Of a stretch of 64,000 nt of DNA, positions 1 to 64,000 are shown in pieces. The notes beneath the pieces are model-generated. The model did not search any database. It worked only from the letters and a program-made list of their open reading frames with translations, and had not been told where the DNA came from. The position numbers were made by a program, and so were the translations under genes. The stretch comes from a virus: positions 17,358 to 81,357 of IMG/VR virus record IMGVR_UViG_3300027815_000080; one strand, written 5' to 3'. Position 1 is the first letter of the stretch. Every line of letters starts with the position of its first letter.

Positions 1-1
1 G

Positions 2-124
2 GCCGCCCGGATCAAGCGGGTCTCCCGCCAGGCGATCTGGGTCCGGGTCCAGCGCGGCACCATCCCGCACGTCCGGGTCGGGGAGCGGCTCTACATCCCT
101 CTCGCCGCTCTCCGGGATGCCTGA
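2..124 (+). CDS. Excisionase-like helix-turn-helix protein, 5'-truncated by window edge
   Basis: Own translation AARIKRVSRQAIWVRVQRGTIPHVRVGERLYIPLAALRDA fits the HTH_17/Xis pattern; stop overlaps next ATG. Confidence 0.65.
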   Translation, partial: AARIKRVSRQAIWVRVQRGTIPHVRVGERLYIPLAALRDA

Positions 125-515
125 GCCCCAGCCGCTCTTCAAGATCTTCGTCCCCGGGAAGGTTCGCCGGCAGGACAACGGGCAGCAGGGTAGCTGGCGA
201 GCGAAGGCGGGCTACCGGAAGGCGTGGCAGAATCGAGTCAAGATCCACCTCCTCGTACACCGCCCGCTGATCGGGAAGCTCGACCCGAAGACCCCGAAGA
301 CCATCCGGCTCCTCGCCAACACCTTCAACCTCTTCGACGACGACGGCCTATTCGCCGCACTGAAGCCGATTCCCGATGTTCTGGTCAAGGCCGGGGTCAT
401 CCATTCCGACAAGCCATTCGAGAAGTCCGGCCACCTGATCCTCCGGGGCCAGCGGATCGACCGCCAACAGGAGGGCGTGACCATCGACGTGCGAGAAGGG
501 ATTGACCCGCTATGA
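117..515 (+). CDS. rusA: RusA-like Holliday junction resolvase
   Basis: FDDDGLFAALKPIPDVLVKAGVIHSD matches the RusA D-x-D...K...D-x-L...G-x-I-x-x-D pattern; 132 aa. Confidence 0.65.
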   Translation: MPEPQPLFKIFVPGKVRRQDNGQQGSWRAKAGYRKAWQNRVKIHLLVHRPLIGKLDPKTPKTIRLLANTFNLFDDDGLFAALKPIPDVLVKAGVIHSDKPFEKSGHLILRGQRIDRQQEGVTIDVREGIDPL

Positions 516-1084
516 GCGACGGAGTATTCCTGCCGGGCCAGGGCGGCGGGTTCAAGGCCGCCGAGCAGCCCGAGAAGCTCAAGAATCTGGTCCAGGCCCT
601 CGAGGGCAAGCAACTCGCGGTCCTGCACTACCTGACCGCCGAGGGGCCGACTGGCAGTCGAGGCTTCGGGTTTGAGTTCACCGACGGCGAGCGATGGATG
701 GTCTTCGCCGGCCGATCCGAGGACAGCAAGAAGTACAAGGCGGTGCTGGTCTGGCGCAAGCTGGTGGCCCCGAAGATCTGGACCCCCGGCCGCCGCCGGC
801 ACTTCGGCTCCGGCCGGGACGGCGATACCACCCTCGGCCCGCCGGACGAGCTCCAGCAGCGTCTCGAGGGGCTCATCATCCGCGGCCTCCGCTTCGCCGA
901 GAACCCAACTTCGATGGGCGGCGAAGAACAGGAAGTGGAATGGAGCGACGGGAGCCTCCTGATCCTCGAGGCGCGGGCCATTCGGAAAGTCACCTACCAT
1001 CGGGAGCCAGGCTCCATCGAGATCCTCTCGGCCGACATCCACTACGCCCTGACCTTCCCGCCAGTCAAGCCGCTGATCGTGTGA
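512..1084 (+). CDS. Hypothetical phage protein (190 aa)
   Basis: ATGA overlap with upstream gene, GC3-biased codons. Confidence 0.7.
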   Translation: MSDGVFLPGQGGGFKAAEQPEKLKNLVQALEGKQLAVLHYLTAEGPTGSRGFGFEFTDGERWMVFAGRSEDSKKYKAVLVWRKLVAPKIWTPGRRRHFGSGRDGDTTLGPPDELQQRLEGLIIRGLRFAENPTSMGGEEQEVEWSDGSLLILEARAIRKVTYHREPGSIEILSADIHYALTFPPVKPLIV

Positions 1085-1650
1085 CCAACACACAGATCTA
1101 CTGGCGGGTCTACTATCAGGCCAACGCCGAGAAGATCAAGAAGCGGGCGAGGGAGTGGTACCACGCCAACAGGGATCGTTCGCTCAAGAGCCGCGCGGAG
1201 TGGACTCGTAACAATCCAGAACGCAGCCGGGCGATCAAGACCGCGCACGAAAGGCGACGTGGGGTACAGCCTCGCCGACCAGCGGCAGCGCCAGAGGTAC
1301 TAGCTGAGCGACATCGCCTGAGAACGCGGGCTTGGTGGAGGAGCCCGGATGGCCGCAAATACGCCGCCGCCTACTTCGGGAGCGAGCGCGGTCGGCTAGC
1401 GAGAGCCAACGCCTACGCCAGGCGACGCAGGCAGGCGGCCGGCGGTCATGTAAGGCTGTCTACTTGGCTTCTGATTCTGGTGTCGCAAGGCCGGCGCTGC
1501 TACTACTGCCGCACGAAGTTCAGTGCCGCGATGAAGCCGACCAAAGACCATGTCATCCCGCTCTCAAGGGGCGGTCGCCACGAGGCCAGGAATCTTGTAG
1601 CAGCCTGCCTCTCCTGTAACCTACACAAGTCCGCCAGGATCGTCGCATGA
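1081..1650 (+). CDS. HNH endonuclease
   Basis: CYYC...TKDHVIPLSRGGRHEARNLVAACLSCNLHK; GTG start overlaps upstream stop. Confidence 0.9.
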   Translation: MTNTQIYWRVYYQANAEKIKKRAREWYHANRDRSLKSRAEWTRNNPERSRAIKTAHERRRGVQPRRPAAAPEVLAERHRLRTRAWWRSPDGRKYAAAYFGSERGRLARANAYARRRRQAAGGHVRLSTWLLILVSQGRRCYYCRTKFSAAMKPTKDHVIPLSRGGRHEARNLVAACLSCNLHKSARIVA

Positions 1651-1988
1651 GGCCCGCCGGCGAAATAGTCGGGCGGATCTGGTTCTATCGCATGAAGGGC
1701 ATGCTCTATATCGAGGCCGCTAGGCAGTGGGTACTCCCCGTGATGGGGGGGACGGCGGCGGCCAAGTATCTCGGGGTGCCCCTGAAATACGCAATCCCTG
1801 CGTGGATCTGTCTGGCCGTCGTGGCCGAGTGCACCGCTGTCCTCATCGGGTGGCTGGAGCGCAGGAGCGGAGCCACGGCTGCCAATTATGAGCTCTCCAA
1901 GATCACCGATCCCTACAAGACCGAGTCCGTCGCCGAGCTCCGGAAGATCAGGGAGACCCTCGAGTCCAGGCTCCCGGCCGACCCCTAA
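1647..1988 (+). CDS. Small membrane protein
   Basis: Two hydrophobic segments; ATGA overlap. Confidence 0.6.
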   Translation: MRPAGEIVGRIWFYRMKGMLYIEAARQWVLPVMGGTAAAKYLGVPLKYAIPAWICLAVVAECTAVLIGWLERRSGATAANYELSKITDPYKTESVAELRKIRETLESRLPADP

Positions 1989-2009
1989 AAACCCGCCCAG
2001 AAATTCCGC

Positions 2010-2038
2010 TTGACAGTCTGTCAACCCAATGGCATTCT
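2010..2038 (+). promoter_or_regulatory. Sigma70-like promoter with -35 inside a perfect inverted repeat
   Basis: TTGACA-N17-CATTCT; TTGACagtctGTCAA at 2010-2024. Confidence 0.7.
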
Positions 2039-2074
2039 GACAATGCGATGAGAAACACCGGCAAGGAGGCCACG

Positions 2075-2236
2075 ATGAACAAAGGAATCGAGGAAGTTCT
2101 CGCCGATCCGACCGTCCACAACCTGACCAAGGACACGCTGCGCGCCGCCCTGGGCAAGGACATCGTGGACGCCTACTTCGATGTGCAGTTGGCGGCCGAC
2201 CTCCTGAAGGATCGGATGGATCGGGAGTTCCGGTGA
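2075..2236 (+). CDS. Small hypothetical protein
   Basis: AAGGAGG SD before ATG 2075. Confidence 0.7.
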   Translation: MNKGIEEVLADPTVHNLTKDTLRAALGKDIVDAYFDVQLAADLLKDRMDREFR

Positions 2237-2321
2237 TGCTCGCCCGGATCGCCGGCAACCTGATGATGCTCGTGGTGACCATGGCTCTGTGCGCGGTGTA
2301 CGCCACCACGCGGAGAGCCTG

Positions 2322-2462
2322 ATGGAGCGCCACCCGGAACTGGAGCCGACCCCGCGACTGACCCAAGTTCTCGGCATCCTCTGCGCCGCCGGGATCTTGG
2401 TCGTCGTCGTCGTCGTCATGGGGATCTTCGGCCTGTCCTTCGGGGAGTGCCCGCGATGCTGA
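2322..2462 (+). CDS. Small single-pass membrane protein (46 aa)
   Basis: MERHPELEPTPRLTQVLGILCAAGILVVVVVVMGIFGLSFGECPRC; TGATG coupling; not in ORF track. Confidence 0.55.
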   Translation: MERHPELEPTPRLTQVLGILCAAGILVVVVVVMGIFGLSFGECPRC

Positions 2463-2764
2463 GGCGGATCTACCATGGTAGAGGGCCGCTGATGAAGCCC
2501 GCCGGGGAGCGCCTGCCTATCACAGCGCTTGTAATAATCGCGGCCATGCTCGCGGTCTACGTGACGCACCAGGCCCCGCCCCAGCTGGGCGCGGCGGAGA
2601 TCCTGCGCGACGGGCCGAGCCCGGCCGCGCCGTACCGGAAGCCCGACCTCGCTGATCTTCTGGCGGGGCGGGCCTGCATTCCCATGTCGGTGTTGCTGGC
2701 GAATAGAGCACAGGACCCGATCCACAGTTACTCAAGACCCATCGCCTGCGGAGGAACTCAATGA
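2456..2764 (+). CDS. Membrane-anchored hypothetical protein
   Basis: Hydrophobic ITALVIIAAMLAVYV; start uncertain. Confidence 0.5.
   Translation: MLRRIYHGRGPLMKPAGERLPITALVIIAAMLAVYVTHQAPPQLGAAEILRDGPSPAAPYRKPDLADLLAGRACIPMSVLLANRAQDPIHSYSRPIACGGTQ
2469..2482. repeat. 14-bp palindrome TCTACCATGGTAGA, copy 1 of 6
   Basis: Read directly; other copies at 3125, 3162 (12-bp core), 15480, 16265, 21577. Confidence 0.9.
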
Positions 2765-3120
2765 AGAGACTGAGACTCATCACCATCACCGTCATCATCC
2801 TCGCCGTCCTCGCGTTCTTCTGGGCCAGCGCGTCCACTGCGTCGGCCGGCTACATCGACGAGCTCACCCTCGCCGAGATCAACGGCCCGAAGATCAGCGA
2901 CTCGTTCCGCAGCGGGGTCCTCGCCGGGGTCCTGCATGCAGTCCTCGCGGCGAAGTCCATCACCTGTCCGATGATGTCGCCCAACATGCTGAAGGCCGGC
3001 CTCGAGAGTGCCCTCTTGGCCCGGGAGATCACACCGGACTGGACGGTCTTCCATGCCAGCCTCTACGTGATGGTGCAGGCGGGGTGCGCGGCGCCGGCGA
3101 CGGAGAAGCCCAATGTCTGA
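2761..3120 (+). CDS. Secreted hypothetical protein
   Basis: Signal peptide MKRLRLITITVIILAVLAFFWASASTASA. Confidence 0.7.
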   Translation: MKRLRLITITVIILAVLAFFWASASTASAGYIDELTLAEINGPKISDSFRSGVLAGVLHAVLAAKSITCPMMSPNMLKAGLESALLAREITPDWTVFHASLYVMVQAGCAAPATEKPNV

Positions 3121-3370
3121 ACCCTCTACCATGGTAGATCGCCGAGATCATCGCAGCCAACCTACCATGGTAGAAGCCCCGGAACCGGGTGGGATCGGCG
3201 GGTGTGCGACCGGGGTGGCGATCGGCTCGCTCATGTGGAACGGCATCTTCCTCGGGTGTTCGGCCCTCGGCCTGATGCCGGGGGAGTGGGCGTGGCTCGG
3301 GATCAAGACGACCTACGCGCTGGCGGGGTTCTGGTGCCTGGCCATGTTCGGGATCGGAGCGCGGTGGTGA
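3113..3370 (+). CDS. Small membrane protein
   Basis: Two hydrophobic C-terminal segments; overlaps both neighbours. Confidence 0.6.
   Translation: MSEPSTMVDRRDHRSQPTMVEAPEPGGIGGCATGVAIGSLMWNGIFLGCSALGLMPGEWAWLGIKTTYALAGFWCLAMFGIGARW
3125..3173. repeat. Two tandem copies of the CTACCATGGTAG palindrome
   Basis: TCTACCATGGTAGA 3125-3138 and CTACCATGGTAG 3162-3173. Confidence 0.9.
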
Positions 3371-3666
3371 GCGGCCGCGGCCTCGGGCTCGCGCTGCTCG
3401 CGCTCAGTCTGGGCGGCTGCATCACCAGTGAAGACGCCGCCAGGTACGCCCGGGCGGATGCAGCCCTACGGCAGGACTCAGCCTTCGTGCGGGCCTACAA
3501 CGCCTGTGTCCGCTCTGACGGTTTTGCTCACGACGGCATCTTCGGGAACTTCGGCTTGAGGCTGGACAACTACACCTCGTTCTTCCAGTGTATGGAGCGG
3601 GCTGGCTGGGTCCAGTCGCCCCGCTGGAACCCCGCAGCGATAGGGCGCTACGAGCGGCGGCCGTGA
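3367..3666 (+). CDS. Putative lipoprotein
   Basis: Lipobox-like LLALSLGG-C; GTGA overlap. Confidence 0.65.
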   Translation: MSGRGLGLALLALSLGGCITSEDAARYARADAALRQDSAFVRAYNACVRSDGFAHDGIFGNFGLRLDNYTSFFQCMERAGWVQSPRWNPAAIGRYERRP

Positions 3667-3878
3667 ACGACCTCAGCCGGATGATCGACCGGATGAAGCG
3701 GGCCGACGCCGAGGCCAACCCAGTCAAGGCCCTCAAGATCCTCATGGGCTGGACGTGCGGGACATGCGGCAAGGACTTCGACCCGGGCAACGCGGGGCCG
3801 ATGCTCGGGGTGCGCCTGACCCTCGGCCTCCCGATCCTCTGTCCGGAGTGCGCCGCCCCAGGGGCAGAAGTGACATGA
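3663..3878 (+). CDS. Small zinc-ribbon protein
   Basis: CGTC...CPEC; GTGA overlap. Confidence 0.55.
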   Translation: MNDLSRMIDRMKRADAEANPVKALKILMGWTCGTCGKDFDPGNAGPMLGVRLTLGLPILCPECAAPGAEVT

Positions 3879-4258
3879 CAGGGAAGCCCGGTCGGAGCGG
3901 CGGGTGGCGCCGCGTGAACAAGCCGAAGCCGCAGCCCGAGATGCTCTTCGTCGGCACGCCGGCCCCGCCCACGGTCTGCCTCCGGGAGCGGTGCGGCCAG
4001 CCCGTGACGATCCACCGCTCTTCGGACTTGATGGCGCCGGCCACCTGGTCCTGTGTGGTCGGCCACGGGGGCGTCGTCAACGTCAAGCCCGAGATCAGGC
4101 AAGAGCCGAACCAGATCCCGAAGGGCACGTGCCAGCGGTGCGGGATAGCCCCAGTCCCGGCCAAGCGCCGGCGTGGCGGGGTCCGCGGCGGCTACTGCGA
4201 TGACTGCATCGAGCAGGGCCGGCGACTCTTCGCCGAGGAGACGGAGACCGTGAGATGA
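3875..4258 (+). CDS. Cys-rich zinc-binding hypothetical protein
   Basis: CLRERC, CQRC, CDDC; basic N-terminus GKPGRSGG. Confidence 0.6.
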   Translation: MTGKPGRSGGWRRVNKPKPQPEMLFVGTPAPPTVCLRERCGQPVTIHRSSDLMAPATWSCVVGHGGVVNVKPEIRQEPNQIPKGTCQRCGIAPVPAKRRRGGVRGGYCDDCIEQGRRLFAEETETVR

Positions 4259-4410
4259 AACGACTACTCGTGACCGCGTTCCTGCTTGTCCTGTGCTGTT
4301 GCCGGAGCGTTGGCGGCGGCACGTGCTGCGCTGAGGCGTCCTACTGTGGCGGGCTGGTCCGGGGGTGTCTCTGCGACTTCGGTCTCGCCTGCGAGGTGTC
4401 CGCGCCATGA
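4255..4410 (+). CDS. Secreted cysteine-rich peptide (51 aa, 9 Cys)
   Basis: MKRLLVTAFLLVLCCCRSVGGGTCCAEASYCGGLVRGCLCDFGLACEVSAP; ATGA overlaps at both ends; not in ORF track. Confidence 0.65.
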   Translation: MKRLLVTAFLLVLCCCRSVGGGTCCAEASYCGGLVRGCLCDFGLACEVSAP

Positions 4411-4649
4411 AGGACAGCATTCTCGCCTATGTGCCCCAGGCGGACCTGGGGCCGTCCTTCTGGCGGTTCTGGGGCGGGGTGTTCATCGTCCAGGTTCCTG
4501 AAGACGTGAAGCGCCGGCTGGCCATCGCCAAGGCGGCGCACGGGATCGCGCACCAGCTGGCCCCGCTCGAGCCGGAGGCCAACCGCGAGATTCTCTACCG
4601 GGTCGCCGAGATCCTCGGCGTCCTCAACGACAAGGAGGTGAAGCCGTGA
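4407..4649 (+). CDS. Hypothetical protein
   Basis: ATGA overlap; GC3 bias. Confidence 0.6.
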   Translation: MKDSILAYVPQADLGPSFWRFWGGVFIVQVPEDVKRRLAIAKAAHGIAHQLAPLEPEANREILYRVAEILGVLNDKEVKP

Positions 4650-4852
4650 AGATCGACCACAAGGCCGAGGCCCTGCGGGCCCTGGACGAATCCATCGAGA
4701 CCGTCAACGCCATTGCGAGCGGTAAGGAGTTAGCCCCGCTCGAGTGGATCAAGCTCGGGGCGGTCATGGGATACGCCCGGGCCAACATCGAGAAGATCCA
4801 GGAGCTCAAGCGGATCCGGAAGCCGCAGTCGCAGGACCCCGTCAAGCCGTAA
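4646..4852 (+). CDS. Hypothetical protein
   Basis: GGAGG SD, GTGA overlap. Confidence 0.65.
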   Translation: MKIDHKAEALRALDESIETVNAIASGKELAPLEWIKLGAVMGYARANIEKIQELKRIRKPQSQDPVKP

Positions 4853-4912
4853 GGCGGCGGGCAGTAGGACGGCGGCAACCCCGCCGAAAATCAACGGAGG
4901 AGAGAGTACAAC

Positions 4913-5542
4913 ATGCTGAAGAAGATGCTGGTGATGATGTGCGCGCTCGTATTCGCGCTGGGCCCCGTCATGGTCCAGGCTGCCCCACCCGGTGATGGCG
5001 CTCCTGGTAATTCTGGCGGCGGAGGAAACAGTGGCGGCGGAACGGGTGACGGAACCGGGAACAGCGGCAACGGCGGCAACGGAGGCGGGAACGGAGTCGG
5101 CGGTGGCGATGGCTCCGGTGGTGGTAACGGCGGCGGCAACGGTGGCGGCAACGGTGGCGGCAACGGTGGCGGCAACGGTGGCGGCAACGGTGGAGACGGG
5201 GGCCCAGGCGGCGGACCTACTGGCGGCGGCGGGAGCGCTTCTGATGGTGGATCGCCCGCTGGCGGCGATGGTGGAAATGCTGGCGACGGTGGGAGTCCAG
5301 GTGGTGGCGCGCCAGAGCCTACGGTTGGGCAGGGCGACAAGACGCGCGATATCTACGCTGACTTCAAGGCGTGCGCGAAGCTACATGACCAGTTGACGAT
5401 GGTCCGCGGCAACGGCTCGTTCTCATTCGAGGCGACCGACGCGGTGGACGCCCAACATCTCCGGTCCTGTCTGTCGAAGCGCGGCTACCGCTTCCTGTAC
5501 TACACTGAGGAACCGCCGACGAATTTCGGCGACCGGAAGTAA
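4913..5542 (+). CDS. Secreted Gly/Asn-rich repeat protein
   Basis: GGAGG SD, signal peptide ending VMVQA, long GGN-rich tract, C-terminal two-Cys domain. Confidence 0.75.
   Translation: MLKKMLVMMCALVFALGPVMVQAAPPGDGAPGNSGGGGNSGGGTGDGTGNSGNGGNGGGNGVGGGDGSGGGNGGGNGGGNGGGNGGGNGGGNGGDGGPGGGPTGGGGSASDGGSPAGGDGGNAGDGGSPGGGAPEPTVGQGDKTRDIYADFKACAKLHDQLTMVRGNGSFSFEATDAVDAQHLRSCLSKRGYRFLYYTEEPPTNFGDRK
5120..5191 (+). repeat. 12-bp tandem repeat GGCGGCAACGGT (GGNG), 5 perfect copies plus 1 degenerate
   Basis: Perfect copies at 5132-5191. Confidence 0.9.
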
Positions 5543-5561
5543 GACCGGATCCACAAGGGAG

Positions 5562-5585
5562 GCGGGGGCCTTAACGGGCCCCCGC
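5562..5585 (+). terminator. GC-rich hairpin after the Gly-rich gene
   Basis: GCGGGGGCC-ttaacg-GGCCCCCGC; no clear U-tract. Confidence 0.35.
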
Positions 5586-5593
5586 TCAACTAC

Positions 5594-5914
5594 ATGCAGA
5601 AGCTCGGCGCTCCGATGCTCGAGGGGGAGTTCCTCGCCGAGCTCCGCGCCCTCCGGCTCGAGTGGCACCTCAACGGCCAGCAGGTCCGCACCTATCAGCG
5701 GATCGACGGCTGGCTCCGCGAGGTCTGCCCGCTCTGCGCGGTCGCCAACCGGATCCATGGTGGGACGCTGACCGTGCAAGCGATGCCTGCGGCCTGGACC
5801 CTCGGGGTCCCGTCCGACGTGGCCGTCGAGATCATGGGGGCGGCCGACACCCTGAAGGGCTACGATCATGGTGTGCGAGACCGGTTGCTCAAGGCGTGCG
5901 GAGTGAAGGCGTGA
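5594..5914 (+). CDS. Hypothetical protein with CPLC motif
   Basis: ORF track, GC3 bias. Confidence 0.6.
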   Translation: MQKLGAPMLEGEFLAELRALRLEWHLNGQQVRTYQRIDGWLREVCPLCAVANRIHGGTLTVQAMPAAWTLGVPSDVAVEIMGAADTLKGYDHGVRDRLLKACGVKA

Positions 5915-6060
5915 ACGACCACGACCCGAACGAGCCGATCTCCGTCATGCGCGTGGTCGAGTTCGCCGTGGCCGTCCTCGTCCTCGCCGTCCTCGGCTGG
6001 GCCTGGGTCTACAACTGGTTCAGTGGGAGTCTGCTCGCCAAGTTCTTGTACGGGGGTTGA
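5911..6060 (+). CDS. Small membrane protein
   Basis: Hydrophobic FAVAVLVLAVLGWAWV; GTGA overlap. Confidence 0.55.
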   Translation: MNDHDPNEPISVMRVVEFAVAVLVLAVLGWAWVYNWFSGSLLAKFLYGG

Positions 6061-6086
6061 CGCGGAGTCATGCCGTCCGCTAAACT
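6057..6086 (+). promoter_or_regulatory. Sigma70-like promoter of the TTGAC-N5-GTCAA class
   Basis: TTGACG-N18-TAAACT; TTGACgcggaGTCAt. Confidence 0.55.
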
Positions 6087-6094
6087 TTCTAAAC

Positions 6095-6418
6095 ATGTCA
6101 CTACGCTCAGCACTTCAGGAGCGCGCCTGGAAACGGGCAAACCCAGGGAAGGTTGCCGCTCAAGGCGCCAGGAAACGGTCGAGGGCCAGGGAGTTGATCG
6201 CGGCAGGTAAGGCATACCCATGCGCTGACTGCGGCAAGCAATATCCGTCCTGTGTGATGGACTACGACCACCGCGATCCAGCGCAGAAGCTGTTCAATAT
6301 CGGCACGCATGGGCATCATCACCTGCGGCTTCTGGCCGCTGAGATCGAGAAGTGCGACGTCGTTTGCGCTAATTGCCATCGGGAAAGGACATACGCATGG
6401 ACGACACCGGCCCGGTAG
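6095..6418 (+). CDS. HNH endonuclease
   Basis: CADC...MDYDHRDP...EIEKCDVVCANCHRERT. Confidence 0.85.
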   Translation: MSLRSALQERAWKRANPGKVAAQGARKRSRARELIAAGKAYPCADCGKQYPSCVMDYDHRDPAQKLFNIGTHGHHHLRLLAAEIEKCDVVCANCHRERTYAWTTPAR

Positions 6419-6876
6419 AGGTAGACGGTCCCTCGACGCGGCGCAGGGGGCCGAACAAGCTGACCAGCCAGTCAAAGATGGCCATAAGGGACGCGAGGGA
6501 CTTCTTCCAGAAGGCGACCATCTACAACCCGAAGTGGCGCTGGCGGACCTTCATGGCCATCCAGGATGGGACCATCAACCCCACGCTCGAGCGGGCCGCG
6601 CTGGAGATCGCACGGTTCTTCCCGAAGGGCGGCAAGGTGGACGACTTGACCGAGGCGATGCGCGGCATGACCATACTCCTCCGGAAGTCGCTCTCCGAGG
6701 ATCCGCTGGCCGAGCCGAAGAAGGTCGGCGAGTCGTCCACGGTGATCGAGCATCCGGCGCAGGAGCCGCCAGTGCCGGCCGCCCTGCCGCCCCGCTCCTC
6801 CATCGTCCCGCCCGCCCGGCCGAAACGGACGCAGGGCAAGGCGACCCTGAAGCCAGGGGAAGAGGAGCTCACCTGA
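6397..6876 (+). CDS. terS: Probable terminase small subunit
   Basis: N-terminal RRRGPNKLT resembles the GRPKG-x-x-NK-x-T TerS motif; lies upstream of TerL; GAAAGGA SD. Confidence 0.5.
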   Translation: MDDTGPVEVDGPSTRRRGPNKLTSQSKMAIRDARDFFQKATIYNPKWRWRTFMAIQDGTINPTLERAALEIARFFPKGGKVDDLTEAMRGMTILLRKSLSEDPLAEPKKVGESSTVIEHPAQEPPVPAALPPRSSIVPPARPKRTQGKATLKPGEEELT

Positions 6877-7061
6877 TGGCCCGAGGACCCCGGCATCACG
6901 ACCGCAAGAAGGCCACCTGCCCACGCTGTCACGGTGAGCTCGTCGAGGTGACCGGTCCGCTGGTGGAGGTGAAGGGGATCGACAAGGCGCCCGCCCGGTG
7001 TCTCGCCTGTCTGCACACGTGGCTCTCGGAGAACCGGGCGATCCTGGCCCTCCTCGCCTGA
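6876..7061 (+). CDS. Small zinc-ribbon protein
   Basis: CPRC...CLAC; TGATG coupling. Confidence 0.6.
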   Translation: MARGPRHHDRKKATCPRCHGELVEVTGPLVEVKGIDKAPARCLACLHTWLSENRAILALLA

Positions 7062-8110
7062 TGGGCGACCGGAGCGCGATCCACTGGACCGACGCGACGT
7101 GGAATTGTTTGGTGGGATGCTCGCGCGTCTCGGCCGGCTGCGTCAACTGTTACGCCGAGCGTCTCGTCCACCGTGGCCTCTCAGCGCAGCATCGCGGCTT
7201 GACCAAGATCGTGAACGGGGCACCGCACTGGACCGGCGAGGTGCGCCTGGTCGAGTCCGCGCTCGACCTGCCGCTCCGGTGGAAGAAGCCGAGGCGCATC
7301 TTCGTCAACAGCCTCTCCGACCTGTTCCACGAGAAGGTGCCGGACGACTGGCTGGCGCAGATCTTCGCGGTCATGTGGCTGTCCCCACGCCACACCTTCC
7401 AGGTTCTAACCAAGCGGCCCGAGCGAGCTCTCGAGGTCTTGAGCAAGCCAACCTTCGAGATGTTCGTCCAGATGGCCGGGGAATCGCTTGGCAGGAAGAA
7501 CGCGCCCGACTTCCTGACGTGGCAGTCCATGACCAAGATGGAGTGGAGGTGGCCCCTCCCGAACGTCTGGCTCGGCGTCTCGGTCGAGGACCAGGCGACG
7601 GCCGACGAGCGGATCCCGCTCCTGCTCCAGACCCCGGCCGCGGTGCGGTGGGTGAGTTACGAGCCCGCGCTCGGGCCGGTGGACTTCTTGTCGCAGTGGC
7701 ACGACTGGTTAGCAGGTTGGACGACGGAAACAGAAGCAGACCCGCGTGACGGGACGCCGATGCCTGTCCAAGTGCAGACGGAGCGGCTCAACTGGCTCGT
7801 AGTCGGCGGCGAGAGTGGCCCAGGCGCTCGCCCCTTCGACCTCGCCTGGGCCCGCCAGACCATCGCGCAGGGCCGGGCGACCGGGGTGCCGGTGTTCCTG
7901 AAACAGGTCGGCGCCTATCCGATTCTCCAGGACACGCTCATTGAGATCTGCCATCAGGACTGGCCAGCTAGTCGTCAGTGCGGATACGGCTGGCTCCAGG
8001 CGCTCGACAATGTCCGTGAGACAGGCCACCGGGCGCTCCTCAAGGATCGCAAGGGCGGCGACCCCGCCGAGTGGCCCGCCGATCTGAGGGTCCGGGAGTA
8101 CCCCAAATAA
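7061..8110 (+). CDS. Phage Gp37/Gp68 family (DUF5131) radical-SAM-like protein
   Basis: WTDATWN..GCSRVSAGCVNCYAE, RIFVNSLSDLFHE, HTFQVLTKRPER, WLGVSVEDQ, SYEPALGP, WLVVGGESGPGARP. Confidence 0.92.
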   Translation: MGDRSAIHWTDATWNCLVGCSRVSAGCVNCYAERLVHRGLSAQHRGLTKIVNGAPHWTGEVRLVESALDLPLRWKKPRRIFVNSLSDLFHEKVPDDWLAQIFAVMWLSPRHTFQVLTKRPERALEVLSKPTFEMFVQMAGESLGRKNAPDFLTWQSMTKMEWRWPLPNVWLGVSVEDQATADERIPLLLQTPAAVRWVSYEPALGPVDFLSQWHDWLAGWTTETEADPRDGTPMPVQVQTERLNWLVVGGESGPGARPFDLAWARQTIAQGRATGVPVFLKQVGAYPILQDTLIEICHQDWPASRQCGYGWLQALDNVRETGHRALLKDRKGGDPAEWPADLRVREYPK

Positions 8111-8113
8111 GGA

Positions 8114-8142
8114 TTGACAGGGCGTCAACGCAGCCGTAGGAT
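8114..8142 (+). promoter_or_regulatory. Sigma70-like promoter upstream of the TerL unit with perfect inverted repeat
   Basis: TTGACA-N17-TAGGAT; TTGACagggcGTCAA. Confidence 0.8.
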
Positions 8143-8159
8143 CACGGCCAAGGGAGCCC

Positions 8160-8426
8160 ATGGACACCCCCAACCCGAAGCCGCCCGTTGAGCCCGAGGT
8201 CGAGGACCGCATCCCGCTCGAGCCGGAGCAGTTGCAGCGGGCGCTCGAGAACCAGATCGTCGGCCAGCCGGTGGCCCGCGTGGTGTGCTTCCGCTCCACG
8301 AAGGACCAACGCGAGCGGTATGCCGTGGTCCTGGAGAACGGGGCCTGCCTGCTCTTCGCGCCGGACGGCCAGAACCTCGTGATGACGCTGATCCAGAACG
8401 TACAGAACGTACAAGAAGAGGGCTGA
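8160..8426 (+). CDS. Hypothetical protein
   Basis: GGAG SD; stop coupled to TerL start. Confidence 0.7.
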   Translation: MDTPNPKPPVEPEVEDRIPLEPEQLQRALENQIVGQPVARVVCFRSTKDQRERYAVVLENGACLLFAPDGQNLVMTLIQNVQNVQEEG

Positions 8427-11062
8427 TGGCCGACGAGCTCGAGATCGACGCAGCCATCGAGGATCCGGGGGAAGCACCCGGTCTCGCGCCGGTCTATGCC
8501 CCCAGCCCCACGGCGGAGGAGGCCATCCGAGCCTTCGCCAACGGGCCGGTCACCGAACTCCGGCTCGTCGAACTCGAGGGCGCCCGCGGCGAGGGCAAGA
8601 CCACCGCGGGGATCTGGTGCTGTGCCTCGCTCGCCGAGCGGGTCATCGCCGACGGGCGCTCGAGCGCCCTGCCACTCAAGGTGGCCGTGGTCCGGGACAC
8701 CTGGGTCAACCTCCAGCGGACCACCGTAGACTCCTTCATACAGGCCCGGGCGAAGGGCGCCCGGATCGAGTTCTTCAACCAGCAGCACGACTGCATCCTG
8801 TACGACGACGAGGGGTTCGCGCTCTGCCACTTCTACTTCTTCGGGCTCGACCGGCCGGACCAGGCCGACAACCTCCAGGGGTTCCAGTGCGCGGTCCTCT
8901 GGCTCGAGGAGATTGCGCCGGCCGCGACGATGTCGGCGGGGATCCCGGCCGAGGCGCTCGGCTTGGGCGTCACCTCGGTCCGGCAGGAACGGATCCCGGG
9001 CCGGATCCTCCTGACTTTCAACCCGCCGCCGCCTGACCACTGGGTCGTCACCCTCGAGGACACCCTCGCCAACATCCCCGGGATGGAGTTGCAGAACATC
9101 CGCATCGTGCGGTACGTGTTCACCCCGGGCGAGAAGAGCGCCCACTTCCGAGCGCTCGCGGAGGAGGCCGAGACCGACGAGGAGCGGAAGGCCTGGACCG
9201 AGGCGGCCGACGCCTTCGACAACTACCGGGCCCGCAACCTGATCTTCCTCGAGGCGATTGGCCGCAGCGACCTCGCCTCCCGCCTCGTCAAGGGCCATCG
9301 CGTGGCGGTGCAGGAAGGCGAGGCGCTGGTCCGGTCATTCAGCCGGGCCCACCACGTTGCCAAACAGCCCATTCAGATTCTCATCGGCATCCCGATCCTC
9401 CGCTGCTGGGACTTCGGCCTTTGTTACGATGACCAGACTGAGGTCCTCACTGAATCCGGCTGGGCATTGTTCCGAGATCTAGTTGGTGACGAACGTCTAG
9501 CCACGAGGCACCCAGAGAGCGGCGGACTTGAGTACCAGGCCCCCATCCGGCTAGTGCGAGAGCCACACGCCGGACCGATGTTGTCCTATCAAAACCAGAA
9601 CCTCGACATGGTTGTCACGCCAGAACATTTGCTGCCTGTGTTCCGAGAGTATGCCGGAACTGGCCGTTGGAGGACGACGACCGAGAAGCGCACAGCGGCG
9701 TGGTTAGCCGCTCGAGCCAATCCCCATGCGGCCGTGCCACTACGGGCCGCTTGGGGTGGGTCCGATCCTCACGAGGCTGGCACTCAGAAATGGACCGCCT
9801 CGGTCTGGGCCAGATTTTGTGGGTGGTGGCTGACGGAAGGATCAGTTCGCAAGGGGCTGGTGACGATCTATCAAGAAAAGGCAGCCCCCGGCCTTGTGCG
9901 TCTCCTTGCCGAGACTGGTTTGCCGTGGCGAGAGGCGCGTGCTTACGGTCGCCGCGTCGGTTGGCGAGTCTGGTGTCCGGCCTTGGCTGATGAGGTTAGG
10001 GGCTGGAATAAGCGGACCCCGAGGCCGCTGACCAAGATGAGCATCGAGACCATCCGGGAGTTCCTGGGCGCGGTCGTGGCTGGCGACGGTCACCATCGTC
10101 CTGGCAAGGACAGGGTTATCTTCACGGCGAGCCGCGGGTTTGCCGATGATCTACAGGAAGTGGCGATGTTGGCTGGCTGGTACGCTCGAATCACTCCTCG
10201 ATCGGCCGCAGTCAGTCGAGTGATCCGAGATCGGCAAGGCCGCGAGCACAGAGCCAACGGCCGCGGTGGCTACGTGGTTGCCCTCAAGACCAAGGCCACG
10301 CGGTCGTGTTTGATTGGATCCAGGTGGAAGACCATTGACTACCGCGGGGCACGCTACTGCGCGACTGTGCCCAACGGGACGCTCTATGTTCGCCGCAACG
10401 GGATCGCCCACTGGAATGGCAACACGCCCTCGACGGTCTGGTGCCAGTGCGGGGCCGACTGGATCAACATCCTGGGCTCGCGGCGATCCGACCACGACGG
10501 CATGGAGCAGCACATCCTCAACCACGTACTCCCGTTCCAAGAGAAGTACGGAATCGGCCGGCCCAAGCCTGGCTCCGGGTTCGGGAAGGGGGCCAAGGGG
10601 GGCTTCGAGTTCGAGGACATCGGCGACCCGGCGGGGCTGTCCATGTCCCCCGTGAACAGCGAGCAGACGGCCGCCCGGGTCATCGAGGCGTACCTCGGGA
10701 CCTTCTTCCAGCCGGGCCCGGTGGAGTGGTCGGCCCGCCGCGAGGCGCTCCAGTCGGCCTTCTGGCGGAAGGGTGGGGCCGGCAAGCGCATGTTCGTGCA
10801 GATCGACCCGGACGAGAACGAGGAGCTCATCATGTCCCTTGACGGCCGGGCCCACTACCCCAAGGACATCCGGACGGGGCGCATCGTCGAGACGGTCGAG
10901 GCGCTGAAGCGGGCGAGCGGGAAGTGGTTCCAGTCCCTCGACGCCCTGGGCTACGGTTTAGCTGTGAAATTTCCAGCCGATGAATGGTTGCGGGCACGTC
11001 TTCGAGAGAAGGCTCCGAGCACCCCAGGCCAAGCGCCACCAGGCAGTTGGCTCGGGAGGTAA
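8426..11062 (+). CDS. terL: Terminase large subunit containing an intein
   Basis: Walker A GARGEGKTT, Walker B VLWLEE, LTFNPP motif, nuclease WDFG; C-terminal DALGYG. Confidence 0.88.
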   Translation: MADELEIDAAIEDPGEAPGLAPVYAPSPTAEEAIRAFANGPVTELRLVELEGARGEGKTTAGIWCCASLAERVIADGRSSALPLKVAVVRDTWVNLQRTTVDSFIQARAKGARIEFFNQQHDCILYDDEGFALCHFYFFGLDRPDQADNLQGFQCAVLWLEEIAPAATMSAGIPAEALGLGVTSVRQERIPGRILLTFNPPPPDHWVVTLEDTLANIPGMELQNIRIVRYVFTPGEKSAHFRALAEEAETDEERKAWTEAADAFDNYRARNLIFLEAIGRSDLASRLVKGHRVAVQEGEALVRSFSRAHHVAKQPIQILIGIPILRCWDFGLCYDDQTEVLTESGWALFRDLVGDERLATRHPESGGLEYQAPIRLVREPHAGPMLSYQNQNLDMVVTPEHLLPVFREYAGTGRWRTTTEKRTAAWLAARANPHAAVPLRAAWGGSDPHEAGTQKWTASVWARFCGWWLTEGSVRKGLVTIYQEKAAPGLVRLLAETGLPWREARAYGRRVGWRVWCPALADEVRGWNKRTPRPLTKMSIETIREFLGAVVAGDGHHRPGKDRVIFTASRGFADDLQEVAMLAGWYARITPRSAAVSRVIRDRQGREHRANGRGGYVVALKTKATRSCLIGSRWKTIDYRGARYCATVPNGTLYVRRNGIAHWNGNTPSTVWCQCGADWINILGSRRSDHDGMEQHILNHVLPFQEKYGIGRPKPGSGFGKGAKGGFEFEDIGDPAGLSMSPVNSEQTAARVIEAYLGTFFQPGPVEWSARREALQSAFWRKGGAGKRMFVQIDPDENEELIMSLDGRAHYPKDIRTGRIVETVEALKRASGKWFQSLDALGYGLAVKFPADEWLRARLREKAPSTPGQAPPGSWLGR
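9422..10423 (+). mobile_element. Intein with LAGLIDADG homing endonuclease (334 aa) in TerL
   Basis: Starts CYDDQTEVLT, block B VTPEH, FCGWWLTEGS and FLGAVVAGDG, ends YCATVPNGTLYVRRNGIAHWNGN followed by Thr. Confidence 0.92.
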
Positions 11063-11064
11063 CG

Positions 11065-11667
11065 ATGCCCACAATGCGGATCAACCTGGACAGGCGCTCG
11101 GAAGACATGGTGGCGATCCGGCTGATACGGCCGGTCCCATTGGCCACCATGACGGCGCTGCGCGAGCAGGACGCGCCGATCCTGCTGGCGCCGCCGCCCA
11201 TGACCTTCGGACGGGCCGAGTGGTCGGTGCTGGTCACCTCTGGCCTGATCCACGCGCTCGGGCTCCCGGGTGGGTGGTGGGACTGGGACACGGTGACCGC
11301 GTTCCGGGCGCCAGAGGTGACCGAGCAGGATCACCTGCTCATCGTCGCCAGCCTGTTCCTTCAGGGCCACGAGTTCGGCCTGGACCAATACCTACCCGAC
11401 AGGATCTCGGCCGGGGCGGCCCGGCTCAGCCGCCATGCCGCCGAGTACCGGGAGCGGGAGAGCATCCAGACCCCGATGGCTCCCTGGCCTCAGGTCGTGG
11501 CCCCCCTCCTCGAGCACGCCGTCGATAAGACCCACATCGAGACCCTCATGGACCTCGCCAAGCATGGCGAGGAGGCCACCTTCAAGGACCTTGCCCAGAC
11601 CCTCGGGGTCCCGGCCGAGAAGCTCGACGAGCTCTGGACTGGCACTGTACGGAGAGTGAAGCCATGA
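11065..11667 (+). CDS. Hypothetical protein (200 aa)
   Basis: GGAGGT SD before ATG 11065. Confidence 0.7.
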   Translation: MPTMRINLDRRSEDMVAIRLIRPVPLATMTALREQDAPILLAPPPMTFGRAEWSVLVTSGLIHALGLPGGWWDWDTVTAFRAPEVTEQDHLLIVASLFLQGHEFGLDQYLPDRISAGAARLSRHAAEYRERESIQTPMAPWPQVVAPLLEHAVDKTHIETLMDLAKHGEEATFKDLAQTLGVPAEKLDELWTGTVRRVKP

Positions 11668-12053
11668 AGATGGGTCAGTGGGCCGTGCCGGTCCTGATCG
11701 TCGCGCTGACAGCCACCGGGACCCTGTACCTCGCCCGCCAGGACCGCGCCGTGAAGGTCACCGACCAGGGCGTGCCGGTCCAGCCTCCGGCCCCGAAGTG
11801 GGAGATGCCTGGCTACCGTCAGCCGGTGCTGGCCCAGCCGGTGCCAGGCCAAGAGCAGGCGGCGCCGGGCCGCAACAACCCGACCGCGGTGCCGGTGCCG
11901 GGCGGGGTCATCCGCTCGCTGGACAAGATCAACGCAGCCGCGGCGCGGGTGGGGTGCCCGGTGCTGGTTCCGAACGATCCAGCGGGAAAGCTCCTGGATG
12001 TCGCGGAGTGCTTAGGCGAAAAGGCCGTGCAAACTGCCCCGGGGCAAAAGTGA
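11664..12053 (+). CDS. Membrane-anchored or secreted Pro-rich protein
   Basis: N-terminal hydrophobic segment; ATGA overlap. Confidence 0.65.
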   Translation: MKMGQWAVPVLIVALTATGTLYLARQDRAVKVTDQGVPVQPPAPKWEMPGYRQPVLAQPVPGQEQAAPGRNNPTAVPVPGGVIRSLDKINAAAARVGCPVLVPNDPAGKLLDVAECLGEKAVQTAPGQK

Positions 12054-12325
12054 CACAGGGCTTCCGCAGCCGCAGCCCGAACAAGCCGAAGCCCCCGACC
12101 GTGTACGCCTTCACCTGCGAGGTCAAGGTGGCGCCCTTCATCAAGGCCCATGGGCTCTCGGCGGAGGGGGGCCAGCGGTGGACGTGGGCTGGCCACGAGG
12201 CCACCCCGGCCACGACGGAGTGCGGCTATCGCTGCCTCACCGAGAACCAGCTGCTCGCCCACCTGATCGTGACCCACCGACTCCCGGCCCTCCGGGCCCG
12301 GAAGGTCGCCGAGGTGGTGGGCTGA
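12050..12325 (+). CDS. Small protein with C2H2-like zinc finger
   Basis: C...CGYRC...LLAHLIVTH. Confidence 0.55.
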   Translation: MTQGFRSRSPNKPKPPTVYAFTCEVKVAPFIKAHGLSAEGGQRWTWAGHEATPATTECGYRCLTENQLLAHLIVTHRLPALRARKVAEVVG

Positions 12326-12327
12326 CC

Positions 12328-12924
12328 GTGGGCAAGCCGGTCCCGCCTGACGCTGAGTTCCTCGCCGGCCTCCGGGTCAACCCCGCCTACAAGGGCATCG
12401 ACCTCGAGCGCGAGCTCGCCCGGATGGACGCCTGGCTGACCATCCCGAAGAACCGCGGCCGGGTGAAGAGCCGGGGCTTCATCGTCAACTGGCTGAACAA
12501 GGTGGACGCCGCGGTCGAGACGCCCGCCGACCAGCCCCGGATGAACCCCACCAACAAGGCGGTGGCGGAGCGGGCGCTCGAGCGCGGGCCCGGGGATCCC
12601 CGCGCCGCCTTCGTCCGGGCCCTGACCACGATGGCCGCCGTGTTCAGGCTCGAGGTGGATGACCTCCTGCTCGAGGCCTACTGGGAGGCGCTGCGCGGGT
12701 GGCCCACGCCGGCGCTCGAGGCCGGGGCTCGACGCCTGATCGCCAGCAACATCCACTTCCCCCGGCCGGCCGAGTGGGGCGAGGCCGCGAAGCAGTGGGT
12801 CCTGGAGAAGCGGGAGCAGGAGCGCCGCGGCCGCCGGGCTCTGGCCCAGTCCACCGAGCCCCCGCTCCGGGCCGCAGAGGTCCGCGCCATGGTCAAGGAC
12901 CTGGCCGCGAAGCTGTCGCTATGA
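12328..12924 (+). CDS. Replication-associated protein (initiator C-terminal-like plus helicase-loader-like region)
   Basis: ELARMDAWL...FIVNWLNK resembles phage initiator C-termini; YWEAL...HFPRPAE resembles phage helicase loaders. Confidence 0.5.
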   Translation: MGKPVPPDAEFLAGLRVNPAYKGIDLERELARMDAWLTIPKNRGRVKSRGFIVNWLNKVDAAVETPADQPRMNPTNKAVAERALERGPGDPRAAFVRALTTMAAVFRLEVDDLLLEAYWEALRGWPTPALEAGARRLIASNIHFPRPAEWGEAAKQWVLEKREQERRGRRALAQSTEPPLRAAEVRAMVKDLAAKLSL

Positions 12925-13103
12925 CCCGCCCACCCAGAGGGACGGGCTACTGCCACGGCTGCGCCCGCCGGATCCTCCTGGCCACCAACGGGAAGCTCTT
13001 CCTCCACAGCAACAACCCGAAGGAGCCGGCAGAGGCCCGGACCCACTGCCACGGATCCATGACCCGGCTCTACGAACCCGGCCCCGACCAGGAGACCCCA
13101 TGA
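12921..13103 (+). CDS. Small Cys/His hypothetical protein
   Basis: CHGC...H...CHGS; ATGA overlap. Confidence 0.55.
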   Translation: MTRPPRGTGYCHGCARRILLATNGKLFLHSNNPKEPAEARTHCHGSMTRLYEPGPDQETP

Positions 13104-13462
13104 TCGACTACCGCGCCGAGGTGGCCAAGGACCTTGATCGGGCCGAGTGGCTCATCAAGCGGCTCCCCGAGTATGATGTGCTCGACTCCGCAGCCGGGCT
13201 GCTCCCCTTCGCTCCGTCCGCGGCTCGCTTCGCCTGGCATATCCGCCTGACGCTCGTCCTCGAGGACCGGACCGTCGCCAACGCGGTCCGGCTGACGACG
13301 GCAACCAAAGACTTCCCGGCCGACCTCTTCGAGTCCGCCCGGGTCGTCCTCGCCTCCTGGTACGAGGATGTCTGGCTCACGACCCGCGGCTACCTTGATC
13401 CCGGTGGAAACTGGACCGAGAAGGGCCTGAAGGAACTACACACCCCCGACAAGGAGACATGA
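13100..13462 (+). CDS. Hypothetical protein
   Basis: AGGAG SD; ORF track. Confidence 0.65.
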   Translation: MIDYRAEVAKDLDRAEWLIKRLPEYDVLDSAAGLLPFAPSAARFAWHIRLTLVLEDRTVANAVRLTTATKDFPADLFESARVVLASWYEDVWLTTRGYLDPGGNWTEKGLKELHTPDKET

Positions 13463-14047
13463 ATGAACCGAGCCCATCGGTACTCCGGCATGACCCTCGC
13501 CTTCGCCGTCGTCCTCAGCCTGATCGCCGGCATCGTCCTCGAGCAGGCCGTCATCCGCTCCAACCGGAAGCCGGAGATCCGCACCGTCATCCAGGCCCCT
13601 AACCACGTTGCCGGCAGCATCCAGCCGCAGGCGCCGGATGTCCGGCCACTCGGCACACGGTCGCTCATTACCGCCGCCGACTTCAACCGCTACGTCGTCC
13701 AGGTCTGCCCGAACGCCGGACTCCCCACCTACGCCACAGGGGATATAGTCCTCCACAGTGAGGCCCTCGCGTGCCTCGTCTCCGCAGCCCTGTCCACGCC
13801 AAGTAACAGAGAAGGGCAAGCCGGAGCCGTAACCCCGCAGCCCTTCGTCCTTCACCCAGGGAAGACCCCCCTGAGCGACCCCACCCAGGACGCCTACTAC
13901 CGGAGCCTGCTCAGGGACGGCCGCTTCCCGACCACCGGATCGGACCCGGGGAGGCCGAAGAACGACTGTTACCGGGAGTGGAAGGCCGGCGAGACGGTAC
14001 ACCTTCCGGCTGGCTGTCTGTTCGAGAATCCGGGGAGGCCGAAATGA
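13463..14047 (+). CDS. Membrane-anchored or secreted hypothetical protein
   Basis: Hydrophobic LAFAVVLSLIAGIVL; paired Cys in the ectodomain. Confidence 0.65.
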   Translation: MNRAHRYSGMTLAFAVVLSLIAGIVLEQAVIRSNRKPEIRTVIQAPNHVAGSIQPQAPDVRPLGTRSLITAADFNRYVVQVCPNAGLPTYATGDIVLHSEALACLVSAALSTPSNREGQAGAVTPQPFVLHPGKTPLSDPTQDAYYRSLLRDGRFPTTGSDPGRPKNDCYREWKAGETVHLPAGCLFENPGRPK

Positions 14048-14238
14048 AAGTCGATCGCCTCGAGATCGAACAAGCCGAGAACGGGTTCATCATCTACGCC
14101 CGCTGGCAGGATTTAACCAACCGGTTCGTGGCGCTCGACTGGGGCGAGACCCAAGAGATTCTGCACAAGGTCGAGTGGGTGCGCCAGCCGCAGACGAACG
14201 GTGCGCCGCCATCTGGCGTCCCGGAGCGTGCGCGATGA
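14044..14238 (+). CDS. Small hypothetical protein
   Basis: ATGA overlap; MKVDRLEIEQAENGFIIY. Confidence 0.6.
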   Translation: MKVDRLEIEQAENGFIIYARWQDLTNRFVALDWGETQEILHKVEWVRQPQTNGAPPSGVPERAR

Positions 14239-14390
14239 CCCACACCTACGCGGTCCTCGAAGTGTCGCAAGCCGTCTACGACGAGATCAGGGCCAAGCTC
14301 GAGGCCGCGGGGTACGATCACGCCTTTCACGAGGACCCAGACGTGATCGACATGCACGGGATCGCGTTGCAGGCTGAGGGGCCGCGGTGA
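14235..14390 (+). CDS. Small phage protein
   Basis: MTHTYAVLEVSQAVYDEIRAKLEAAGYDHAF...IDMHGIAL; ATGA overlap. Confidence 0.65.
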   Translation: MTHTYAVLEVSQAVYDEIRAKLEAAGYDHAFHEDPDVIDMHGIALQAEGPR

Positions 14391-14502
14391 ACCCCTGGAA
14401 GGTCATCGCGTTCATGCTGGGCGCCGGCATCCTCGTCATCCTCATCAAGGCGGCCGGGCACCTCCAGCGGATCGAGTTCGTGCTGAACGCCGGGTGTCTG
14501 TG

Positions 14503-14793
14503 ATGGCCTGCCGGATGAGGCATACCCTGATCGCGTGGGTCCTGATGGTGGCGGCTGGTGGGCAGGGCTACTTCGCCGTGAGTTTCGGGCCGCGCCCAAT
14601 GGCCGTGTTCTCGAGCGTCCGCGATTGCGACGTGGCCCGGGGCAAGCAGATCGAGGTGTACAGGCAATTCCTCACCCCGCCGATCAAATCTGGCTACGAC
14701 TACATCGAGGGCGTCGGCGTGAGTGGGCACGTTGACGCCGCCCAGTTCCGCCAGCTGTATATCCTGACCTGCGAACAGACAAGGGGGAGATGA
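14503..14793 (+). CDS. Secreted hypothetical protein flanked by 16-bp direct repeats (moron-like)
   Basis: Hydrophobic N-terminus; TGATGGCCTGCCGGAT at 14501 and 14791. Confidence 0.55.
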   Translation: MACRMRHTLIAWVLMVAAGGQGYFAVSFGPRPMAVFSSVRDCDVARGKQIEVYRQFLTPPIKSGYDYIEGVGVSGHVDAAQFRQLYILTCEQTRGR

Positions 14794-15053
14794 TGGCCTG
14801 CCGGATCAGCAAGAAGGTGTTCGACCGGATGGCCGGAGAGGAGGCCAAGGCCCATGGCCTGAAGGCTGTGGGGGCCCACGAGGAGGTCTACTCCGCGGAC
14901 GACTTCTACGCGGACTTCAGCCTCGCCGGGATCGCGCTCCAGACCGCCCTCCTCAACCGCAAGGCCATCCAGTCCCTCGTGGACGAGCCCGAGCAGGCGC
15001 GGCCGATCATCAGGAACCTGCTCCGCTGGGCCAAGGAGCACGGGGCGAGATAA
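14793..15053 (+). CDS. Hypothetical protein
   Basis: GGGGGAG SD; GC3 bias. Confidence 0.65.
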   Translation: MACRISKKVFDRMAGEEAKAHGLKAVGAHEEVYSADDFYADFSLAGIALQTALLNRKAIQSLVDEPEQARPIIRNLLRWAKEHGAR

Positions 15054-15056
15054 AGG

Positions 15057-15085
15057 TTGACAGCGTGACAACCCAAGGATAGGGT
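15057..15085 (+). promoter_or_regulatory. Sigma70-like promoter of the TTGAC-N5-GTCAA class
   Basis: TTGACA-N17-TAGGGT; TTGACagcgtGaCAA. Confidence 0.65.
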
Positions 15086-15176
15086 GAAGCCCACATGGAA
15101 CCGGACCTCAAGGGGGCAGTTATACCGTACGCTCCAAATAAGAGATTCAGGGATTGTTGGCCCAGGAGGCGAGCCG

Positions 15177-15371
15177 ATGAGCAAGCGCACCGTTCAAGTT
15201 CTCAGTAGCAAGGGGGACCGCCACTACACCGTGACCGTCGAGGACGGCAAGGCGACCAGCTGCGACCAGGAGTGCAAGGGCTGGTTCCACAACCAGAAGT
15301 GCCGGCACCTCGCCGACGCCGAGCGCCTCGACCGGGAGCAGACGGCCAAGGAGACCAAGGGGACGAGATGA
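15177..15371 (+). CDS. SWIM zinc-finger protein
   Basis: SSKGDRHYTV...SCDQEC...CRH; AGGAGG SD. Confidence 0.75.
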   Translation: MSKRTVQVLSSKGDRHYTVTVEDGKATSCDQECKGWFHNQKCRHLADAERLDREQTAKETKGTR

Positions 15372-15511
15372 GGCCCGGAGACCAAGCCGCCGCGCTGCTC
15401 TTCCTCCTGGAGTACGACCGCCGCCGCTGGCAGGACGCCAGCTTCCGGGAGGCCTACAACGCTCGCCGCCAGGCCGCGGCCTCTACCATGGTAGAGGTCA
15501 GGGGTAGGTGA
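15368..15511 (+). CDS. Small hypothetical protein
   Basis: ATGA overlap; contains palindrome copy at 15480. Confidence 0.5.
   Translation: MRPGDQAAALLFLLEYDRRRWQDASFREAYNARRQAAASTMVEVRGR
15480..15497. repeat. 18-bp palindrome CCTCTACCATGGTAGAGG
   Basis: Read directly. Confidence 0.9.
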
Positions 15512-15515
15512 CGCG

Positions 15516-16205
15516 GTGACAGGCGCGTGCCCTCGACATGCCGTGCCCTCCTCCACCTGTTCGCATCCGTGGTGTATGAAGAGCGACGCGGGCGTGGAGG
15601 CGGCACGTAAGATGCCCTGTAGCACTTGCGGTGGCGATTGGGCTCGCCACGTGATGGCCGCGGGCGCTCAACGGTCAGCCAGAGCAGCCAAGAACTATCA
15701 CCGCTGGGCGCCGAGCCCCGAGGCCATCGCCGCCCACACCGAGGCCGCCGTGAAGGGGAAGGAGGCGGAGATGCGGGAGCAGTTAGCCTCAATATGGCGG
15801 CTCCTGCGGGATTGCGCGGTTGAGACCATTCGCTCTCATATGGACGAGGTGACTGCATCCGTCGCGCTGGTGGTGAAGGGGAAGGACTATCCTGCGACGC
15901 CGCCTATTCCTGTATCCGTAGAACAGTGGTCCGATGCAGTAAAGCAGAAGTTGAAAGAAAAGCCTACGTGGAAAGATCGAGCGGCATGGAATCGTGAGAA
16001 GAAAGACCTGACGGCCCGCCTCGCCGCTGCGGAGGAGGAGCGGGATGAGGCGATGTCCCAAGGCTACGCCACTGGCTACGACGTTGGGAGAGACGAGCGC
16101 GACACCCTCAAGGCCGAGCGGGACGCGGAGACGCTGCGAGCCAACACGTATCTGGACAAGATCAAAGCCCTCACGGCCGTCAAGCAGGCACCGCAAACAA
16201 GGTGA
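15516..16205 (+). CDS. Mosaic hypothetical protein with C-terminal coiled coil
   Basis: ORF track; an AT-richer internal patch near 15780-16000 suggests chimerism. Confidence 0.5.
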   Translation: MTGACPRHAVPSSTCSHPWCMKSDAGVEAARKMPCSTCGGDWARHVMAAGAQRSARAAKNYHRWAPSPEAIAAHTEAAVKGKEAEMREQLASIWRLLRDCAVETIRSHMDEVTASVALVVKGKDYPATPPIPVSVEQWSDAVKQKLKEKPTWKDRAAWNREKKDLTARLAAAEEERDEAMSQGYATGYDVGRDERDTLKAERDAETLRANTYLDKIKALTAVKQAPQTR

Positions 16206-16242
16206 CACTCCTACTCAGGTGACGAGTCGGTGATTTTCCAGG

Positions 16243-16278
16243 TTGACGATCCGACAAACCATCCTCTACCATGGTAGA
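16243..16278 (+). promoter_or_regulatory. Methyltransferase promoter carrying both motif types
   Basis: TTGACG-N18-TACCAT; TTGACgatccGaCAA over the -35, TCTACCATGGTAGA (16265-16278) over the -10. Confidence 0.7.
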
Positions 16279-16279
16279 C

Positions 16280-18010
16280 ATGCTCGCCTTCGATGATGGC
16301 CGAAGCCGGGTTCACATCGGCCACGTCCTCGAGGAGCTCGCGGCCCTGCCGGCCGACTCCGTTCACTGCGTGGTGACGAGCCCGCCGTACTACTCGCTCC
16401 GGGACTACAAGGGGCTACCCGACTTCACCTTCGGCGATGGTTGGACTGGCCAGCTGGGACTTGAGCCGACCCCGGAACTCTACATAGACCACATGGTGGA
16501 AGTGTTCCGCGGTGTGCGGCGGGTCCTGCGCCCCGACGGAACCTGCTGGTTAAACCTTGGCGATTGCTACGCCAACACGGGGAAGAGCGGCGGGGGCGCC
16601 CAGGGCGCCCGCTGGCAGGGCATGGGAGGCACTACCGACGAGTGCAAGGGCACGTTCAAGTACGCGCCGCCCGGCCTGAAGCCCAAGGACCTAATGATGA
16701 TCCCGCACCGGGTGGCGGTGGCCCTCCAGGAGCCGTACTACACGGGCCGGATCAAGAGCAGCGATGACCGGATCTGGCTCGCCGCCATGCTGGACGCCGA
16801 GGGCTGCCTCTTCATCCACAAGCGGAAGGCCGGGCAGCACAACGGCCAAGGCTACTACAGGACGAACGACAACTTCGGCCCCGGGGTCGAGATCAGCAAT
16901 ACCTCGCTCGCCGTCATCGAGCGCATCCATGCTCTCGTCGGCCAGGGCTCCATCTGCTCCCAGGGCCCAGAGGAGAACAACCGAAGGAAGCAGCGGCTCT
17001 ACCGGTGGAACCTCCGCACCATCGAGTGCCGAGAGTTTGTCCGGGAGGTCTACCCGCACCTCGTGGCGAAGCAGCAACAGGCCCGGATTCTATACGGCTG
17101 TCTGCCGTCAGGAGAGCGAGCCGAGGCCGCACATGCTGCCCTGATCTCTCTGCACCGCACAGGCCAGTCCGACGTGGACTGTCAAGAGCCACCGTCGATG
17201 TACGAGCCGGGCTGGTACGTAAGGTGCGACATTGTTTGGTCGAAATTGAATCCGATGCCCGAGTCCGTGACGGACCGGCCGACCCGGGCCCACGAGTACC
17301 TCTTCCTGCTGGCCAAGAGCGAGCGGTACTACTACGACGCCGAGGCGCTCAAGGAGCGGGCGGCGTGGCCGGATGGCCCGAACGCTCCCGACAAGATCAA
17401 GAGCCCCTACGGCCAGGGCTTCACGCGCCGCGCAGACAAGCAGGCCGAGACCGGCCTCACGGATCCGGCCGGCCCCGACATGACCAAGGTCGGGTTCAAC
17501 GACCGCTGGAACGAGGCGAAGGACGACGGCAGCGCCCCCGTGGGCCGCAACAAACGCTCAGTCTGGACGATCGCCACAGTCCCGTACCCAGAGGCCCACT
17601 TCGCCACCTTCCCGCCAGACCTGGTCCGGCCCTGCATCCAAGCCGGGACGAGCGAGCGCGGGGCCTGCGCGGCGTGCGGGGCCGGGTGGGAGCGGGCGGT
17701 GGAAATCACGAGGACCGAGCGCACGACCGGCGGCCATAGCCCGAAGCGAGCGAGCATCAACGAGGGCGGCGGCGAATCGTCGTGCCTAGTTAACAACACG
17801 CTCCCGTCATCGGTCACCGTAGGCTGGCAACCCACCTGCGATTGCCCGCCGGGCAACTCCATCCCTGCGACAGTCTGCGACCCCTTCCTCGGCTCCGGCA
17901 CGACCCTCGAGGTCGCGGCCAGCCTGGGCCGGCGCGGGGTGGGCATCGAGGGGAATCCTACATATCTCCCGCTGATCGAGAAGCGGCTCCGGCAAGGGGT
18001 GCTGCTGTGA
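16280..18010 (+). CDS. N4/N6 DNA methyltransferase (beta class) with in-frame LAGLIDADG insertion
   Basis: VVTSPPYY motif IV, WLNLGD, KPKDL, PMPESVTDRPTRAHEY, HFATFP, DPFLGSGTT motif I; alternative start 16271. Confidence 0.92.
   Translation: MLAFDDGRSRVHIGHVLEELAALPADSVHCVVTSPPYYSLRDYKGLPDFTFGDGWTGQLGLEPTPELYIDHMVEVFRGVRRVLRPDGTCWLNLGDCYANTGKSGGGAQGARWQGMGGTTDECKGTFKYAPPGLKPKDLMMIPHRVAVALQEPYYTGRIKSSDDRIWLAAMLDAEGCLFIHKRKAGQHNGQGYYRTNDNFGPGVEISNTSLAVIERIHALVGQGSICSQGPEENNRRKQRLYRWNLRTIECREFVREVYPHLVAKQQQARILYGCLPSGERAEAAHAALISLHRTGQSDVDCQEPPSMYEPGWYVRCDIVWSKLNPMPESVTDRPTRAHEYLFLLAKSERYYYDAEALKERAAWPDGPNAPDKIKSPYGQGFTRRADKQAETGLTDPAGPDMTKVGFNDRWNEAKDDGSAPVGRNKRSVWTIATVPYPEAHFATFPPDLVRPCIQAGTSERGACAACGAGWERAVEITRTERTTGGHSPKRASINEGGGESSCLVNNTLPSSVTVGWQPTCDCPPGNSIPATVCDPFLGSGTTLEVAASLGRRGVGIEGNPTYLPLIEKRLRQGVLL
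16730..17203 (+). mobile_element. LAGLIDADG homing-endonuclease domain (about 158 aa) fused in frame, no intein motifs
   Basis: WLAAMLDAEGC motif; splits the normally contiguous ALQ-xx-GWY-x-R segment; GAGCCG (EP) at both ends. Confidence 0.8.
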
Positions 18011-18336
18011 GGCGCGTCATCGTCGAGAGCCCATACGCCGGGGATGTGGAGCGCAACATCCGGTACGCCCGCGCTGCGGTGCGAGATTGCCTCTTGCGCG
18101 GCGAAGCACCGATCGCCTCGCACCTGCTGTACACCCAAGAGGGAATCCTTGACGACGCGATCCCAGCGGAGCGCAATATGGGGATCGAGGCTGGCCTCCA
18201 GTGGGGTCTGCTGGCCGAATCTTCGGTGGTGTACTCGGACCTTGGGGTCACGCCGGGGATGGAGCGCGGAGTTGCCAGGGCCCGGGCCGAAGGCCGAGCC
18301 GTCGAGTTCCGCAATCTGCCGGGGTGGAGTCTATGA
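18007..18336 (+). CDS. Conserved phage protein, possibly nucleoside-deoxyribosyltransferase-like fold
   Basis: VIVESPYAGDVERNIRYARAAVRDCLLRGEAPIASHLLYTQ...VVYSDLGVTPGM. Confidence 0.65.
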   Translation: MRRVIVESPYAGDVERNIRYARAAVRDCLLRGEAPIASHLLYTQEGILDDAIPAERNMGIEAGLQWGLLAESSVVYSDLGVTPGMERGVARARAEGRAVEFRNLPGWSL

Positions 18337-18572
18337 GAGAGGCGGTGAGGGGCTGGGGCGGCCGCCGCGAGGGCGCCGGGCGGGGCCGAGTCAAGCGTCT
18401 CGACCCAGCCGAGCTCGCCGCCTTCGCCCGCGAGCCCATGAGCCGCGCCCGCGCCGCCCAGTTCCTCGGGACCAGCTGGGCCGTGGTGGACCGGGAAGCC
18501 CGGCGCCACGGCATCGTCTTCAGGATCGGCACCGCCGGCTACGGGATCTCCCGCACCTTCCGGGTCCACTGA
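18333..18572 (+). CDS. Small DNA-binding protein (HTH-like)
   Basis: WGGRREGAGR basic motif, then RARAAQFLGTSWAVV. Confidence 0.55.
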   Translation: MREAVRGWGGRREGAGRGRVKRLDPAELAAFAREPMSRARAAQFLGTSWAVVDREARRHGIVFRIGTAGYGISRTFRVH

Positions 18573-18938
18573 ATGAACGGTTACGACGACTTCCAGCCGG
18601 ACCCGGAACTGCTCGCCGGGCCACCGCCTAGCCGCCGGCCGCAGCCTCAGAGGAGATGGAGCCGGGCCCGGCTGTACGGCCTCGGCGCCCTGGTCAAGCT
18701 CGGCCTGCACCGCCGCCTCGTCTACGCCAACCTGAGTCTCGGCTGGTTCCATGAGTTCGAGGAGTATTGGCGCGAGGCCCTGGGCAACCGTCACCTTCCG
18801 CCCGCGTCGCCGGCGCCGGCTCGACTCCGCCGATTACCAAGGGCTCCTGCCGCCCGTGGTCCCCTTCAGCCGCATCGTGCACCTGATCGCCGAGCGCCGG
18901 CAGATGACCCTCTGGGAATTGTAGTTGACAGGACGTAA
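18573..18938 (+). CDS. Possibly chimeric or disrupted hypothetical gene
   Basis: Protein-like only to about 18790; a different frame (18751-18924) is protein-like afterwards. Confidence 0.35.
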   Translation: MNGYDDFQPDPELLAGPPPSRRPQPQRRWSRARLYGLGALVKLGLHRRLVYANLSLGWFHEFEEYWREALGNRHLPPASPAPARLRRLPRAPAARGPLQPHRAPDRRAPADDPLGIVVDRT

Positions 18939-18954
18939 ACCCTCAGACTAAGAT
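18925..18954 (+). promoter_or_regulatory. Sigma70-like promoter of the TTGAC-N5-GTCAA class
   Basis: TTGACA-N18-TAAGAT; ATG 6 nt after the -10. Confidence 0.7.
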
Positions 18955-18960
18955 CCGCGC

Positions 18961-19170
18961 ATGCCCACCCACGGGTGTCGCTGGCCCTTCGAGAGGGAAG
19001 CGACCTGTCCGGCATGTGGGCGCCGCTGCGCTGTAGACAAGTCCGGGCGCCTCGCCTGGCACGCCAGTCAGCCGCGTCACCCCGGCCGGTATCGTCGCCG
19101 GCCCCGCTGTCCCAACCGTACCGCCGCCGTGGCCACCATCAGACCGCGACCCCTTGAGGTGAGCGCATGA
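18961..19170 (+). CDS. Small zinc-binding protein
   Basis: CPACGR...H...C. Confidence 0.55.
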   Translation: MPTHGCRWPFEREATCPACGRRCAVDKSGRLAWHASQPRHPGRYRRRPRCPNRTAAVATIRPRPLEVSA

Positions 19171-19592
19171 GGTATTCGTCAAACACCGACCTCCAGGCAT
19201 CGGCCGAGCATTTCGAAATCTCATCCGACTCGATCATGACGGACATTCTCCGGGAGCATAAGGCCCGGAAGGGCGGGGCCAAGAAGATGCAGGGGATGGC
19301 CAGCCTGCTCGACATGGACCTGGCCAACGCGGTCGGCAAGCTGACCCCACCGGTCCGGATCTACCGGGTCGGGCCCGCCGGCGAGCTCATCCTGAAGGAG
19401 CAGATCCAGGCCACGACCTTCCGCCGCCGGGCGCTAGAAAGCATCGGGGGCAAGGTCTTTCAGGAGCGGATCGACGAGCTTCAGCGGAAGCGCAGGAAAG
19501 CCGGCCAGCGGTCCAAGGCCAAGAGTCGGGCCGCTCGAATCCGGTTGGGGCTGGCGCGGACCCCGATCGCGGAGGAGGACGATGCTGAATAG
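19167..19592 (+). CDS. Basic hypothetical protein
   Basis: GAGGTGAG SD; ATGA overlap. Confidence 0.65.
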   Translation: MRYSSNTDLQASAEHFEISSDSIMTDILREHKARKGGAKKMQGMASLLDMDLANAVGKLTPPVRIYRVGPAGELILKEQIQATTFRRRALESIGGKVFQERIDELQRKRRKAGQRSKAKSRAARIRLGLARTPIAEEDDAE

Positions 19593-19593
19593 A

Positions 19594-19623
19594 TTGACAC
19601 GGTGGCAATCCGTCCCCTAAGAT
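19594..19623 (+). promoter_or_regulatory. Sigma70-like promoter of the TTGAC-N5-GTCAA class
   Basis: TTGACA-N18-TAAGAT; ATG 7 nt after the -10. Confidence 0.7.
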
Positions 19624-19630
19624 GAACGCC

Positions 19631-20113
19631 ATGAGGTCTGGACCGGCTGAGAACGCCGCCAAGACACATTGCTGGGCCGGGCATCCGTTCGATGAGGTCA
19701 ACACGCATCGGTATCTTGGTATGCGTGTTTGCCGGGCATGCAAGAGACGCCGGATCCACTCGGCTGAGAAGGTGCCTGGTAGTGGTGCTCATCGGTTGCT
19801 GTTGGCGCACAGGGCGAGGCGGAAGCGCAGTAAGCAGCGGAAAATACGGGAATGGGTTCAGCAGTTGAAGGCAGCGACGCCGTGTGCAGGGTGCGGCTTA
19901 CGGCATCCGCACTGGGTGATGGAGTTCGATCACCTAGAACCACGGAACGGAGATGCTAGGCGGAAAGTGTCCGAGATAGTCGGCAAGGGTACTTGGGCAC
20001 CGCTACTGGTGGAGATCGAGCGGTGCGACATAGTGTGCGCCAACTGCCATGCTGACCGGACATGGAGGAGGGCCCAGGAATGTCAGGCGAAGGTCCAGGC
20101 GCTGGCGCTGTAG
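19631..20113 (+). CDS. HNH endonuclease with N-terminal zinc finger
   Basis: THCWAGHPFDEVNT...VCRAC; CAGC...EFDH...EIERCDIVCANCH. Confidence 0.85.
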   Translation: MRSGPAENAAKTHCWAGHPFDEVNTHRYLGMRVCRACKRRRIHSAEKVPGSGAHRLLLAHRARRKRSKQRKIREWVQQLKAATPCAGCGLRHPHWVMEFDHLEPRNGDARRKVSEIVGKGTWAPLLVEIERCDIVCANCHADRTWRRAQECQAKVQALAL

Positions 20114-20274
20114 CTGTCCTGAACCGGGAGATCTCCGTCCTGCGCGGGCGCACCGCGCCGGCCGTCGGGTTCTGGCCGGGCCGGTACGACGCCGACCACC
20201 TGCGCTCGCAGATCGGGAGCGGCGTCTTCGCGAACCTGGTGGGCGTGGGCGACATCCGGATCGAGACCGAGTAG
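20080..20274 (+). CDS. Small hypothetical protein
   Basis: GGAGGAGG SD; GC3 bias. Confidence 0.5.
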   Translation: MSGEGPGAGAVAVLNREISVLRGRTAPAVGFWPGRYDADHLRSQIGSGVFANLVGVGDIRIETE

Positions 20275-20735
20275 TGCTGGACCTGAGCCGCCGCCCCCAC
20301 TACAGTCTCGCGGCGGTCCGGGCCTACTTCGACCTCCTCAAGGGGTTGGTCCTGAAGCGGTGGGACGAGCTCGGCAAGCCCGAGGGCGTCATGTTGGTGG
20401 GGCTCCTGCGTGAGAAGTGGGACGCCGACATGAAGGCCGCGAACGGCACCGCGGCCAAGGCCCAGCGGAAGGTGCTGGCCCAGGGCAAGAAGCTCGCCGA
20501 CCTTCAGGCCGCGCACATCCGGACCCTGGCCGAGCTCCGCCGGATGAACCTCGAGCGCGACGCCCTCAAGGAACTACTCGGCCAGGTTGCTCCGGGCGTG
20601 GCGAAGGCCTGGGCGCTGGTCAAGCAAGTCGAGGAGCGCGGCCGACCACCCGCGCCGCAGACGCTCTTCGGTGGCAACAAGGGCCGCGGCGCGTTCGACG
20701 ACATCCCCCAGACCCACGAGACGCACGGAGACTGA
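20274..20735 (+). CDS. Coiled-coil hypothetical protein
   Basis: GTG overlapping upstream TAG; heptad-rich. Confidence 0.6.
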   Translation: MLDLSRRPHYSLAAVRAYFDLLKGLVLKRWDELGKPEGVMLVGLLREKWDADMKAANGTAAKAQRKVLAQGKKLADLQAAHIRTLAELRRMNLERDALKELLGQVAPGVAKAWALVKQVEERGRPPAPQTLFGGNKGRGAFDDIPQTHETHGD

Positions 20736-20739
20736 AGCC

Positions 20740-20907
20740 ATGCAGGACCAACAGCGCGAGCTCCTCGAGGCCTACCTCCGGGACCACCCGGATGTTCCGC
20801 TTGAGGTGGCTTGGAAGAATCTCCTGGTCTACGGCAACCCAGCCGGATGCCGCACCTGCGACATGGGCGACTGCCCCTATCACGTCCCGCAAGCCCAAGG
20901 AGCCTGA
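20740..20907 (+). CDS. Small hypothetical protein
   Basis: CRTC...C-x-x-H motif. Confidence 0.55.
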   Translation: MQDQQRELLEAYLRDHPDVPLEVAWKNLLVYGNPAGCRTCDMGDCPYHVPQAQGA

Positions 20908-20909
20908 CC

Positions 20910-21398
20910 ATGGGCAAGAAGGGCGGCGCGAAGAAGGACAACCCAGCCCTCTGGGAGCGGTTCCCGGATGGGGAGGCGCTCATCGCCAAGCTGCGCCCGG
21001 CCTACCACAAGCACCTCGAGGGGCTGGCGATTCTGTGCTTCTCGAAGCCGGAGGCCAGCAAGAGCAAGGGCCGGATCAACGTGGCCAAGGCGATGAAGGC
21101 CACCCCGATCCTGAAGGCCGCGCTCCGGCACCACGACGAGAAGATCGACTACCTGGTGGTGGTCGGCCTCGACGAGTTCAAGCCGATGGACGCCAAGACG
21201 AAAGAGGCGGTCATCGACCACGAGCTCTGCCACTTCGCCGGGCCGGACGACAAGGGCAACATGAAGATGCGCGGCCACGATGTCGAGGAGTTCACCGAGA
21301 TCCTCGAGCGGCACGGGGCGTGGGACTCGAGCCGGTACTACTTCGCCAAGGCGGCGCAGGAACTCCAGCTGGGCCTGCCGGGGACCACGGTGGCGTAA
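20910..21398 (+). CDS. Putative phage metallopeptidase
   Basis: IDHELCH zinc motif plus HDVEEF; AAGGAG SD. Confidence 0.85.
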   Translation: MGKKGGAKKDNPALWERFPDGEALIAKLRPAYHKHLEGLAILCFSKPEASKSKGRINVAKAMKATPILKAALRHHDEKIDYLVVVGLDEFKPMDAKTKEAVIDHELCHFAGPDDKGNMKMRGHDVEEFTEILERHGAWDSSRYYFAKAAQELQLGLPGTTVA

Positions 21399-21554
21399 TT
21401 TGAAAGTCGCCCGCGGCTGGAACCGACCGATCGTGGTGAAGCCGACCTGGATCATCTTCTGGTTGGGGTTGGTCCCGATCGCCGCGCCCCTCCTGGTCGA
21501 GCACGTGTGGGGCCGGGTCGCCCTGTTCCGGGCGGCCTGCGCCTTGGTCGCGCC

Positions 21555-21773
21555 GTGAACCCCGAGAACCCCCAAGCCTCTACCATGGTAGAGGAGGTGG
21601 GCGGGAGCGCCGCCGCCGAGCAGGTGGTCTGCTACAACGGGTGGAACGAGCCGATCGAGGTCAACCTCAAGGGCCACCGCTTCGCGCTGGTGACCCACCG
21701 GTGCCGCAAGGAGATCCTCCACAAGGGCGACGAGCACGAGTGCGCGTGCGGGCGGAAGTGGGCGAAGATATGA
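21555..21773 (+). CDS. Small zinc-binding hypothetical protein
   Basis: HRC...HECACG; contains palindrome copy. Confidence 0.5.
   Translation: MNPENPQASTMVEEVGGSAAAEQVVCYNGWNEPIEVNLKGHRFALVTHRCRKEILHKGDEHECACGRKWAKI
21577..21594. repeat. 18-bp palindrome CCTCTACCATGGTAGAGG
   Basis: Read directly. Confidence 0.9.
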
Positions 21774-21931
21774 AGAAGAAGCCCGAGAAGAAGCCGAAGC
21801 CGGTCCAGTCCAAGAGCGTCCAGCGCCGCCTGGCGATCCAGCAACCAGAGAAGCAGGGCAAGCCCGCCACCCACGGGGCCAGCTGCTCGTGCCTCTACTG
21901 CCGCTCCCAGCGGGCCCGGCCCGGCCGATGA
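21770..21931 (+). CDS. Small basic protein
   Basis: H..SCSCLYC; ATGA overlaps. Confidence 0.5.
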   Translation: MKKKPEKKPKPVQSKSVQRRLAIQQPEKQGKPATHGASCSCLYCRSQRARPGR

Positions 21932-22179
21932 AGGCCCCGCTGGTGGAGGTGACGTGGACGGACGCCTGCTCGCATCACGGCTGGTACAAGGACAGCGAGC
22001 TTCACGAGTGCCAAGCCGTAAGAATGACGACGGTGGGCTATCTGGTGCGTCGGAGTAAAAAGGACATTGCCCTGGCTCAGACTAGCTCGCATCACGACGG
22101 TAACCCAGGCGAGGACAAGTGGTCAGAGGTCTGGGTGATCCCGGCGCAGTGGATCAAGCGCGTGCGGCGGTTGAAGTGA
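21928..22179 (+). CDS. Conserved small phage beta-protein
   Basis: VEVTWTDA...GW...TVGYL...IALAQ...IP..WI. Confidence 0.7.
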   Translation: MKAPLVEVTWTDACSHHGWYKDSELHECQAVRMTTVGYLVRRSKKDIALAQTSSHHDGNPGEDKWSEVWVIPAQWIKRVRRLK

Positions 22180-22382
22180 GACCCCGCGGGTCCGACGACT
22201 GGGACCGGGAGTACCGGCAGCCCGACGGCATCCGGGCGAACCACGACATCACCCAGGACGATATGGAGCGGGAGGCGGAGCTCGACCGCTGGCTGGGCTA
22301 CGCCCTCGGGACGCTGGCCGTCCTCGGGGTCTGGAAAGTCCTCGATCTGATCTGCGCCTTCTTCTGGTTCCTCGTCGTCTGA
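22176..22382 (+). CDS. Small membrane protein
   Basis: C-terminal TM segment; GTGA overlap. Confidence 0.55.
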   Translation: MRPRGSDDWDREYRQPDGIRANHDITQDDMEREAELDRWLGYALGTLAVLGVWKVLDLICAFFWFLVV

Positions 22383-22547
22383 TTCCCTCCGCAGAAAAAA
22401 AGTAGCACCCCGCCGGACATACTTCAGGTAGCGTGAACCCTGTGGCAGGACACCGCCCATGGGGCGGGTAGAGACGTGTCAAGGCGGTAGGGGGCGGCTC
22501 GGAACCCGACTCCGGGCCGCTCCCAAGCCCACACAGGGGGAGCGGAC

Positions 22548-22718
22548 ATGCCAGGGATTGCCAGCGGATTCGCCGCGATGATGGCCGCCAAGAAGGACAA
22601 GACCAAGGGTAAGAAGGCCATGCCCGCGAAGATGAAGGCCAAGATGCCCATGAAGGGCATGAAGGGCGGCAAGATGCCCATGAAGGGCAGCGCCCTCGAG
22701 TCCTACGACCGCTACTAG
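22548..22718 (+). CDS. Lys/Met-rich basic peptide (56 aa)
   Basis: MPGIASGFAAMMAAKKDKTKGKKAMPAKMKAKMPMKGMKGGKMPMKGSALESYDRY; GGGGAG SD; not in ORF track. Confidence 0.7.
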   Translation: MPGIASGFAAMMAAKKDKTKGKKAMPAKMKAKMPMKGMKGGKMPMKGSALESYDRY

Positions 22719-23013
22719 GCCTCGTGGACTGGGCCGGGGCTCTCGATGCGGGTGAGCTCGTGATGAAGACGAGCGCAGCGGTGGTCGCCATCGCCTTCGT
22801 GGGCGCCTTCCTGCTCCTCTTGCTCGCCGCGGTCTTTCAGAGATGACCGGCGATGAAGTGGCCCCACTGGCTTCGGCACCGGTGGGGGCCCTGGTATTGC
22901 CCGCGTCTGTACGCCAGTCGGTACGGGGTCTACGCGCTCGAGCGCCGGGTCTGTCGCACCTGCGGCAAGACGCAGATCTCCACCACCACGGCAGTTAGGA
23001 AGGGAGGATAACC

Positions 23014-23214
23014 ATGGACGGCATGGGCTGGGTGAACGCCATCATCGACGCGATCATCGACGGGGTCTACACCGCGGGCTCGGCCCTGCTCGTCGTCATG
23101 GTCTCCAACGGGGAGTACGTCGTCCCCAACAAGGCCGCGCTGTACGCGGCCGCGGTCACCGGCCTGGTCGGCGCCGCCAACCAGCTGCGGGCGCTACGCA
23201 AACAGCCCCGATGA
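23014..23214 (+). CDS. Holin-like small membrane protein
   Basis: 66 aa, two hydrophobic segments, basic C-terminus, GGAGG SD. Confidence 0.5.
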   Translation: MDGMGWVNAIIDAIIDGVYTAGSALLVVMVSNGEYVVPNKAALYAAAVTGLVGAANQLRALRKQPR

Positions 23215-23582
23215 TCTGGAGGACCGTCGCCGTCTTCTGGCTGATCGGCCTAGCCCTCGTACTCCCGGGCTGCGCGGCGACCAAGAGCCTGTTCACCAAC
23301 CCGACCGGGCTCATCACGATCGAGCGGGCCCAGTTCCTCTCGACCTACGCGACGATCAAGGTCCTCTACAAGAGGCTCCGGGCCCAGGCCGCGGCCGCGT
23401 GCGTGGAGAACGCCCTCCCCAGGAAACTCGACCAGATCGACTGCGCGGAGCTCGCGGCGATAGACCGGAAGGTCAAGGCCCTGGACATCCAGATCCAGGC
23501 CAAGATTGAGGTGCCTGAAAGCGAGATCGACTGGGCCGTGGTCAAGGACCTCCTCGGGGCGATCGTGGGGCTGGTGCCATGA
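23211..23582 (+). CDS. Putative lipoprotein
   Basis: LALVLPG-C lipobox-like. Confidence 0.65.
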   Translation: MIWRTVAVFWLIGLALVLPGCAATKSLFTNPTGLITIERAQFLSTYATIKVLYKRLRAQAAAACVENALPRKLDQIDCAELAAIDRKVKALDIQIQAKIEVPESEIDWAVVKDLLGAIVGLVP

Positions 23583-24034
23583 GCCCCCACTTCCTGACCC
23601 CACTCCGGACCCGGCTCTACGCCCGCGGGCGGTGGATCACCGAGGCCCCGCTGATCTACTGGTCGGGGGTGGCTGACCGCATCATCGAGGTGCCGGCCGA
23701 GTTCATCACCGACTTCGCCAGCGTCCCGCGCTTCACGCCGATCTCCTTCGCCATCGCCGGGGGTCGGGCCCCACAGGCCGCGACCCCGCACGACTACCTC
23801 TACCAGCATCCAGACTGGGAAGACCGGAGCCTGGCCGACGCCATCTTCAGGGAGATCATGGGTGTGGACCAACCCGCGCTCGGCTTCGAGTCGGAGCCTC
23901 CGGCGATCCGGGGCCTGATGTGGTCGGCCGTGCGGTCCTTCGGCTGGTGGCCCTGGAGTCGGAACGAGAAGCGGGCCAAGACCCTGAACCCGATCTGGAC
24001 GGCCTCAGCCTGGCCGGAGGTGCAAGCCGCATGA
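23579..24034 (+). CDS. DUF1353 family protein
   Basis: IEVPAEFITDFASVPR...AATPHDYLY...ADAIFRE.M. Confidence 0.88.
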   Translation: MSPHFLTPLRTRLYARGRWITEAPLIYWSGVADRIIEVPAEFITDFASVPRFTPISFAIAGGRAPQAATPHDYLYQHPDWEDRSLADAIFREIMGVDQPALGFESEPPAIRGLMWSAVRSFGWWPWSRNEKRAKTLNPIWTASAWPEVQAA

Positions 24035-24417
24035 AGAAGATCCTGATCGCCGCCCTCCTCATGGGGATCGCCGGGTGCGCCACCGCGCCGGCCAAGTCCA
24101 CCGCGTTCAACTGCGCCCCGCAGGGGTATGAGCGCTTCGACGGGTGGGAGGCGATCGACCACCGGACTGGGATGGCCACGGCCACCGACACCGGACAGCC
24201 GGTCCAGATCACCTCGATCGGGCTGGCCCGGGGCGAGGATCGGCTGGTACTCGTCTTCATGGGGGACGCGCTGATCCTGGTGGATCCGAAGCCACAGGAC
24301 CCGAGCGTCCCGATGCTGGCCAACACCCGCTACTTCACGACCGACAACAAGCTCCGAGCGGAGCCGCAAGGCGCCTGCGGATGGCGCGAACTCATCCTCG
24401 GAGGGGAGAAAGCATGA
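24031..24417 (+). CDS. Putative lipoprotein
   Basis: MKKILIAALLMGIAG-C. Confidence 0.75.
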   Translation: MKKILIAALLMGIAGCATAPAKSTAFNCAPQGYERFDGWEAIDHRTGMATATDTGQPVQITSIGLARGEDRLVLVFMGDALILVDPKPQDPSVPMLANTRYFTTDNKLRAEPQGACGWRELILGGEKA

Positions 24418-24674
24418 GCGAGTACGAGTCGATCGAGCCGCAGTTCGACCTCGCCGCGCAGGAGGCCCGGGCCGCCAGCCGCAAGCCGAAGGCCGAACGG
24501 CCACTAGAGCCTGGCGTCGGTGACACGTCGGAGCAGGCCGCGATCCGCGCAGAGTTGGCAGAGAAGGCCGCGCTCGAGCCGGTGCCCGAGGTGCAGGGCA
24601 AGGTGGACCAGGAGCCTGAGCTCCCGCAGGACCCAGCCGTGGCGCCCCCCGACCCCGAGGTTCAGGGTGGGTGA
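24414..24674 (+). CDS. Acidic low-complexity protein
   Basis: GGAG SD; ATGA overlap. Confidence 0.6.
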   Translation: MSEYESIEPQFDLAAQEARAASRKPKAERPLEPGVGDTSEQAAIRAELAEKAALEPVPEVQGKVDQEPELPQDPAVAPPDPEVQGG

Positions 24675-24914
24675 TACCGCGAGACCCATGGTGGGGGCCG
24701 GCGGCCGAGTGGGCCTTCGTATTCCTCTGGGTCCTCCTGCGGCCACTCTACTGCCTCCAGCCGAGGTCATGCGTCGACTGCCGACGGGCACGGCGCTCTA
24801 CATCGCCATGATGAGCCTCGGACACGAGGGGCCGGGCTACCGGATGGGGAAGACCCTGGCCACGATGAGGCGGCGCCTCGAGGATCTATGGGCCAAGGCG
24901 ACCCTCTCCAAAGC

Positions 24915-25246
24915 GTGAAGACGTGCCCGGGTTGCCAAGGAAGAGGCGTGGTGGCCGGCGGCGGAAGGTGCAACCTGTGCCGCGGCACGGGGCTGGTCGA
25001 GGAACGCGGCTCGTCAAGGCCGAAGGCATAGACTGGACGAAATATGAGAAGGGAACGACGGGCGGCTCGAGTCAGGTGCCGCCTGAATGCGTGGCGAAGT
25101 CGGACACGGGGAGCGCGGACGATATGTGGCTGCGGACGAAAGTGACGGAGCCTCCGGTCCCGGAGGACATCTTCGTTCCGCCCACCAACGCGCTCCCGGA
25201 TCTGATGAACACAGACCTTCGGCCAGGCTGGGAGGACGTGGGCTAG
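24915..25246 (+). CDS. Hypothetical protein with zinc-ribbon N-terminus
   Basis: Start region ambiguous (GTG 24915 frame reads KTCPGCQG...CNLC; ORF track gives 24923); may be two short overlapping genes. Confidence 0.3.
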
Positions 25247-25361
25247 CATGAACAGGTTGCTTGGCGTGTTGGATGCCGCCCGCGTGCTCGGGCTGATCGT
25301 GTGCGCGGTGACTGCCCTGACCGCGCGGGCGGTCATTGATGGAGTCCGAGGAGCCTAGCCA

Positions 25362-28300
25362 GTGCCCAAGATGACTCTCCAGGAAGCGCGGGAGCTCGGC
25401 CTGCTGTCTCCCGAGGAGCTCGCGGCCATCGGCTACGGGCCGAACCCCTTCACGCCCAGAGCCGGAGCATCCTGGACCCCGAACCTCGGCATCCGGCCCG
25501 GCCTGACCTCCAGCAGTTTCTTCCGATACCCCGGCCTCTATCAGCGCCCCGGCATCTCGAGCCTGCGCTTCGGACTCGGTGGACTCAGGCAAGGGCTGAC
25601 CCTCTCGCCGGAGTCCCCGGCGCTCGGCCTGGGCGGGGTTGCCGCCCCGGTCGGGCGACCCGGAGCTCGAGGGGTGGGCTACGGGGTGTCGGGGGGTATC
25701 GCCGGCGGTATCGCGGGGGGTGTCGCGGGCGGTCGGGCGGGCATCGGAGCGGAGGGGAGCGGCAACCTCCCGACCATGATCCTCCCGGACGGGCGCCGCC
25801 TAGTCCGGATGCCGGATGGCCGGGCCTTCATCGTTGGCGGGCCCCAGCGTATGGTCAGCGCCGAAGCGCCCGAGGGGCTGGCCGCGCTTCAGGCCATGGG
25901 CTTCATCAGCCAGGGCGTCGGCGCCGTCAAGCAGCTGGCCGACCTCATCAGCCAGATCCCAGGCGGAACGCCGGGAGGGTTGCCAGGCGGGCTCCCAGGT
26001 GGAGCGCCCGGTGGGGTCGCCGAAGAGCCCGATGGCCCCGGGGCCGGGCTGGTACGGCCCGCCTCGCTCCAGCAGGGTCCGGCCACGCCGGCCGACGCGC
26101 TCCTCCCGCCTGACCTGAGCCCAGAGGATCTGGCCGCGCTCGGCGAGCTCGGGATGAACACGGATCTGCGTGGGCCGGCCGCGCCCAGTCTCTTGGATCT
26201 GAACGCTCCACCGGCTGGCCGGGCGCTCCTGAGCGGCGAGATCTCTCCTGAGGACTTCGATGTCATCGAGAACCTCGATAGGCTTCCGGCCGGGCAAGGC
26301 CCAGGGTACGTGCCGCAGCCTGGCTCGTGGACAGGGCAGCCGGAGATGTTCCCAGGCGGGATCGGAACACCAAGCGACCTCAGCCTGTCCGATGCGTTCT
26401 ACGCCCCGGGCGGCGGCAATGCCGCCTCCGTGCTGCTCGACCCCGAGACCCGGCGCCTCTACGAGCTCGGCCTGACCCCGGAGCAGATCATGGGGATGAT
26501 GCCAGCGCCGAACACGGACCGCAGGGCCGACACCGCCCCTCGAGGGCTCGGACCCGAATCATCCGATATCTTCGCGCCGGAGCCTGGGCCCGAGGGTGGC
26601 GTCAACTTCACCCTCGGCAACACCCTCGGCCTGGGCCAGAGCTTGCTCGGGGTCGGGCAGGGCGCGGTGACGGGCGACCCCACGACCCTCATCAAGGGCC
26701 TGTTGCAGTCCGGGGTCTCGCTCGCCGACATTGCGAACATCCCAGGCCTGAAGGGATACCTCGGGGGGGCCGGGGCCGCCGCGGGCCTCGGCCAGGCGCT
26801 CGCACAAGGCGATCTCATGGGAGCCGCCAAGGCGGTGCCGGGTCTCCTCAGCGCGGCCCAAACCATCGCGCCGGAGACGAGCGCGGGTCTCCTGGACAAA
26901 CTGGGCCTGTCCAATCTCAACCTCGGTGGCGCCGGTGGAGCCCTCGGCGCGCTCCTCAGTCTCTACAATCTCGGCCAGAGTGGGGGCCTGACGAGCGGGA
27001 ACTTCGCGCAGACGGAACAGGCCCTCCGGGGCCTCCCGGACATGACGATCAAGGCCCTGGTCAATTCGGGCCTCCTGGACAAGGCGGCGGTGGGCGCCGG
27101 GGGCGCGGGGGGCCTGGGCGGGTACGCCAACGCCGCCGGGGCCGTCGTGGGCATGCTCCCCGGGGCCCTGGCGGCGGGTGGGATCCTCACGGACCCGGAA
27201 GAGCAGGCGCAGGCTGAGATGGCCGCGACGCTGGCGCAGGCCGGCATCACGGCCGCGACCGTGGCCCCGGCCATTGCGACCGCAGCCGCCGGGGGGGCTG
27301 TCGGCGCCGCCGGGGCCGGGATCGTCGGCGCCGCCACCCTGCCCATCGCGCTCATCCAGGCGTACAAGGGCATGCAGGACGCCGCGACATACAAGAAGGA
27401 GATGGCGCAGTTCAAGAAAGACATGGCCGGGCCGCTTCGGGAACTCCAGGGCTTCATCCCCAAGGACGCCCCCAAGGCGTTTGAAACCATCATGAACCCG
27501 CGCGCGTCCTCCGAGGAAGTCAAAGCCTCCTACGACCGGGCCAAGTACCTCCAAACGCTCTACAACGAGTACGACCGGCACATCAAGGGCGGGGGCGCGG
27601 TGAGCGTGGGGGGCAAGAACATCCAGGGCTACACGCAGGGGATGGAGCAGAAGTTCGCGCCGTTCATGCAGATGAACGAGGCCGCGCTCATGCTCGGGCA
27701 GGATCGGCTCACGCAAGCCGGCGTGGCGTTCGACCCGTTCTTCCGCGCCGGGAGCGATCCCCGGTCGCCCGTCTTTACGGCGTTCGGGGCCGATTCCCCC
27801 TTCCTCTCCGAGAACTTCTACGGCTATGAAGCGGGCCGGGACCAGGCCCAGCGGGAGGCCCTGGCGAAGAATGCGGCATGGCTCCAAGAGGTGCGGGCGA
27901 ATCAGGCCCGGGAAGCGATGGCGAACGGCATGGCCGTGCTCCCAGGCGACGTCGCCGGGGCCCCGGCGACCGGGCCCATCACCCCGGAGGAAATCGAGAT
28001 CGCCATGGGCGCCGGTGGGGCGCAAGGGAACTTCCTCCGCAGTACCCGGTGGAATCCTGCCGTGCAGCCCCAGGTGGACGCCGCCTTCCAGGGCAACACG
28101 CTCCTCGGTGGACTCCGGACGCTCGCGGGGCAATACGGCGTGGATATTCGGAGTCCCTACCTCCGGCTGGCCATGCAGTACTCGGCCGCCCCCCAGCCCT
28201 CGGCGCCACAGCCAGCCGACGCCAGGGGCCCCATGGCCTTCGACCCGCTCAAGTTCCTCTCCAGCCTCGAGGCCGGGGAGCGGGCCCAGATCCAGTCCGG

Positions 28301-29747
28301 CCAGGACACCCTGACCTTCGTACCCTACAAGCCGGAACAGTCGAGCCAGTTCTCGGCGCCCGAGTCCGGCTACCAGCAGATCGGCGAGGGGTTCTACGCC
28401 AAGTCGTCCGGCCAGGGTGCCGGCGCCGAGATCTACCTCCCGCAGGACCGGGCCTCCGACCTCGGCAAGGCGCTGGCGGGCTACCAGGGGTCCCCGGTCG
28501 CCGGGCAGCTAGGGGCGCTCCTGGCCACGCCGGTCCCGTCAGGGCAGGAGGCAGGCGCGACCCCGGGCGCGGGCCCCGCCGGCGACATCGTCCCCGAGGC
28601 GGTCGCGGCCGGGACGAGCGCCACCGAGCCGGCGACAGGCACCGTGGCCCCACCGCCGGACGCGACCCAGCCGCTACCGGGCGCGGGCTTCAAGAAGGGC
28701 GGGACGGTGCCGAAGACCGGCCAGTACCAGCTGCACAAGGGCGAGGTCGTGGTGCCGGCCGATCGAGCCGACGACATCCTCGACCCCGCGAAGGATATGG
28801 AGGACGAGGGCCGGCTGAACGAGACCCTCCAGGGCATGCGGAAGGACGGAACCCTGAAGCTCGGCCCCAGCGGCCGGCCGCTCCAAATGCCGAAGATGGG
28901 CCCCGGCCCCTTCGAGCGCGGCTTGGACACCACCATGCCGGACGAGGCGAAGGCCCCGGCCGAGAAGGGCTGGTACGTCCACATCAAGGAAGGGGTCCCG
29001 AGCCAGGACCTCGACGGCAACGACCCGATGGTCCGTCGGCTGGCCTTCACACCGGATGAGGTGGAGCAGGCCCTCGAGGACGGCGAGGCCCCGATCATGG
29101 TAGGGAAGGGCGTCCTGGCCCTGCCGCCCTCAGCGATCCGCGGGTTCCTTCAGAACGCCCAGAACATGCAGAACAAGGACCCGATGAAGCATCCGGCCAT
29201 GGTCGCCATGGGCCACCGGATCCGGCAGGCCCAGTCGATGAAGCCGGAGGGTGACACGCTCCCGGGCGGTGGGGGCCCGCCCGCCAGGCCTTTCGGCAAG
29301 CCACGTTTCCGGGGTGATCGCGGCCAGGGCACCGACCGTCCACTCGATTCTGTCTCGGCTCCGTCGGAGATCGGCGGGGGCCTGACCGGCGCGGACGACA
29401 CCTTCAGAAACATGGACGTGCTGCCGAAGTCCTTGCCGCATATGCCCTCGATCCCGGGGGCCGTACCGCTGCCGGACACGTTCCAGACCCGCGGCCTCGG
29501 GGGGCCAGGGATCGCCCGCGCCATGCGCCTCGCGCAGGGCCCCGCCGAAGACTTCGCCAGGCAGGATCGGATGCTCGAGGGGATCGACCGTGGCACGATC
29601 GCCCCGTCCACCCTCGGGGGTGCCAGCCGGGAGCAGCGGCAACACCTGACACCCGAGGACATCATGCGTCGGCCGGCGAGGCCCGCCGGTGCGCCACAGC
29701 CCCAGCCCGGCCTGCTCGAGCAATTTCGTCGCCGGATCACCGGATAG
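25362..29747 (+). CDS. Large Gly/Ala/Pro-rich internal-virion (ejection-like) protein, 1461 aa
   Basis: Long hydrophobic Gly/Ala tracts; FKKGGTVPKTGQYQLHKGEVVVP motif; GGAGGAG SD. Confidence 0.6.
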   Translation: MPKMTLQEARELGLLSPEELAAIGYGPNPFTPRAGASWTPNLGIRPGLTSSSFFRYPGLYQRPGISSLRFGLGGLRQGLTLSPESPALGLGGVAAPVGRPGARGVGYGVSGGIAGGIAGGVAGGRAGIGAEGSGNLPTMILPDGRRLVRMPDGRAFIVGGPQRMVSAEAPEGLAALQAMGFISQGVGAVKQLADLISQIPGGTPGGLPGGLPGGAPGGVAEEPDGPGAGLVRPASLQQGPATPADALLPPDLSPEDLAALGELGMNTDLRGPAAPSLLDLNAPPAGRALLSGEISPEDFDVIENLDRLPAGQGPGYVPQPGSWTGQPEMFPGGIGTPSDLSLSDAFYAPGGGNAASVLLDPETRRLYELGLTPEQIMGMMPAPNTDRRADTAPRGLGPESSDIFAPEPGPEGGVNFTLGNTLGLGQSLLGVGQGAVTGDPTTLIKGLLQSGVSLADIANIPGLKGYLGGAGAAAGLGQALAQGDLMGAAKAVPGLLSAAQTIAPETSAGLLDKLGLSNLNLGGAGGALGALLSLYNLGQSGGLTSGNFAQTEQALRGLPDMTIKALVNSGLLDKAAVGAGGAGGLGGYANAAGAVVGMLPGALAAGGILTDPEEQAQAEMAATLAQAGITAATVAPAIATAAAGGAVGAAGAGIVGAATLPIALIQAYKGMQDAATYKKEMAQFKKDMAGPLRELQGFIPKDAPKAFETIMNPRASSEEVKASYDRAKYLQTLYNEYDRHIKGGGAVSVGGKNIQGYTQGMEQKFAPFMQMNEAALMLGQDRLTQAGVAFDPFFRAGSDPRSPVFTAFGADSPFLSENFYGYEAGRDQAQREALAKNAAWLQEVRANQAREAMANGMAVLPGDVAGAPATGPITPEEIEIAMGAGGAQGNFLRSTRWNPAVQPQVDAAFQGNTLLGGLRTLAGQYGVDIRSPYLRLAMQYSAAPQPSAPQPADARGPMAFDPLKFLSSLEAGERAQIQSGQDTLTFVPYKPEQSSQFSAPESGYQQIGEGFYAKSSGQGAGAEIYLPQDRASDLGKALAGYQGSPVAGQLGALLATPVPSGQEAGATPGAGPAGDIVPEAVAAGTSATEPATGTVAPPPDATQPLPGAGFKKGGTVPKTGQYQLHKGEVVVPADRADDILDPAKDMEDEGRLNETLQGMRKDGTLKLGPSGRPLQMPKMGPGPFERGLDTTMPDEAKAPAEKGWYVHIKEGVPSQDLDGNDPMVRRLAFTPDEVEQALEDGEAPIMVGKGVLALPPSAIRGFLQNAQNMQNKDPMKHPAMVAMGHRIRQAQSMKPEGDTLPGGGGPPARPFGKPRFRGDRGQGTDRPLDSVSAPSEIGGGLTGADDTFRNMDVLPKSLPHMPSIPGAVPLPDTFQTRGLGGPGIARAMRLAQGPAEDFARQDRMLEGIDRGTIAPSTLGGASREQRQHLTPEDIMRRPARPAGAPQPQPGLLEQFRRRITG

Positions 29748-29755
29748 GAGAGCCC

Positions 29756-29983
29756 ATGGCCAAGAAGAAGAAGAGCAGCAGCATGGACGTGATACTCGGC
29801 GGCGCCATGCCGGGCGCCTACAAGCCCCCGACCAAGGCGGAGATCATCAAGTCCGAGTCCAAGTACATCGGCCAGCGGATCGCCGACGCGGATCCCAAGG
29901 TGAAGAAGGTCAGGGACGAGATCAGCCGCGCAGTCGAGCGAGCGGTTCGACGTGCGCTCACCGGGAAGAAAGACGAGGCCTAG
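29756..29983 (+). CDS. Small basic protein
   Basis: AGGAG SD; MAKKKKSS. Confidence 0.65.
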   Translation: MAKKKKSSSMDVILGGAMPGAYKPPTKAEIIKSESKYIGQRIADADPKVKKVRDEISRAVERAVRRALTGKKDEA

Positions 29984-29987
29984 CTAG

Positions 29988-30449
29988 GTGCTCAGGGCTA
30001 CCGACCTCGCTTGGGCAGCGGGCTTCCTTGAGGGGGAAGGCTCATTCGGATGCTGGCAGCATGGTCGTTACCGGCGGCTGACTGTTTCAGCTGTTCAGGT
30101 CCAGAGAGAGCCGCTGGAGCGGCTTCAGAAGATCTTCGGCGGGAACATCTGCATAGGCCACTCGAAGAAGAAGAATGAGCAAGACAGGTACAAATGGTCG
30201 TTCGACTCAGCCAGGGCAGCGGGCCTCATGATGACGGTCTACGCCTACATGAGTCCACGCAGGCGGGAACAGATTCAGGCGGCCCTAGCTCAATGGAAAA
30301 TAGCGCCCGTCGAGCGCAAGTACCGCACGCACTGCCAAGCCAAACATCCTTACTCAGGGACCAACCTCATCATTCGCAAGGACGGCGCTCGTGTGTGCCG
30401 GGAGTGTTGTAATGCGGCGCAGCGCAGGTGGTACGGGGCCGCGGCGTAG
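29988..30449 (+). CDS. Free-standing LAGLIDADG homing endonuclease with C-terminal zinc finger
   Basis: WAAGFLEGEGSF; THCQAKHPYSGTN...VCREC; lower GC3. Confidence 0.85.
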   Translation: MLRATDLAWAAGFLEGEGSFGCWQHGRYRRLTVSAVQVQREPLERLQKIFGGNICIGHSKKKNEQDRYKWSFDSARAAGLMMTVYAYMSPRRREQIQAALAQWKIAPVERKYRTHCQAKHPYSGTNLIIRKDGARVCRECCNAAQRRWYGAAA

Positions 30450-30451
30450 CC

Positions 30452-32695
30452 ATGGCGACGAACCGGGACCTGGAGGACATCGTCACCGCGGGGATCGGGT
30501 CAACCGACGGCCCGAGCCTCGGTGTCGGGGTCCTGAACCAGTCCGCGGAGCCCGAGGCCCCCAACAACATCGCCCTCGCGCAGCAGATCCGGACCTGGTT
30601 CGCCGAGGCCTGGGGCCACCCCCTGTGGGAGAAGTACCGCCGGGAAGCCGACGAGGACATGGGCTTCTACATCGGCGGGGACGGCCAGTGGTCCATGGAC
30701 GGCTCCCTCGAGGACCTCGCCCGGATCAAGAAGATGAAGAAGGCCCACGTGTCCATCAACCACGTGCAGAGCGTGGTGGACGTGCTGACCGGCTTCGAGC
30801 GCCAGAACCGCTACGACCTGAAGGCCGCCCCCATGGGCGACGAGGATGTCGAGCAGGCCAACCTGTTCTCGATGCTGATGAAGCACGAGCAGGACAAGCT
30901 CGACGCCGCCTCGGTCCTGAGCGAGTGCTTCGAGAACGGGACGATCCAGGGTGCCAGCTGCGTCTTCGTCGGCATCGACTGGTCCTACGACCCGCTCTTC
31001 GGCGACATCCTGGTCGAGCTCCTGGTCCCGGGCATGGATGTACTCTGGGACCCGGCGGTCAAGAAGCTCGACTTCTCGGACGGCCGCTACGTCTTCCGCT
31101 GGCGGCACGCCACCCTCGAGGACCTGTGCGCCACCTACCCGGAGCACGCGAGCAAGCTCCGGGCAGAGACCGAGGCGCTGGACCAGGGGATCCGGGACGC
31201 GACGGTGGCGGGCCCCCCCGAGGTCCTCCAGCAGTTCGACCGGAAGGACGGCTACGGCGGGGTCCTGAGCCACCCGCTCGAGGCCCACGGGATGCAGCAG
31301 ATGTTCTACTCCGGCACCGAGAAGAAGCTGATGGTGGTGGAGTGCTGGTATCGGGACTACGAGGACGTGGCCGTCGTCGCCGACAAGGAGTCGGGCCGGA
31401 TCTGGGAGATCGAGAAGAAGAAGGGGGGCCCGGATCCCTGGACCGTGGCCAAGCAGACCGCGGCCACGGACGACGAGCGGCTCACGGCCATCCGCCGCAA
31501 GCGCCGGATCATCCGCATGGCCCTCTGCGTGCCGGCTACCTACCGGGTCCTCGAGGAAGACGACACCCCCTACGACAACGACACCCAGCACTTCCCCTTC
31601 GCCGCCTACATCGCCAAGAAGAAGAAGGACGTGATGTACGGGGTGGTCCGGAACCTGAAGGATCCGCAGCGGGTGGAGAACCACCGGGAGAGCCAGGCGC
31701 TCGACATCCTCTCCCGGTTCGGGAACATCCGCCGGATCGCCACCGAGAACACCCTCGCCAACCCCCGCGAGCTCGAGGACCAGTGGTCGAGCAAAACCCT
31801 GTGGGTGAAGAGCGGCGCCCAGCCGCCCGGGTGGGACGTGCCGCCCATGGGCGAGATCCTCAAGGCGCTCTTCACCACCGGCGACCGCGGCAAGCTCTCC
31901 GTCCGCGAGGTGTCCGGCATCAACACCGACCTCCTCGGGATCAAGGGCGACGACGCCTCTGGCATCGCCATCGCCCGCCGGCAGGCCCAGGGCCAGACCA
32001 TCTCGACGGTCTTCTTCGACAACTACCGGCAGATGAAGCGCAACTTCGGCCGGCGGCTGGCGAAGCGGATTCAACAGGTCTACTCCTACGAGAAGACCGT
32101 CCGGCTGACCAGCCCCACCGGGGAGGGCGACATCGTCCTGAAGGTCAACCCGGCGGAGAACAAGAAGCGGGATGAGGAGGGGCGGCTCCAGGAAGCCGGG
32201 TCCCTCGGGATGCGGGAGCAGGAGGCGCAGCCGACCGGGCTTTCCAAGCCGAAGGTCCTCCGCGACGTGTCGAGCCTCGACTACGATGTCCTGATCGCCG
32301 AGACCCCGGCCACGCCGTCGATGCGGTCGATGGCCCTGCTCGCCCTGCTCGAGATCATCGGCAAGGTCCCCGGGATCGCCCCGGCCCTCATGGACATCAT
32401 CATCGACCTTTCTGACCTGCCGGACAGAGACCGCGTAAAACAGCGAGTGGTGGCTATGATGAAGGCGCAGGGCCTCATCCCACCCGAGCCCGGCGACACC
32501 CCGCCCGGTCAGCCCGGTCCCGGTGGCCCCGCGCCTGGGGGCGCCCCCAGCGGGACGCCGCCGCCTGACGCCGCGCCCGGCCCGAGCGGAGGCTCCCTCG
32601 GCCCGCCGCCTGGGGCTCCGCCCGGAGGGGCGCTCCCGATGGCCGGGCCCGGAGGGGCGCCGAGCGCCGCGCCGCCCATGCCGGTGAACCCGTGA
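30452..32695 (+). CDS. Portal protein (P22-like)
   Basis: EDMGFYIG.GQW, SINHVQSVVDVLTGFERQNR, YGVVRNLKDPQ..EN, EVSGINTDLLG, SGIAIARRQ.QG, FDNY; Pro-rich tail. Confidence 0.9.
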   Translation: MATNRDLEDIVTAGIGSTDGPSLGVGVLNQSAEPEAPNNIALAQQIRTWFAEAWGHPLWEKYRREADEDMGFYIGGDGQWSMDGSLEDLARIKKMKKAHVSINHVQSVVDVLTGFERQNRYDLKAAPMGDEDVEQANLFSMLMKHEQDKLDAASVLSECFENGTIQGASCVFVGIDWSYDPLFGDILVELLVPGMDVLWDPAVKKLDFSDGRYVFRWRHATLEDLCATYPEHASKLRAETEALDQGIRDATVAGPPEVLQQFDRKDGYGGVLSHPLEAHGMQQMFYSGTEKKLMVVECWYRDYEDVAVVADKESGRIWEIEKKKGGPDPWTVAKQTAATDDERLTAIRRKRRIIRMALCVPATYRVLEEDDTPYDNDTQHFPFAAYIAKKKKDVMYGVVRNLKDPQRVENHRESQALDILSRFGNIRRIATENTLANPRELEDQWSSKTLWVKSGAQPPGWDVPPMGEILKALFTTGDRGKLSVREVSGINTDLLGIKGDDASGIAIARRQAQGQTISTVFFDNYRQMKRNFGRRLAKRIQQVYSYEKTVRLTSPTGEGDIVLKVNPAENKKRDEEGRLQEAGSLGMREQEAQPTGLSKPKVLRDVSSLDYDVLIAETPATPSMRSMALLALLEIIGKVPGIAPALMDIIIDLSDLPDRDRVKQRVVAMMKAQGLIPPEPGDTPPGQPGPGGPAPGGAPSGTPPPDAAPGPSGGSLGPPPGAPPGGALPMAGPGGAPSAAPPMPVNP

Positions 32696-32988
32696 GCGAC
32701 TACCGGCTCCCCTCCTGGATCCCGGAGGACGTGTCGGAGGCGCTCAGGTGCGCGGCCACGGCGGGCTGGCACGGGAAGGTCGAGATTCACTTCAACGACG
32801 GCCAGGCCGCTGAGATCCACGCGACCCGCCGCGTCCGGGTGAAGCGGAAGGTGGGGGGCTTGGCCGCGCCAAAGTGCCCGGAGTGCCAGCGCGAGATGGA
32901 GTCGCGGGACTACGGGAACCTGTGGCTCTGCTCCTGCGGGGCCAAGCGGACTAGGGCCCAGATGGCCCAACGAGGAGTAGCCGTCTGA
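32692..32988 (+). CDS. Small protein with zinc ribbon
   Basis: GKVEIHFNDG; CPEC...CSCG. Confidence 0.65.
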   Translation: MSDYRLPSWIPEDVSEALRCAATAGWHGKVEIHFNDGQAAEIHATRRVRVKRKVGGLAAPKCPECQREMESRDYGNLWLCSCGAKRTRAQMAQRGVAV

Positions 32989-33076
32989 AAAACGTGATAC
33001 CACCGCTGGTGAATCGGGTAACGTGGACACCATGAGATAGAAACAAGCCTCAACCCCGGGTCAAGCCGAACAACGG

Positions 33077-33121
33077 ACGGCCAGATGAGCGCCTTCAGGG
33101 CACTCGCTGGCCGTTTTTTTT
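33077..33121 (+). terminator. Rho-independent terminator upstream of scaffold/capsid genes
   Basis: ACGGCCAG/CTGGCCGT stem with extended inner pairing, followed by 8 T. Confidence 0.8.
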
Positions 33122-33254
33122 GTCTGGCCCAACCCGTTTCGACTCCCGGCGTTTCCGGGAGGTGGGCTCCGGCACATCCACGGAGCGGGGCCGGCGGCCC
33201 TTGGATCCGCCGACTCGGGTGCCACCCCGTACAAGGCGAAAGAGGAGAGACCTG

Positions 33255-34289
33255 ATGGCAGGAGCAGCCGCAGCCAAGGAACCGAACGTGCGCACCGCCG
33301 AAGCCGACGCCGCAGACGAGGTATTCGAGCTCGACGAGATCCCGGAAGGGGTCAAGCTCGAGGCCGACGCAGCCGGGGATGTCAAGCCGGATGCCGAGAC
33401 CGAAGTCGAGACCGAGGACCCGCCGAAGGGCAAGGCCAAGGCCGCCAAGAAGCCCGCCGCCAAGGAAGATGATCGGCTCCCCGCTTCGACCCGCGAAGAG
33501 CGCGAGAAGCGGAAGAAGTACACGAAGCTCTGGGAAGAGACCGCGGCCGAGAAGGAGCAGCTGGAAGCCCAGTTGCGTGCCGCCCGCGGGCAGCATCCAG
33601 TCGCCGCATCCAAGTTGACCGCCGAGCAGCGCGCGACCCTCAAGGAGCGGGCCAACAAGGCCGAGACCATGGGGGACCTGCTCGAAGTCGCGCTCGAGGA
33701 GATCGAGCGCCGCGAAGTCCGTATGGAGAACGCCATCCGCGAGGAGCGGTTCAACCGCTACCTGCACGTGTCCGAAGCCCTCGCCAGGACCCGCTTCACC
33801 GGGTACGACAAGGTCCTGAAGGAGGCGGGGATCCTCGACGCCGTGGCCGTGAAGGACAACGGCCAGTTCGCGGATCCGGCCATCGCCCACAAGATCTACA
33901 ACAGCCAGGACCCCGGCGAGATGGCCTACACGATGGCATGCGGACGACTCGAGAAGGACGGTCGGCTGGATGAGGTACTCGGAACCCAGGGCGAGACGGT
34001 TGTCGAGGACGACGAGCCGGAGCCGAAGGCGGAGAAGGGCGGCAAGTCCGAGAAGGCGTCGGACGAGCGGCGGGCGGGCGCACGGGAGGTCATCGAGGCT
34101 GTATCGGGTCATTCCTCCAAGCCGCGGGGCCTATCGGCTCTGAAGGCCGGGACACCGCCACCGAAGAAGGGCGTCAGTCGCAAGGACCTCGACCGCATGT
34201 CGGACGAGGACCCGAACGGGCTGGCGACTCTCTTCAAGGCGCAGCCCAGGCTGAAAGAGTGGTGGCTCGGCGGGGTTGAGGCGGTCTGA
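33255..34289 (+). CDS. Capsid scaffolding protein
   Basis: Acidic N-terminus, coiled coil, DPGEMAY..A motif; lies between portal and capsid; GAGGAG SD. Confidence 0.8.
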   Translation: MAGAAAAKEPNVRTAEADAADEVFELDEIPEGVKLEADAAGDVKPDAETEVETEDPPKGKAKAAKKPAAKEDDRLPASTREEREKRKKYTKLWEETAAEKEQLEAQLRAARGQHPVAASKLTAEQRATLKERANKAETMGDLLEVALEEIERREVRMENAIREERFNRYLHVSEALARTRFTGYDKVLKEAGILDAVAVKDNGQFADPAIAHKIYNSQDPGEMAYTMACGRLEKDGRLDEVLGTQGETVVEDDEPEPKAEKGGKSEKASDERRAGAREVIEAVSGHSSKPRGLSALKAGTPPPKKGVSRKDLDRMSDEDPNGLATLFKAQPRLKEWWLGGVEAV

Positions 34290-34324
34290 CCAATCCCGGC
34301 AGCACCTAGAGGAGAAACACGACC

Positions 34325-35302
34325 ATGGCCGACACAGAGTTCCTGACGGGCGACCCCGAGACGGTCAAGCGGTGGGGCGCCGCGGTGTGGCAGGAGGCCC
34401 CCGATCTCATCTACTGGGGCCAGTTCATGGGCAAGGACATGAACAGCATCATCCAGGTGAAGACCGAGCTCGAGTCCGGGCCCGGTGACGAGATCACGTT
34501 CACCCTGCTCCGGAAGCTCGCGGGCGCGGGCGTGAGCGGCGACGCGGTCCTGGAAGGGGCTGAGGAGCAGATGAACCACTTCTCCGACTCGGTGGTCCTC
34601 GACCAGCGCCGGAACGCGGTGCGGCTGAAGGGCAAGCTGTCCGAGCGGCGCACCGCCTTCGACCAGCGGACCAACGCGAAGGACGTGTTGAAGTCCTGGC
34701 TGGCGGAGACGATCGACGACGACATCTTCACCCAGTTCGATACCAACCCGTCCTCGGTGGTGTTCGGGGCCGGTGCCACCTCCACGGCGACCATCGTCTC
34801 CACCTCGCTGATGACGCTGGCGCTCATCGACACCGCGGTCGCCCGCGCCAAGAAGGCCGCTCCGAAGATCTGGCCAGTGCGGGTCGAAGGGCGGGACTAC
34901 TACGTGGTCTGCATGCACACGGATGTCGAGTACGACCTCCGGCAGAACACGACCTGGCAGAACTTCCAGCAGAACGCCGGGCCGCGGGAGTACGGCAGCA
35001 ACGCGATCTTCCAGGGCGGGATGTCCGTCTACGGGGGCGCGGTCCTGCACTCGCACGTGAAGGTGCCGATCGCCACCACCTGGGGCGCGTCGGGCACCGA
35101 GACCGGGGCGTCCAACCTCTTCCTCGGCCGGCAGGCGGGCCTCTTCGCCTGGGGCAGCAAGCCTGAGTGGTGGGAGAAGGAGTTCGACTACAACAACCGG
35201 GTCGGCTTCGCCATCGGGGCGATCTGGGATTTCACCAAGGCCGTCTTCGATGCGGCCGACCACGGCTTCATCGCAATTCGGACCTATCGGACAAATAACT
35301 GA
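34325..35302 (+). CDS. Major capsid protein (N4-gp56/DUF4043-like)
   Basis: GDEITFTL..KL.G.GVSGD..LEG.EE...F...V.DQ.RNAV; WEKEFDY.NR.G.AIG.I....K..F. Confidence 0.9.
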   Translation: MADTEFLTGDPETVKRWGAAVWQEAPDLIYWGQFMGKDMNSIIQVKTELESGPGDEITFTLLRKLAGAGVSGDAVLEGAEEQMNHFSDSVVLDQRRNAVRLKGKLSERRTAFDQRTNAKDVLKSWLAETIDDDIFTQFDTNPSSVVFGAGATSTATIVSTSLMTLALIDTAVARAKKAAPKIWPVRVEGRDYYVVCMHTDVEYDLRQNTTWQNFQQNAGPREYGSNAIFQGGMSVYGGAVLHSHVKVPIATTWGASGTETGASNLFLGRQAGLFAWGSKPEWWEKEFDYNNRVGFAIGAIWDFTKAVFDAADHGFIAIRTYRTNN

Positions 35303-35322
35303 GGTAACATAGGTACTTAGCC

Positions 35323-35796
35323 GTGGTCACACCAGAGATCAGTAAGCGGTTGGAGACGGGCCTCAAGGCCTGCTCGAAGTGCGAGCAGACCAAGGGGTTG
35401 TCTGACTTCCATCGCAGTAAGGTCTCTGGTGACGGTCGCGTGGCTTGGTGCCGTGCCTGCCTCAAGGGATACGATCGGGAGCGCAGAGCTCAAGGGAAGG
35501 CGCCGAAGCCAAGTGCTGAGGCGTTGGAACGGAGGCGGCGTTCTCCAGCACTTCGGGAAGCCCGGCGTCGTGCTCAACGGCGGAAGCTCGCAAACCCGCT
35601 GGAGATGTTCAAGGTCTACGTCCGTAGCGCCACTCACGCTGCGGTGAAGGCCGGACTGATTCAGCGGCTCGGTTGTGAAGTTTGCCGGAGCACCGATGTC
35701 CAGGCCCACCACATCGACTACGGCCGGCCACTGGAAGTCAAGTGGCTCTGTGCACAGCACCATTCCGACCTCCACAAGGGGGAGAACGAGACATGA
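35323..35796 (+). CDS. HNH endonuclease
   Basis: CSKC..K...DF...DG..WCRAC; CEVC...AHHIDYGRPLEVKWLCAQHH. Confidence 0.85.
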   Translation: MVTPEISKRLETGLKACSKCEQTKGLSDFHRSKVSGDGRVAWCRACLKGYDRERRAQGKAPKPSAEALERRRRSPALREARRRAQRRKLANPLEMFKVYVRSATHAAVKAGLIQRLGCEVCRSTDVQAHHIDYGRPLEVKWLCAQHHSDLHKGENET

Positions 35797-36692
35797 AGAC
35801 GAAGCGTTTCCGCGCAATGCTGGCCGCCGGATTGGCGGTGGCCATGGCTGCCGTCCTGGCCTGGCCGGCCGTCATGGCCGCACAGGTCAGGACCGGCAAC
35901 GGGTATTACTACTTCCTCCAGCTGACCAACGAGTACGACGAGCCCTTCACCACCGACGGGTTCGCTAACTGCTCCATCTACAGTCGTGAAGACAACGGGG
36001 CGGTGCGGTCGTACACGCACAGCACGTCATCGCTGAACCTGGCCTCGGCGGTGGCCGGGCCGCTCTACAGCAGCGTCAACGGCCTCATCCACTGGTACTC
36101 CAGCAGCACCAACCCAGTGGACGTGGTCTGCTACACCAAGTCCGGCGACTCCGGCCGCAAGTCGTCCGTAACCATCCGGGACCACAAGCTCCGGATCGTC
36201 ACCTCGGGGTCCGCCAAGGTCATCCGCTTCCCCTTCTCAGGTGGGGCGGCCGCGAAGTACATGACCGACACCGGTCTGTTCGTTCCGGAAGGTGCTGTCA
36301 TCACGGATGTCGCGGTTCAGCTGGCGACCTCTCCCGCCCAATGGGCCCATATTGACGTGGGTCTGGGCGGCAACCACACGGTCTCGACGGGCTCCGCGCT
36401 CGCTCGGCAGATCGACCTCTTGGGATCTCCTCGGTTCATCCTGGCCCACAACGGGTCCTGCTTCCCGCCGGCTGCGAACTGTGTCGCGGCCGACCATCTC
36501 GGCGCGGCGCTGACCCACGTGACAGCGCTCTCAGGGAACGGAACCCTGCGCTCGTACAAGCCCTACATGGTGCACACCACGGGGGGCCTGAGCGTGACCT
36601 ACAGCACCCCGGCCGGCTCGCAGGGCGGGCACGGCTATGTCTTCTTCCGGACCCTCCATGTCGGGAGTACGGTCATGGGGGCTGGCTACTAG
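35793..36692 (+). CDS. Capsid decoration/cement-like protein with Sec signal peptide
   Basis: Signal MKTKRFRAMLAAGLAVAMAAVLAWPAVMA; C-half VPEGAVITDVAV...IDVG resembles cement proteins; follows MCP. Confidence 0.6.
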   Translation: MKTKRFRAMLAAGLAVAMAAVLAWPAVMAAQVRTGNGYYYFLQLTNEYDEPFTTDGFANCSIYSREDNGAVRSYTHSTSSLNLASAVAGPLYSSVNGLIHWYSSSTNPVDVVCYTKSGDSGRKSSVTIRDHKLRIVTSGSAKVIRFPFSGGAAAKYMTDTGLFVPEGAVITDVAVQLATSPAQWAHIDVGLGGNHTVSTGSALARQIDLLGSPRFILAHNGSCFPPAANCVAADHLGAALTHVTALSGNGTLRSYKPYMVHTTGGLSVTYSTPAGSQGGHGYVFFRTLHVGSTVMGAGY

Positions 36693-36714
36693 CCGCACCT
36701 GACGTAGATTGACC

Positions 36715-36758
36715 GGCCGGGGGGTTTGGGGCGCGAGTCCTGGGCCCCCCGGCCTTCA
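36715..36758 (+). terminator. Long hairpin with GNRA tetraloop after capsid unit
   Basis: GGCCGGGGGG/CCCCCCGGCC outer stem, inner c-GCGA-g loop; weak U-tract. Confidence 0.5.
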
Positions 36759-36790
36759 CCACGAAAGGTCAAGGAGGGGGTATAACCTAA

Positions 36791-37441
36791 GTGACGGGAC
36801 GCTTCATCGGCCTCGGGATCAGGAAGTACCGGCGCCCCGCCGCCCAGCATCACGCTGCCTTCCGCCAGCTGGCCGGCAGCGACCAGATCGCCAGCCACTT
36901 CGCCCTGACCGTCCTGATGGCCGCGCTCGAGCGGCTCCAGCCGGAGCGGGTCCTCGAGGTCGGGAGCGGGATCGGCACCATGACGGCGCTCCTCACCAAC
37001 TTCGGGTGCGAGACCCACGCGGTCGAGGACAACCCCTGGTGCGCGACCCAGATGCGGAAGAACCTGAGCGACTGGGCCGAGTACCGCCTGAGCCCGGGTC
37101 TGGGCTACCTCCACCCGCTGATCGTGGTGGACGGGGACCAGATCCGCCCGAACATCGCGCTTGGCGTGCTCGCCCGCTGGGGCTGGATCCTGGTCGAGGG
37201 CAACCGGCGGGCGTGGCGGGCTGGCCTGAAGTACGGCTACCGCCCCTTCGCCGCGGTCAACCTCCGGCCCTTCGACCAGAGCAAGGGGATGTGGGTCCTG
37301 GCCTTTGAGCCGAGCCCGGCCATCCGGCTCGGCTTCGCGCTCGAGCGCGGCTGGCAGCGGATCCTGGGGTTCACCTCCCGCGCCTGGTCACTCCTGACTG
37401 GCGCCACCTACTACCACGGAAAGCGCAGGGTCTCATGCTGA
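36791..37441 (+). CDS. Class I SAM-dependent methyltransferase (non-DNA)
   Basis: RVLEVGSGIGTMT motif I; HAVED; IVVDGD. Confidence 0.8.
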   Translation: MTGRFIGLGIRKYRRPAAQHHAAFRQLAGSDQIASHFALTVLMAALERLQPERVLEVGSGIGTMTALLTNFGCETHAVEDNPWCATQMRKNLSDWAEYRLSPGLGYLHPLIVVDGDQIRPNIALGVLARWGWILVEGNRRAWRAGLKYGYRPFAAVNLRPFDQSKGMWVLAFEPSPAIRLGFALERGWQRILGFTSRAWSLLTGATYYHGKRRVSC

Positions 37442-38673
37442 AGTACCTGGATATGCTCTCGTCGCCGGTCCCCGCCCAGCGCATCGCCTGGATCTGGGTA
37501 TTCCTGGCCGTGGCGATCGCCGCGCCCTTCCCGGCCTTCGGCTGGCCGCTCCCGGAGCGGGCCGTCCCGATCATGTGGCTGATGCTGGGCGGGGTCTCGA
37601 CGCTGGTCGCCCTGGTCTGCCGGGTGAGCATCCCCTTCGCCGCCTTGATCGGCTGGTCGATCCTCCGGGCCGGCTACCACTCCTTCCCGGAGCGGAGCCT
37701 GAAGGTCCTGCTCCTCATCGTGATGGTGGCCATGCTCTACGTGGTGGCCCGTGACGCCTCGGATCGGATCGCCCGAATGGTAGCGGTCGGCTTCTGCATC
37801 GGCGCCGCCTGGGAGGGCCTCCTCGGCCTCGTGAACGCCATGGGGGTCTACCCCTGGATGAGCGTGGTGATGGCCGAGCACGTCGGCAAGCCCATGGGGT
37901 TCCTGACCCACCCGAACTACTGGGGGAGCTTCATGGCGCTCCTGCTCCCGGTGGTATGGTCGGTGGCCGGGATCCCCGCCGCGGCGCTGGTCTACCTCCT
38001 GATCCTCAAGACCGTCTCGGCCGGCCCGGTCATCGCGGCCTCGGCCGGGATCCTCGTGATGGCCTGGCCGCTCTTCAGTCGGCGGGTCCGTGGGTTCATC
38101 GGGGGCGGGATCGCGACAGCGACCGCGCTCATCCTGTACCTCCACGAGTTCCGCCTCTCCGGCCGGACCGAGGTCTGGACGCTGGCCTTCCCGGAGTTCC
38201 TGCGGTGGCCGATCATGGGCCAGGGCCTCGGCCAGTGGCGGACGTGGGCTGAGGACTGGGACCGCGCCAACTACCTTCCGCAGGCCGGGAAGAATTTCCT
38301 GGTGACGCTCCAGGCCCACAACGAGCCCTACCAACTACTCTTCGAGCTCGGGATCGTCGGGGGCATCCTGGGCGGTCTCTGGCTCGCACAGGCCGGCCTC
38401 GCCGCCTACCGAGTCTGGAAGGCCGCGCCGGCCGCGATGATCCCGAGCGAATGGTACGCATGGGGGCGGGCCCCCCTCGAGCGGGCGTGGATCGCCGTGG
38501 TGGCGACTGCCCTCGTGAACAGCCTCGGCTCCCCGGTGTTCCACCTGCCGGGCCAGGCCGCCATCATCATCTTCGCGCTGGCCCGGATGCAGGCCGACGC
38601 GGAGGCCCTTTACCCGAGGGTCCTCATCAAGCCTCACCGTGAGGCCAAGTTAGCAGCACAGGAGACCAGGTAG
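37435..38673 (+). CDS. O-antigen ligase / oligosaccharyltransferase-like (WaaL/Wzy_C family) membrane protein
   Basis: About 11-12 TM segments; GFLTHPNY, SGRTEVW, PIMGQGLGQW, QAHNEPYQLLFELGIVG. Confidence 0.85.
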   Translation: MLKYLDMLSSPVPAQRIAWIWVFLAVAIAAPFPAFGWPLPERAVPIMWLMLGGVSTLVALVCRVSIPFAALIGWSILRAGYHSFPERSLKVLLLIVMVAMLYVVARDASDRIARMVAVGFCIGAAWEGLLGLVNAMGVYPWMSVVMAEHVGKPMGFLTHPNYWGSFMALLLPVVWSVAGIPAAALVYLLILKTVSAGPVIAASAGILVMAWPLFSRRVRGFIGGGIATATALILYLHEFRLSGRTEVWTLAFPEFLRWPIMGQGLGQWRTWAEDWDRANYLPQAGKNFLVTLQAHNEPYQLLFELGIVGGILGGLWLAQAGLAAYRVWKAAPAAMIPSEWYAWGRAPLERAWIAVVATALVNSLGSPVFHLPGQAAIIIFALARMQADAEALYPRVLIKPHREAKLAAQETR

Positions 38674-38675
38674 GC

Positions 38676-39173
38676 ATGGTCCATATGGAACCAGAGAAGC
38701 GGCGGGCCGCCAAACAATCCACCAACCGCGCATGGTGGGTCGCCAACGGCGATCGGGTGAGAGCCGCTAGGCGTGCGCAGTACGCAGCGAATCCCGAGAA
38801 ACACCGGCGTGCCTATCGCGCATGGTACGCAGCCGATCCCGACAGTGTTTGTGCAGGCCAGCGCGCGCGGTACGCAGCGGACAGGCTCCGCTGCCTCGAT
38901 CACTACAGCGCGGGCACCATGAAGTGCGGATGCTGCGGCGAAGGCACGGAGCAGTTTCTGACCATGGATCACATCGACGGTAGAAAGACGATGGGCCACG
39001 ACAAAAGCATGAGTGGGCATCGGCTGCGCCGCTGGTTAGTCAAGAACGGCTTCCCTCCGGGCTTTCAAGTGCTCTGCTACAACTGCAATTGCGCGAAGGG
39101 GTTCTACGGTCAGTGTCCACACACATCAACCACCGAAGAGAGGAGCTTGCTCCATGCCAGTCGCACCCGGTAA
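38676..39173 (+). CDS. HNH endonuclease
   Basis: CGCCGE...FLTMDHIDG...GFPPGFQVLCYNCN.AK....CPH. Confidence 0.85.
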   Translation: MVHMEPEKRRAAKQSTNRAWWVANGDRVRAARRAQYAANPEKHRRAYRAWYAADPDSVCAGQRARYAADRLRCLDHYSAGTMKCGCCGEGTEQFLTMDHIDGRKTMGHDKSMSGHRLRRWLVKNGFPPGFQVLCYNCNCAKGFYGQCPHTSTTEERSLLHASRTR

Positions 39174-39663
39174 GGCCAAGATGCAGAGCGCCGAGGTCGA
39201 GCTCGGCGACAACACCCTCAAGCCCGAGGTGCCGATGGTACGGTGCCGCGTGGTCTACATGGGCAACAACCGCGGCCGCTCGGTCGCCCTCCCCGGCCAG
39301 GTCCACGTCGAGCGGATACAGACCGGGTTCGACGAGAAGGAGGTTCCGACCTACGAGGAGAACCGCCGGGCCGTCGCCGACGGCATCCAGTCCTACGACT
39401 TCTCGAGCCACGACGTACTCGGCCGGCTGATCGCCGAGCGGATCATGGCGCCCGACACGGAGCACGCGGGCAAGCCCTTCGCGTGGTGCGAGCACATCGA
39501 CCACATCCGGTGGTTCCATCTCCAGCGCACCGAGGACGGCGCGAAGGAGTTCCGGGTGCTGGCGAACCGCGCCGACCAGCCGATCATCCAGGATCACGTC
39601 CGCCGCTTCATCTCGAGCAAGCAGCAGGCGGAAGGAAACTTCGAGGCCATCGCCTCGAGGTAG
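39154..39663 (+). CDS. Hypothetical protein in head-completion position
   Basis: GAGGAG SD; GC3 bias. Confidence 0.7.
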   Translation: MPVAPGKAKMQSAEVELGDNTLKPEVPMVRCRVVYMGNNRGRSVALPGQVHVERIQTGFDEKEVPTYEENRRAVADGIQSYDFSSHDVLGRLIAERIMAPDTEHAGKPFAWCEHIDHIRWFHLQRTEDGAKEFRVLANRADQPIIQDHVRRFISSKQQAEGNFEAIASR

Positions 39664-39701
39664 TTCACCCAATCCACATCAGAGAAGGGGGGAAACCGAC
39701 C

Positions 39702-39944
39702 ATGGACTACCACTGCAAGGGCGGCGCCGAAGCGCCGATGCCCGTCCCGTCAGAGTTCGCGCCCAAGGGCGATCCCAAGAGCCTGAGCGACGACGGGAGC
39801 GCCAACGCCGCGGGGGAGAGCAGCGAGCCGGGCAAGGCCCTGGCCGAGTTCGCCGGGCTGGGCAAGGCCGAGAAGATCAGCGGCATCACGGACTCCGGGA
39901 AGGCCAACCTCACCAAGACGGGCGGGCCCCAGCGGGTCGGATAG
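39702..39944 (+). CDS. Small low-complexity protein (80 aa)
   Basis: AAGGGGGG SD; MDYHCKGGAEAPM. Confidence 0.65.
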   Translation: MDYHCKGGAEAPMPVPSEFAPKGDPKSLSDDGSANAAGESSEPGKALAEFAGLGKAEKISGITDSGKANLTKTGGPQRVG

Positions 39945-40002
39945 CTCCACCGGGTAGGGCGAGTCGGGCGCCCGCTCCCCACAAGGAGAGGCGCAGGTGA
40001 GT

Positions 40003-40737
40003 CTAGCTGGATTGATGCGGACAGGTGCCGAGGCGGTGCTTTGCCCAGTTGCAGTTGCGGCAGAGCACCTGATAGCCGGTCGGATAACCACGCCGCCGCA
40101 GCCGTCTGTAGAGACTCGACCCACGACCGAAGAGTTGCCGTTCGGCGTGACCATTGCCGGCGATGTGGTCAAGATCAAGAAAGACAAGGCCGGTCTCGCC
40201 GCAGCAGACACAGCGTATCCCGCCGTAGGCGGTCAAGACATCTTCCCGCAGCCTATTGGCGTCGCCTCGCCGCCGCCGCCCGTTTGCGGTCATGGATCCT
40301 TCACAGGTGCGGCAATAGGCCCTGGTGCCACCCTGCCAGAAATCGCCAATGGCGACAAACTGCCGGCAGGCGGAACACCATCGCGTCCCAGGCGGCCCTA
40401 TCTTGGTCTTGATGTGGATCCCGCGGCGCCGTCGTTTGTCGGTCTGCCAGGAGACTTCGCACGGGTGACAGTAGCCACGGAACCTGCCGGATGGCCGCTT
40501 CGGGAACTCCCGGATCGGTTTCGTGGTTTCGCACCGCTTACACCAGCGCATGCCATCTGGAACCGGATGGACCTTCGGCTGGATTCCGCGCGCTCGGCGG
40601 TTGGCTTCTTGGCGAGCGACGCTACAGGCACGGCATGGCCCAATGAACTCGCCAGCCCGTTCCCCTGTGCGGCGCCGTTGAAACTCTGCCACAGGCTTAG
40701 TCTCGTCGCAGGAGTAACAGTGCCGCTTAGTGTGCAT
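40003..40737 (-). CDS. HNH endonuclease on the opposite strand with repeated zinc fingers
   Basis: Three CxxC..K/F..F..CxxC units; CVCCGE...LDLDHI...GYPTGYQVLCRNCNWAK..CPH; paralog of 38676. Confidence 0.85.
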   Translation of the reverse strand: MHTKRHCYSCDETKPVAEFQRRRTGERAGEFIGPCRACSVARQEANRRARGIQPKVHPVPDGMRWCKRCETTKPIREFPKRPSGRFRGYCHPCEVSWQTDKRRRRGIHIKTKIGPPGTRWCSACRQFVAIGDFWQGGTRAYCRTCEGSMTANGRRRRGDANRLREDVLTAYGGIRCVCCGETGLVFLDLDHIAGNGHAERQLFGRGSSLYRRLRRRGYPTGYQVLCRNCNWAKHRLGTCPHQSS

Positions 40738-40787
40738 ATCTCAGGTACCATCGCACACATCATCCACGTAGTCAACGGCTTGTAACT

Positions 40788-41651
40788 ATGGCCAACTTCG
40801 ACAGTTTTAACGATTGCCTCCTGGACCTGTTAGAGCGCGGCGACGAAGAGACAGACGGCACGAGCGATTGGGATGCCGCAGCGCGAAGGGCACTGGTCCG
40901 CGCCTTCCACTTTTTCATGTCGGCTCACCCGTGGTGGTTCTTGGAGGTCACGCCGCCCGGCGTCTTCCTGACCGTCGCCCCGATCACCACACGGACCATC
41001 ACCATCGCCGCTGCTGGTGAGGCCGTAGCCGCAACCCTATCAGCGACGTATGCCACCAGCCTGACCGGATACAAGCTCATCTTCGCTGGCGAGGACTACT
41101 CGATCCGGATCACCGCGCACACGGCGGGCTCCGCCGCCTTGACGCTGGATGCGGCTCCGGAGGCGAAGGCGGCCGGCACCGCGGTCACCATCATCAAGGA
41201 CGAGTACGACCTCGTCGCCACGGCCGGGATGCTGGTGGACGGGCTCTGGACGGGCCGCGGCGACTTCATCGCCTCCAAGAGCGAGGACTACATCCGTACC
41301 ACCTTCCCGGATCCGCCGGACTCGGGCTGGCCGCCGGAGTGCTTCACCCGGATCACCAAGCGCCGGATCCGCCTGAGCCAGTACCCGGACGCCGTGCACA
41401 GGATCGAGTACCCCTACACGCAGATCCCGGCCGACCCGTCGGGCTCGGGTGACCTCGTCATCGACCAGAACTTCCGGTGGGTGCTCTCCGACGGCGGGCT
41501 CTACTTCCTGCACCTCTTCAAGTCCGACAAGCGGGCCGAGGCGGCGAAGGCGCTCTTCGAGCAGGGGATCGGGCAGGCGATGGTCTACCACCACCGGCTG
41601 AAGATGGGGCTCACGGGCCACGGCCAGGAACCGAACCGGGGGCCCTATTGA
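40788..41651 (+). CDS. Head-tail adaptor (tail tubular A-like)
   Basis: N-terminal helix pair, AHPWWFL, GxP...ITK..IRL..YPD; position before nozzle. Confidence 0.7.
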   Translation: MANFDSFNDCLLDLLERGDEETDGTSDWDAAARRALVRAFHFFMSAHPWWFLEVTPPGVFLTVAPITTRTITIAAAGEAVAATLSATYATSLTGYKLIFAGEDYSIRITAHTAGSAALTLDAAPEAKAAGTAVTIIKDEYDLVATAGMLVDGLWTGRGDFIASKSEDYIRTTFPDPPDSGWPPECFTRITKRRIRLSQYPDAVHRIEYPYTQIPADPSGSGDLVIDQNFRWVLSDGGLYFLHLFKSDKRAEAAKALFEQGIGQAMVYHHRLKMGLTGHGQEPNRGPY

Positions 41652-41887
41652 ACCAGGTCCAGCGCAACCCCGGGTGCCTCCGCGAGTGCCGCCTTGACCG
41701 AGCGGTCGAGCCGGGCTTCGTCATCGAGTCGGGCTGTCCCGTCCATGACCGCGAGGGGTATCGGCCCTTCGTGGTCCGCTGGTTCGGCCCGAACCCGTGT
41801 CTGCTCGGGACGCTCTCGCTCTGCGACGATCCCGAGGCCCTCCACGAGCATGTCCTCGTCGCCTCGTTCCTCATGGGGCTGAACTGA
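41648..41887 (+). CDS. Small hypothetical protein
   Basis: TTG start overlapping stop; CLREC...CPVHD. Confidence 0.45.
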   Translation: MNQVQRNPGCLRECRLDRAVEPGFVIESGCPVHDREGYRPFVVRWFGPNPCLLGTLSLCDDPEALHEHVLVASFLMGLN

Positions 41888-43461
41888 TGGCCTACGACGG
41901 CGTGACGGTCGTCGAGGTGGTGGCAGGCCGGGAGGGTCTCTGGGGGATCCGCAACCGCAACCTGATCCCGCTGGGCGGCCTGATCGAGCTCCGCAACGCC
42001 ACCCTCGAGGACTACACGTGGCGCACGGGCGGCGGCGCCAGCAAGCTCGGGAGCTCCTTCGGGGCCGGGCTCTCGGGCAAGATGGCCTTCAACTTCTGGC
42101 CGGACGCCGACACCGAGCGGAATGTCGTGGTGGACGAGAACGGCGCGATCTGGAAGGACGACGGGGCCGGCGGCTCCTGGGCCACGGTCCAGACCGGTCT
42201 GACCACGACCGCCTGGCATCCCTTCCTGGTCCCGGGTGCCGCCGAGTCGTCGGGGTCCAACCGCAAGCTCTTCTACGCCGACGGGGTCAACAACCCGCGC
42301 TACCTCGACGGGGACGCCGCGGCGATGACGGCCTTGGCGAGCCCGGCGGCGGACTGGACCGCGGGCAACGTCAACCGCCAGCCGAGCTTCTTCGTCTCCC
42401 ACCAGGGGTATATGTGGGGCGGCGGGAACAAGAACGCCCCGAACCGGATCTACCGCTCGAGCCTGACCGACCACACGTCCTTCGGGGCCAGCCCCTACAG
42501 CCTGCCGGTCTTCCCGGGCTTGCGGCAGCGGCTCGTCGGGGGCCTGTCCTACAAGGGCGTGCTGCTCCTCTGGGCGTACCCGTCCGGCCTCTACGCGGTG
42601 GACACCTCGGATCCGTCGGACGCCAACTGGCGGATCATCCAGGTCGGCTCGCCCGGCGCGGCCGGCCCGATGAACATGGCGGCGATCGAGGACGACATCA
42701 TGTGGGTGTCGCCGGACGGCTCGTGGCACTTGGTCTCCGCGACCACGGCCACCGGCTCCGTCCGCGCCGAGGACCTCACCGCCCGGAAGCTCGGCTCCTT
42801 CGCCCGCGAGCAGGTGAACCTCGGGCAGCTGGTCGATGCCCAGATGCTCTACTACTCCAACAAGCAGGAGATCATGCTCGCCTGCGCCGCGCAGGGGCAG
42901 ACCGTCAAGACCCGCCGCCTGCACATGGATCTGAACAAGCGGTCCGAGGTGGGCGAGCGGTGGCTCTGGTGGGACCGGGACACGAACGAGTCGATCTTCC
43001 TCCGCAAGGTGGACGAGACCATGGTGCCGGCCATGGTCGATGACGAGGGGCAGATCTGGCTCCTCGACCGGACAACGCGGGCGAAGGACGGCGCCGGCTA
43101 CCAGTTCTCGTGGTTCCTGAAGCCCTCCGACTTCTCCGAGGTCATTCCGGGCTGGCAGGGCCGGAAGAAGAACCTGCGATTCATCCAGCTGGAGTATGAC
43201 GCCCGGTCCGGCGCGACCCACACCGTCGAGATCTACGTCGAGGGCAACCTCGTCAAGACCTTGACCTTCACCCTCACGGGCTCCGGCGCAACGCTGCCGG
43301 CCGTCCTCCCCTTCATCCTGGGGACCGAAACCCTGCTGGTCACCGCCCGGCGTAGGCTGACAGGCCAGGGCGTGCGAATCGCCGTGCGGGGGCGGTCCAA
43401 CGCGGCCAACGCGGATGTCTCGATCAGCCGAGTCCTCATCGGCTTGGAGCTCGGAGAATGA
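41887..43461 (+). CDS. Tail nozzle / tail tubular protein B (P22 gp10-like)
   Basis: 524 aa beta-propeller-like; FYADGVN, IYRSSL.D..SF, SPDG, DF....GRKK.LRFI. Confidence 0.75.
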   Translation: MAYDGVTVVEVVAGREGLWGIRNRNLIPLGGLIELRNATLEDYTWRTGGGASKLGSSFGAGLSGKMAFNFWPDADTERNVVVDENGAIWKDDGAGGSWATVQTGLTTTAWHPFLVPGAAESSGSNRKLFYADGVNNPRYLDGDAAAMTALASPAADWTAGNVNRQPSFFVSHQGYMWGGGNKNAPNRIYRSSLTDHTSFGASPYSLPVFPGLRQRLVGGLSYKGVLLLWAYPSGLYAVDTSDPSDANWRIIQVGSPGAAGPMNMAAIEDDIMWVSPDGSWHLVSATTATGSVRAEDLTARKLGSFAREQVNLGQLVDAQMLYYSNKQEIMLACAAQGQTVKTRRLHMDLNKRSEVGERWLWWDRDTNESIFLRKVDETMVPAMVDDEGQIWLLDRTTRAKDGAGYQFSWFLKPSDFSEVIPGWQGRKKNLRFIQLEYDARSGATHTVEIYVEGNLVKTLTFTLTGSGATLPAVLPFILGTETLLVTARRRLTGQGVRIAVRGRSNAANADVSISRVLIGLELGE

Positions 43462-45032
43462 AGACAGTCAAGCGGTTCGGTGCGGGGATCCTCGTCGGGT
43501 TCCTGCTGGCCACTCTGTTCTCGGCCCCGTGGGTGTACCAGGCGTGGGCGATCGGGTCCTGCGCGGTCTTCCGGACGTGGAATACGGGTGACACGGTCAC
43601 CGCGGGCGACCTGAACTCGTCCTTCACGACCGCCGCGGTGACGAACTCGACGCCGCAGTGTCTCGACGACTACTCGGCGACCGTGAGCCAGATGCAGGCC
43701 ACGACCGACCCCTTCGCCTCCTCCACCGAGAGCCAGGCGACCAGCACGGCCGGCGAGATCGAGCGGCTCCGCTTCATGTTCAAGCAGATCTTCGGGCTGA
43801 CCCAGTGGTATCGGCACGACCAAGCCCCGACCTTCAGCTTCAGCCATATGAACGCGCAGGCCCTCCACCTCGGCTCGACCGGAGTTCCGGGCGGGACCGA
43901 CGCCCAGCAAAACCAGTTCCTCTCCCGCTTCCCGGTCCTCACGGGTCCAGACCACTGGACGGGGATCTGGTGGCCTCACAACACCGCGCACATGGCTTTC
44001 TCCTTCCGGGACGCCAACCACGCGGCGGGCGGGGTCCAGGGCGGCATCGAGCTCTTCCGGTGGCATGCCCAGGGGGTGGTCTTCCACCACACCGTCGCCC
44101 TGATGTTCCGGCACTCGGTAGCGAGCAACGGGGCGACCACGCACGTCACGGCGATCCAGATCGACCCGACCACCGACCAGCTGATCTTCGGGCACCGGGA
44201 AGCCGGCATGAGGCTGCGGGCGGCTGGGCTTCACGTCGGCGGGCTCGTCCAGGTTGGTTTCGGGGGGCATGTCACCGGCACGATCGGTGCCGGCACCGCC
44301 GAGGTGACCTTCGTCAGCGCCGCCTCGATCCAATTGGGTCATGGCGTGGTGCCGGTTTTCAAGGATGGCGTCTGGACGATGCGGGCCGTGTCCACGCCCG
44401 TGACGCTGTCCAACAGCGGGCTCTCAGCCGACACGCTGTACTACATATACGTCTTCGACAACAGCAACACCCTCACGCTCGAGGCCTCGACGACGGGCCA
44501 CGAGCAGGACGCAGCCTTCGGGGTCCGAGTCAAGTCCGGTGATCGCACCCGAACCTTGGTCGGCATGGTCCAGGTCCTCAGCAGCGGGTTTGCCGACCAC
44601 GCCTCCGGACGCCTGACGGCCACGTGGTTCGGCAGGCGGCTACGAGAAGCTCACGCCGTCGGCGGATTAGGCTCAGGCACAACGACGAGCACCGCGTATG
44701 TCTCGCTGGGCATCGAGTCCGTGGTCGGCGTGGTGACCTGGGGCGGCGAGGAGCTTACCTGCACCTCCGGGGGCGGTGACATCCAGAACAACACCGCCGG
44801 GGGGTTCGTCTTCGTGGCCTGTGCAGTAGACGGGTTTGAGTTGCCGGGGTCTGGCGGCGGGCAGTCTGTCGGCGCGGGCAATCGGTTCTTCTTCATCGCG
44901 CATGGTGTGCAGCAGAACGTTACCGAGGGGTTCCATCGGGTTTTCCCGATGTGGCGAGTCAATACCGGGACAGGAACGATAAGCGGCTCGGCCCCAGAAA
45001 TCCTCACCACGCGCGTCCGAGTTCTTCGGTAG
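43458..45032 (+). CDS. Tail fibre/spike with N-terminal Sec signal peptide
   Basis: Signal MKTVKRFGAGILVGFLLATLFSAPWVYQAWA, then W..GDTVTAGDLN fibre-anchor-like motif; beta-rich; follows nozzle. Confidence 0.65.
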   Translation: MKTVKRFGAGILVGFLLATLFSAPWVYQAWAIGSCAVFRTWNTGDTVTAGDLNSSFTTAAVTNSTPQCLDDYSATVSQMQATTDPFASSTESQATSTAGEIERLRFMFKQIFGLTQWYRHDQAPTFSFSHMNAQALHLGSTGVPGGTDAQQNQFLSRFPVLTGPDHWTGIWWPHNTAHMAFSFRDANHAAGGVQGGIELFRWHAQGVVFHHTVALMFRHSVASNGATTHVTAIQIDPTTDQLIFGHREAGMRLRAAGLHVGGLVQVGFGGHVTGTIGAGTAEVTFVSAASIQLGHGVVPVFKDGVWTMRAVSTPVTLSNSGLSADTLYYIYVFDNSNTLTLEASTTGHEQDAAFGVRVKSGDRTRTLVGMVQVLSSGFADHASGRLTATWFGRRLREAHAVGGLGSGTTTSTAYVSLGIESVVGVVTWGGEELTCTSGGGDIQNNTAGGFVFVACAVDGFELPGSGGGQSVGAGNRFFFIAHGVQQNVTEGFHRVFPMWRVNTGTGTISGSAPEILTTRVRVLR

Positions 45033-45045
45033 GGAGGCACTGACC

Positions 45046-46026
45046 ATGCGACTGAGGCTACTCTCTCTCCTGCTGGGCGTGCTGCTCCTTGCGGCGCCAG
45101 CGCAAGCCGCGACGCCGTTCTACGTCTCCGATTCCTTCACGTATGCCTTCCAGGACTTCGCAACGACCGGGGCGTGGCACTTCACGGGCCCGGCGAACAT
45201 GGAGCACGCCTGGGGTACCGGCCAGCCCGTGACCGTCGAGGCGCTGGGGACCGAGCTCGGCTTTGTCGCCTATGCCGACTCGCTCGCTGGCGTCAACGCC
45301 GATGTCTACATGTGCCTCTACGATCTCGGCAACGTGGTGAGCGGGATCGCCCAGCCGGTCCTCGTGGGTGGCCAGCCGGTCATCCTGAAGTACCTCACGA
45401 GCGGTGGGGCCGCGATGGGCGACGGGCTCCTGATAAACGGGGTGCACCGGGCGGGTCAATACAGCCGGGCGGGCCGGGCGCTCGTGGACCCGATCCGCCT
45501 CGGCGGCGTCACGACGCCGGCCACCGGCGGGCCGTTCCAGGTCGGGTCGCTCTTCCGGTTCTTCGGGAGCGTCCCGCAAAACACCGCCCTCGCCTATCAG
45601 TATTTCTTGCAGGGGCGGGTCCTGGACACGGTCCCGCCGCCGCCAGCGGGAACCGCCGGGGCCTTCCTCGCCTTCGTTGACGCCGGGGCCCTGACGGCGG
45701 GCCAGACCAAGTACACCGCCGCGTGGGCCGGATCGACCAGCGAGGGCGATGTCTACACTCAGATCATCGTGCCGCGGGCGGGCACGGTCAAGAGTCTGCG
45801 CGTGAAGAGCCAGGTGGCTCCCGGCAGCGGTCAGACCCACACGTTCACGGTCCGGAAGAACGGCGTGGACACCGGGCTCAGCGTGGTGCTGTCGGGCTCG
45901 GCCGTCTCGGGAGCGGATCTCGTGACCGAGGTCGCCGTGGCTGCGGGCGACATCGTGACCATGAAGGAAGTGGCGTCGGCCAGCGCCGCGACGACCACCG
46001 TGACGGCATCGGTGGAGGTGCAATAG
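45046..46026 (+). CDS. Secreted virion-associated protein
   Basis: Signal MRLRLLSLLLGVLLLAAPAQA; C-terminal PRAGTVKSL.V...PG....TFTVRKNG.DT beta-sandwich. Confidence 0.65.
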   Translation: MRLRLLSLLLGVLLLAAPAQAATPFYVSDSFTYAFQDFATTGAWHFTGPANMEHAWGTGQPVTVEALGTELGFVAYADSLAGVNADVYMCLYDLGNVVSGIAQPVLVGGQPVILKYLTSGGAAMGDGLLINGVHRAGQYSRAGRALVDPIRLGGVTTPATGGPFQVGSLFRFFGSVPQNTALAYQYFLQGRVLDTVPPPPAGTAGAFLAFVDAGALTAGQTKYTAAWAGSTSEGDVYTQIIVPRAGTVKSLRVKSQVAPGSGQTHTFTVRKNGVDTGLSVVLSGSAVSGADLVTEVAVAAGDIVTMKEVASASAATTTVTASVEVQ

Positions 46027-46036
46027 GGGGCTCGCC

Positions 46037-46498
46037 ATGGGCAGCAAGCCACACCAGATCGCCTGGTATCAGAGAAATCGTGAGCAGATCCTTGCCGCGC
46101 GGAAGGAGCGCTACGCCGCCATGACCGCCGGCGTGGAGTACAAAGCCCCAAAGCGGGTGAAAGCGTACCAGACCAAGGACGAGCGGGAAGCGTACATGCG
46201 GCGCTGGCGCGAGGCGAATCCGGATACGTTTGTCCGCCTGGGGGCCGGGGTTAGGCTCTCAGGGGCGGCTTATAACGCAATGCTGGCCCAGCAGGGCGGA
46301 CGCTGCGCGATCTGCGGAGATCTGCCGGGGTGCCGGCGACTGGCGATCGATCACGAACATGCACAACCTACTGTCCGTGGCCTCCTCTGCTTCAGGTGCA
46401 ATACGGCCCTCGGCTCTTTCCAGGACAACCCGGCGTTGCTTCGGGCGGCGGCGGGCTATCTTGAGAGGCATCAGTCGCGGCACTTGATGGAGGCCTAA
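46037..46498 (+). CDS. Endonuclease VII-type HNH endonuclease
   Basis: YNAML..QGGRCAIC...LAIDH.H....VRGLLC..CNTALG.F.DN...L..A..YL. Confidence 0.9.
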   Translation: MGSKPHQIAWYQRNREQILAARKERYAAMTAGVEYKAPKRVKAYQTKDEREAYMRRWREANPDTFVRLGAGVRLSGAAYNAMLAQQGGRCAICGDLPGCRRLAIDHEHAQPTVRGLLCFRCNTALGSFQDNPALLRAAAGYLERHQSRHLMEA

Positions 46499-48001
46499 AT
46501 GGGTGATTTTTTTGATTTTGGGTTCGACAGTTCGCTCAACTTCGACTTCCAGATGCCGGCGGTCGAGGACTTCAGCACCTACGACTACGGCAGCCCGACC
46601 TACGACTACGCCGCACCGGAGCCCTACACCTACGACTTCCAGCCGTCGGCCTTCGAGCTCCAGGGCCCGGTCTGGGACGCGAACTCCTGGATCCGGGAGA
46701 CGGCCGCGCAGGCTCCGTCGTACAGCCTCGGGGGCGGGTTCTCTCAACAGGGCCAGATCAGCCACTACGATCCCTCGACGGGGATCTACTTCGACACCGC
46801 CGGGAACCCGGTCCAGCCGCAGTCGGGCGGTCCGGTCGAGGGCCCCATGACACCGGGCGGTCAGGTGGCCGGGATCCAGGAAGGCACCGGCCTGACCTAC
46901 GATCCGGTCACGAACGGTTGGCGCAACGCGGCGGGGGAGATCGTCAACGCCGCTGGTCCGGCGGCCGGGGCCGCGGCGGGGGCTGGTGCCGGGCTCGTAG
47001 CGGGGCGTCCCGGTCAGCCAGGCGCCGCCGGCGGTGGCGGCTGGATGGATACCATCAACAGCTTCCTGAAGTCCCCGCTGGGCGGGCTGGCCACCGCGGC
47101 GGGCACCGGCTTGGCGGGTCTCGGGGTCAGCAAGTGGCTCGCCGGCGAGCCCCCGAAGACTCCGAACCCTCAGTTGGCACCCGGGGACCCGATCAACGCG
47201 GCCGGCCAGAACACGATGGCCCAGTTCTACGCCGACCAGGCGGCGCGGGACGCCGGGTATCAGGCCGAGCAGGCACCGGGCTACCAGGGGATCCGCAACC
47301 AGGCCATGACACTCATCCCGGGGCAGTTGAACCCGGTTGGCATGGAGACCTACCAGGACCCGGTGCAACAGGCCATGCAGGCCGAGCTCCTCGCCACGAT
47401 GCAGGGCGGCGCGACCCCGATGGTCGAGGAGCAGTTGCGGAAGGACTGGGCCACCCTCCAGAACACCATGTACCGGCAGTTGGGGAACAACCCGGATTGG
47501 CAGATGTCGAGCCCCGGCCAGGAGGCTGTCAACTCCTTCAACCGCAACGCGGCCATCGCCCGGCAACAGAGCAAGGACGCCCGCGTCGCGGCCTATGCTC
47601 CGGGAGAGGGGCAGCGCCAGCAGTGGGGCTATCAGGCTCCGGTCGAGCGGGCGCGGGCGCTCGGCGGCGAGCAGCGGGCCTACGTGGACACTCTCTCGCG
47701 CACGAGCGGCCTCGGGCGCATGGATCCGGCTTCGATCCAGGCCGGGCTGGGCGGGCAACCCGATCAGTACCGGGCGCTGATGACCAACCTCGGCTCACAG
47801 AGCCAGACCCTTGGGTACAACACCGCGCAGCAGGAGCGGCGCGATACCATGGCCGGCGTGGGCGGCATTGCGGGCACGGTAGCGGGCCAAATTGGCCAGT
47901 ACGGCAACGCTGATAGAATAGCCAAGGCCCTCCGCGAGCAGAACGGAGCCACCGCCGGGACCGGATCCTTCGGGGCTGGCGGCTGGGGGACGGGGTACTA
48001 A
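46499..48001 (+). CDS. Internal virion / DNA ejection protein (500 aa)
   Basis: Gly/Gln-rich, C-terminal GGIAG..AG motif; typical podovirus position. Confidence 0.65.
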   Translation: MGDFFDFGFDSSLNFDFQMPAVEDFSTYDYGSPTYDYAAPEPYTYDFQPSAFELQGPVWDANSWIRETAAQAPSYSLGGGFSQQGQISHYDPSTGIYFDTAGNPVQPQSGGPVEGPMTPGGQVAGIQEGTGLTYDPVTNGWRNAAGEIVNAAGPAAGAAAGAGAGLVAGRPGQPGAAGGGGWMDTINSFLKSPLGGLATAAGTGLAGLGVSKWLAGEPPKTPNPQLAPGDPINAAGQNTMAQFYADQAARDAGYQAEQAPGYQGIRNQAMTLIPGQLNPVGMETYQDPVQQAMQAELLATMQGGATPMVEEQLRKDWATLQNTMYRQLGNNPDWQMSSPGQEAVNSFNRNAAIARQQSKDARVAAYAPGEGQRQQWGYQAPVERARALGGEQRAYVDTLSRTSGLGRMDPASIQAGLGGQPDQYRALMTNLGSQSQTLGYNTAQQERRDTMAGVGGIAGTVAGQIGQYGNADRIAKALREQNGATAGTGSFGAGGWGTGY

Positions 48002-48005
48002 GCAC

Positions 48006-49568
48006 ATGGGCATCGGCGGTTACCTCGGGGCTTTTAACGAATCCTTCGTTCGTGGGCAAGAGAATGCCCGCCGACAGGGGCAGGCCGACCTTCGGGAGGG
48101 GTTGGCCCTGGACGCTGTCCGGCAGCAGGGGCAGGAGCAGCAGGACCTCGGCGGCCTGACCGGGGCGTTCCAGGCCCGCCGGGCCGCGCTGGCCAATCAG
48201 CCGCCACCCGCGCCCGGTGCCCCGCCGGCGGGCATGCCACCCCCGATGGTATCGCCCGACGCGATGATGGGCGGGACGGTGCCGGGGGTGACGCCACCCG
48301 CATCACCTGCACCCGGGATGGTTCCGTCAGGGACCGGTCCCGCTGGGGCCCCCGCCGACGAGGGACCCCGCCGGAAGAGCCTGCTCGAGTCCATCGACCC
48401 GGCCATGGCGGGCCGGCTCCTGCGGACCGGCGCGGGCCGCTCGGCGCTCAAGGACCTCGAGACCGCCGAGAAAGAGCAGGAGCAGGCCGACAACCGCAAG
48501 CTGGCCGAGACGGTCTTCACCGACGCGACCAAGGCCATGCGGGACGGAGACGCGCTCGGGTACTACGACAACGTGGCCAAGGCCATGCGGATCATGGGTC
48601 ACCACGAGTCCGCCGCGAAGTACCTGGAACACGCGATGAACCTCCGCGGCGACCAGGACGAACAGAAGAAGGCGAATGAGGACCTCGGGCGCTGGCTCAA
48701 GGCCCAGGCGGCCTACACCAACGATCCGAGCCCCGACAACTACAACAAGTTCATGGAGGATCTCGGGCAGGCCAACAGCAAGGCCTCGCGGGCGATGCGG
48801 GTCCAGATCGCCAACAACGTCCTGGCCAAGACCTTCGACCAGAACCCCAAGGTGGCGAGCTTCTCCCGCGGGCTGGCCGGGGCCTACCGCGATGCCTGGG
48901 CCACCGGCAAGGACCCGGATGTCGAGAAGATCTTCAAGGACCTGGCCGGCAAGGATCCCGGGGGGTTCCAGGCCTACATCTACGACGCCATGGTCGGGCA
49001 GAAGAAGCTCCCGGACGTGGTGGTTCGGAAGGTCCTGAAGTGGGAGGGGCAGGACAAGGACATCCCCAAGAACATCTCGGAGAAGGCGTGGCTCCGGACC
49101 CGCCAGCGGTTCCCGAGCCTCCGCGCCGATGACCCGAAGTTCCTCGAGGCGTGGTGGGCCGACGAGGTCAAAATGACCCGGGAGATGGACAAGGGGAAGA
49201 AGTCGGACGAGGGCCGGAAGGAGTTCCGGGCCGATCGGTCGGAGCTTCGCCAGCGCCTCAACGGGGTCCGGGGGGAGCTTCGCCGGGTGGACCCGGAAGA
49301 CTCGGCTCGGCTCATGGAGCTCCGGCAGGAAGAGGCCCAGGCCAAGGCCGACCTCGATGAGGCGGAGGCAGCGTATCGGAAACAGTCAGGAGTTCCGGAG
49401 GGTAAGCCGGCCGAGGTTAAGATTCCGGTGAATGCCCCGAATCCTAAGATCAAGCCAACAGACGAGAAATACCGCAATTCAGCGCGGGCCGAGATGACGC
49501 GGCTCGGGCAGGCCGGGTACTCGCGGGAGCGGGCCATCGCCGAGATGCGGAAGGCGGGGTGGCAGTGA
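48006..49568 (+). CDS. Internal virion / DNA ejection protein (520 aa)
   Basis: MGIGGYLGAF..SF..G start, helical; follows previous gene. Confidence 0.65.
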   Translation: MGIGGYLGAFNESFVRGQENARRQGQADLREGLALDAVRQQGQEQQDLGGLTGAFQARRAALANQPPPAPGAPPAGMPPPMVSPDAMMGGTVPGVTPPASPAPGMVPSGTGPAGAPADEGPRRKSLLESIDPAMAGRLLRTGAGRSALKDLETAEKEQEQADNRKLAETVFTDATKAMRDGDALGYYDNVAKAMRIMGHHESAAKYLEHAMNLRGDQDEQKKANEDLGRWLKAQAAYTNDPSPDNYNKFMEDLGQANSKASRAMRVQIANNVLAKTFDQNPKVASFSRGLAGAYRDAWATGKDPDVEKIFKDLAGKDPGGFQAYIYDAMVGQKKLPDVVVRKVLKWEGQDKDIPKNISEKAWLRTRQRFPSLRADDPKFLEAWWADEVKMTREMDKGKKSDEGRKEFRADRSELRQRLNGVRGELRRVDPEDSARLMELRQEEAQAKADLDEAEAAYRKQSGVPEGKPAEVKIPVNAPNPKIKPTDEKYRNSARAEMTRLGQAGYSRERAIAEMRKAGWQ

Positions 49569-49644
49569 CGCAGCGCGACTCGGCACGTGGAACATTTATG
49601 CCCCGGGGCAAAACCACTTTCGAGAGGGAGGGAGATGACAGGCC

Positions 49645-50244
49645 ATGGCTGAGAACGAGCCGATTCTAACCGTTGAGGACATCAAGAACATCGAGCTAGC
49701 GATGCCCATTATCCGGGCACTGACGAAGGTCGAGCCGCTGCTCGCCAAGGCCTCTCAAGCCCACACGCTGCTCGCCGACGTGAAGCGCCTCGAGGCTACC
49801 CAGGCGAGGATGAAGTCGGAAATCCAGGAGCAGCACGCCGTCGCGGTGCGAAACCTTGACAGAGCCCTCGATCAGGCCAGGGCCGCCGCTGAGGTGGAAG
49901 CCGCCCAGAAACAGGAGCATGCGGACGGCAAGCTCCAGGCCGCCGAGGATCATCTGAAGCGTCTCCAACGTGATGCAGAGCGCACGCAGGAAAACCTGAC
50001 ACAGACCAAACTGAAGCTGGACCGCGAGATCGAACTCCTCCGCCAGTCGATCGTGAGGCACAGCGAAGAATCATCCCAGGCGATCGCCAGGGCTCGGCAG
50101 GAGCTTGAGGCGACCAGGCAGGCCACGGCGAAGGAACTCGCCCAGCCGATCGCCGAGAAGGCCAAGCTCCAGCAGGACATCATGCACCTGAAGGCCGAGA
50201 AGCAGCGCATTGCCACAGAGCTCAAGGCTGTGCTGGGAGGATAG
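49645..50244 (+). CDS. Long coiled-coil protein
   Basis: Heptad-rich 199 aa; GGAG SD. Confidence 0.7.
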   Translation: MAENEPILTVEDIKNIELAMPIIRALTKVEPLLAKASQAHTLLADVKRLEATQARMKSEIQEQHAVAVRNLDRALDQARAAAEVEAAQKQEHADGKLQAAEDHLKRLQRDAERTQENLTQTKLKLDREIELLRQSIVRHSEESSQAIARARQELEATRQATAKELAQPIAEKAKLQQDIMHLKAEKQRIATELKAVLGG

Positions 50245-50248
50245 CCGC

Positions 50249-50572
50249 ATGGGCCAGTTCACCTCCGGAACGCCCGCCGACAATCCAACGGCCGGCACCA
50301 TCCTCGTGACCAGTCAAACGGTCACCGTGCCGCGCCAATACAAAGTTAAGGTCAGCATTGCGTCCGAGGGGAATTTCTGGGCAACCGTCACCCATCGGGC
50401 ATCCGGCGGAGGGGCCAGGACCTCGTTCTTTGTGCCTGTTGTCGGGCCGCTCTTGGGCCCGGCCGATCTGTATGAGACATATTTCCATTCCGGTGATTAC
50501 GTGGAGATCGCCGTGCGAGATGGTGCGCCGACCGTCGTCGGCACCGTTCAGGCGATCGTGGAGCTCCTATGA
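50249..50572 (+). CDS. Small beta-sandwich virion protein
   Basis: GGAGG SD; beta-rich 107 aa. Confidence 0.6.
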   Translation: MGQFTSGTPADNPTAGTILVTSQTVTVPRQYKVKVSIASEGNFWATVTHRASGGGARTSFFVPVVGPLLGPADLYETYFHSGDYVEIAVRDGAPTVVGTVQAIVELL

Positions 50573-51663
50573 TGAAGCGTCTCCCGGGTCTCGCGCTCAT
50601 TGCGGCTATCGTCGGGCTCCTCGTTGGCCCGTGGATGGTCCAGGCCCAGAATCCGGCCCAGCGCGTCATCATCATGGACGCGACGGGGACGCATGCCGCG
50701 ACCGTCTCGTCCGGCAACGCCCTGTCCACCTCAGCGGCCGTCACCGTCGATACGATCAGCCATATCACGTCCAAGACGCACATCGTGGGCAGCGTCCAGC
50801 TGACGAACCAGGCGGGGGCGGTGGTCACGGTGACGGGAACATCCCTTGACGTGAACTGCACGGGCTGCTCGGCGGCCTCCTCCGTTACCGTCAGTCACGT
50901 CGCGTCCGCGCTCCACCTCGCCGGCACCATCGGTGGGGCCCAACTCCACGTCCAGGGCCTCGGTATTCCGGGCCAAGCGCACGGGGGGGTCTTGACGATT
51001 CAGGGCGTGGCGGGAGGGGTCGCGGTCCCCATCTCCGGCACGATCACGGCCGGGGACGCGGTCAATGTCTTCCACCAGAGCACCATCCGGCATATCTCCT
51101 CCGTGACCCACATCCAGTCGGTCGGCCGGTTGGGCACAGATAGTCACCAAGGGGGAGCCTGGAACGTCTCGGCCGCCCAGTCTGGGTCGCTGACCGTGCA
51201 GGCCGCCCACCAAGGTGGCGAGTGGACGGTCGCCCATGTCTCGGGCGCGGTGCACGTCGCGGCCATCGCCCAACCCATTCATGTCGTCGGGGTCTCGATC
51301 GTCAACTCAACCTTCCCCCTGACCTGCCACTCCTCCCTGGCCTTCCACACCTCCGCGCGGGCGACCACCCTCGCGCATGCCAACTCCGGCATGAAGATCT
51401 ACATCTGCGGCCTGCTGCTCATCATGCAGAGCGCGGACCAGGTTTCGATCGTCGAGGGTCAGGGGACGGCCTGCGGAACTGGGCGAACGGAGCTCATCGG
51501 TCATACCACGGCCGCGCTGTCCCTGCCAGCCACCGGCGGCTTCTCTACCATCCAGCCCTTCCCGTGGATCAACAGTAAGACGGCCGGTAATGCGGTCTGC
51601 CTCGTCAAAGGCAACGCGACGGCGCACGTCTCCGGCGTCATCACCTATAGAGGAGCCTCATAG
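50569..51663 (+). CDS. Secreted fibre-like protein with His-spaced repeats
   Basis: Signal MMKRLPGLALIAAIVGLLVGPWMVQA; four H-[IV]-x-x-x-x-H-[ILV] units. Confidence 0.65.
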   Translation: MMKRLPGLALIAAIVGLLVGPWMVQAQNPAQRVIIMDATGTHAATVSSGNALSTSAAVTVDTISHITSKTHIVGSVQLTNQAGAVVTVTGTSLDVNCTGCSAASSVTVSHVASALHLAGTIGGAQLHVQGLGIPGQAHGGVLTIQGVAGGVAVPISGTITAGDAVNVFHQSTIRHISSVTHIQSVGRLGTDSHQGGAWNVSAAQSGSLTVQAAHQGGEWTVAHVSGAVHVAAIAQPIHVVGVSIVNSTFPLTCHSSLAFHTSARATTLAHANSGMKIYICGLLLIMQSADQVSIVEGQGTACGTGRTELIGHTTAALSLPATGGFSTIQPFPWINSKTAGNAVCLVKGNATAHVSGVITYRGAS

Positions 51664-51667
51664 AGCC

Positions 51668-52069
51668 ATGCCCACCACCATCGACCGCTTCTTCGCCGTC
51701 GTACAACTCTGCCAGAACCTCTCCACGATGCAGAACAACATGCGTCGGAACGTGGTGATCATCCAGCAGGGGAAGGCGGCGGGAACCATCGCCACGTTCG
51801 CCGATGCCCAAAAGGCCGTGCGCGACCTCGGCGCGGCCTTCCTCCAACGCCTTGCCATGAACAAGGCCATCTATGATGCCTTCCCCACGGAGGTGGCCGC
51901 CGGATCGGCCGCCATCGGGATCGGGCTCACGGACATGGCCGATGTCCACGCGCTCCTGATGACCTGGGCCACGAATCTCAACACCGCAACGATCACCAAC
52001 CAGACCCAGCTCGACAACGGCGTGGCGGCGGTGCTCGCCAACGTCCCAGTGGCAATGCTGCCCTTCTAA
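51668..52069 (+). CDS. Helical hypothetical protein
   Basis: GAGGAG SD; 133 aa. Confidence 0.65.
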   Translation: MPTTIDRFFAVVQLCQNLSTMQNNMRRNVVIIQQGKAAGTIATFADAQKAVRDLGAAFLQRLAMNKAIYDAFPTEVAAGSAAIGIGLTDMADVHALLMTWATNLNTATITNQTQLDNGVAAVLANVPVAMLPF

Positions 52070-52071
52070 CC

Positions 52072-52701
52072 ATGGCGTTCGATATGGGGTTCGATTTCCG
52101 CGAGACGGCGGGCTATGTCACCGATCCGACCTACGCGGTCCCCGTCCTGGGGGAAGCCTACCCGCACACCTACACGAATGGGAACGGCGACAGTATCAAT
52201 GCGGGATGGGTCAATGGGTTTCGGTCTAAAACCAACCGGGATAGCACGAAGGATGTCCGACTCGCTGGATTGAACAATGTCTATACGGATACGAACGGAG
52301 GCATCGGCGACTTCCGGATTGATCTAGCTAGCGGCTCGGCGCCTGGGGCGGGCACATACACAATAGACAATGCCATTGGGGCATACGATACCGCCTCCGC
52401 TGTTGATCTCGCAACACTCAAAGACAATACGACGGTCGTCCTTACGATGGTGTCGAGTTTTACGTCGACCATCGCGGGACATTTCCTTGATGCGACCGGG
52501 ATGGATCGTAACCCAGGAAGCGGATCGTGGGATTCTGTTCGTACAACGGCATCGGCGACCTTCGCAACGACGACGGCGATTTGCCATATTGAAAATACCA
52601 GTGCCAGCGGCAACGCAGCGCAATGGGCCCACTTCCGCCTGACGCTGGAGGAAGTTCCTACGGGTCCGAGTAGTTTGCTTCTATTGGGCGTAGGAAGATA
52701 A
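52072..52701 (+). CDS. Putative receptor-binding module ending LLLLGVGR
   Basis: Thr/Asn/Gly-rich beta protein; lower GC than flanks. Confidence 0.6.
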   Translation: MAFDMGFDFRETAGYVTDPTYAVPVLGEAYPHTYTNGNGDSINAGWVNGFRSKTNRDSTKDVRLAGLNNVYTDTNGGIGDFRIDLASGSAPGAGTYTIDNAIGAYDTASAVDLATLKDNTTVVLTMVSSFTSTIAGHFLDATGMDRNPGSGSWDSVRTTASATFATTTAICHIENTSASGNAAQWAHFRLTLEEVPTGPSSLLLLGVGR

Positions 52702-52752
52702 ATGGCTGACATCGCGTTGGGGGCTAGCATATATCGGGGCGCCCCATAGGTC

Positions 52753-53769
52753 ATGCCCTACTACCTCGTGCCCTATGTCGGCACCGGACGCTCGGTCGTC
52801 GATCCGTTCCGGCCCGCGGGGATCGAAGGGGCAACCGGCTCCATCGACCTGCGCCCCGACGGCTCGGTCGCGGACGGCTTCGCCCTCGTCTCCCGCGAGG
52901 CTCGCGAGGACCACCCCGCTCGTGAATACCTGGGGGACAGCCTCGACGAGCCGACCGCTGGGGTCCAGAGACGCCTGGGGAACAAGCTCGGCCGGACCCT
53001 AGACGCCACCTCAGTGCGCGGCATGATCGCGGAACTGTTGATGGTCCACGGCGACGCCGCGGGGCGGACCCGCTGGAAGCCGCTCCGGCCAGCCGGCCCG
53101 CGTTACGAGATTTACCTGGGCGGGCTGATCTTCCAGCAGGCGGTTCTGGCCGGCGGCGCGTCCTACGCGGAGTCCTTCGACAAGGCCGACGCGGCCACCC
53201 TCGGCCCGGATCTAGCCTGGACGGAAGTCACGGGGACGAGCTGGGGGGTCACCAATAATCAAGCGGCGATCCAAGCGCTGGCCAATGACTCCCATGCCCG
53301 GGCCGAACACGAGACGAACACGCCCGACCAGTTCGGCGAGATCACGGTCTCCGCCATGTCAGAACTCGCCGGGGTCACCGCGCTTGGCGTGTTGCTCCGC
53401 TTCGCGTCGGCCTCCGATACCGCGTACCAATGGCAAGTCACGAAGCAAAGCAACGGGGTGGTGAACGAGCATGCGTGGGCGAAGTGGGTCGCGGGCACGG
53501 AAACGTATCCGCTGGGGACGATCAGCGCAGAGGATTTGGCGGTGGGCGAGGTACTCCGGGGCGAAGTCAATGGAAGCACGTTGACGGGCTACAAGAACGG
53601 CGTCAATCTCAAGCAGATCACGGACACGTCGATCACGGGAAACCTTCGCGCGGGGTTGCGCGGCATTGTCACGGTCTCGGGCGCCGCGCAAGGCGACGCC
53701 TTCTCCTTCGGGGATTTGAGTGAGGGTCCCCCAGTCGGCGGGCTGCTGCTGCTGGGTGTTGGACGCTGA
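52753..53769 (+). CDS. Putative receptor-binding protein with lectin-like (ConA/LamG-type) C-half ending LLLLGVGR
   Basis: ESFDKAD...W.EV.G.W...; GDxLRGEVNGSTLTGYKNG...TD.SI.G..RAG. Confidence 0.6.
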   Translation: MPYYLVPYVGTGRSVVDPFRPAGIEGATGSIDLRPDGSVADGFALVSREAREDHPAREYLGDSLDEPTAGVQRRLGNKLGRTLDATSVRGMIAELLMVHGDAAGRTRWKPLRPAGPRYEIYLGGLIFQQAVLAGGASYAESFDKADAATLGPDLAWTEVTGTSWGVTNNQAAIQALANDSHARAEHETNTPDQFGEITVSAMSELAGVTALGVLLRFASASDTAYQWQVTKQSNGVVNEHAWAKWVAGTETYPLGTISAEDLAVGEVLRGEVNGSTLTGYKNGVNLKQITDTSITGNLRAGLRGIVTVSGAAQGDAFSFGDLSEGPPVGGLLLLGVGR

Positions 53770-53793
53770 TTACCACGAGAAAGGAGTGACTCC

Positions 53794-55998
53794 ATGACCG
53801 ATCTCACCCTCGGCGCGAAACGCTACGATGGCGGCACCGGATCGGCCGTCTTCACGGGGATCATCCCGCTCAAGCCCGGCCAGCTCGTCGAGGCCGACCT
53901 GGCCACGGTCTCGCTCTGGGACGGCGCGCAGGAGATCGGCTGCACGGCCTCCGCCCTCTGGCCGCAGCACCCCGCCGACGGCTCCATGAAGGTGGTGCAG
54001 GTCGCGGCCACGCTGACCCTCGACGCGGGCGTCCAGAAAGACCTGACCCTGCGGCTCGGGCCGGCGCGCACGATCCCGGGCCCCATGCAGCCGACGATCG
54101 ACGGGGCCTGGATGAAGACCCCGCGCCTGATCGGCTCCACGGATGCTGCGCATCTGTGCGCGAGTCGGGTCGCGCCGCTACCCCTCGTGCCGATCCCGCA
54201 CCCGAACCTGCCGGCGGAATGGAATAACTTTCTCACCGCCGAATGGGACGACGCGAACGCGAACTTCCCGTCGTGGGGACGGGTCCGCGACGCCGTGGTG
54301 AACGAGACCGGCGGGTTTGGCGGCACCGCCAACTATGATGCGTTGCACGCCGTCTACTGCAAGTACCTCACGAGCGGCGAGCTGGATCGTCTCTGGTATG
54401 CCCATCGGCTCTCCCAGCAAGCCTTCCCCCTGACGATCGAGTCGGCGACCTACGGGGCTCCATCGGCGTCCGCCCCGGGGTATCAGACTCAGCAGGGCGC
54501 GGTCGTCTTTTACGGCGAGAACTATGAGGGACACGCGGCGGGCGAGTTGTTTCCGACCCTGCACGAGCCGTGGACCAACCTCCCCTTCCAGCCGATCGCC
54601 ACGACCGAATGGAACTCGGGCATCTACCTCGACCTCTTCACCTGCTACTGCCTGTCCGGATGGGAGCAGGCGCGCGGGACCTTCCTCCAGTACGCCTTGC
54701 GGGCCTATGGGGCGGCGACGGGGTTCCCGGGGCCCGCGGTGGCCCGAGCCAACTATGCCGGACGCTTCGACTACCGGCTCCTGCGGGGCCTGGATCACCT
54801 GTACGCGCTCCTGACGCCGCCGATGGCGCTCTACTTCCACTACGCCTACGGGCGGATGCGGACGGTGCCGTCCCCGCGGACCAATCGGGCGGCGCATGTC
54901 CAGTGGCTCTCGGCGAACCATGGCGACAGCTACGCGGGCAGCACGTACAGTCGCGCCTATCCGACGAACCACTGGTGCTACGACTTGTGGTGGGGGTGGC
55001 CAGGCGGATTCGGCGTGGTCAACGACCCCAACATCGAAGGCTGCCATCTCTTCCAGCTTGGGTGCCAGCTCTTCAACGTCGCCACGATTTATCAGCACTT
55101 CAGTCAGGACGCCCGCATTCGGACCTACATCACGCGCACCGCTGCCGCGCTCCGGGATCTGACGACCGGCCCATTTACGATGACGGTGAATGGCACCCGT
55201 CAGGCGTATCGGCTGCCGTACTCCGAAATTTCAAGCAATCGCTCCGATACAGGGGCCACGAAACTCCCGGCTGGTGCGCACGATCCGTGGAGCATCGGCA
55301 CGCTGCGCCTGTTCTACGTGCTTGCCCATCAGTTGACTGGCGACACGTGGTACCGCGATGTTGCGGATCTGCACGCGACGAAGACCGCGTTCTGCCTCTC
55401 CGACGGGGGACGCGCGGGGTCAGCCGGGTTCAAGGAACTCGGGGAATGCTGGAACCAGGCATTCCACGCGGCGGCCTATCGGGCAGGCGTGCCCCTCGGC
55501 GCTTGGGAGATCGACGGAGTCGTAGAACCGCCTCCACCTCCTCCTCCACCTCCCCCACCGCCCCCGCCGCCAACGAGCTTGTCGGCGGTCTATCTGGGGC
55601 AACCTGCCACGCCGCCTAGCGGAGTGCCCGTGTGCAACGGGCCAGTGATCCAACTCGACATCTCGGGGTTTCCCGCTGGGGTGCTGGGATGGCACATCCG
55701 CGACGTGCGGGCCTATCCGACCTTCGGGCTTCCCGCGGGGGGCGCAAACTGGTACACACCGGAGCAGAATCGTCCAGACTGTAAGATCCTCCCCGTCGCT
55801 GGGGACACGACTTCGCTGTACTTCCAGCACCCATTCTTCTCGCTAGCCCCCGAAGACCCCACGGCCTTCACGGTCGAAGCACTCGGCGCGGGCGGCTCGG
55901 TCCTGGCAACCGGGCAGACCACGGCGCCCACCATTACCGACACGGAACCGCCAGCCGCCCCGACGGGATTTAGTGTCGTGAGCGCGGTGTTCACCTAA
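53794..55998 (+). CDS. Large glycan-active-like protein (YetA/PcRGLX-like N-terminus, helical barrel, poly-Pro linker, FN3-like tail)
   Basis: GIIPLKPGQL...LWDG..EI......W....DGSMKVV; Trp/Tyr-rich core; PPPPPPPPPPPPPP; AAAGGAG SD. Confidence 0.55.
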   Translation: MTDLTLGAKRYDGGTGSAVFTGIIPLKPGQLVEADLATVSLWDGAQEIGCTASALWPQHPADGSMKVVQVAATLTLDAGVQKDLTLRLGPARTIPGPMQPTIDGAWMKTPRLIGSTDAAHLCASRVAPLPLVPIPHPNLPAEWNNFLTAEWDDANANFPSWGRVRDAVVNETGGFGGTANYDALHAVYCKYLTSGELDRLWYAHRLSQQAFPLTIESATYGAPSASAPGYQTQQGAVVFYGENYEGHAAGELFPTLHEPWTNLPFQPIATTEWNSGIYLDLFTCYCLSGWEQARGTFLQYALRAYGAATGFPGPAVARANYAGRFDYRLLRGLDHLYALLTPPMALYFHYAYGRMRTVPSPRTNRAAHVQWLSANHGDSYAGSTYSRAYPTNHWCYDLWWGWPGGFGVVNDPNIEGCHLFQLGCQLFNVATIYQHFSQDARIRTYITRTAAALRDLTTGPFTMTVNGTRQAYRLPYSEISSNRSDTGATKLPAGAHDPWSIGTLRLFYVLAHQLTGDTWYRDVADLHATKTAFCLSDGGRAGSAGFKELGECWNQAFHAAAYRAGVPLGAWEIDGVVEPPPPPPPPPPPPPPPTSLSAVYLGQPATPPSGVPVCNGPVIQLDISGFPAGVLGWHIRDVRAYPTFGLPAGGANWYTPEQNRPDCKILPVAGDTTSLYFQHPFFSLAPEDPTAFTVEALGAGGSVLATGQTTAPTITDTEPPAAPTGFSVVSAVFT

Positions 55999-56025
55999 AC
56001 CCCAACACCAACAGGAGGACAGACC

Positions 56026-56328
56026 ATGCCCTGGAATGTGCAAGCTGCCGTCAACCGCAGCCCCGTGCTCGATGCGGTCGGCTACAAGTGGTTCATGGAC
56101 GGGATCGAGAAGGGCGACACACCGCAGACCCCAATCGGGACCGAGCCGAGCTTCACGTTCTCGTTTCCGGAGGCCGACCGGACCCCGCTGCTGGAGGTCG
56201 CCGTCTACGACGACGCAACGCCCACGCCGAATCTGAGTCCACGGGTCGGCCTCGCGCAGAACTTCGATGCCGCAGCGCCAGCTGCGCCCGAGAACTTCCG
56301 CTTCGTGTCCGCGGTCTTCGTTGCCTAA
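56026..56328 (+). CDS. Stand-alone FN3/Ig-like small protein
   Basis: VGYKWFMDG...LEVAVYD...N.S...D...PAAPENF; AGGAGG SD. Confidence 0.6.
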   Translation: MPWNVQAAVNRSPVLDAVGYKWFMDGIEKGDTPQTPIGTEPSFTFSFPEADRTPLLEVAVYDDATPTPNLSPRVGLAQNFDAAAPAAPENFRFVSAVFVA

Positions 56329-56347
56329 CGGACTCACTCGCATCCTG

Positions 56348-56599
56348 ATGGGTTGCGTACTCGTGGCGACCTTCGAGCAGCCGATCGGGCACTCGATGGA
56401 GGGGTTCGTGCTGAAGCATGTGGTCTACTGGTGCCAGCCTCAGTACGGGACCCCCAACCTCAAGATCGAGCGCCAGGTGGTCAACGGCCGGACCGGGCAG
56501 GCGATGGGCAGCAGCGACTGGAACTTCTACGAGGTCCCGATCAAGCACGCCGCCACGGAGTCGCCAGCCCCAGCCGACCATCAGAACGTGGCGCCATGA
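56348..56599 (+). CDS. Hypothetical protein
   Basis: Protein-like 83 aa; stop overlaps next ATG. Confidence 0.55.
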   Translation: MGCVLVATFEQPIGHSMEGFVLKHVVYWCQPQYGTPNLKIERQVVNGRTGQAMGSSDWNFYEVPIKHAATESPAPADHQNVAP

Positions 56600-56820
56600 A
56601 GGTCCGCACCATCGGGCAGGCCGACATCGTCTCCATCGAGCGCGTCCTGACCATCGCGCTCGACGAAGACGAGTGCCTCCCCACGGGCGAGCTCGAGGAG
56701 GGGACATATGCGCTGGACAGCGCGGGCCGGGTCTGGCGGCTCTGCGAGACCGTGAGCGGCCTGGTGGAGCACTTCACCGAGTCGGACGGCGTCAAACGGC
56801 GCCGCGCCAAGCGGACATGA
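56596..56820 (+). CDS. Hypothetical protein
   Basis: ATGA overlaps at both ends. Confidence 0.6.
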   Translation: MKVRTIGQADIVSIERVLTIALDEDECLPTGELEEGTYALDSAGRVWRLCETVSGLVEHFTESDGVKRRRAKRT

Positions 56821-59800
56821 GCGTTCTCGACGAGATCGCCGACGAGGTCTTCCCTGCGGAGAAACCGACCGCATTCTCCGCACCCGCTGCGGAGAAACAG
56901 CCGGCCGCGACCGTCTCCGTCCTCGACGAGGTAGCCGACGAGGTCTTCGAGGGCAAGCCCCCGAAAGAGCCGGAGCCTGGGATCCTGTCCCGCGCTGCCT
57001 CAGCTGTGACCTCCGCTGTCAGAGAAGGGGTCTCGGCGACTCCGTTCGGGCGGGCTCTCGGGTTCAAGCCGACGGGCCCCGCGGTGGCCGCAGGCGCGGC
57101 CGCGCCGCCGAAGGACGTGGCGCTCCCGCAGGGGCCAACTCCGGAGGCGCTCAAGGCGACCGGTCGCTCAGCCTCGGTCATCCCGGAGCCGGTGGCGCCG
57201 CCGCCGCCCGTCCCGGTGAAGCTCGGCCCGGTGCCAGGCCTCGAGGCCGTGACCGCCGAAGCTCAGAAGGCCCCACTGCTCGAGCGCGTGTCGGGAGCCG
57301 CACCCGGAAGCCCGCTCCCGGTGCCGGAGCGCCCAGCGCCAGGCGGGATGCTCGGGCGAGCCGCCGCAACGGCCGGAGTCGTGGATCCGGAGACGGTGAG
57401 GCGCCGGGCCGCCGAGGCCGAGTTCGCAGCCTCCTCGGTCATGGCCAAGCCGGAAGGGGTCGATCCAGGCTGGTGGCAGGTGCAGCAAGACATCAAGCAA
57501 GCCCGGCGCGTCGTCAGCGCCATGCCGGACCAGTTCGCCAACCGGGTCCTCTTCGGGATCCCCAACGCGATCAAGGACACCTTCGGATTCGATAGCCCCC
57601 AGGCGCGGGCCCCGCAGTCCACCGCCGAGGCGATCACGGGCGGCACGGGTGACCTAGCCGGGTTCATCGTCGGCCCGGCCAAGGTGGCCCACGCGATGCT
57701 GGCCACCAACATCACCAAGGCCCTCGCACCGCAGGCCGGGAACGCGCTCGGGACCATCATGGCGAAGAGCATCGCCAACGAGGCGGCGACACTGGCCGTG
57801 GCCAGCGGCCTCGCGCACGCGGGCGACGTGACCCAGGCCGACAGCATGAAGGAGGCCTTCCATCAGCTGGGCGAGCACGTGAAGGGGGGGGCCATCCTCG
57901 GCGCGACCTTCGGGGGGCTCGGGAACGTCATCCCCGCCAACACTCTGATGCAGCGGGCCGCCCGCCTCGGCGTCGGCCTCGGGGTCCTCGACGTGGTCCA
58001 GGGCACGTCGATCACCGACGACCGGGCGCTCGCCCAGAAGGTGTACGACTACGGCCTGAACGTCTACTTCCTCTGGAAGGGCAAGGACCCGCGGGCGATC
58101 AAGGCATCGATCGAGACGGCGGCCGCGGCCCGGAGCAAGCCCGGGGCCGAGGTGACCCCGGAGCAGGTACTCAAGTCGGTCCTCGACAAGGCGACCGAGC
58201 GGGCCGCGAAGCTGAAGGACGAGCCCGCCGCGCCCGGGGCACCGGCACCGGACCGGAGCGCGGAGCTCTCAGCCATCCTCGCGGAGGAGCTTGCCGCCGC
58301 TACGGCCCCGCTGAAGAGCGCCGCCGAGGTGGCCGTCGAGAAGACTGGGGGCCAGATCATCTCGGCCCCGGCTGGCGCGGCCGCGGCGGCGCCGGAGATC
58401 GTCCTCGCCGGCGGGCCGCGCCCCGCCGCCCGCCCAGCCGCCCCGCCTCGGCCGACACAAAACGTCGGCATCCCCGGACAAGTGCCGACAATTGGTGCCG
58501 GCCCCGTCCGGATCCTGGGGCCCTCCGGGCGCCCGGTGGACGCCATCCCGGCCCCGGTCGAAGGCCTGAAATCGGCCCAGGATCTTGCCGCGGAGCGGGC
58601 GAAGGGGATCAGCCGTCCGGCCCGCCCCGCGTCCCAGGCGCCCCCCGCCGCGGTCCCGGAGGTGCCGTCTGGCGCCACGCCCGCGGTCGCCGCAGCGTCA
58701 GCCGACCGCCCGGTGCCGAGCCTGTCCTTCAAGGACTACGTCGAGGTCTCGGGCAAGAAGTGGCCGCTCACCTCGAGGGAACCGGACTACGCCCGCCTCC
58801 GCTTCGAGTTCGACGACATGAAGAAGGGCCTGTACGAGGCCCGGCCCGTGGGGGACGGCCGGTGGGCGGTCATCAACCGGAAGACCGGAGAAGAGGTGGA
58901 CCACCTCCCGAGCGGGGCCAAGGCCCAGCTGGAGAGCAACCGCCTGAATGTCGTCGTCACGCTCGACGCCTGGCGGAACGCCCAGGTCCCGCAGGCCCCG
59001 GTCCGGATGGTCCTCCCGGAGCGTAAGGCCGACCTCTCGGCCAAGCCCGCGCCGGAGCCGACGGTGGAACCCGGATCCGCGGCCGCCCAGCAGAAGGAGA
59101 CGGAAGCCGCACTCACCGGTCCGAAGCCCAGCGCCGAGCCGCCAGCCCCGGCCAAGGCTCCAGCCCCGCCGGCCGCGAGCGTGCTGATCGGCAAGACCCA
59201 AGAGATCCGGGTGCCGGCCGGGAGCAAGTACCAGATCCGGTACGAGGTGGTCGAGGCCGACTCAATGATCCCGTCCCACGACCCGCGGACCTTCGCCAAG
59301 GACCCCCGCTACCCGGAGGGGGTGCAGAACCGGCCCTACCACTCCGACAAGAGCGAGCAGGCGAAGGTCATCCGGCAGGGGCAGGACTTCGAGCCGCTCT
59401 TCCTGGTGAGCCCGCAGCCGAGCTCTGGCGGTACGCCGATCATCGCCCCCGACTCCAACGTGGTCCTCTCGGGCAACAGCCGGACGATGTCGCTGCTCCG
59501 GACCCGCGGGACCGAGGCCTACGACCGCTACAAAGCAGCGCTGGCCGAGATGGCCCCCGCGCTCGGCCTGAAGGCGGAGGACCTCGCCAAGGTCCAGAAC
59601 CCGGTGCTGGTCCGCCGCTTGGTCGGGACGGACACCACGCCGGAGTTCTACCGACGCTTCGCCGAGGAGACGAACCAGGGCTTCAAGAAACCACCGAAGC
59701 CAGATGAAGAATATCTGGCGGGGGGACAGCGGGTCGCGGAAGAGGAAGCGCCTTACGGGGCGAGCGGCTCGCCGGAGGGCGAGAAGCCGCGCGCAGCGAG

Positions 59801-62800
59801 TGCGTCGGACGACAGGATCGATCCAGAGCCCCAGTCATCCCAGGAACCCTTGACCCAGGCCGAGGTCTTGGGGTCCCAGCGCCGGACCGACGCGCCCCCG
59901 TCAGGGGTTTCGACGACCCGCGACAGAGTTCCTTCAGAGAGAGTGATCGAGGAGAAGACCGCAGGGAGTGCCATAGCTGCCACCTCCACCCCAAGTGTAA
60001 AGCAGCCCGTGCGGACGGTCAATGAGCTTCTCAAGATCGCGGTCGAGCATCAGCCGGGGGTGACCGGGAGCCTCAAGGACGCGATCCGCGACATTCCCGG
60101 CGCGGAGTTCCTGAGCGCCCGCATCAAGGCCCTGGATTCCATCGAGGCGAAGACGGTACGGAAGGATGCCGACGCCGACGCCCTCCACGACTATCTCGGT
60201 GCTCGCATCACGGTGGCCACGCCAGAGGCGCTCGGGCGAGTCGTTGACGCCATCGAGCGCCGATTCCGCACCGTCGAGAAGGACGACAAGCGCGAGGCCC
60301 CGACAGCATGGGGCTATCGCGCCATGCACCTCGACATGAAGACGCCGGACGGCTTCATCTTTGAAGTGCAGGTGCTCCCGAAGGAAGTCGCGGTGTACCA
60401 GGACCTCAAGCCGAATGGCGGCCACGTGCTCTACAAACGATGGCAGGGCCGAGACGATCTCACGGTCGCGCAGCGTGACCAGTTCGCCGCCGACATGGCC
60501 GAGAGCAACGCCCGATACCAGGCGGCCTATGATGCCTGGCGGGGGCAAGGGCGCGTGGCCGAGAAGCCGGCCGAGTACACGCCCGAGAAGGCGCCAGAGC
60601 CGGAGCTCCCAGACTACGACCTTCCGCCGGTGAGCATGGCCGAAGTGGCCGATGCGGGCGGCGGCCGCGGGGTCGCTCGCGCTGCGGGCGGCCTGCTCAT
60701 GCGGATGGTCGGCGGGGTCGCCGAACCCAAGGCCGGCTACGGTAGTGTCCAGATCCGGGCCGCGTCCTACCGTGACAAGCCAGGATTCACCATCTCAGGC
60801 ACCGACACGCAGGGCCGGTCAGTGAAGGTATTCTCGGAGCACCGCCACGTCGCCGAGCACATCCGCGGCAAGATTCTCCGTGGCGAGGAAACCATGGCCC
60901 GGGACTTCGACCCGGAGGGACCCGCTCGCAGCGGCAGAGTGGCCGAGCCCAAAGCCCTCACCGAAGGTCAGCCACTCTTCAGCCCGGAGTCGCCCTACGC
61001 GGCGAGCCAGGCCAAGGCCCGGAAGGGCGCGACGACGGCCGACCGGGAGACCGCGCAACTGGCGCTCTTCGACCTCGATCAAGCGGCGAAGCAGCCGGTC
61101 GAGTCGATCGTGGAGAAGAAACACGCGGAAAGGGCCACCAAGCGTCCCCTTCGGGGCGAGAACGCGGGGGCCGGGGTCCGGACCGTGTCGCGGACGATCG
61201 ACGAGTTCAAGGACAAGGGCTTCATCGACTTCCGCGGGCAGACCGTGCGCGAGGGGCCGGAGGGCCTGCGCGACCTCGCCGTCATCGGCCAGATCGCCCG
61301 GGACCCGCGCTACGAGACCTTCCGGTACTTCTACACCAAGGGCGACACGATCGTCGGGAGCGAGGCGTTCTCGAGCCGCCTGCCCGGGGCGACCAACATC
61401 CACGAGGGGGTGCAGAGGCAGCCAGCGGGCGGGTTTGGGATGGCCGAGGTTGACCTCGAGATCGCCCGCCGCCGGACCGACCAAGCCAAGAGCTTCGCTG
61501 GCATGCGTCGCCGGATGGAGCGCCTCGGGGCCGACGGGTACTATGTCATGCACAATCACCCGAGCGGGCGGGCCGAGCCGTCCCGTGAGGACCTCAATAC
61601 CACCGAATATCTCGCCAGCAAGGTCCCGGGGTTCAAGGGGCACGTGGTCATCGACTCGGGAGAGTACGCGAGGATCGTACTCTCGGACCGTGGCCATGCC
61701 GTTGCCACCGTGGAGCGCCTCGACGCCCAGCGCCTCGACGCCCCGAAGGCCGAAGATCCGCTGCTCCGGCGCGTCGGGACCCAGAAGATCCTGAGCGCCG
61801 AGGATCTCGCCCAGATCGGCCGGAACCTGAAGACCCCCGAGAACTACGTGAGCCTCGTGCACGGGGACGCGAGCGGCGCCGTGCGGGCCGTCCAGGAGAT
61901 GCCGGTCAACCTGTTCATGCGGGAGACGGAAGCCCAGAACTTCATCCGGGGGCAGCAGCGCGCGTTCGGGGCGAGCTCGACCTTCGCGGTGTTCAAGCCG
62001 ACCGGCATGACGCTCGACCAGGCCCGCCAGTACATCCGGCAGGGGGTCCTCACGGATGCCATTGCCCCCGGGGCCCCAGCTGCCGAGAGCGCCCTGAACG
62101 TCCTCCAGGGCCGCGGGGAGATGCCGATCTCCGGGACCCCGCGCGAACCCGAGCGGGACCTCCGGACGGTCCGGGTGCAGGAAGAGAGGGAGCCCTACGG
62201 CGACTTCGAGCGCCTGAAGCCGGAGACCAGGCAGAAACTGGTGGACTTCGGCCGCGATGTCCTCAAGGACAACAAGACCGACTTCGCGTCCTGGTCGAAG
62301 GCGATGCGGGAGAAGCTCGGTGAGAAGTCCGCGGGCACCCTCCCGGGCGCGTGGTCCGCGCTCATGCAGGAGCAGGCCCGCACCCAAGCGAAGCCCACCG
62401 CGAGACCGACGGAGGGGAAAGGCGGCAAGCCGCCGGAACCACCGCAAGACATCCCGCGCTCGGCCCCGCCGATCGAGCCCGCGCCAGGCCTCTCAGAGCC
62501 GCAACTCAAGCTCGGCCTGCACAAGGACCTGCTCGACGCCGCGGAGAGCCTCTTCAGGACTGGCAAGATCGAGCGCGACCCGACCCAGCTCCTCTCCGAC
62601 CAGATCCTCGACGCGATCCGCGACGAGAAGATCCGGGTTGAGGATCTCGTGGGGGAGTTTGACCGGCGCAACGTGAACGTGGGCGACTTCTTCCGGTCCT
62701 CCGTCAGCAACGCAGCCCGGCGCATGGGGGCCCTGGGCCTCTTGCAGCAGCGCATCAACCGCCTTGAGGCGGAGCTGGCCGGCGCGGGGGCGCCGCCGAA

Positions 62801-64000
62801 GGGGCCGCGCCGACCCGGAGACCCCGACGAGCCGGAGCGCCTCCAAAAGATCAAGACCATCGGCGACCTGCTCGACGTGGCGCGGGCCATCGACCCCGTC
62901 ACGCAGCGGGGGCCCTTCGGGGGCGGCAAGCCGATGGCCTGGTGGCGCCGCGCCGACAACATCCAGCGCGGGATGCTGGTGACCAGGCTGTCTACGGCCA
63001 CGTGGAACTTTGGGACGCAGGTGGGCCGGCTTGGGATCGACGTGCTGGACCAGGGGATCCAGGGTGGCCTTCAGCGGGCCTTCGGCAAGGAGGTCACCGC
63101 GCATCCGGCCGACAGCTTCCGGGCGCTGATGGAGGTGTTCGCCCAGGCCAACCCGGCCGAGCACAAGCGGGTCCGCGGACTGGTCGATGCGCTCCTGGAA
63201 GGGCTCCCGCGGGAGCAGGATCGGCTCTTCAACAACTACTCGGCCGATGTGCAGCGGGTGGCCAAGACGCAGGGCGCCGAGAAGATCGCCGAGAAGGCCT
63301 TCGGGGTCGCCGAGAAGACCGTCGAGACCCTGAACATCTTCAACCGCTTCCAGGAGTACGTGGTGCGGCGGGCGGTGTTCCAGGCCGAGCTCGACGCCAA
63401 GCTGCGGGCTCGCGGCATTGACATCGAGGTGGCGGCCAAGGACGACGCGGTCCGTCGCAAAATCCCGATCACCGACATCCGGGACGCAATCCAGAGGTCC
63501 CTCGAGTTGACCTTCTCCGAGGCCCCGGCCTTCGGGTCGCCAGGCTACAACTTCGTCAAGTGGATGAACGGGGTCCCGGGGTTGAGTCTGCTGACCGGCA
63601 TCCGGTTCCCGCGCTTCATGGTCAACAGCATCAAGTTCTTCTTTGAGTTCAGCCCGCTGGGGTTCACCAAGATGATCACCCCGGCCGAACGGGCCAAGTT
63701 CCGGCAGGGCGACATGAAGACCATCAGCCGCGCGACCCTCGGCCTCGGCCTGCTCGGCGCCGCCTATCTGATCCGCTCGCAACAGGACGACGACACCAAA
63801 TGGAACGAGATCCGGCTCCCCGGCATGGAGGACGCCATCGACATCCGGCGGGCGAACCCCTTCGCCGCGTACCTCTTCGTGGCGGACCTCGCCCACCGGG
63901 CGATCAATGGCAGGCTCTACGGGGGCAACATCGCGGCCGAGACGGCCAAGGCCGTGCTGGGCGTCAACGTGCGCGGCGGGACCGGGCTCCAGATGATGGA
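56817..64000 (+). CDS. Giant polyvalent ejection-type protein (>2390 aa, 3'-truncated; missing from ORF track)
   Basis: Starts MSVLDEIADEVF; no stop in the segments I translated, and its absence from the ORF track fits a frame with no stop in the window; ddrB-ParB-like, RelA/SpoT-like and JAB-like domains plus helical C-terminal region. Confidence 0.88.
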   Translation, partial: MSVLDEIADEVFPAEKPTAFSAPAAEKQPAATVSVLDEVADEVFEGKPPKEPEPGILSRAASAVTSAVREGVSATPFGRALGFKPTGPAVAAGAAAPPKDVALPQGPTPEALKATGRSASVIPEPVAPPPPVPVKLGPVPGLEAVTAEAQKAPLLERVSGAAPGSPLPVPERPAPGGMLGRAAATAGVVDPETVRRRAAEAEFAASSVMAKPEGVDPGWWQVQQDIKQARRVVSAMPDQFANRVLFGIPNAIKDTFGFDSPQARAPQSTAEAITGGTGDLAGFIVGPAKVAHAMLATNITKALAPQAGNALGTIMAKSIANEAATLAVASGLAHAGDVTQADSMKEAFHQLGEHVKGGAILGATFGGLGNVIPANTLMQRAARLGVGLGVLDVVQGTSITDDRALAQKVYDYGLNVYFLWKGKDPRAIKASIETAAAARSKPGAEVTPEQVLKSVLDKATERAAKLKDEPAAPGAPAPDRSAELSAILAEELAAATAPLKSAAEVAVEKTGGQIISAPAGAAAAAPEIVLAGGPRPAARPAAPPRPTQNVGIPGQVPTIGAGPVRILGPSGRPVDAIPAPVEGLKSAQDLAAERAKGISRPARPASQAPPAAVPEVPSGATPAVAAASADRPVPSLSFKDYVEVSGKKWPLTSREPDYARLRFEFDDMKKGLYEARPVGDGRWAVINRKTGEEVDHLPSGAKAQLESNRLNVVVTLDAWRNAQVPQAPVRMVLPERKADLSAKPAPEPTVEPGSAAAQQKETEAALTGPKPSAEPPAPAKAPAPPAASVLIGKTQEIRVPAGSKYQIRYEVVEADSMIPSHDPRTFAKDPRYPEGVQNRPYHSDKSEQAKVIRQGQDFEPLFLVSPQPSSGGTPIIAPDSNVVLSGNSRTMSLLRTRGTEAYDRYKAALAEMAPALGLKAEDLAKVQNPVLVRRLVGTDTTPEFYRRFAEETNQGFKKPPKPDEEYLAGGQRVAEEEAPYGASGSPEGEKPRAASASDDRIDPEPQSSQEPLTQAEVLGSQRRTDAPPSGVSTTRDRVPSERVIEEKTAGSAIAATSTPSVKQPVRTVNELLKIAVEHQPGVTGSLKDAIRDIPGAEFLSARIKALDSIEAKTVRKDADADALHDYLGARITVATPEALGRVVDAIERRFRTVEKDDKREAPTAWGYRAMHLDMKTPDGFIFEVQVLPKEVAVYQDLKPNGGHVLYKRWQGRDDLTVAQRDQFAADMAESNARYQAAYDAWRGQGRVAEKPAEYTPEKAPEPELPDYDLPPVSMAEVADAGGGRGVARAAGGLLMRMVGGVAEPKAGYGSVQIRAASYRDKPGFTISGTDTQGRSVKVFSEHRHVAEHIRGKILRGEETMARDFDPEGPARSGRVAEPKALTEGQPLFSPESPYAASQAKARKGATTADRETAQLALFDLDQAAKQPVESIVEKKHAERATKRPLRGENAGAGVRTVSRTIDEFKDKGFIDFRGQTVREGPEGLRDLAVIGQIARDPRYETFRYFYTKGDTIVGSEAFSSRLPGATNIHEGVQRQPAGGFGMAEVDLEIARRRTDQAKSFAGMRRRMERLGADGYYVMHNHPSGRAEPSREDLNTTEYLASKVPGFKGHVVIDSGEYARIVLSDRGHAVATVERLDAQRLDAPKAEDPLLRRVGTQKILSAEDLAQIGRNLKTPENYVSLVHGDASGAVRAVQEMPVNLFMRETEAQNFIRGQQRAFGASSTFAVFKPTGMTLDQARQYIRQGVLTDAIAPGAPAAESALNVLQGRGEMPISGTPREPERDLRTVRVQEEREPYGDFERLKPETRQKLVDFGRDVLKDNKTDFASWSKAMREKLGEKSAGTLPGAWSALMQEQARTQAKPTARPTEGKGGKPPEPPQDIPRSAPPIEPAPGLSEPQLKLGLHKDLLDAAESLFRTGKIERDPTQLLSDQILDAIRDEKIRVEDLVGEFDRRNVNVGDFFRSSVSNAARRMGALGLLQQRINRLEAELAGAGAPPKGPRRPGDPDEPERLQKIKTIGDLLDVARAIDPVTQRGPFGGGKPMAWWRRADNIQRGMLVTRLSTATWNFGTQVGRLGIDVLDQGIQGGLQRAFGKEVTAHPADSFRALMEVFAQANPAEHKRVRGLVDALLEGLPREQDRLFNNYSADVQRVAKTQGAEKIAEKAFGVAEKTVETLNIFNRFQEYVVRRAVFQAELDAKLRARGIDIEVAAKDDAVRRKIPITDIRDAIQRSLELTFSEAPAFGSPGYNFVKWMNGVPGLSLLTGIRFPRFMVNSIKFFFEFSPLGFTKMITPAERAKFRQGDMKTISRATLGLGLLGAAYLIRSQQDDDTKWNEIRLPGMEDAIDIRRANPFAAYLFVADLAHRAINGRLYGGNIAAETAKAVLGVNVRGGTGLQMM
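59190..59690 (+). other. ddrB-like ParB domain within the giant protein
   Basis: YEVVEADSMIPSH...YPEGVQNRPY...GTPII....VLSGNSRTM.L...PVLVRR. Confidence 0.75.
59699..59719 (-). terminator. Hairpin downstream of the nested antisense gene
   Basis: GCCAGAT-7nt-ATCTGGC, followed on the minus strand by TTCGGTGGTTTCTT. Confidence 0.45.
59753..59974 (-). CDS. Nested antisense gene (73 aa), candidate antitoxin/immunity protein
   Basis: GGAGGT-N7-ATG, own promoter, Trp-rich globular-looking product, not in the codon-aligned shadow frame. Confidence 0.75.
   Translation of the reverse strand: MALPAVFSSITLSEGTLSRVVETPDGGASVRRWDPKTSAWVKGSWDDWGSGSILSSDALAARGFSPSGEPLAP
59994..60022 (-). promoter_or_regulatory. 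Near-consensus sigma70 promoter for the nested gene
   Basis: TTGACC (60022-60017)-N17-TACACT (59999-59994). Confidence 0.8.
60003..60545 (+). other. RelA/SpoT-like nucleotide pyrophosphokinase domain within the giant protein
   Basis: RIKALDSIEAK, HDYLGARI, GYRAMHL, FEVQV, HVLYK. Confidence 0.8.
61200..61680 (+). other. JAB/RadC-like domain within the giant protein
   Basis: RDPRYETFRY...MHNHPSGRAEPSREDLNTT...GHVVID. Confidence 0.8.

Follow-up and report, generated by a model that had tools for sequence, protein, structure and literature searches.

Signal-bearing genes in the late region

The phage is uncultured and from groundwater, and its 89-kb genome is rated complete by CheckV. Two full-length matches are labelled groundwater metagenome and may be the source samples. 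The window analyzed here is a stretch of 64,000 nucleotides of that genome. Four genes located among its head and tail genes, designated SP1 to SP4, encode proteins starting with a predicted Sec signal peptide (Table 1).

Table 1 Features of the late region, with positions in the window
Feature	Position	Strand	Characteristics
Portal	30428..32695	+	PF16510, E 3e-93; no signal peptide
Major capsid protein (MCP)	34325..35302	+	PF13252, E 1e-43; no signal peptide
SP1	35793..36692	+	299 aa; signal peptide ~residues 1-29/30 (35793-35882)
SP1 N-domain	35904-36203	+	Residues 38-137; transthyretin/CarboxypepD_reg-like sandwich
SP1 C-domain	36204-36662	+	Residues 138-290; jelly roll resembling podovirus cement proteins
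Methyltransferase-like gene	36791..37441	+	Pfam Methyltransf_23, E 3e-4, below cut-off; between SP1 and Wzy_C
Wzy_C (O-antigen ligase/polymerase family)	37435..38673	+	PF04932, E 2e-8, 34.5 bits against a cut-off of 31.7
Head-to-tail adaptor	40788..41651	+	Homologues match PF24175 (SU10_adaptor); no signal peptide
Nozzle-like tail protein	41797..43461	+	Precedes the fibre gene in all lineages; no signal peptide
SP2	43458..45032	+	524-aa post-nozzle fibre; signal peptide residues 1-31 (43458-43550)
SP2 conserved N-module	43554-43832	+	Residues 33-125; Cys35/Cys68 invariant
SP3	45046..46026	+	326-aa fibre neighbour; signal peptide residues 1-21 (45046-45108)
SP4	50569..51663	+	364-aa His-repeat fibre-like protein; signal peptide residues 1-26 (50569-50646)
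Other fibre candidates	52072-55998		Signal-less

Signal detection was based on a hand-written rule, not on a trained predictor such as SignalP. All four N-termini display an n-h-c layout, with two to four Lys/Arg residues within the first seven positions, a hydrophobic core (best 8-residue Kyte-Doolittle mean 2.7-3.3), a helix-breaking Pro 4-8 residues ahead of the cleavage site and small residues at -3 and -1. The SP1 leader has K2, K4, R5 and R7, an Ala/Gly/Leu-rich core and Pro25, and is predicted to be cleaved between VMA and A or between MAA and Q. That of SP2 has K2, K5 and R6, a 20-residue core and Pro24, with cleavage predicted between AWA and IGSC. SP3 (R2, R4, a Leu-rich core, Pro18) would be cleaved between AQA and ATPF, and SP4 (K3, R4, Pro21) between VQA and QNPA. 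The basic-hydrophobic-AxA pattern ascribed to these four genes in the initial annotation is thereby confirmed, and inspection of the N-termini bore out its statement that the pattern is missing from portal, MCP, adaptor and nozzle; the scaffold and the other late proteins of the window also have no such N-terminus. In the AF2 models of SP1 and SP2 the N-terminal helix is detached, and a low-confidence linker lies at the predicted cleavage site.

Two other signal types were considered and rejected. A Tat motif (S/T-R-R-x-F-L-K) is absent, the SP1 family having K-[RS]-F-R-G and the others KR or RxR. A lipobox ([LVI]-[ASTVI]-[GAS]-Cys) is not conserved in the SP2 family: the window protein has I-G-S-C, yet approximately half of the relatives have Asn or Pro at -1, and leaderless forms retain the Cys.

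It is highly improbable that the hydrophobic segments are an annotation artefact, with the real starts lying downstream. Each gene starts with an ATG preceded by a GGAG-type Shine-Dalgarno site, and the starts of SP1, SP2 and SP4 share an ATGA with the stop of the preceding gene. Protein-level conservation of the leaders extends to homologues that were assembled independently (K4 and R7 are invariant in the SP1 family alignment), and no point supporting downstream starts was found. The annotated starts, the weak spot named in the initial annotation, thus hold.

Conservation and modularity of the leaders

The four proteins, a tail fibre, two fibre-like neighbours and a capsid-cement-like protein, belong to families in which the predicted export signals are conserved across relatives. 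A signal was found in all 18 relatives of SP1, in about 46 of 57 relatives of the SP2 N-module, in six of the seven long forms of SP3 and in about 56 of 60 relatives of SP4. In these four unrelated families the leaders keep their properties while their sequence drifts. Among 41 representatives of the SP2-family leaders, -3 is Ala (61%) or Val (17%; 78% jointly) and -1 is Ala (59%) or Ser (22%; about 80% jointly), and the cleavage site has a fixed spacing to a conserved Gly-x-Cys. The signals of SP4 homologues are varied and end in small-x-small followed by Gln.

The leaders are also separable from the proteins that carry them. Nine leaderless representatives of the SP2 family start with M-[AP]-G-[NS]-C, the end expected after cleavage of SP2, and nine short SP3 homologues without signal start 2-4 residues before a conserved YVSDSF. 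In both families the leaderless relatives thus begin at the predicted mature N-terminus, as a genuine, modular signal would have it. Leaderless SP2 relatives in L013, L016 and L018 occupy the same location after the nozzle gene. Two such fibres, P0119 (L013) and P0199 (L018), share 52-63% identity with the SP2 N-module over about 90 residues and have the same modular design, differing in that they start where SP2 would be cleaved.

Within a genome, the fibre module switches as a unit between having and lacking predicted export signals. In the window and in L006, L007, L009 and L010 the fibre gene and the gene after it both carry signals, even where the gene in the SP3 position is unrelated to SP3, while the fibre modules of L013, L018 and L022 are without signals. 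In L018, a related contig, no signal-like N-terminus was found among 24 head-tail genes in the 21 kb read. Two relatives of SP2 carry a separate canonical lipobox upstream, joined by a linker, which is hard to explain unless the SP2 family is truly exported.

The hydrophobic N-termini might nevertheless be unused for export, the proteins remaining cytoplasmic and the helix serving as a transient membrane tether, as a handle for oligomerisation or a chaperone, or being removed by a phage protease. Sec signals have been predicted for Porphyromonas gingivalis phage genes, capsid genes included; the capsid signals were read as trimmed by the prohead protease and the remainder belonged to spanins or to genes of unknown function, and the paper discusses neither tail fibres nor assembly in the periplasm (Matrishin et al. 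2023, PMC10367356). The core of the SP1 leader is Ala/Gly-rich and weakly hydrophobic, and the leaderless relatives show that mature parts are able to work from the cytoplasm. However, a full n-h-c layout, Pro breaker and -3/-1 rule recur in four unrelated families and in unrelated genes that stand in at the same position, a lipobox takes the place of the usual site in some relatives, and the positive-inside layout predicts that the body of the protein is translocated. Cytoplasmic retention therefore appears unlikely, and the prediction that SP1-SP4 cross the inner membrane via Sec is well supported.

The post-nozzle fibre and its neighbours

The SP2 gene directly follows the nozzle gene and is the only member of the post-nozzle fibre (N-module) family in this complete genome, which supports its description as the post-nozzle fibre. 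The family comprises 3655 representatives. Podovirus fibres of the T7 gp17 type have an N-terminal tail-binding domain and a variable distal part. The C-terminal part of SP2 varies and bears some resemblance to a receptor-binding protein. Phage Tail Collar (3), Gp10_C (2) and Gly_rich_2 (6) domains are present in relatives; SP2 of the window has no Pfam match. Its model resembled Mtd (Foldseek probability 0.99 but E 0.1; VIA Z 5.1, weak) and weakly matched the shoulder of a receptor-binding protein. The C-module matched a 'tail protein' of Rhizobium phage RR1-A (tblastn E 3e-15) and also matches Bradyrhizobium phages. For the helical N-module (pLDDT about 80-90) the structure search reported no match, a result that does not argue for a novel fold. 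Mature SP2 is likely to be located on the virion.

The initial annotation had also argued for export from the presence of Cys residues, a rationale that proved weak. Cys35 and Cys68 are invariant in the leaderless SP2 relatives as well, with one representative having lost both together, so the pair is no marker of export. SP3 has a single Cys; the mature part of SP4 has six.

SP3 and SP4 are tied to the virion by their position and by viral look-alikes only, the closest Atlas clusters of SP4 being unnamed viral ones. Searches of SP1-SP4 against Pfam and PHROGs gave no match except a PHROG of unknown function on SP2. Among cultured phages no record matching SP1, SP3 or SP4 was found, and SP2 matched by its C-module only.

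The cement-like protein and its Wzy_C neighbour

The jelly roll of the SP1 C-domain is shared with the podovirus cement proteins of cyanophage Pam1 (7eel_H, Z 10.2), Helicobacter phage KHP40 (7dou_4, Z 10.2) and Ralstonia phage GP4 (gp01, 8h89_J, Z 9.2), with 109-123 residues aligned. The mean pLDDT of the SP1 model is 64, with values of 74-84 over most of the C-domain (residues 141-190) and lower values toward the C-terminal end. No sequence similarity to known cement proteins was detected: hhalign of SP1 with GP4 gp01 gave a probability of 0.6%, and a sequence search of the PDB yielded no match. The SP1 gene follows closely on that of the MCP, from which it is separated by one HNH gene in the window and by none in relatives. 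In GP4 the gp01 gene likewise comes after that of the MCP, and the portals of GP4 and of this phage are distantly related. Fold and position together support the cement-like identity assigned earlier to this post-capsid gene, and mature SP1 is plausibly present on the virion. Known cement proteins are 124-157 aa long, are without leader and bind capsids in the cytoplasm; SP1 differs from them by its signal peptide and its additional 100-residue sandwich domain. L014 encodes two leader-bearing proteins, of 182 and 338 aa; the former gave an hhalign probability of 20% with SP1 and the latter no match.

A Wzy_C-family gene lies next to SP1 in every relative (L001, L003, L004, L005, L009, L010), and the two are gained and lost jointly. 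The methyltransferase-like gene between them is found in most, not all, relatives. The Wzy_C protein is a membrane protein with ~7 or more hydrophobic spans (hydrophobic windows); no match was found to solved structures by sequence or to NCBIfam. The link between export signals and the ligase gene is not strict. The check proposed in the initial annotation, whether signal-less homologues occur in phages lacking the ligase gene, came out positive in one case, L018, in which the fibres are leaderless and no Wzy_C was found in the 21 kb read around them. In G001, however, the fibre bears a signal and the sole Wzy_C-like match is below threshold and located elsewhere. The genome also codes for a nonulosonic-acid pathway. 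NeuB was found in none of four related contigs, three of which are fragments, so this sugar pathway is not a clade trait.

Possible assembly in two compartments or a role in the envelope

Tailed phages are the textbook case of purely cytoplasmic self-assembly. The analysis shows the signals, their conservation and modularity, and that SP1 and SP2 are related to virion parts; from this we infer export in vivo, maturation in the periplasm and docking at lysis. Since the signals of SP1-SP4 are conserved, maturation of these parts would very probably take place in the periplasm, separate from the cytoplasmic assembly of the particle. The full scheme, in which they are virion parts that dock at lysis, is put forward tentatively, as possible though short of probable. 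SP1-SP4 would be made with cleavable Sec-type (signal peptidase I) leaders and would cross the inner membrane late in infection. SP2 would be the phage's own post-nozzle tail fibre, SP3 its module partner, SP4 a second fibre-like protein and SP1 a decoration protein of the capsid, cement-like and bearing an additional sandwich domain that faces outward. The four would fold and oligomerise in the periplasm, where disulfides can form and where the Wzy_C-family enzyme encoded beside SP1 may modify them. They would meet the DNA-filled, cytoplasm-built particle only once holin lesions and lysis merge the compartments, and would at that point attach as the final components, a step of which the tailspikes, fibres and decoration proteins of model phages are capable in vitro. 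A more elaborate version appears distinctly improbable: head, portal, adaptor and nozzle would assemble in the cytoplasm, while the exported cement-like protein and fibres would be oxidised and also glycosylated by the phage Wzy_C-family transferase, possibly with a nonulosonic-acid glycan, before snapping on at lysis. Lysis genes were searched for and none was identified, a scan of genome contigs with the MCP for the host gave no match, and in the literature on tailed phages no published account was found of exported parts being added to the virion.

Alternatively, and this too is possible though somewhat less likely, SP1-SP4 are exported but never join the particle, acting in the envelope of the infected cell. 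They might mask or destroy receptors and so free progeny, exclude other phages, or remodel surface glycans together with Wzy_C. SP1 and Wzy_C would form a periplasmic glycan cassette, in agreement with their joint gain and loss, with SP1 a sugar-binding helper instead of cement. Indeed, both SP1 domains also resemble folds common in exported sugar-binding proteins (CarboxypepD_reg and carbohydrate-binding modules, CBM), but the CBM matches of the jelly roll (Z about 7) are outranked by the cement proteins. The nonulosonic-acid pathway could equally serve remodelling of the cell surface. The two lipoprotein relatives of SP2 would be membrane-anchored, which suits the envelope better than the virion. 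Against this, SP2 is the sole N-module gene, so an envelope role would leave the virion without the fibre that leaderless relatives have at the same locus, and SP2 is ATGA-coupled to the nozzle gene.

Model phages offer precedent for such envelope proteins, since lambda Lom and Bor and T5 Llp are signal-bearing, non-virion products of genes located inside tail regions, T5 llp adjoining the receptor-binding gene, and spanins and SAR endolysins are lysis proteins that use Sec. These proteins are of small size, have no kinship with virion parts and in many cases are expressed from their own promoters, whereas SP1 and SP2 are relatives of a cement protein and a fibre and have no moron signature. 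Moron identity was rejected for all four genes, which have no promoter or terminator signature of their own; SP1, SP2 and SP4 also show start-stop overlaps with upstream genes. Promoter-like sites (2 found, 1.5 expected) and terminator-like sites (11 found, 9.3 expected) were near expectation, and none of the terminator-like sites flanks the four genes.

Implications and related systems

If the docking scheme is true, the parts used for host recognition and decoration in a widespread group of environmental phages would mature in the periplasm. Disulfide formation and glycosylation in that compartment would become available to virion parts, and completion of the particle would be coupled to lysis. 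Pipelines that take a signal peptide to mean 'not structural' would then be wrong for these phages. For glycosylation of a capsid protein in the periplasm, the SP1/Wzy_C pair would be a concrete candidate, and the leader-bearing and leaderless relatives at one locus constitute a natural experiment. If the proteins act in the envelope instead, they would form a large class of envelope factors, derived from fibres, that has so far gone unnoticed.

Leader-bearing virion proteins assembled outside the cytoplasm are known from filamentous phages (the Ff coat proteins pIII and pVIII). Unlike the phage studied here, Ff phages are non-tailed and are extruded through the envelope without lysis, and there is no homology. 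A cellular parallel is provided by the MAT fibres of Bdellovibrio bacteriovorus, tail-fibre-like trimers with a signal peptide followed by a conserved ~130-aa domain (Caulton et al. 2024, PMC10769870). They are cellular proteins displayed by the predator, their genes do not belong to a virion operon of a phage, and no sequence relation to proteins of this phage was found. The MAT example shows that Sec export does not prevent fibres of this kind from folding afterwards.

Leaders of the four late proteins

The initial annotation had assigned N-terminal Sec-type signal peptides (leaders) to four late proteins, SP1 to SP4, and had found none on portal, MCP, adaptor and nozzle. Both observations held up. 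Inspection of N-termini showed that the scaffold and the remaining late proteins are likewise leaderless, and the predicted mature ends agreed with those proposed earlier (A/QVRTG for SP1, IGSC for SP2, ATPF for SP3 and QNPA for SP4). All four genes start with ATG behind a GGAG-type ribosome-binding site; in SP1, SP2 and SP4 the start codon shares an ATGA with the stop codon of the preceding gene. Each protein has 2-4 Lys/Arg within its first 7 residues, an uncharged hydrophobic core, and a Pro 4-8 residues ahead of the small-x-small site. Other leader-like N-termini in the genome are limited to a handful of small proteins of early or lysis-like type.

Positions of the features discussed (window positions unless a contig or the genome is named)
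Feature	Position	Remarks
123-aa lipobox (LPGC) protein, then DUF1353 protein	23211-24034	DUF1353 protein = PHROGs 'tail assembly chaperone' (phrog_1158, E 1.5e-20)
1461-aa protein preceding portal	25362-29747	zero Cys, no Pfam match
LAGLIDADG homing-endonuclease-like gene	29988-30449
Portal, P22-type	30428-32695	E 3e-93
Scaffold-like protein		between portal and MCP
MCP, HK97-type	34325-35302	PF13252, E 1e-43
HNH homing-endonuclease-like gene	35323-35796
SP1	35793-36692	299 aa, cement-like
SP1 N-terminal stretch with Gln31	35793-35890
Methyltransferase-like gene	36791-37441
Wzy_C gene	37435-38673	O-antigen ligase/polymerase-family membrane protein
HNH homing-endonuclease-like gene	38676-39173
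Adaptor	40788-41651	relatives match PF24175 SU10_adaptor
Nozzle-like protein	41797-43461
Internal/ejection-protein look-alikes		several, after nozzle-like protein
SP2	43458-45032	524 aa, post-nozzle fibre
SP3	45046-46026	326 aa, fibre neighbour
Endonuclease VII homing-endonuclease-like gene	46037-46498
SP4	50569-51663	364 aa, His-repeat fibre-like
SP4 N-terminal stretch with Gln	50569-50660
ORF overlapping SP4 end	51590 (called start)	overlap 74 nt
734-aa late protein	53794-55998	12 Cys, no leader, no Pfam match
Giant multi-domain protein	56418 (start)	last in late gene order
Sugar pathway, across contig ends	genome 86087-89080 and 21-12375	L025:4788-7781, L024:21-12375
SP1 paralogues with Wzy_C	L005:1044-4177
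Leader-rich block between MCP and adaptor	L014:2854-7547

Judged by comparison of homologous sequences, the leaders are selected and not a product of chance. The SP1 leader is kept in 18/18 homologues (45-93% identity). About 56 of 60 SP4 homologues have leaders, very diverse in sequence, that end in small-x-small. The SP2 family, with 3655 representatives at E <= 0.001, combines a conserved N-module (residues 33-125, with Cys35 and Cys68 invariant) with variable distal parts. Leader classes were counted in 57 N-module representatives among the best 150 matches, using a hand-written rule and not a trained predictor such as SignalP. A type I leader, the kind cleaved by signal peptidase I, was assigned to 41 of these (~20-33 residues, with 24-37 residues preceding the conserved Cys). 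Four others are hydrophobic but were flagged otherwise by the rule, two have a true lipobox (LAGC) and a Pro-rich linker, one has a non-hydrophobic extension, and nine have no leader and start M-[AP]-G-[NS]-C. At the predicted site of the 41 type I leaders position -3 is A/V in 78% and position -1 is A/S in 80%, both at constant distance from the conserved Gly-x-Cys. The leaderless SP2 forms, minus the initiator Met, have an N-terminus identical to the predicted signal peptidase product. Among SP3 relatives, six long forms have a leader and nine short forms without it begin 2-4 residues ahead of the conserved YVSDSF. Since the leaderless forms of SP2 and SP3 start at the predicted mature end, the leader is a separable module, with the predicted cleavage site as its boundary.

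In the SP4 family Gln nearly always comes directly after the predicted cleavage site, and Gln31 does not vary within the SP1 family, which is reminiscent of the 'Q-rule' of secreted proteins in Bacteroidota (PMC10653852). The rule does not extend to SP2, SP3 or the other leaders in this phage group.

Export status in related genomes

On the sequences compared, export status is a property of the module and not of the protein family. The post-nozzle fibre and the product of the next gene both carry a leader in the window and in four related contigs, where the next gene encodes an SP3 homologue (L009), an unrelated 247-aa Laminin_G_3 protein (L010), a 112-aa protein (L006) or a 158-aa protein (L007). 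Both are leaderless in L013, and likewise in L022, whose fibre neighbour is an SP3 homologue. L018 has two leaderless copies of the fibre and no leader in any of its 24 head-tail genes. In L014, which represents a separate lineage with an MCP of SU10 type, the MCP and adaptor genes enclose about five leader-bearing proteins, one small lipoprotein and a weak Wzy_C gene with leader-bearing proteins around it. The post-nozzle fibre of L014 has a lipobox and Pro-rich linker in place of the type I leader.

SP1 was always accompanied by a Wzy_C-family membrane protein, and usually also by the methyltransferase-like gene (six independent contigs); related contigs without SP1 or Wzy_C lacked the other as well. 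The link between leader and Wzy_C is not strict: the fibre of genome G001 has a leader, and a Wzy_C-like match was found there only sub-threshold and elsewhere. In L005 two diverged SP1 paralogues, both with a leader, lie either side of Wzy_C and the methyltransferase-like gene is missing. Four homing-endonuclease-like genes are dispersed across the structural module of the window, and two of these flank the SP1/methyltransferase-like/Wzy_C block. Neither flanking gene accompanies the block in the relatives L009 and L010.

Outside the window, the source genome encodes a nonulosonic-acid-type sugar pathway. It comprises a NeuB/PseI-like synthase with SAF domain (E 5e-76), a DegT/PseC/LegC-like aminotransferase (E 6e-61), an NAD 4,6-dehydratase/epimerase, a GNAT acetyltransferase, a CTP_transf_3 cytidylyltransferase, a GFO/IDH/MocA oxidoreductase, a methyltransferase and a HAD hydrolase. 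A search of four related contigs, three of them fragments, did not detect this pathway.

Candidate roles of the leader-bearing proteins

SP2 is likely to be the tail fibre of this phage. It is the only N-module gene in the complete genome, located directly 3' of the nozzle gene and start-stop coupled to it, and L013, L016 and L018 have leaderless relatives at this post-nozzle position. In SP2 relatives the N-module is joined to Phage Tail Collar, Gp10_C and Gly_rich_2 domains, and the SP2 C-module matches a Rhizobium phage 'tail protein'. Structure comparison with the SP2 model gave weak matches, all of one type, to Mtd and to the shoulder domains of receptor-binding proteins (Foldseek prob 0.99 at E 0.1; VIA Z 5.1). 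SP3 and SP4 are linked to the virion by position and by unnamed viral look-alikes only.

For SP1 we lean towards a capsid decoration protein. In its AF2 model (pLDDT 64) the leader helix is detached from a transthyretin/CarboxypepD_reg-like sandwich (38-137), which is followed by a jelly roll (138-290). In structure comparison the jelly roll is closest to three cement proteins of podoviruses, Pam1 (Z 10.2), KHP40 (Z 10.2) and GP4 gp01 (Z 9.2), with generic jelly rolls and CBMs scoring lower (Z ~7). The gene of GP4 gp01 immediately follows the MCP gene; its product, a 'virion associated protein', has no leader. Comparison with the GP4 gp01 and PDB sequences gave no sequence-level support for SP1 as a cement protein.

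The main alternative to export followed by docking on the particle is that the four proteins work in the envelope and are never part of the particle, with possible roles in receptor masking, exclusion or, together with Wzy_C, glycan remodelling. The lipobox variants in the SP2 family and the CBM-like look of SP1 favour this alternative; the single N-module copy, the coupling of SP2 to the nozzle gene and the missing moron signature argue against it.

Functional leaders are the reading that fits most of the evidence. The four proteins would pass the inner membrane unfolded and then lose the leader. In the periplasm they would fold and oligomerise, and disulfides and Wzy_C-type transfer would be possible there. 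Mature SP2, and perhaps SP1, would meet the particle only once the compartments are joined through holin lesions and lysis. In P22, T4, lambda and phage L, tailspikes, fibres and decoration proteins are classically added late, in a step that also works in vitro, and docking of exported parts at lysis would therefore be physically plausible. Exported fibre or cement proteins of a tailed phage did not turn up in the literature searched. Signal peptides were noted on capsid, spanin and unknown genes of Porphyromonas phages (Matrishin et al. 2023, PMC10367356), and Bdellovibrio makes phage-fibre-like trimers with signal peptides (Caulton et al. 2024, PMC10769870).

Source genome and habitat

The source genome is a single contig of 89,082 bp, complete by CheckV, of which the window covers 64 kb. 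The window has a GC content of ~67% and nearly all genes lie on the + strand. The closest cultured phages by portal are Agrobacterium Atu_ph08, Sinorhizobium PBC5 and Ralstonia GP4, at just ~25% identity. A 66-aa hydrophobic protein is encoded upstream of the lipobox protein/DUF1353 pair, and no clear endolysin or spanin pair was identified. For the ORF overlapping the SP4 end, an in-frame Met at ~51668, past the SP4 stop, is the likelier start.

Two sequencing runs contain 100% of the sampled words of the probe; both are labelled groundwater metagenome and are possibly the source samples. Six further runs contain 20-26% of the words (three groundwater, one mine drainage, one freshwater and one soil); no habitat is read from these partial matches. 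A close relative (L003 / G003), a 39-kb contig, is classed as a provirus by IMG/VR.

Follow-up and report, generated by a model that had tools for sequence, protein, structure and literature searches.

The source record is the complete genome (89,082 bp) of an uncultured tailed phage, a high-GC groundwater podovirus, and the window analyzed here is a 64,000-nucleotide stretch of it. The last part of the window is taken up by one giant gene on the plus strand (Table 1). Its frame is open from position 56418 through the window end; the 133 leading codons are Arg/Pro-rich read-through, and the credible start is the ATG at 56817, which overlaps the stop of a 155-aa ORF upstream (ACATGA). Alignments of relatives begin at residues 1-4 of the protein. 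In the full record the ORF stops at genome position 82021, equivalent to window position 64664, and encodes 2,615 aa, which confirms the giant polyvalent frame that an earlier note on this DNA had traced to the window end. The note had also described the gene as missed by the ORF track. It is indeed absent from the list, but probably as a window-edge effect, because frames running off the source were left out. Since colinear relatives with 37-84% identity occur on other phage contigs, the ORF is not a chance one.

The giant gene is the last of the virion block, in which portal (P22-like), capsid, and fibre genes precede it. It lies between the 155-aa ORF and a lysozyme gene, an order that is kept in the related contig L007. 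The 155-aa ORF matched no Pfam family and is 45% identical to its counterpart in L007, which directly precedes the giant gene there. A tyrosine integrase was not found in the phage genome, and on the strength of this search the phage appears virulent. The protein's family is nearly missing from bacterial genomes (1 match in 185,579 species).

Within the protein, a hypervariable cargo array is flanked by a lineage-conserved N-terminal part and a C-terminal module. At the start of the N-terminal part, the acidic motif SVLDE[IV]ADEVF occurs twice (aa 2-12 and 34-44); Pro/Ala-rich stretches come next, and then a Gly/Ala-rich helical stretch (aa ~265-420). The array runs in the order small domain, ddrB-ParB, RelA/SpoT-type synthetase, small domain, RadC/JAB. 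Three enzyme domains in this one polypeptide (ddrB-ParB, RelA_SpoT, RadC) score above their Pfam cut-offs, at the places where the earlier note had put ddrB-ParB, RelA/SpoT, and JAB domains. The ddrB-ParB domain is nearly whole (positions 2-120 of 121 in PF18763); the region also matches phrog_5143 and phrog_2299 and, in tblastn, P1/P7 DdrB, D6, and Acinetobacter phages. The two small domains proposed at about 58720-58990 and 60741-60935 hold as segments conserved in relatives, the first sitting within a block that is 95% identical to relative P0003. For the JAB domain, previously placed at 61200-61680, the identity stands, but the conserved module is wider. Its RadC identity is backed by an NCBIfam RadC match, and the match to the RadC structure 2qlc is weak. 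The module fits the JAMM metal-site pattern E...HxHx7Sx2D: the signature HNHPSGRAEPSRED occupies aa 1579-1592 (window 61551-61592), and H1579, H1581, S1589, and D1592, together with the upstream E1500 and E1516, are invariant in six relatives. A zincin MPTase was not detected.

Table 1. Features of the giant gene and its upstream neighbour, in window coordinates
Feature	Residues	Window position	Strand	Remarks
Upstream 155-aa ORF		56353..56820	+	stop overlaps giant ATG (ATGA); syntenic in nearest related contig
Giant ORF	1-2394 of 2,615	56817..64000	+	664 further bases past window to stop
N-terminal part	1-630	56817..58706	+	lineage-conserved; 48-84% identity in close relatives
Small domain 1	635-725	58719..58991	+	conserved in relatives, including distant P0159, P0161, P0163
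ddrB-ParB	801-935	59217..59621	+	Pfam PF18763, 66 bits, cut-off 27.6, 4.5e-18
Linker copy 1, RVAEEEAPYG	973	59733..59762	+	cassette junction
RelA/SpoT synthetase domain	1060-1245	59994..60551	+	whole fold, AF2 model
RelA_SpoT Pfam match PF04607	1102-1186		+	40.1 bits, cut-off 27
Linker copy 2, RVAEKPAEYT	1247	60555..60584	+	cassette junction
Linker copy 3, GVAEPKAGYG	1301	60717..60746	+	motif match
Small domain 2	1309-1373	60741..60935	+	between linker copies 3 and 4; conserved in relatives
Linker copy 4, RVAEPKALTE	1375	60939..60968	+	cassette junction
RadC-type JAB module	1446-1773	61152..62135	+	conserved module in relatives
RadC/JAB Pfam match PF04002	1570-1601		+	26 bits, cut-off 22.1
Linker copy 5, RVQEEREPYG	1787	62175..62204	+	cassette junction
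C-terminal helical carrier module	1892-2612	62490..64000, continues past window	+	HMO-2011-type homology

The RelA/SpoT-type domain and its acceptor

The AF2 model of the RelA/SpoT domain (pLDDT 93.9) has the fold of a small alarmone synthetase. In Foldseek, its best matches are RelQ (5dec/5ded) and RelP (6ewz), with Tas1 and CapRel lower; the probability is 1.00 against RelQ, RelP, Rel, Tas1, and CapRel. The conserved residues comprise R1102, K1104, K1112, D1125, G1128, and R1130, followed by G1166-Y-R, H1171, E1183, Q1185, H1203, and Y1206. We found 532 relatives of the domain and scored conservation over the 150 best, where D1125 and K1112 are present in 150/150, E1183 in 149/150, and Q1185 in 145/150. 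With all catalytic motifs intact on a synthetase fold, the domain is predicted to be active. The earlier note had allowed for a catalytically dead domain; since every catalytic motif is kept, that objection fails at the level of sequence.

The clade profile matched RelA at 2e-18, RelP at 4e-17, RelQ at 3e-15, Tas1 at 2e-10, and CapRel at 1e-3. The syn3 motif, G-Y-R-A-M-H, retains the His that marks the guanosine-type SxH signature, where adenosine 3'-pyrophosphokinases have GxN (PMC12226406), and the syn2 Arg is present as well. Across the clade, syn4 is EVQVLP as against the usual E-x-Q-x-R-T. Substrate calls from such signatures are weak because the specificity of Apk2 survived motif swaps unchanged (PMC12226406). 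The NCBIfam scores of the domain lie far under every equivalog cut-off. We tentatively prefer GDP or GTP as acceptor, with (p)ppGpp as product. ATP or ADP, giving (p)ppApp, seems rather unlikely, and the tRNA CCA end and some other acceptor would each be improbable.

Were the acceptor adenosine-based, the domain could be delivered as proposed below yet kill or arrest the cell as a toxin. Like Tas1 and the MuF-linked Apk2 toxins of temperate phages, it would then be an adenosine 3'-pyrophosphokinase that makes (p)ppApp and drains ATP. Those phage-associated RelA/SpoT toxin domains that have been assayed yield (p)ppApp alone (PMC12226406), the structure of Tas1 (6ox6) matches well (TM 0.61), and the Zeta toxin that fills the same slot in a relative suggests that this position needs a toxin. 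We nonetheless consider such a toxin unlikely. The profile scores far better against (p)ppGpp synthetases (1e-15 to 1e-18) than against Tas1, syn3 is of the form A-x-H and not G-x-N beside the syn2 Arg, and the genome has no MuF domain among Pfam matches with E up to 1. Likewise, HD_4 hydrolase and MazG were not found in the genome, and the neighbouring genes belong to no known immunity family.

A tRNA 3'-CCA pyrophosphokinase like CapRel, FaRel2, and PhRel2, which would block translation on entry, was an option raised in the earlier note. The toxSAS enzymes of this type are phage-linked, and the fold is shared with CapRel (7ztb/9erv). CapRel is, however, the weakest profile match of the RSH structures compared, and the adjoining genes matched no family that would suggest an antitoxin. 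A block of translation would also stop production of the early proteins of the phage itself. We judge this activity to be quite improbable.

Cargo exchange and the linker peptides

The cargo of the giant proteins is swapped at fixed junctions. The C-terminal module is common to 15 giant relatives that differ in their Pfam sets. RelA_SpoT is present in 7 of these by precomputed Pfam, to which our own scan adds an eighth, and two carry a Zeta toxin. In one of them (L007/P0156), the Zeta toxin stands between ddrB-ParB and JAB, the exact RelA/SpoT slot of the giant protein. Relative P0003 has an extra ART-PolyVal (ADP-ribosyltransferase) domain, while P0004 is without the JAB domain. At least 22 of the best 150 RelA/SpoT relatives (of 532) also carry ddrB-ParB.

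The junctions carry copies of the motif R-V-A-E-x-x-A-P-Y, of which the giant protein has five against 0.02 expected. Homology breakpoints between relatives coincide with the five copies. The motif is limited to the close group of relatives (55-84% identity), with none in the group at 35-41%, and in P0004 a linker is present though JAB is missing. The codons vary among the copies; what is conserved is therefore the peptide, on which selection acts, and not the DNA. No protease that might cut the linkers was found, and a prohead protease was not detected.

We see an even chance that the linkers are not cleavage sites but either joints kept as points of cassette exchange or short docking peptides. 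The breakpoints of relatives that land on the linkers, the restriction of the motif to the close group, and the prohead protease search without a match all point this way. The codon differences, which place selection on the peptide and not on the DNA, and the excess of copies in a single protein argue against this reading. Alternatively, the array may be a polyprotein that is cleaved at its joints, either inside the capsid or during entry, freeing enzymes that include an active alarmone synthetase in the infected cell; we consider this doubtful. As part of this proposal, the slot of Zeta and RelA/SpoT may serve one task, since both use ATP to (pyro)phosphorylate the 3'-OH of a nucleotide or nucleotide-sugar. 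Such a task could be, for example, instant growth arrest or the disabling of a nucleotide used by host defence. If the polyprotein were real, the phage would become the first virus for which injection of a second-messenger synthetase is demonstrated.

The C-terminal module and a possible route into the cell

The C-terminal module (~720 aa) is all-alpha in its AF2 model (pLDDT 68.5), in agreement with the helical region that the earlier note had described. It matches HMO-2011 gp22 (BLASTP 1e-26), which is encoded last, behind the tail-fibre genes, and the HMM of the corresponding family (1.2e-102, HMM positions 301-1016), and its homologues occur at 72 viral loci. These alignments equate the module with the core that is conserved in the ~1,100-aa product of the last structural gene in HMO-2011-type podoviruses. 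No homology was shown between the N-terminal part of the giant protein and the N-terminus of this family (hhalign probability 0.2%). Among full-length family members in viral contigs, 56 of 58 are shorter than ~1,300 aa (one has 599 aa), and expansion is confined to the giant-protein lineage. The module seems to act as a structural carrier for the cargo.

The giant protein is, as T7-type ejection proteins are, large, helical, and encoded among tail and core genes. A sequence link from the carrier family to T7 gp14-16 was not detectable (hhalign probability to T7 gp16 1.2%), nor was one to the PHROG internal virion protein (phrog_6651 at 0.014, one relative), and no sequence or fold link to LPD38 or phi24B gp47 was detected. 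Foldseek and VIA comparison gave no match to proven ejection proteins, and Atlas provided leads only (LPD38 0.96, P22 gp16 0.88). Likewise, no IVP-D homologue was found in HMO-2011 by Hardies et al. 2016 (PMC4819975).

In a rival reading, the protein is not ejected at all but is made late for a cytoplasmic or structural role, with its domains acting in the producing cell or, after lysis, on neighbours. The lack of a link to proven ejection proteins and the adjoining lysis gene speak for this. Roles in the producing cell could be takeover or the exclusion of rival phages. Four observations make the proposal unlikely. The gene is the terminal one of the virion block, with a stop/start overlap with the upstream ORF and conserved synteny. 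Domains of the ddrB-ParB type are encoded beside virion proteins, and the heads of P1 take up DdrB (PMC5512222). The closest analogue, the 2,811-aa polyvalent protein gp47 of phi24B, is present in virions by proteomics (bioRxiv 10.64898/2026.04.10.717836). Finally, a toxin-type domain produced late would find the cell already dying.

On balance, we think it probable, though by no means assured, that the giant protein belongs to the phage polyvalent proteins, has a podovirus structural carrier as its base, and is ejected with the DNA, with a RelA/SpoT-type synthetase as cargo. In the scheme that we infer, which takes in packaging, ejection, enzyme activity, substrate, linker cleavage, and any benefit to the phage, the capsid would contain a few copies as an internal (ejection) protein, which would pass into the host together with the genome. 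The linkers, probably processing sites or flexible joints, would allow the cargo domains to work independently of one another. The RelA/SpoT domain would use ATP as pyrophosphate donor to modify a purine nucleotide at its 3'-OH and would impose a fast growth arrest on the host, while the remaining domains would work on nucleotides or nucleic acids. The benefit of an injected (p)ppGpp synthetase is not obvious, because accumulation of this alarmone hinders infection by T7, which suppresses it (PMC13483052).

Comparison with known systems

With several enzyme domains that include the hallmark ddrB-ParB, mosaic relatives of which one adds ART-PolyVal, and a late/virion gene context, the giant protein belongs to the polyvalent class in the sense of Iyer et al., as had been proposed for it. 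Such proteins likewise gather many effector domains in a single late-gene polypeptide, shuffle them rapidly, and are predicted to act at entry (PMC5512222). The pairing of RelA/SpoT with ddrB-ParB recurs among them and was already described in Helicobacter and spirochaete prophages (Iyer et al. 2017, PMC5512222). Unlike those examples, the giant protein comes from a high-GC groundwater podovirus with a different host lineage, contains RadC/JAB, a combination not listed in the 2017 census, and is built on a carrier module of a different, unnamed family.

The closest relatives of that module are HMO-2011 gp22 and its counterparts in the Roseobacter phages CRP-1, CRP-2, CRP-345, and CRP-603, which are annotated as hypothetical. 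Their genes are also the last in the structural operon. However, the gp22-type proteins have ~1,000-1,240 aa without Pfam cargo domains, whereas the giant protein has roughly 1,200-1,500 added residues of enzyme domains.

Among podovirus internal proteins, homologues of IVP-D carry domains destined for the cytoplasm, such as the virion RNA polymerase of N4 (gp50) and the methylase of Pseudomonas phage H66 (gp60) (PMC4819975). N4 gp50, H66 gp60, and phi24B gp47 resemble the giant protein in being very large and mostly helical, in their position at the end of the structural block, and in their cytoplasm-bound enzyme domains. The cargo of the giant protein is a swappable multi-domain array and not one enzyme as in the IVP-D homologues, and comparisons with T7 IVP-D, LPD38, and gp47 revealed no demonstrable homology in sequence or fold.

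The small alarmone synthetases RelQ/SAS1 (5dec, 5ded) and RelP/SAS2 (6ewz, 6fgk) are alike in fold to the phage domain (Foldseek E 1e-8, TM 0.63-0.65), which carries all of the synthetase motifs that they do. It differs from them in its low identity (13-20% only), in having E-V-Q-V-L-P for E-x-Q-x-R-T at syn4, and in being embedded in a 2,615-aa protein. The polymorphic Apk2 MuF toxins (PMC12226406) and Tas1, an effector of the T6SS, similarly place a RelA/SpoT-fold pyrophosphokinase on a phage head-associated delivery part, with one variable toxic position. In contrast to the Apk2 toxins, the giant protein is without MuF, its syn3 is guanosine-type, its synthetase domain is internal and not C-terminal, and the phage appears virulent. 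Apk2-type immunity genes (IapK, Aph1) are not found downstream of the giant gene, where the next gene encodes lysozyme.

The general concept is already published, both for polyvalent RelA/SpoT proteins (Iyer et al. 2017) and for podovirus internal proteins with cytoplasm-destined domains (Hardies et al. 2016). The suggestion in the earlier note that an alarmone synthetase or tRNA pyrophosphokinase enters with the DNA is not a new idea, because it matches a published prediction (PMC5512222). What the giant protein adds is its carrier, the combination with RadC that the 2017 census did not contain, and the unexplained linker motif.

The giant gene and its genomic setting

The gene of the giant polyvalent protein lies in a single plus-strand frame that, when open-ended frames are allowed, stays open from position 56418 to the end of the window. 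The first 133 codons of this frame are an Arg/Pro-rich read-through. The ATG at 56817 is the credible start; it overlaps the TGA of the 155-aa ORF directly upstream (ACATGA), and alignments with relatives from other contigs begin at residues 1-4 of the giant protein. Followed through the complete record, the frame runs to a stop at genome position 82021 and encodes 2,615 aa, which bears out the earlier note's claim of a giant open frame reaching the window end. The ORF track probably missed the gene because the default ORF list omits frames running off the window. The window covers bases 17358-81357 of an IMG/VR record of 89,082 bp, rated complete by CheckV. Bases 1-126 of the record are repeated at 88949-89074, followed by a sequencing-adapter fragment (AGATCGGA). 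As a result of this repeat, the assembly closes on itself; the genome is closed, though the IMG/VR class of the record is linear.

The N-terminus of the giant protein is kept as a whole in close relatives. It contains a duplicated acidic motif (see table) that might act as a signal for packaging or docking. Membrane-spanning segments were considered and dropped, given that a Kyte-Doolittle scan revealed no segment resembling a membrane helix.

Upstream of the gene, Pfam identifies a P22-like portal (2.9e-93) as well as a capsid protein of the Phage_capsid_3 family. These are followed by fibre-like genes, a 734-aa ORF, the 155-aa ORF, and then the giant gene. PHROGs matched almost nothing in ten structural ORFs. 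The gene immediately downstream encodes a protein of 236 aa that includes a phage lysozyme domain, and beyond it are endonuclease VII-type ORFs and genes for nonulosonic-acid synthesis. The order of 155-aa ORF, giant gene, and lysozyme-like ORF is kept in L007, a related viral contig; the N-terminal ~90 aa of the 236-aa protein are conserved there and its lysozyme part is unmatched. Endonuclease VII domains occur in three separate ORFs, one of them within the structural module, and these look like free-standing homing-type nucleases. The epimerase and NeuB-family proteins, encoded at about 85.9-88.4 kb of the genome, suggest phage-encoded synthesis of nonulosonic-acid sugars.

Features of the giant protein, its genome and a relative (aa, residues of the protein concerned; L003, stretch of the same record downstream of the giant ORF; L008, contig with a relative)
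Feature	Location	Strand	Evidence
ddrB-ParB	aa 801-935	+	Pfam, 66 bits (cut-off 27.6)
RelA_SpoT	aa 1102-1186	+	Pfam, 40.1 bits (cut-off 27)
RadC-like JAB	aa 1570-1601	+	Pfam, 26 bits (cut-off 22.1)
Linker motif, five copies	aa 973, 1247, 1301, 1375, 1787		0.02 expected from shuffles
Carrier module	aa 1892-2612		Family HMM positions 301-1016, 1.2e-102
Duplicated acidic motif	window 56820-56948		SVLDEIADEVF (aa 2-12), SVLDEVADEVF (aa 34-44)
153-aa ORF adjoining portal gene upstream	window 29988-30449		Weak LAGLIDADG match, E 0.0009
Endonuclease VII domain, three ORFs	window 46037-46498; L003:2779-3306; L003:3599-4069		E 5e-21 to 5e-23 and 2e-17
236-aa lysozyme-like protein	L003:41-751		Lysozyme domain confined to aa 120-211
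Polysacc_synt_2/epimerase protein	L003:3876-5516		1e-70
NeuB-family protein	L003:5399-6352		5e-34
1,299-aa relative, N-terminal half	L008:8045-11944		Weak acetyltransferase-like stretch, aa 345-421 (phrog_1249, E 0.0027); Gly-zipper stretch, aa 582-608

Cargo domains of the giant protein

Pfam matches confirm the ddrB-ParB, RelA/SpoT, and JAB domains at the places where they had been read from sequence alone. The ParB region is also covered by two unnamed phage families in PHROGs, and is matched by tblastn in DdrB of P1 and P7, in D6, and in Acinetobacter and Alcaligenes phages. The JAB module is conserved as a unit from aa 1446 to 1773. Its JAMM signature (upstream Glu, H1579, H1581, S1589, D1592) is invariant in six relatives. 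Among PDB sequences, the module matches only the RadC homologue 2qlc, weakly and across the motif.

The RelA/SpoT domain belongs to a sizeable clade. A complete HMMER search of 1.84 billion representative proteins retrieved 532 relatives of aa 1060-1260 (E <= 0.001), most of them embedded in proteins 600-3,800 aa long. When the best 150 of these 532 are aligned, the synthetase motif residues R1102, K1104, K1112, D1125, G1128, and R1130 are kept in nearly all sequences, and G1166-Y-R, H1171, E1183, Q1185, H1203, and Y1206 are likewise near-universal. K1112 and D1125 are present in all 150, E1183 in 149. An AF2 model, computed from an input of 30 short relatives, has a mean pLDDT of 93.9. Its top Foldseek matches are RelQ/SAS1 (5dec, 5ded) and RelP (6ewz, 6fgj), followed by Rel, RelA, Tas1, and CapRel, all with a probability of 1.00. 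The domain is therefore intact on all measures of sequence and fold.

The nearest kin of the domain are (p)ppGpp synthetases. Against PDB sequences, the clade profile matches RelA (2e-18), RelP (4e-17), RelQ (3e-15), Tas1 (2e-10), and CapRel (1e-3). The NCBIfam matches, to GTP diphosphokinases, are all sub-threshold, and the domain therefore falls in no named equivalog. Among the signature motifs, syn3 reads A-M-H, the syn2 Arg is kept, and syn4 is a clade-specific E-V-Q-V-L-P. A study of Apk2 distinguished a guanosine-type syn3 (SxH) from an adenosine-type one (GxN), found that signature swaps left specificity unchanged, and reported that MuF-linked RelA/SpoT toxins from temperate phages produce (p)ppApp (PMC12226406). 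A search of the present genome for immunity and hydrolase genes found no HD_4 alarmone hydrolase and no MazG.

Exchange of cargo at linker peptides

Comparison of the giant protein with its relatives reveals one carrier with variable cargo. The 3,363-aa P0153 is 84% and 75% identical in its end parts and only 59% in the RelA/SpoT domain, and has two extra inserts. ART-PolyVal is added in P0003 (3,809 aa), and the JAB block is missing from P0004 (2,100 aa). In the L007 protein and P0156 (2,798 and 2,768 aa), a Zeta toxin/AAA_33 domain occupies the RelA/SpoT slot between ddrB-ParB and JAB; the L007 cassette lies at aa ~1300-1460. Among 15 giant proteins sharing the carrier, precomputed Pfam places RelA_SpoT in seven, Zeta toxin in two, RadC alone in one, and no listed family in five; a direct scan identified P0145 as an eighth with RelA_SpoT. 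One block appears to have been exchanged recently, as a single cassette, between diverged phages. Window 58701-59690 (aa 629-958), which holds small domain 1 and ddrB-ParB, is 95% identical to P0003, versus 52-64% for the flanking parts, and the N-terminal 628 aa have no BLAST match in P0003.

The cassettes are joined by a linker motif; its consensus, drawn from thirteen copies across close relatives, is R-V-[AQ]-E-x-x-[AE]-P-Y-[GE]. Every copy comes after a cargo domain, and the motif is absent from the group of relatives at 35-41% identity. Homology breakpoints between relatives coincide with the linkers, at about 958-976, 1243-1254, 1298-1311, 1381, and 1791-1800. A role as a DNA recombination joint was rejected, as the five copies differ in codon usage; selection therefore acts on the peptide. 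Pfam detected no prohead protease in 19 ORFs of the structural part of the genome, and P0004 carries the motif although it lacks JAB. The linkers thus mark cassette joints and may or may not be cut.

Contigs of the giant relatives are 76-93 kb where long enough. In 185,579 species genomes the family is matched once, on a MAG contig of 3.4 kb, and the present genome contains no tyrosine integrase, which fits a virulent lineage.

The carrier module and comparison with known systems

The C-terminal helical region, or carrier module, has counterparts in marine podoviruses. By tblastn, aa ~2040-2470 match one gene in Puniceispirillum phage HMO-2011 and in Roseobacter phages CRP-1, CRP-2, CRP-345, and CRP-603. 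The HMO-2011 counterpart is gp22, a 1,128-aa protein that is last in the structural operon after the tail-fibre genes (BLASTP with the giant protein, 1e-26). A scan of IMG/VR viral contigs with an alignment yielded 72 loci, for which the alignment query was needed, as a single-protein query gave 0 matches. Of 58 distinct full-length family genes, 56 encode proteins of less than ~1,300 aa (one of 599 aa), and only one (2,798 aa) is giant like the present protein. We did not count the N-terminal 630 aa as kin to the N-terminus of the ~1,100-aa family; hmmsearch gave a weak colinear match (0.013), but the hhalign probability is 0.2%.

The AF2 model of the module is all-helical, with moderate confidence (pLDDT 68.5). 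Foldseek retrieved nothing at E <= 0.001 with this moderate model of a module too long to search well, and VIA-align only helical hairpins (Z <= 6). An Atlas suggestion that the carrier is LPD38 (0.96) was discarded, since the HMM finds none in the genome or in 32 family members. HMO-2011 gp22, CRP-345 gp40, and the module itself match no PHROGs family; one relative touches phrog_6651 ("internal virion protein") at 0.014, and this family has no match in the present genome. In hhalign and hmmsearch comparisons, a 32-member carrier profile reached a probability of at most 1.2% with T7 gp14, gp15, and gp16, and the phi24B gp47 comparison at most 0.6%. The acetyltransferase-like stretch of the L008 relative is a weak lead towards T7 IVP-A, which Hardies et al. 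place in an acetyltransferase family (PMC4819975).

The earlier note's reading, a delivered alarmone synthetase, agrees with what has been predicted in print for this class. Polyvalent proteins were defined by Iyer et al. 2017, who listed DdrB-like ParB and RelA/SpoT as phage-type components, described the two side by side in prophages of Helicobacter, and predicted an alarmone-like response triggered by the phage (PMC5512222). Such proteins were predicted in 2017; in the literature searched, we found no bench test of a polyvalent RelA/SpoT domain. Hardies et al. 2016 showed that internal virion proteins of podoviruses carry domains destined for the cytoplasm, namely the N4 polymerase and H66 methylase, and found no IVP-D homologue in HMO-2011 (PMC4819975). 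Virions of phi24B contain the 2,811-aa polyvalent protein gp47, for which ejection has been proposed (2026 preprint, bioRxiv 10.64898/2026.04.10.717836).

New here are the gp22-type carrier, the presence of RadC in an array of the phage type, the replacement of RelA/SpoT by Zeta toxin in one slot, and the joint motif. The lineage is a clean natural experiment, in which near-identical phages have a common carrier that holds either a RelA/SpoT synthetase or a Zeta toxin in one slot; it also spans phages with an ADP-ribosyltransferase elsewhere in the array and others without a recognisable enzyme. In addition, HMO-2011 gp22, a gene that lacks annotation yet is very common in marine podoviruses, is linked to a cargo-carrying role, and this kinship is indirect evidence for entry of gp22-like proteins into the cell.

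The system differs from known ones in several respects. RadC, which Iyer et al. 2017 listed for conjugative elements only (PMC5512222), occurs here in a phage-type array. The carrier is a gp22-type module, for which profile and fold comparisons detected no link to known ejection proteins. Should the domain make (p)ppGpp, it would contrast with T7, which suppresses alarmone accumulation that is otherwise a hindrance to infection (PMC13483052), and one would then have to ask when a phage gains from a stringent-like arrest.
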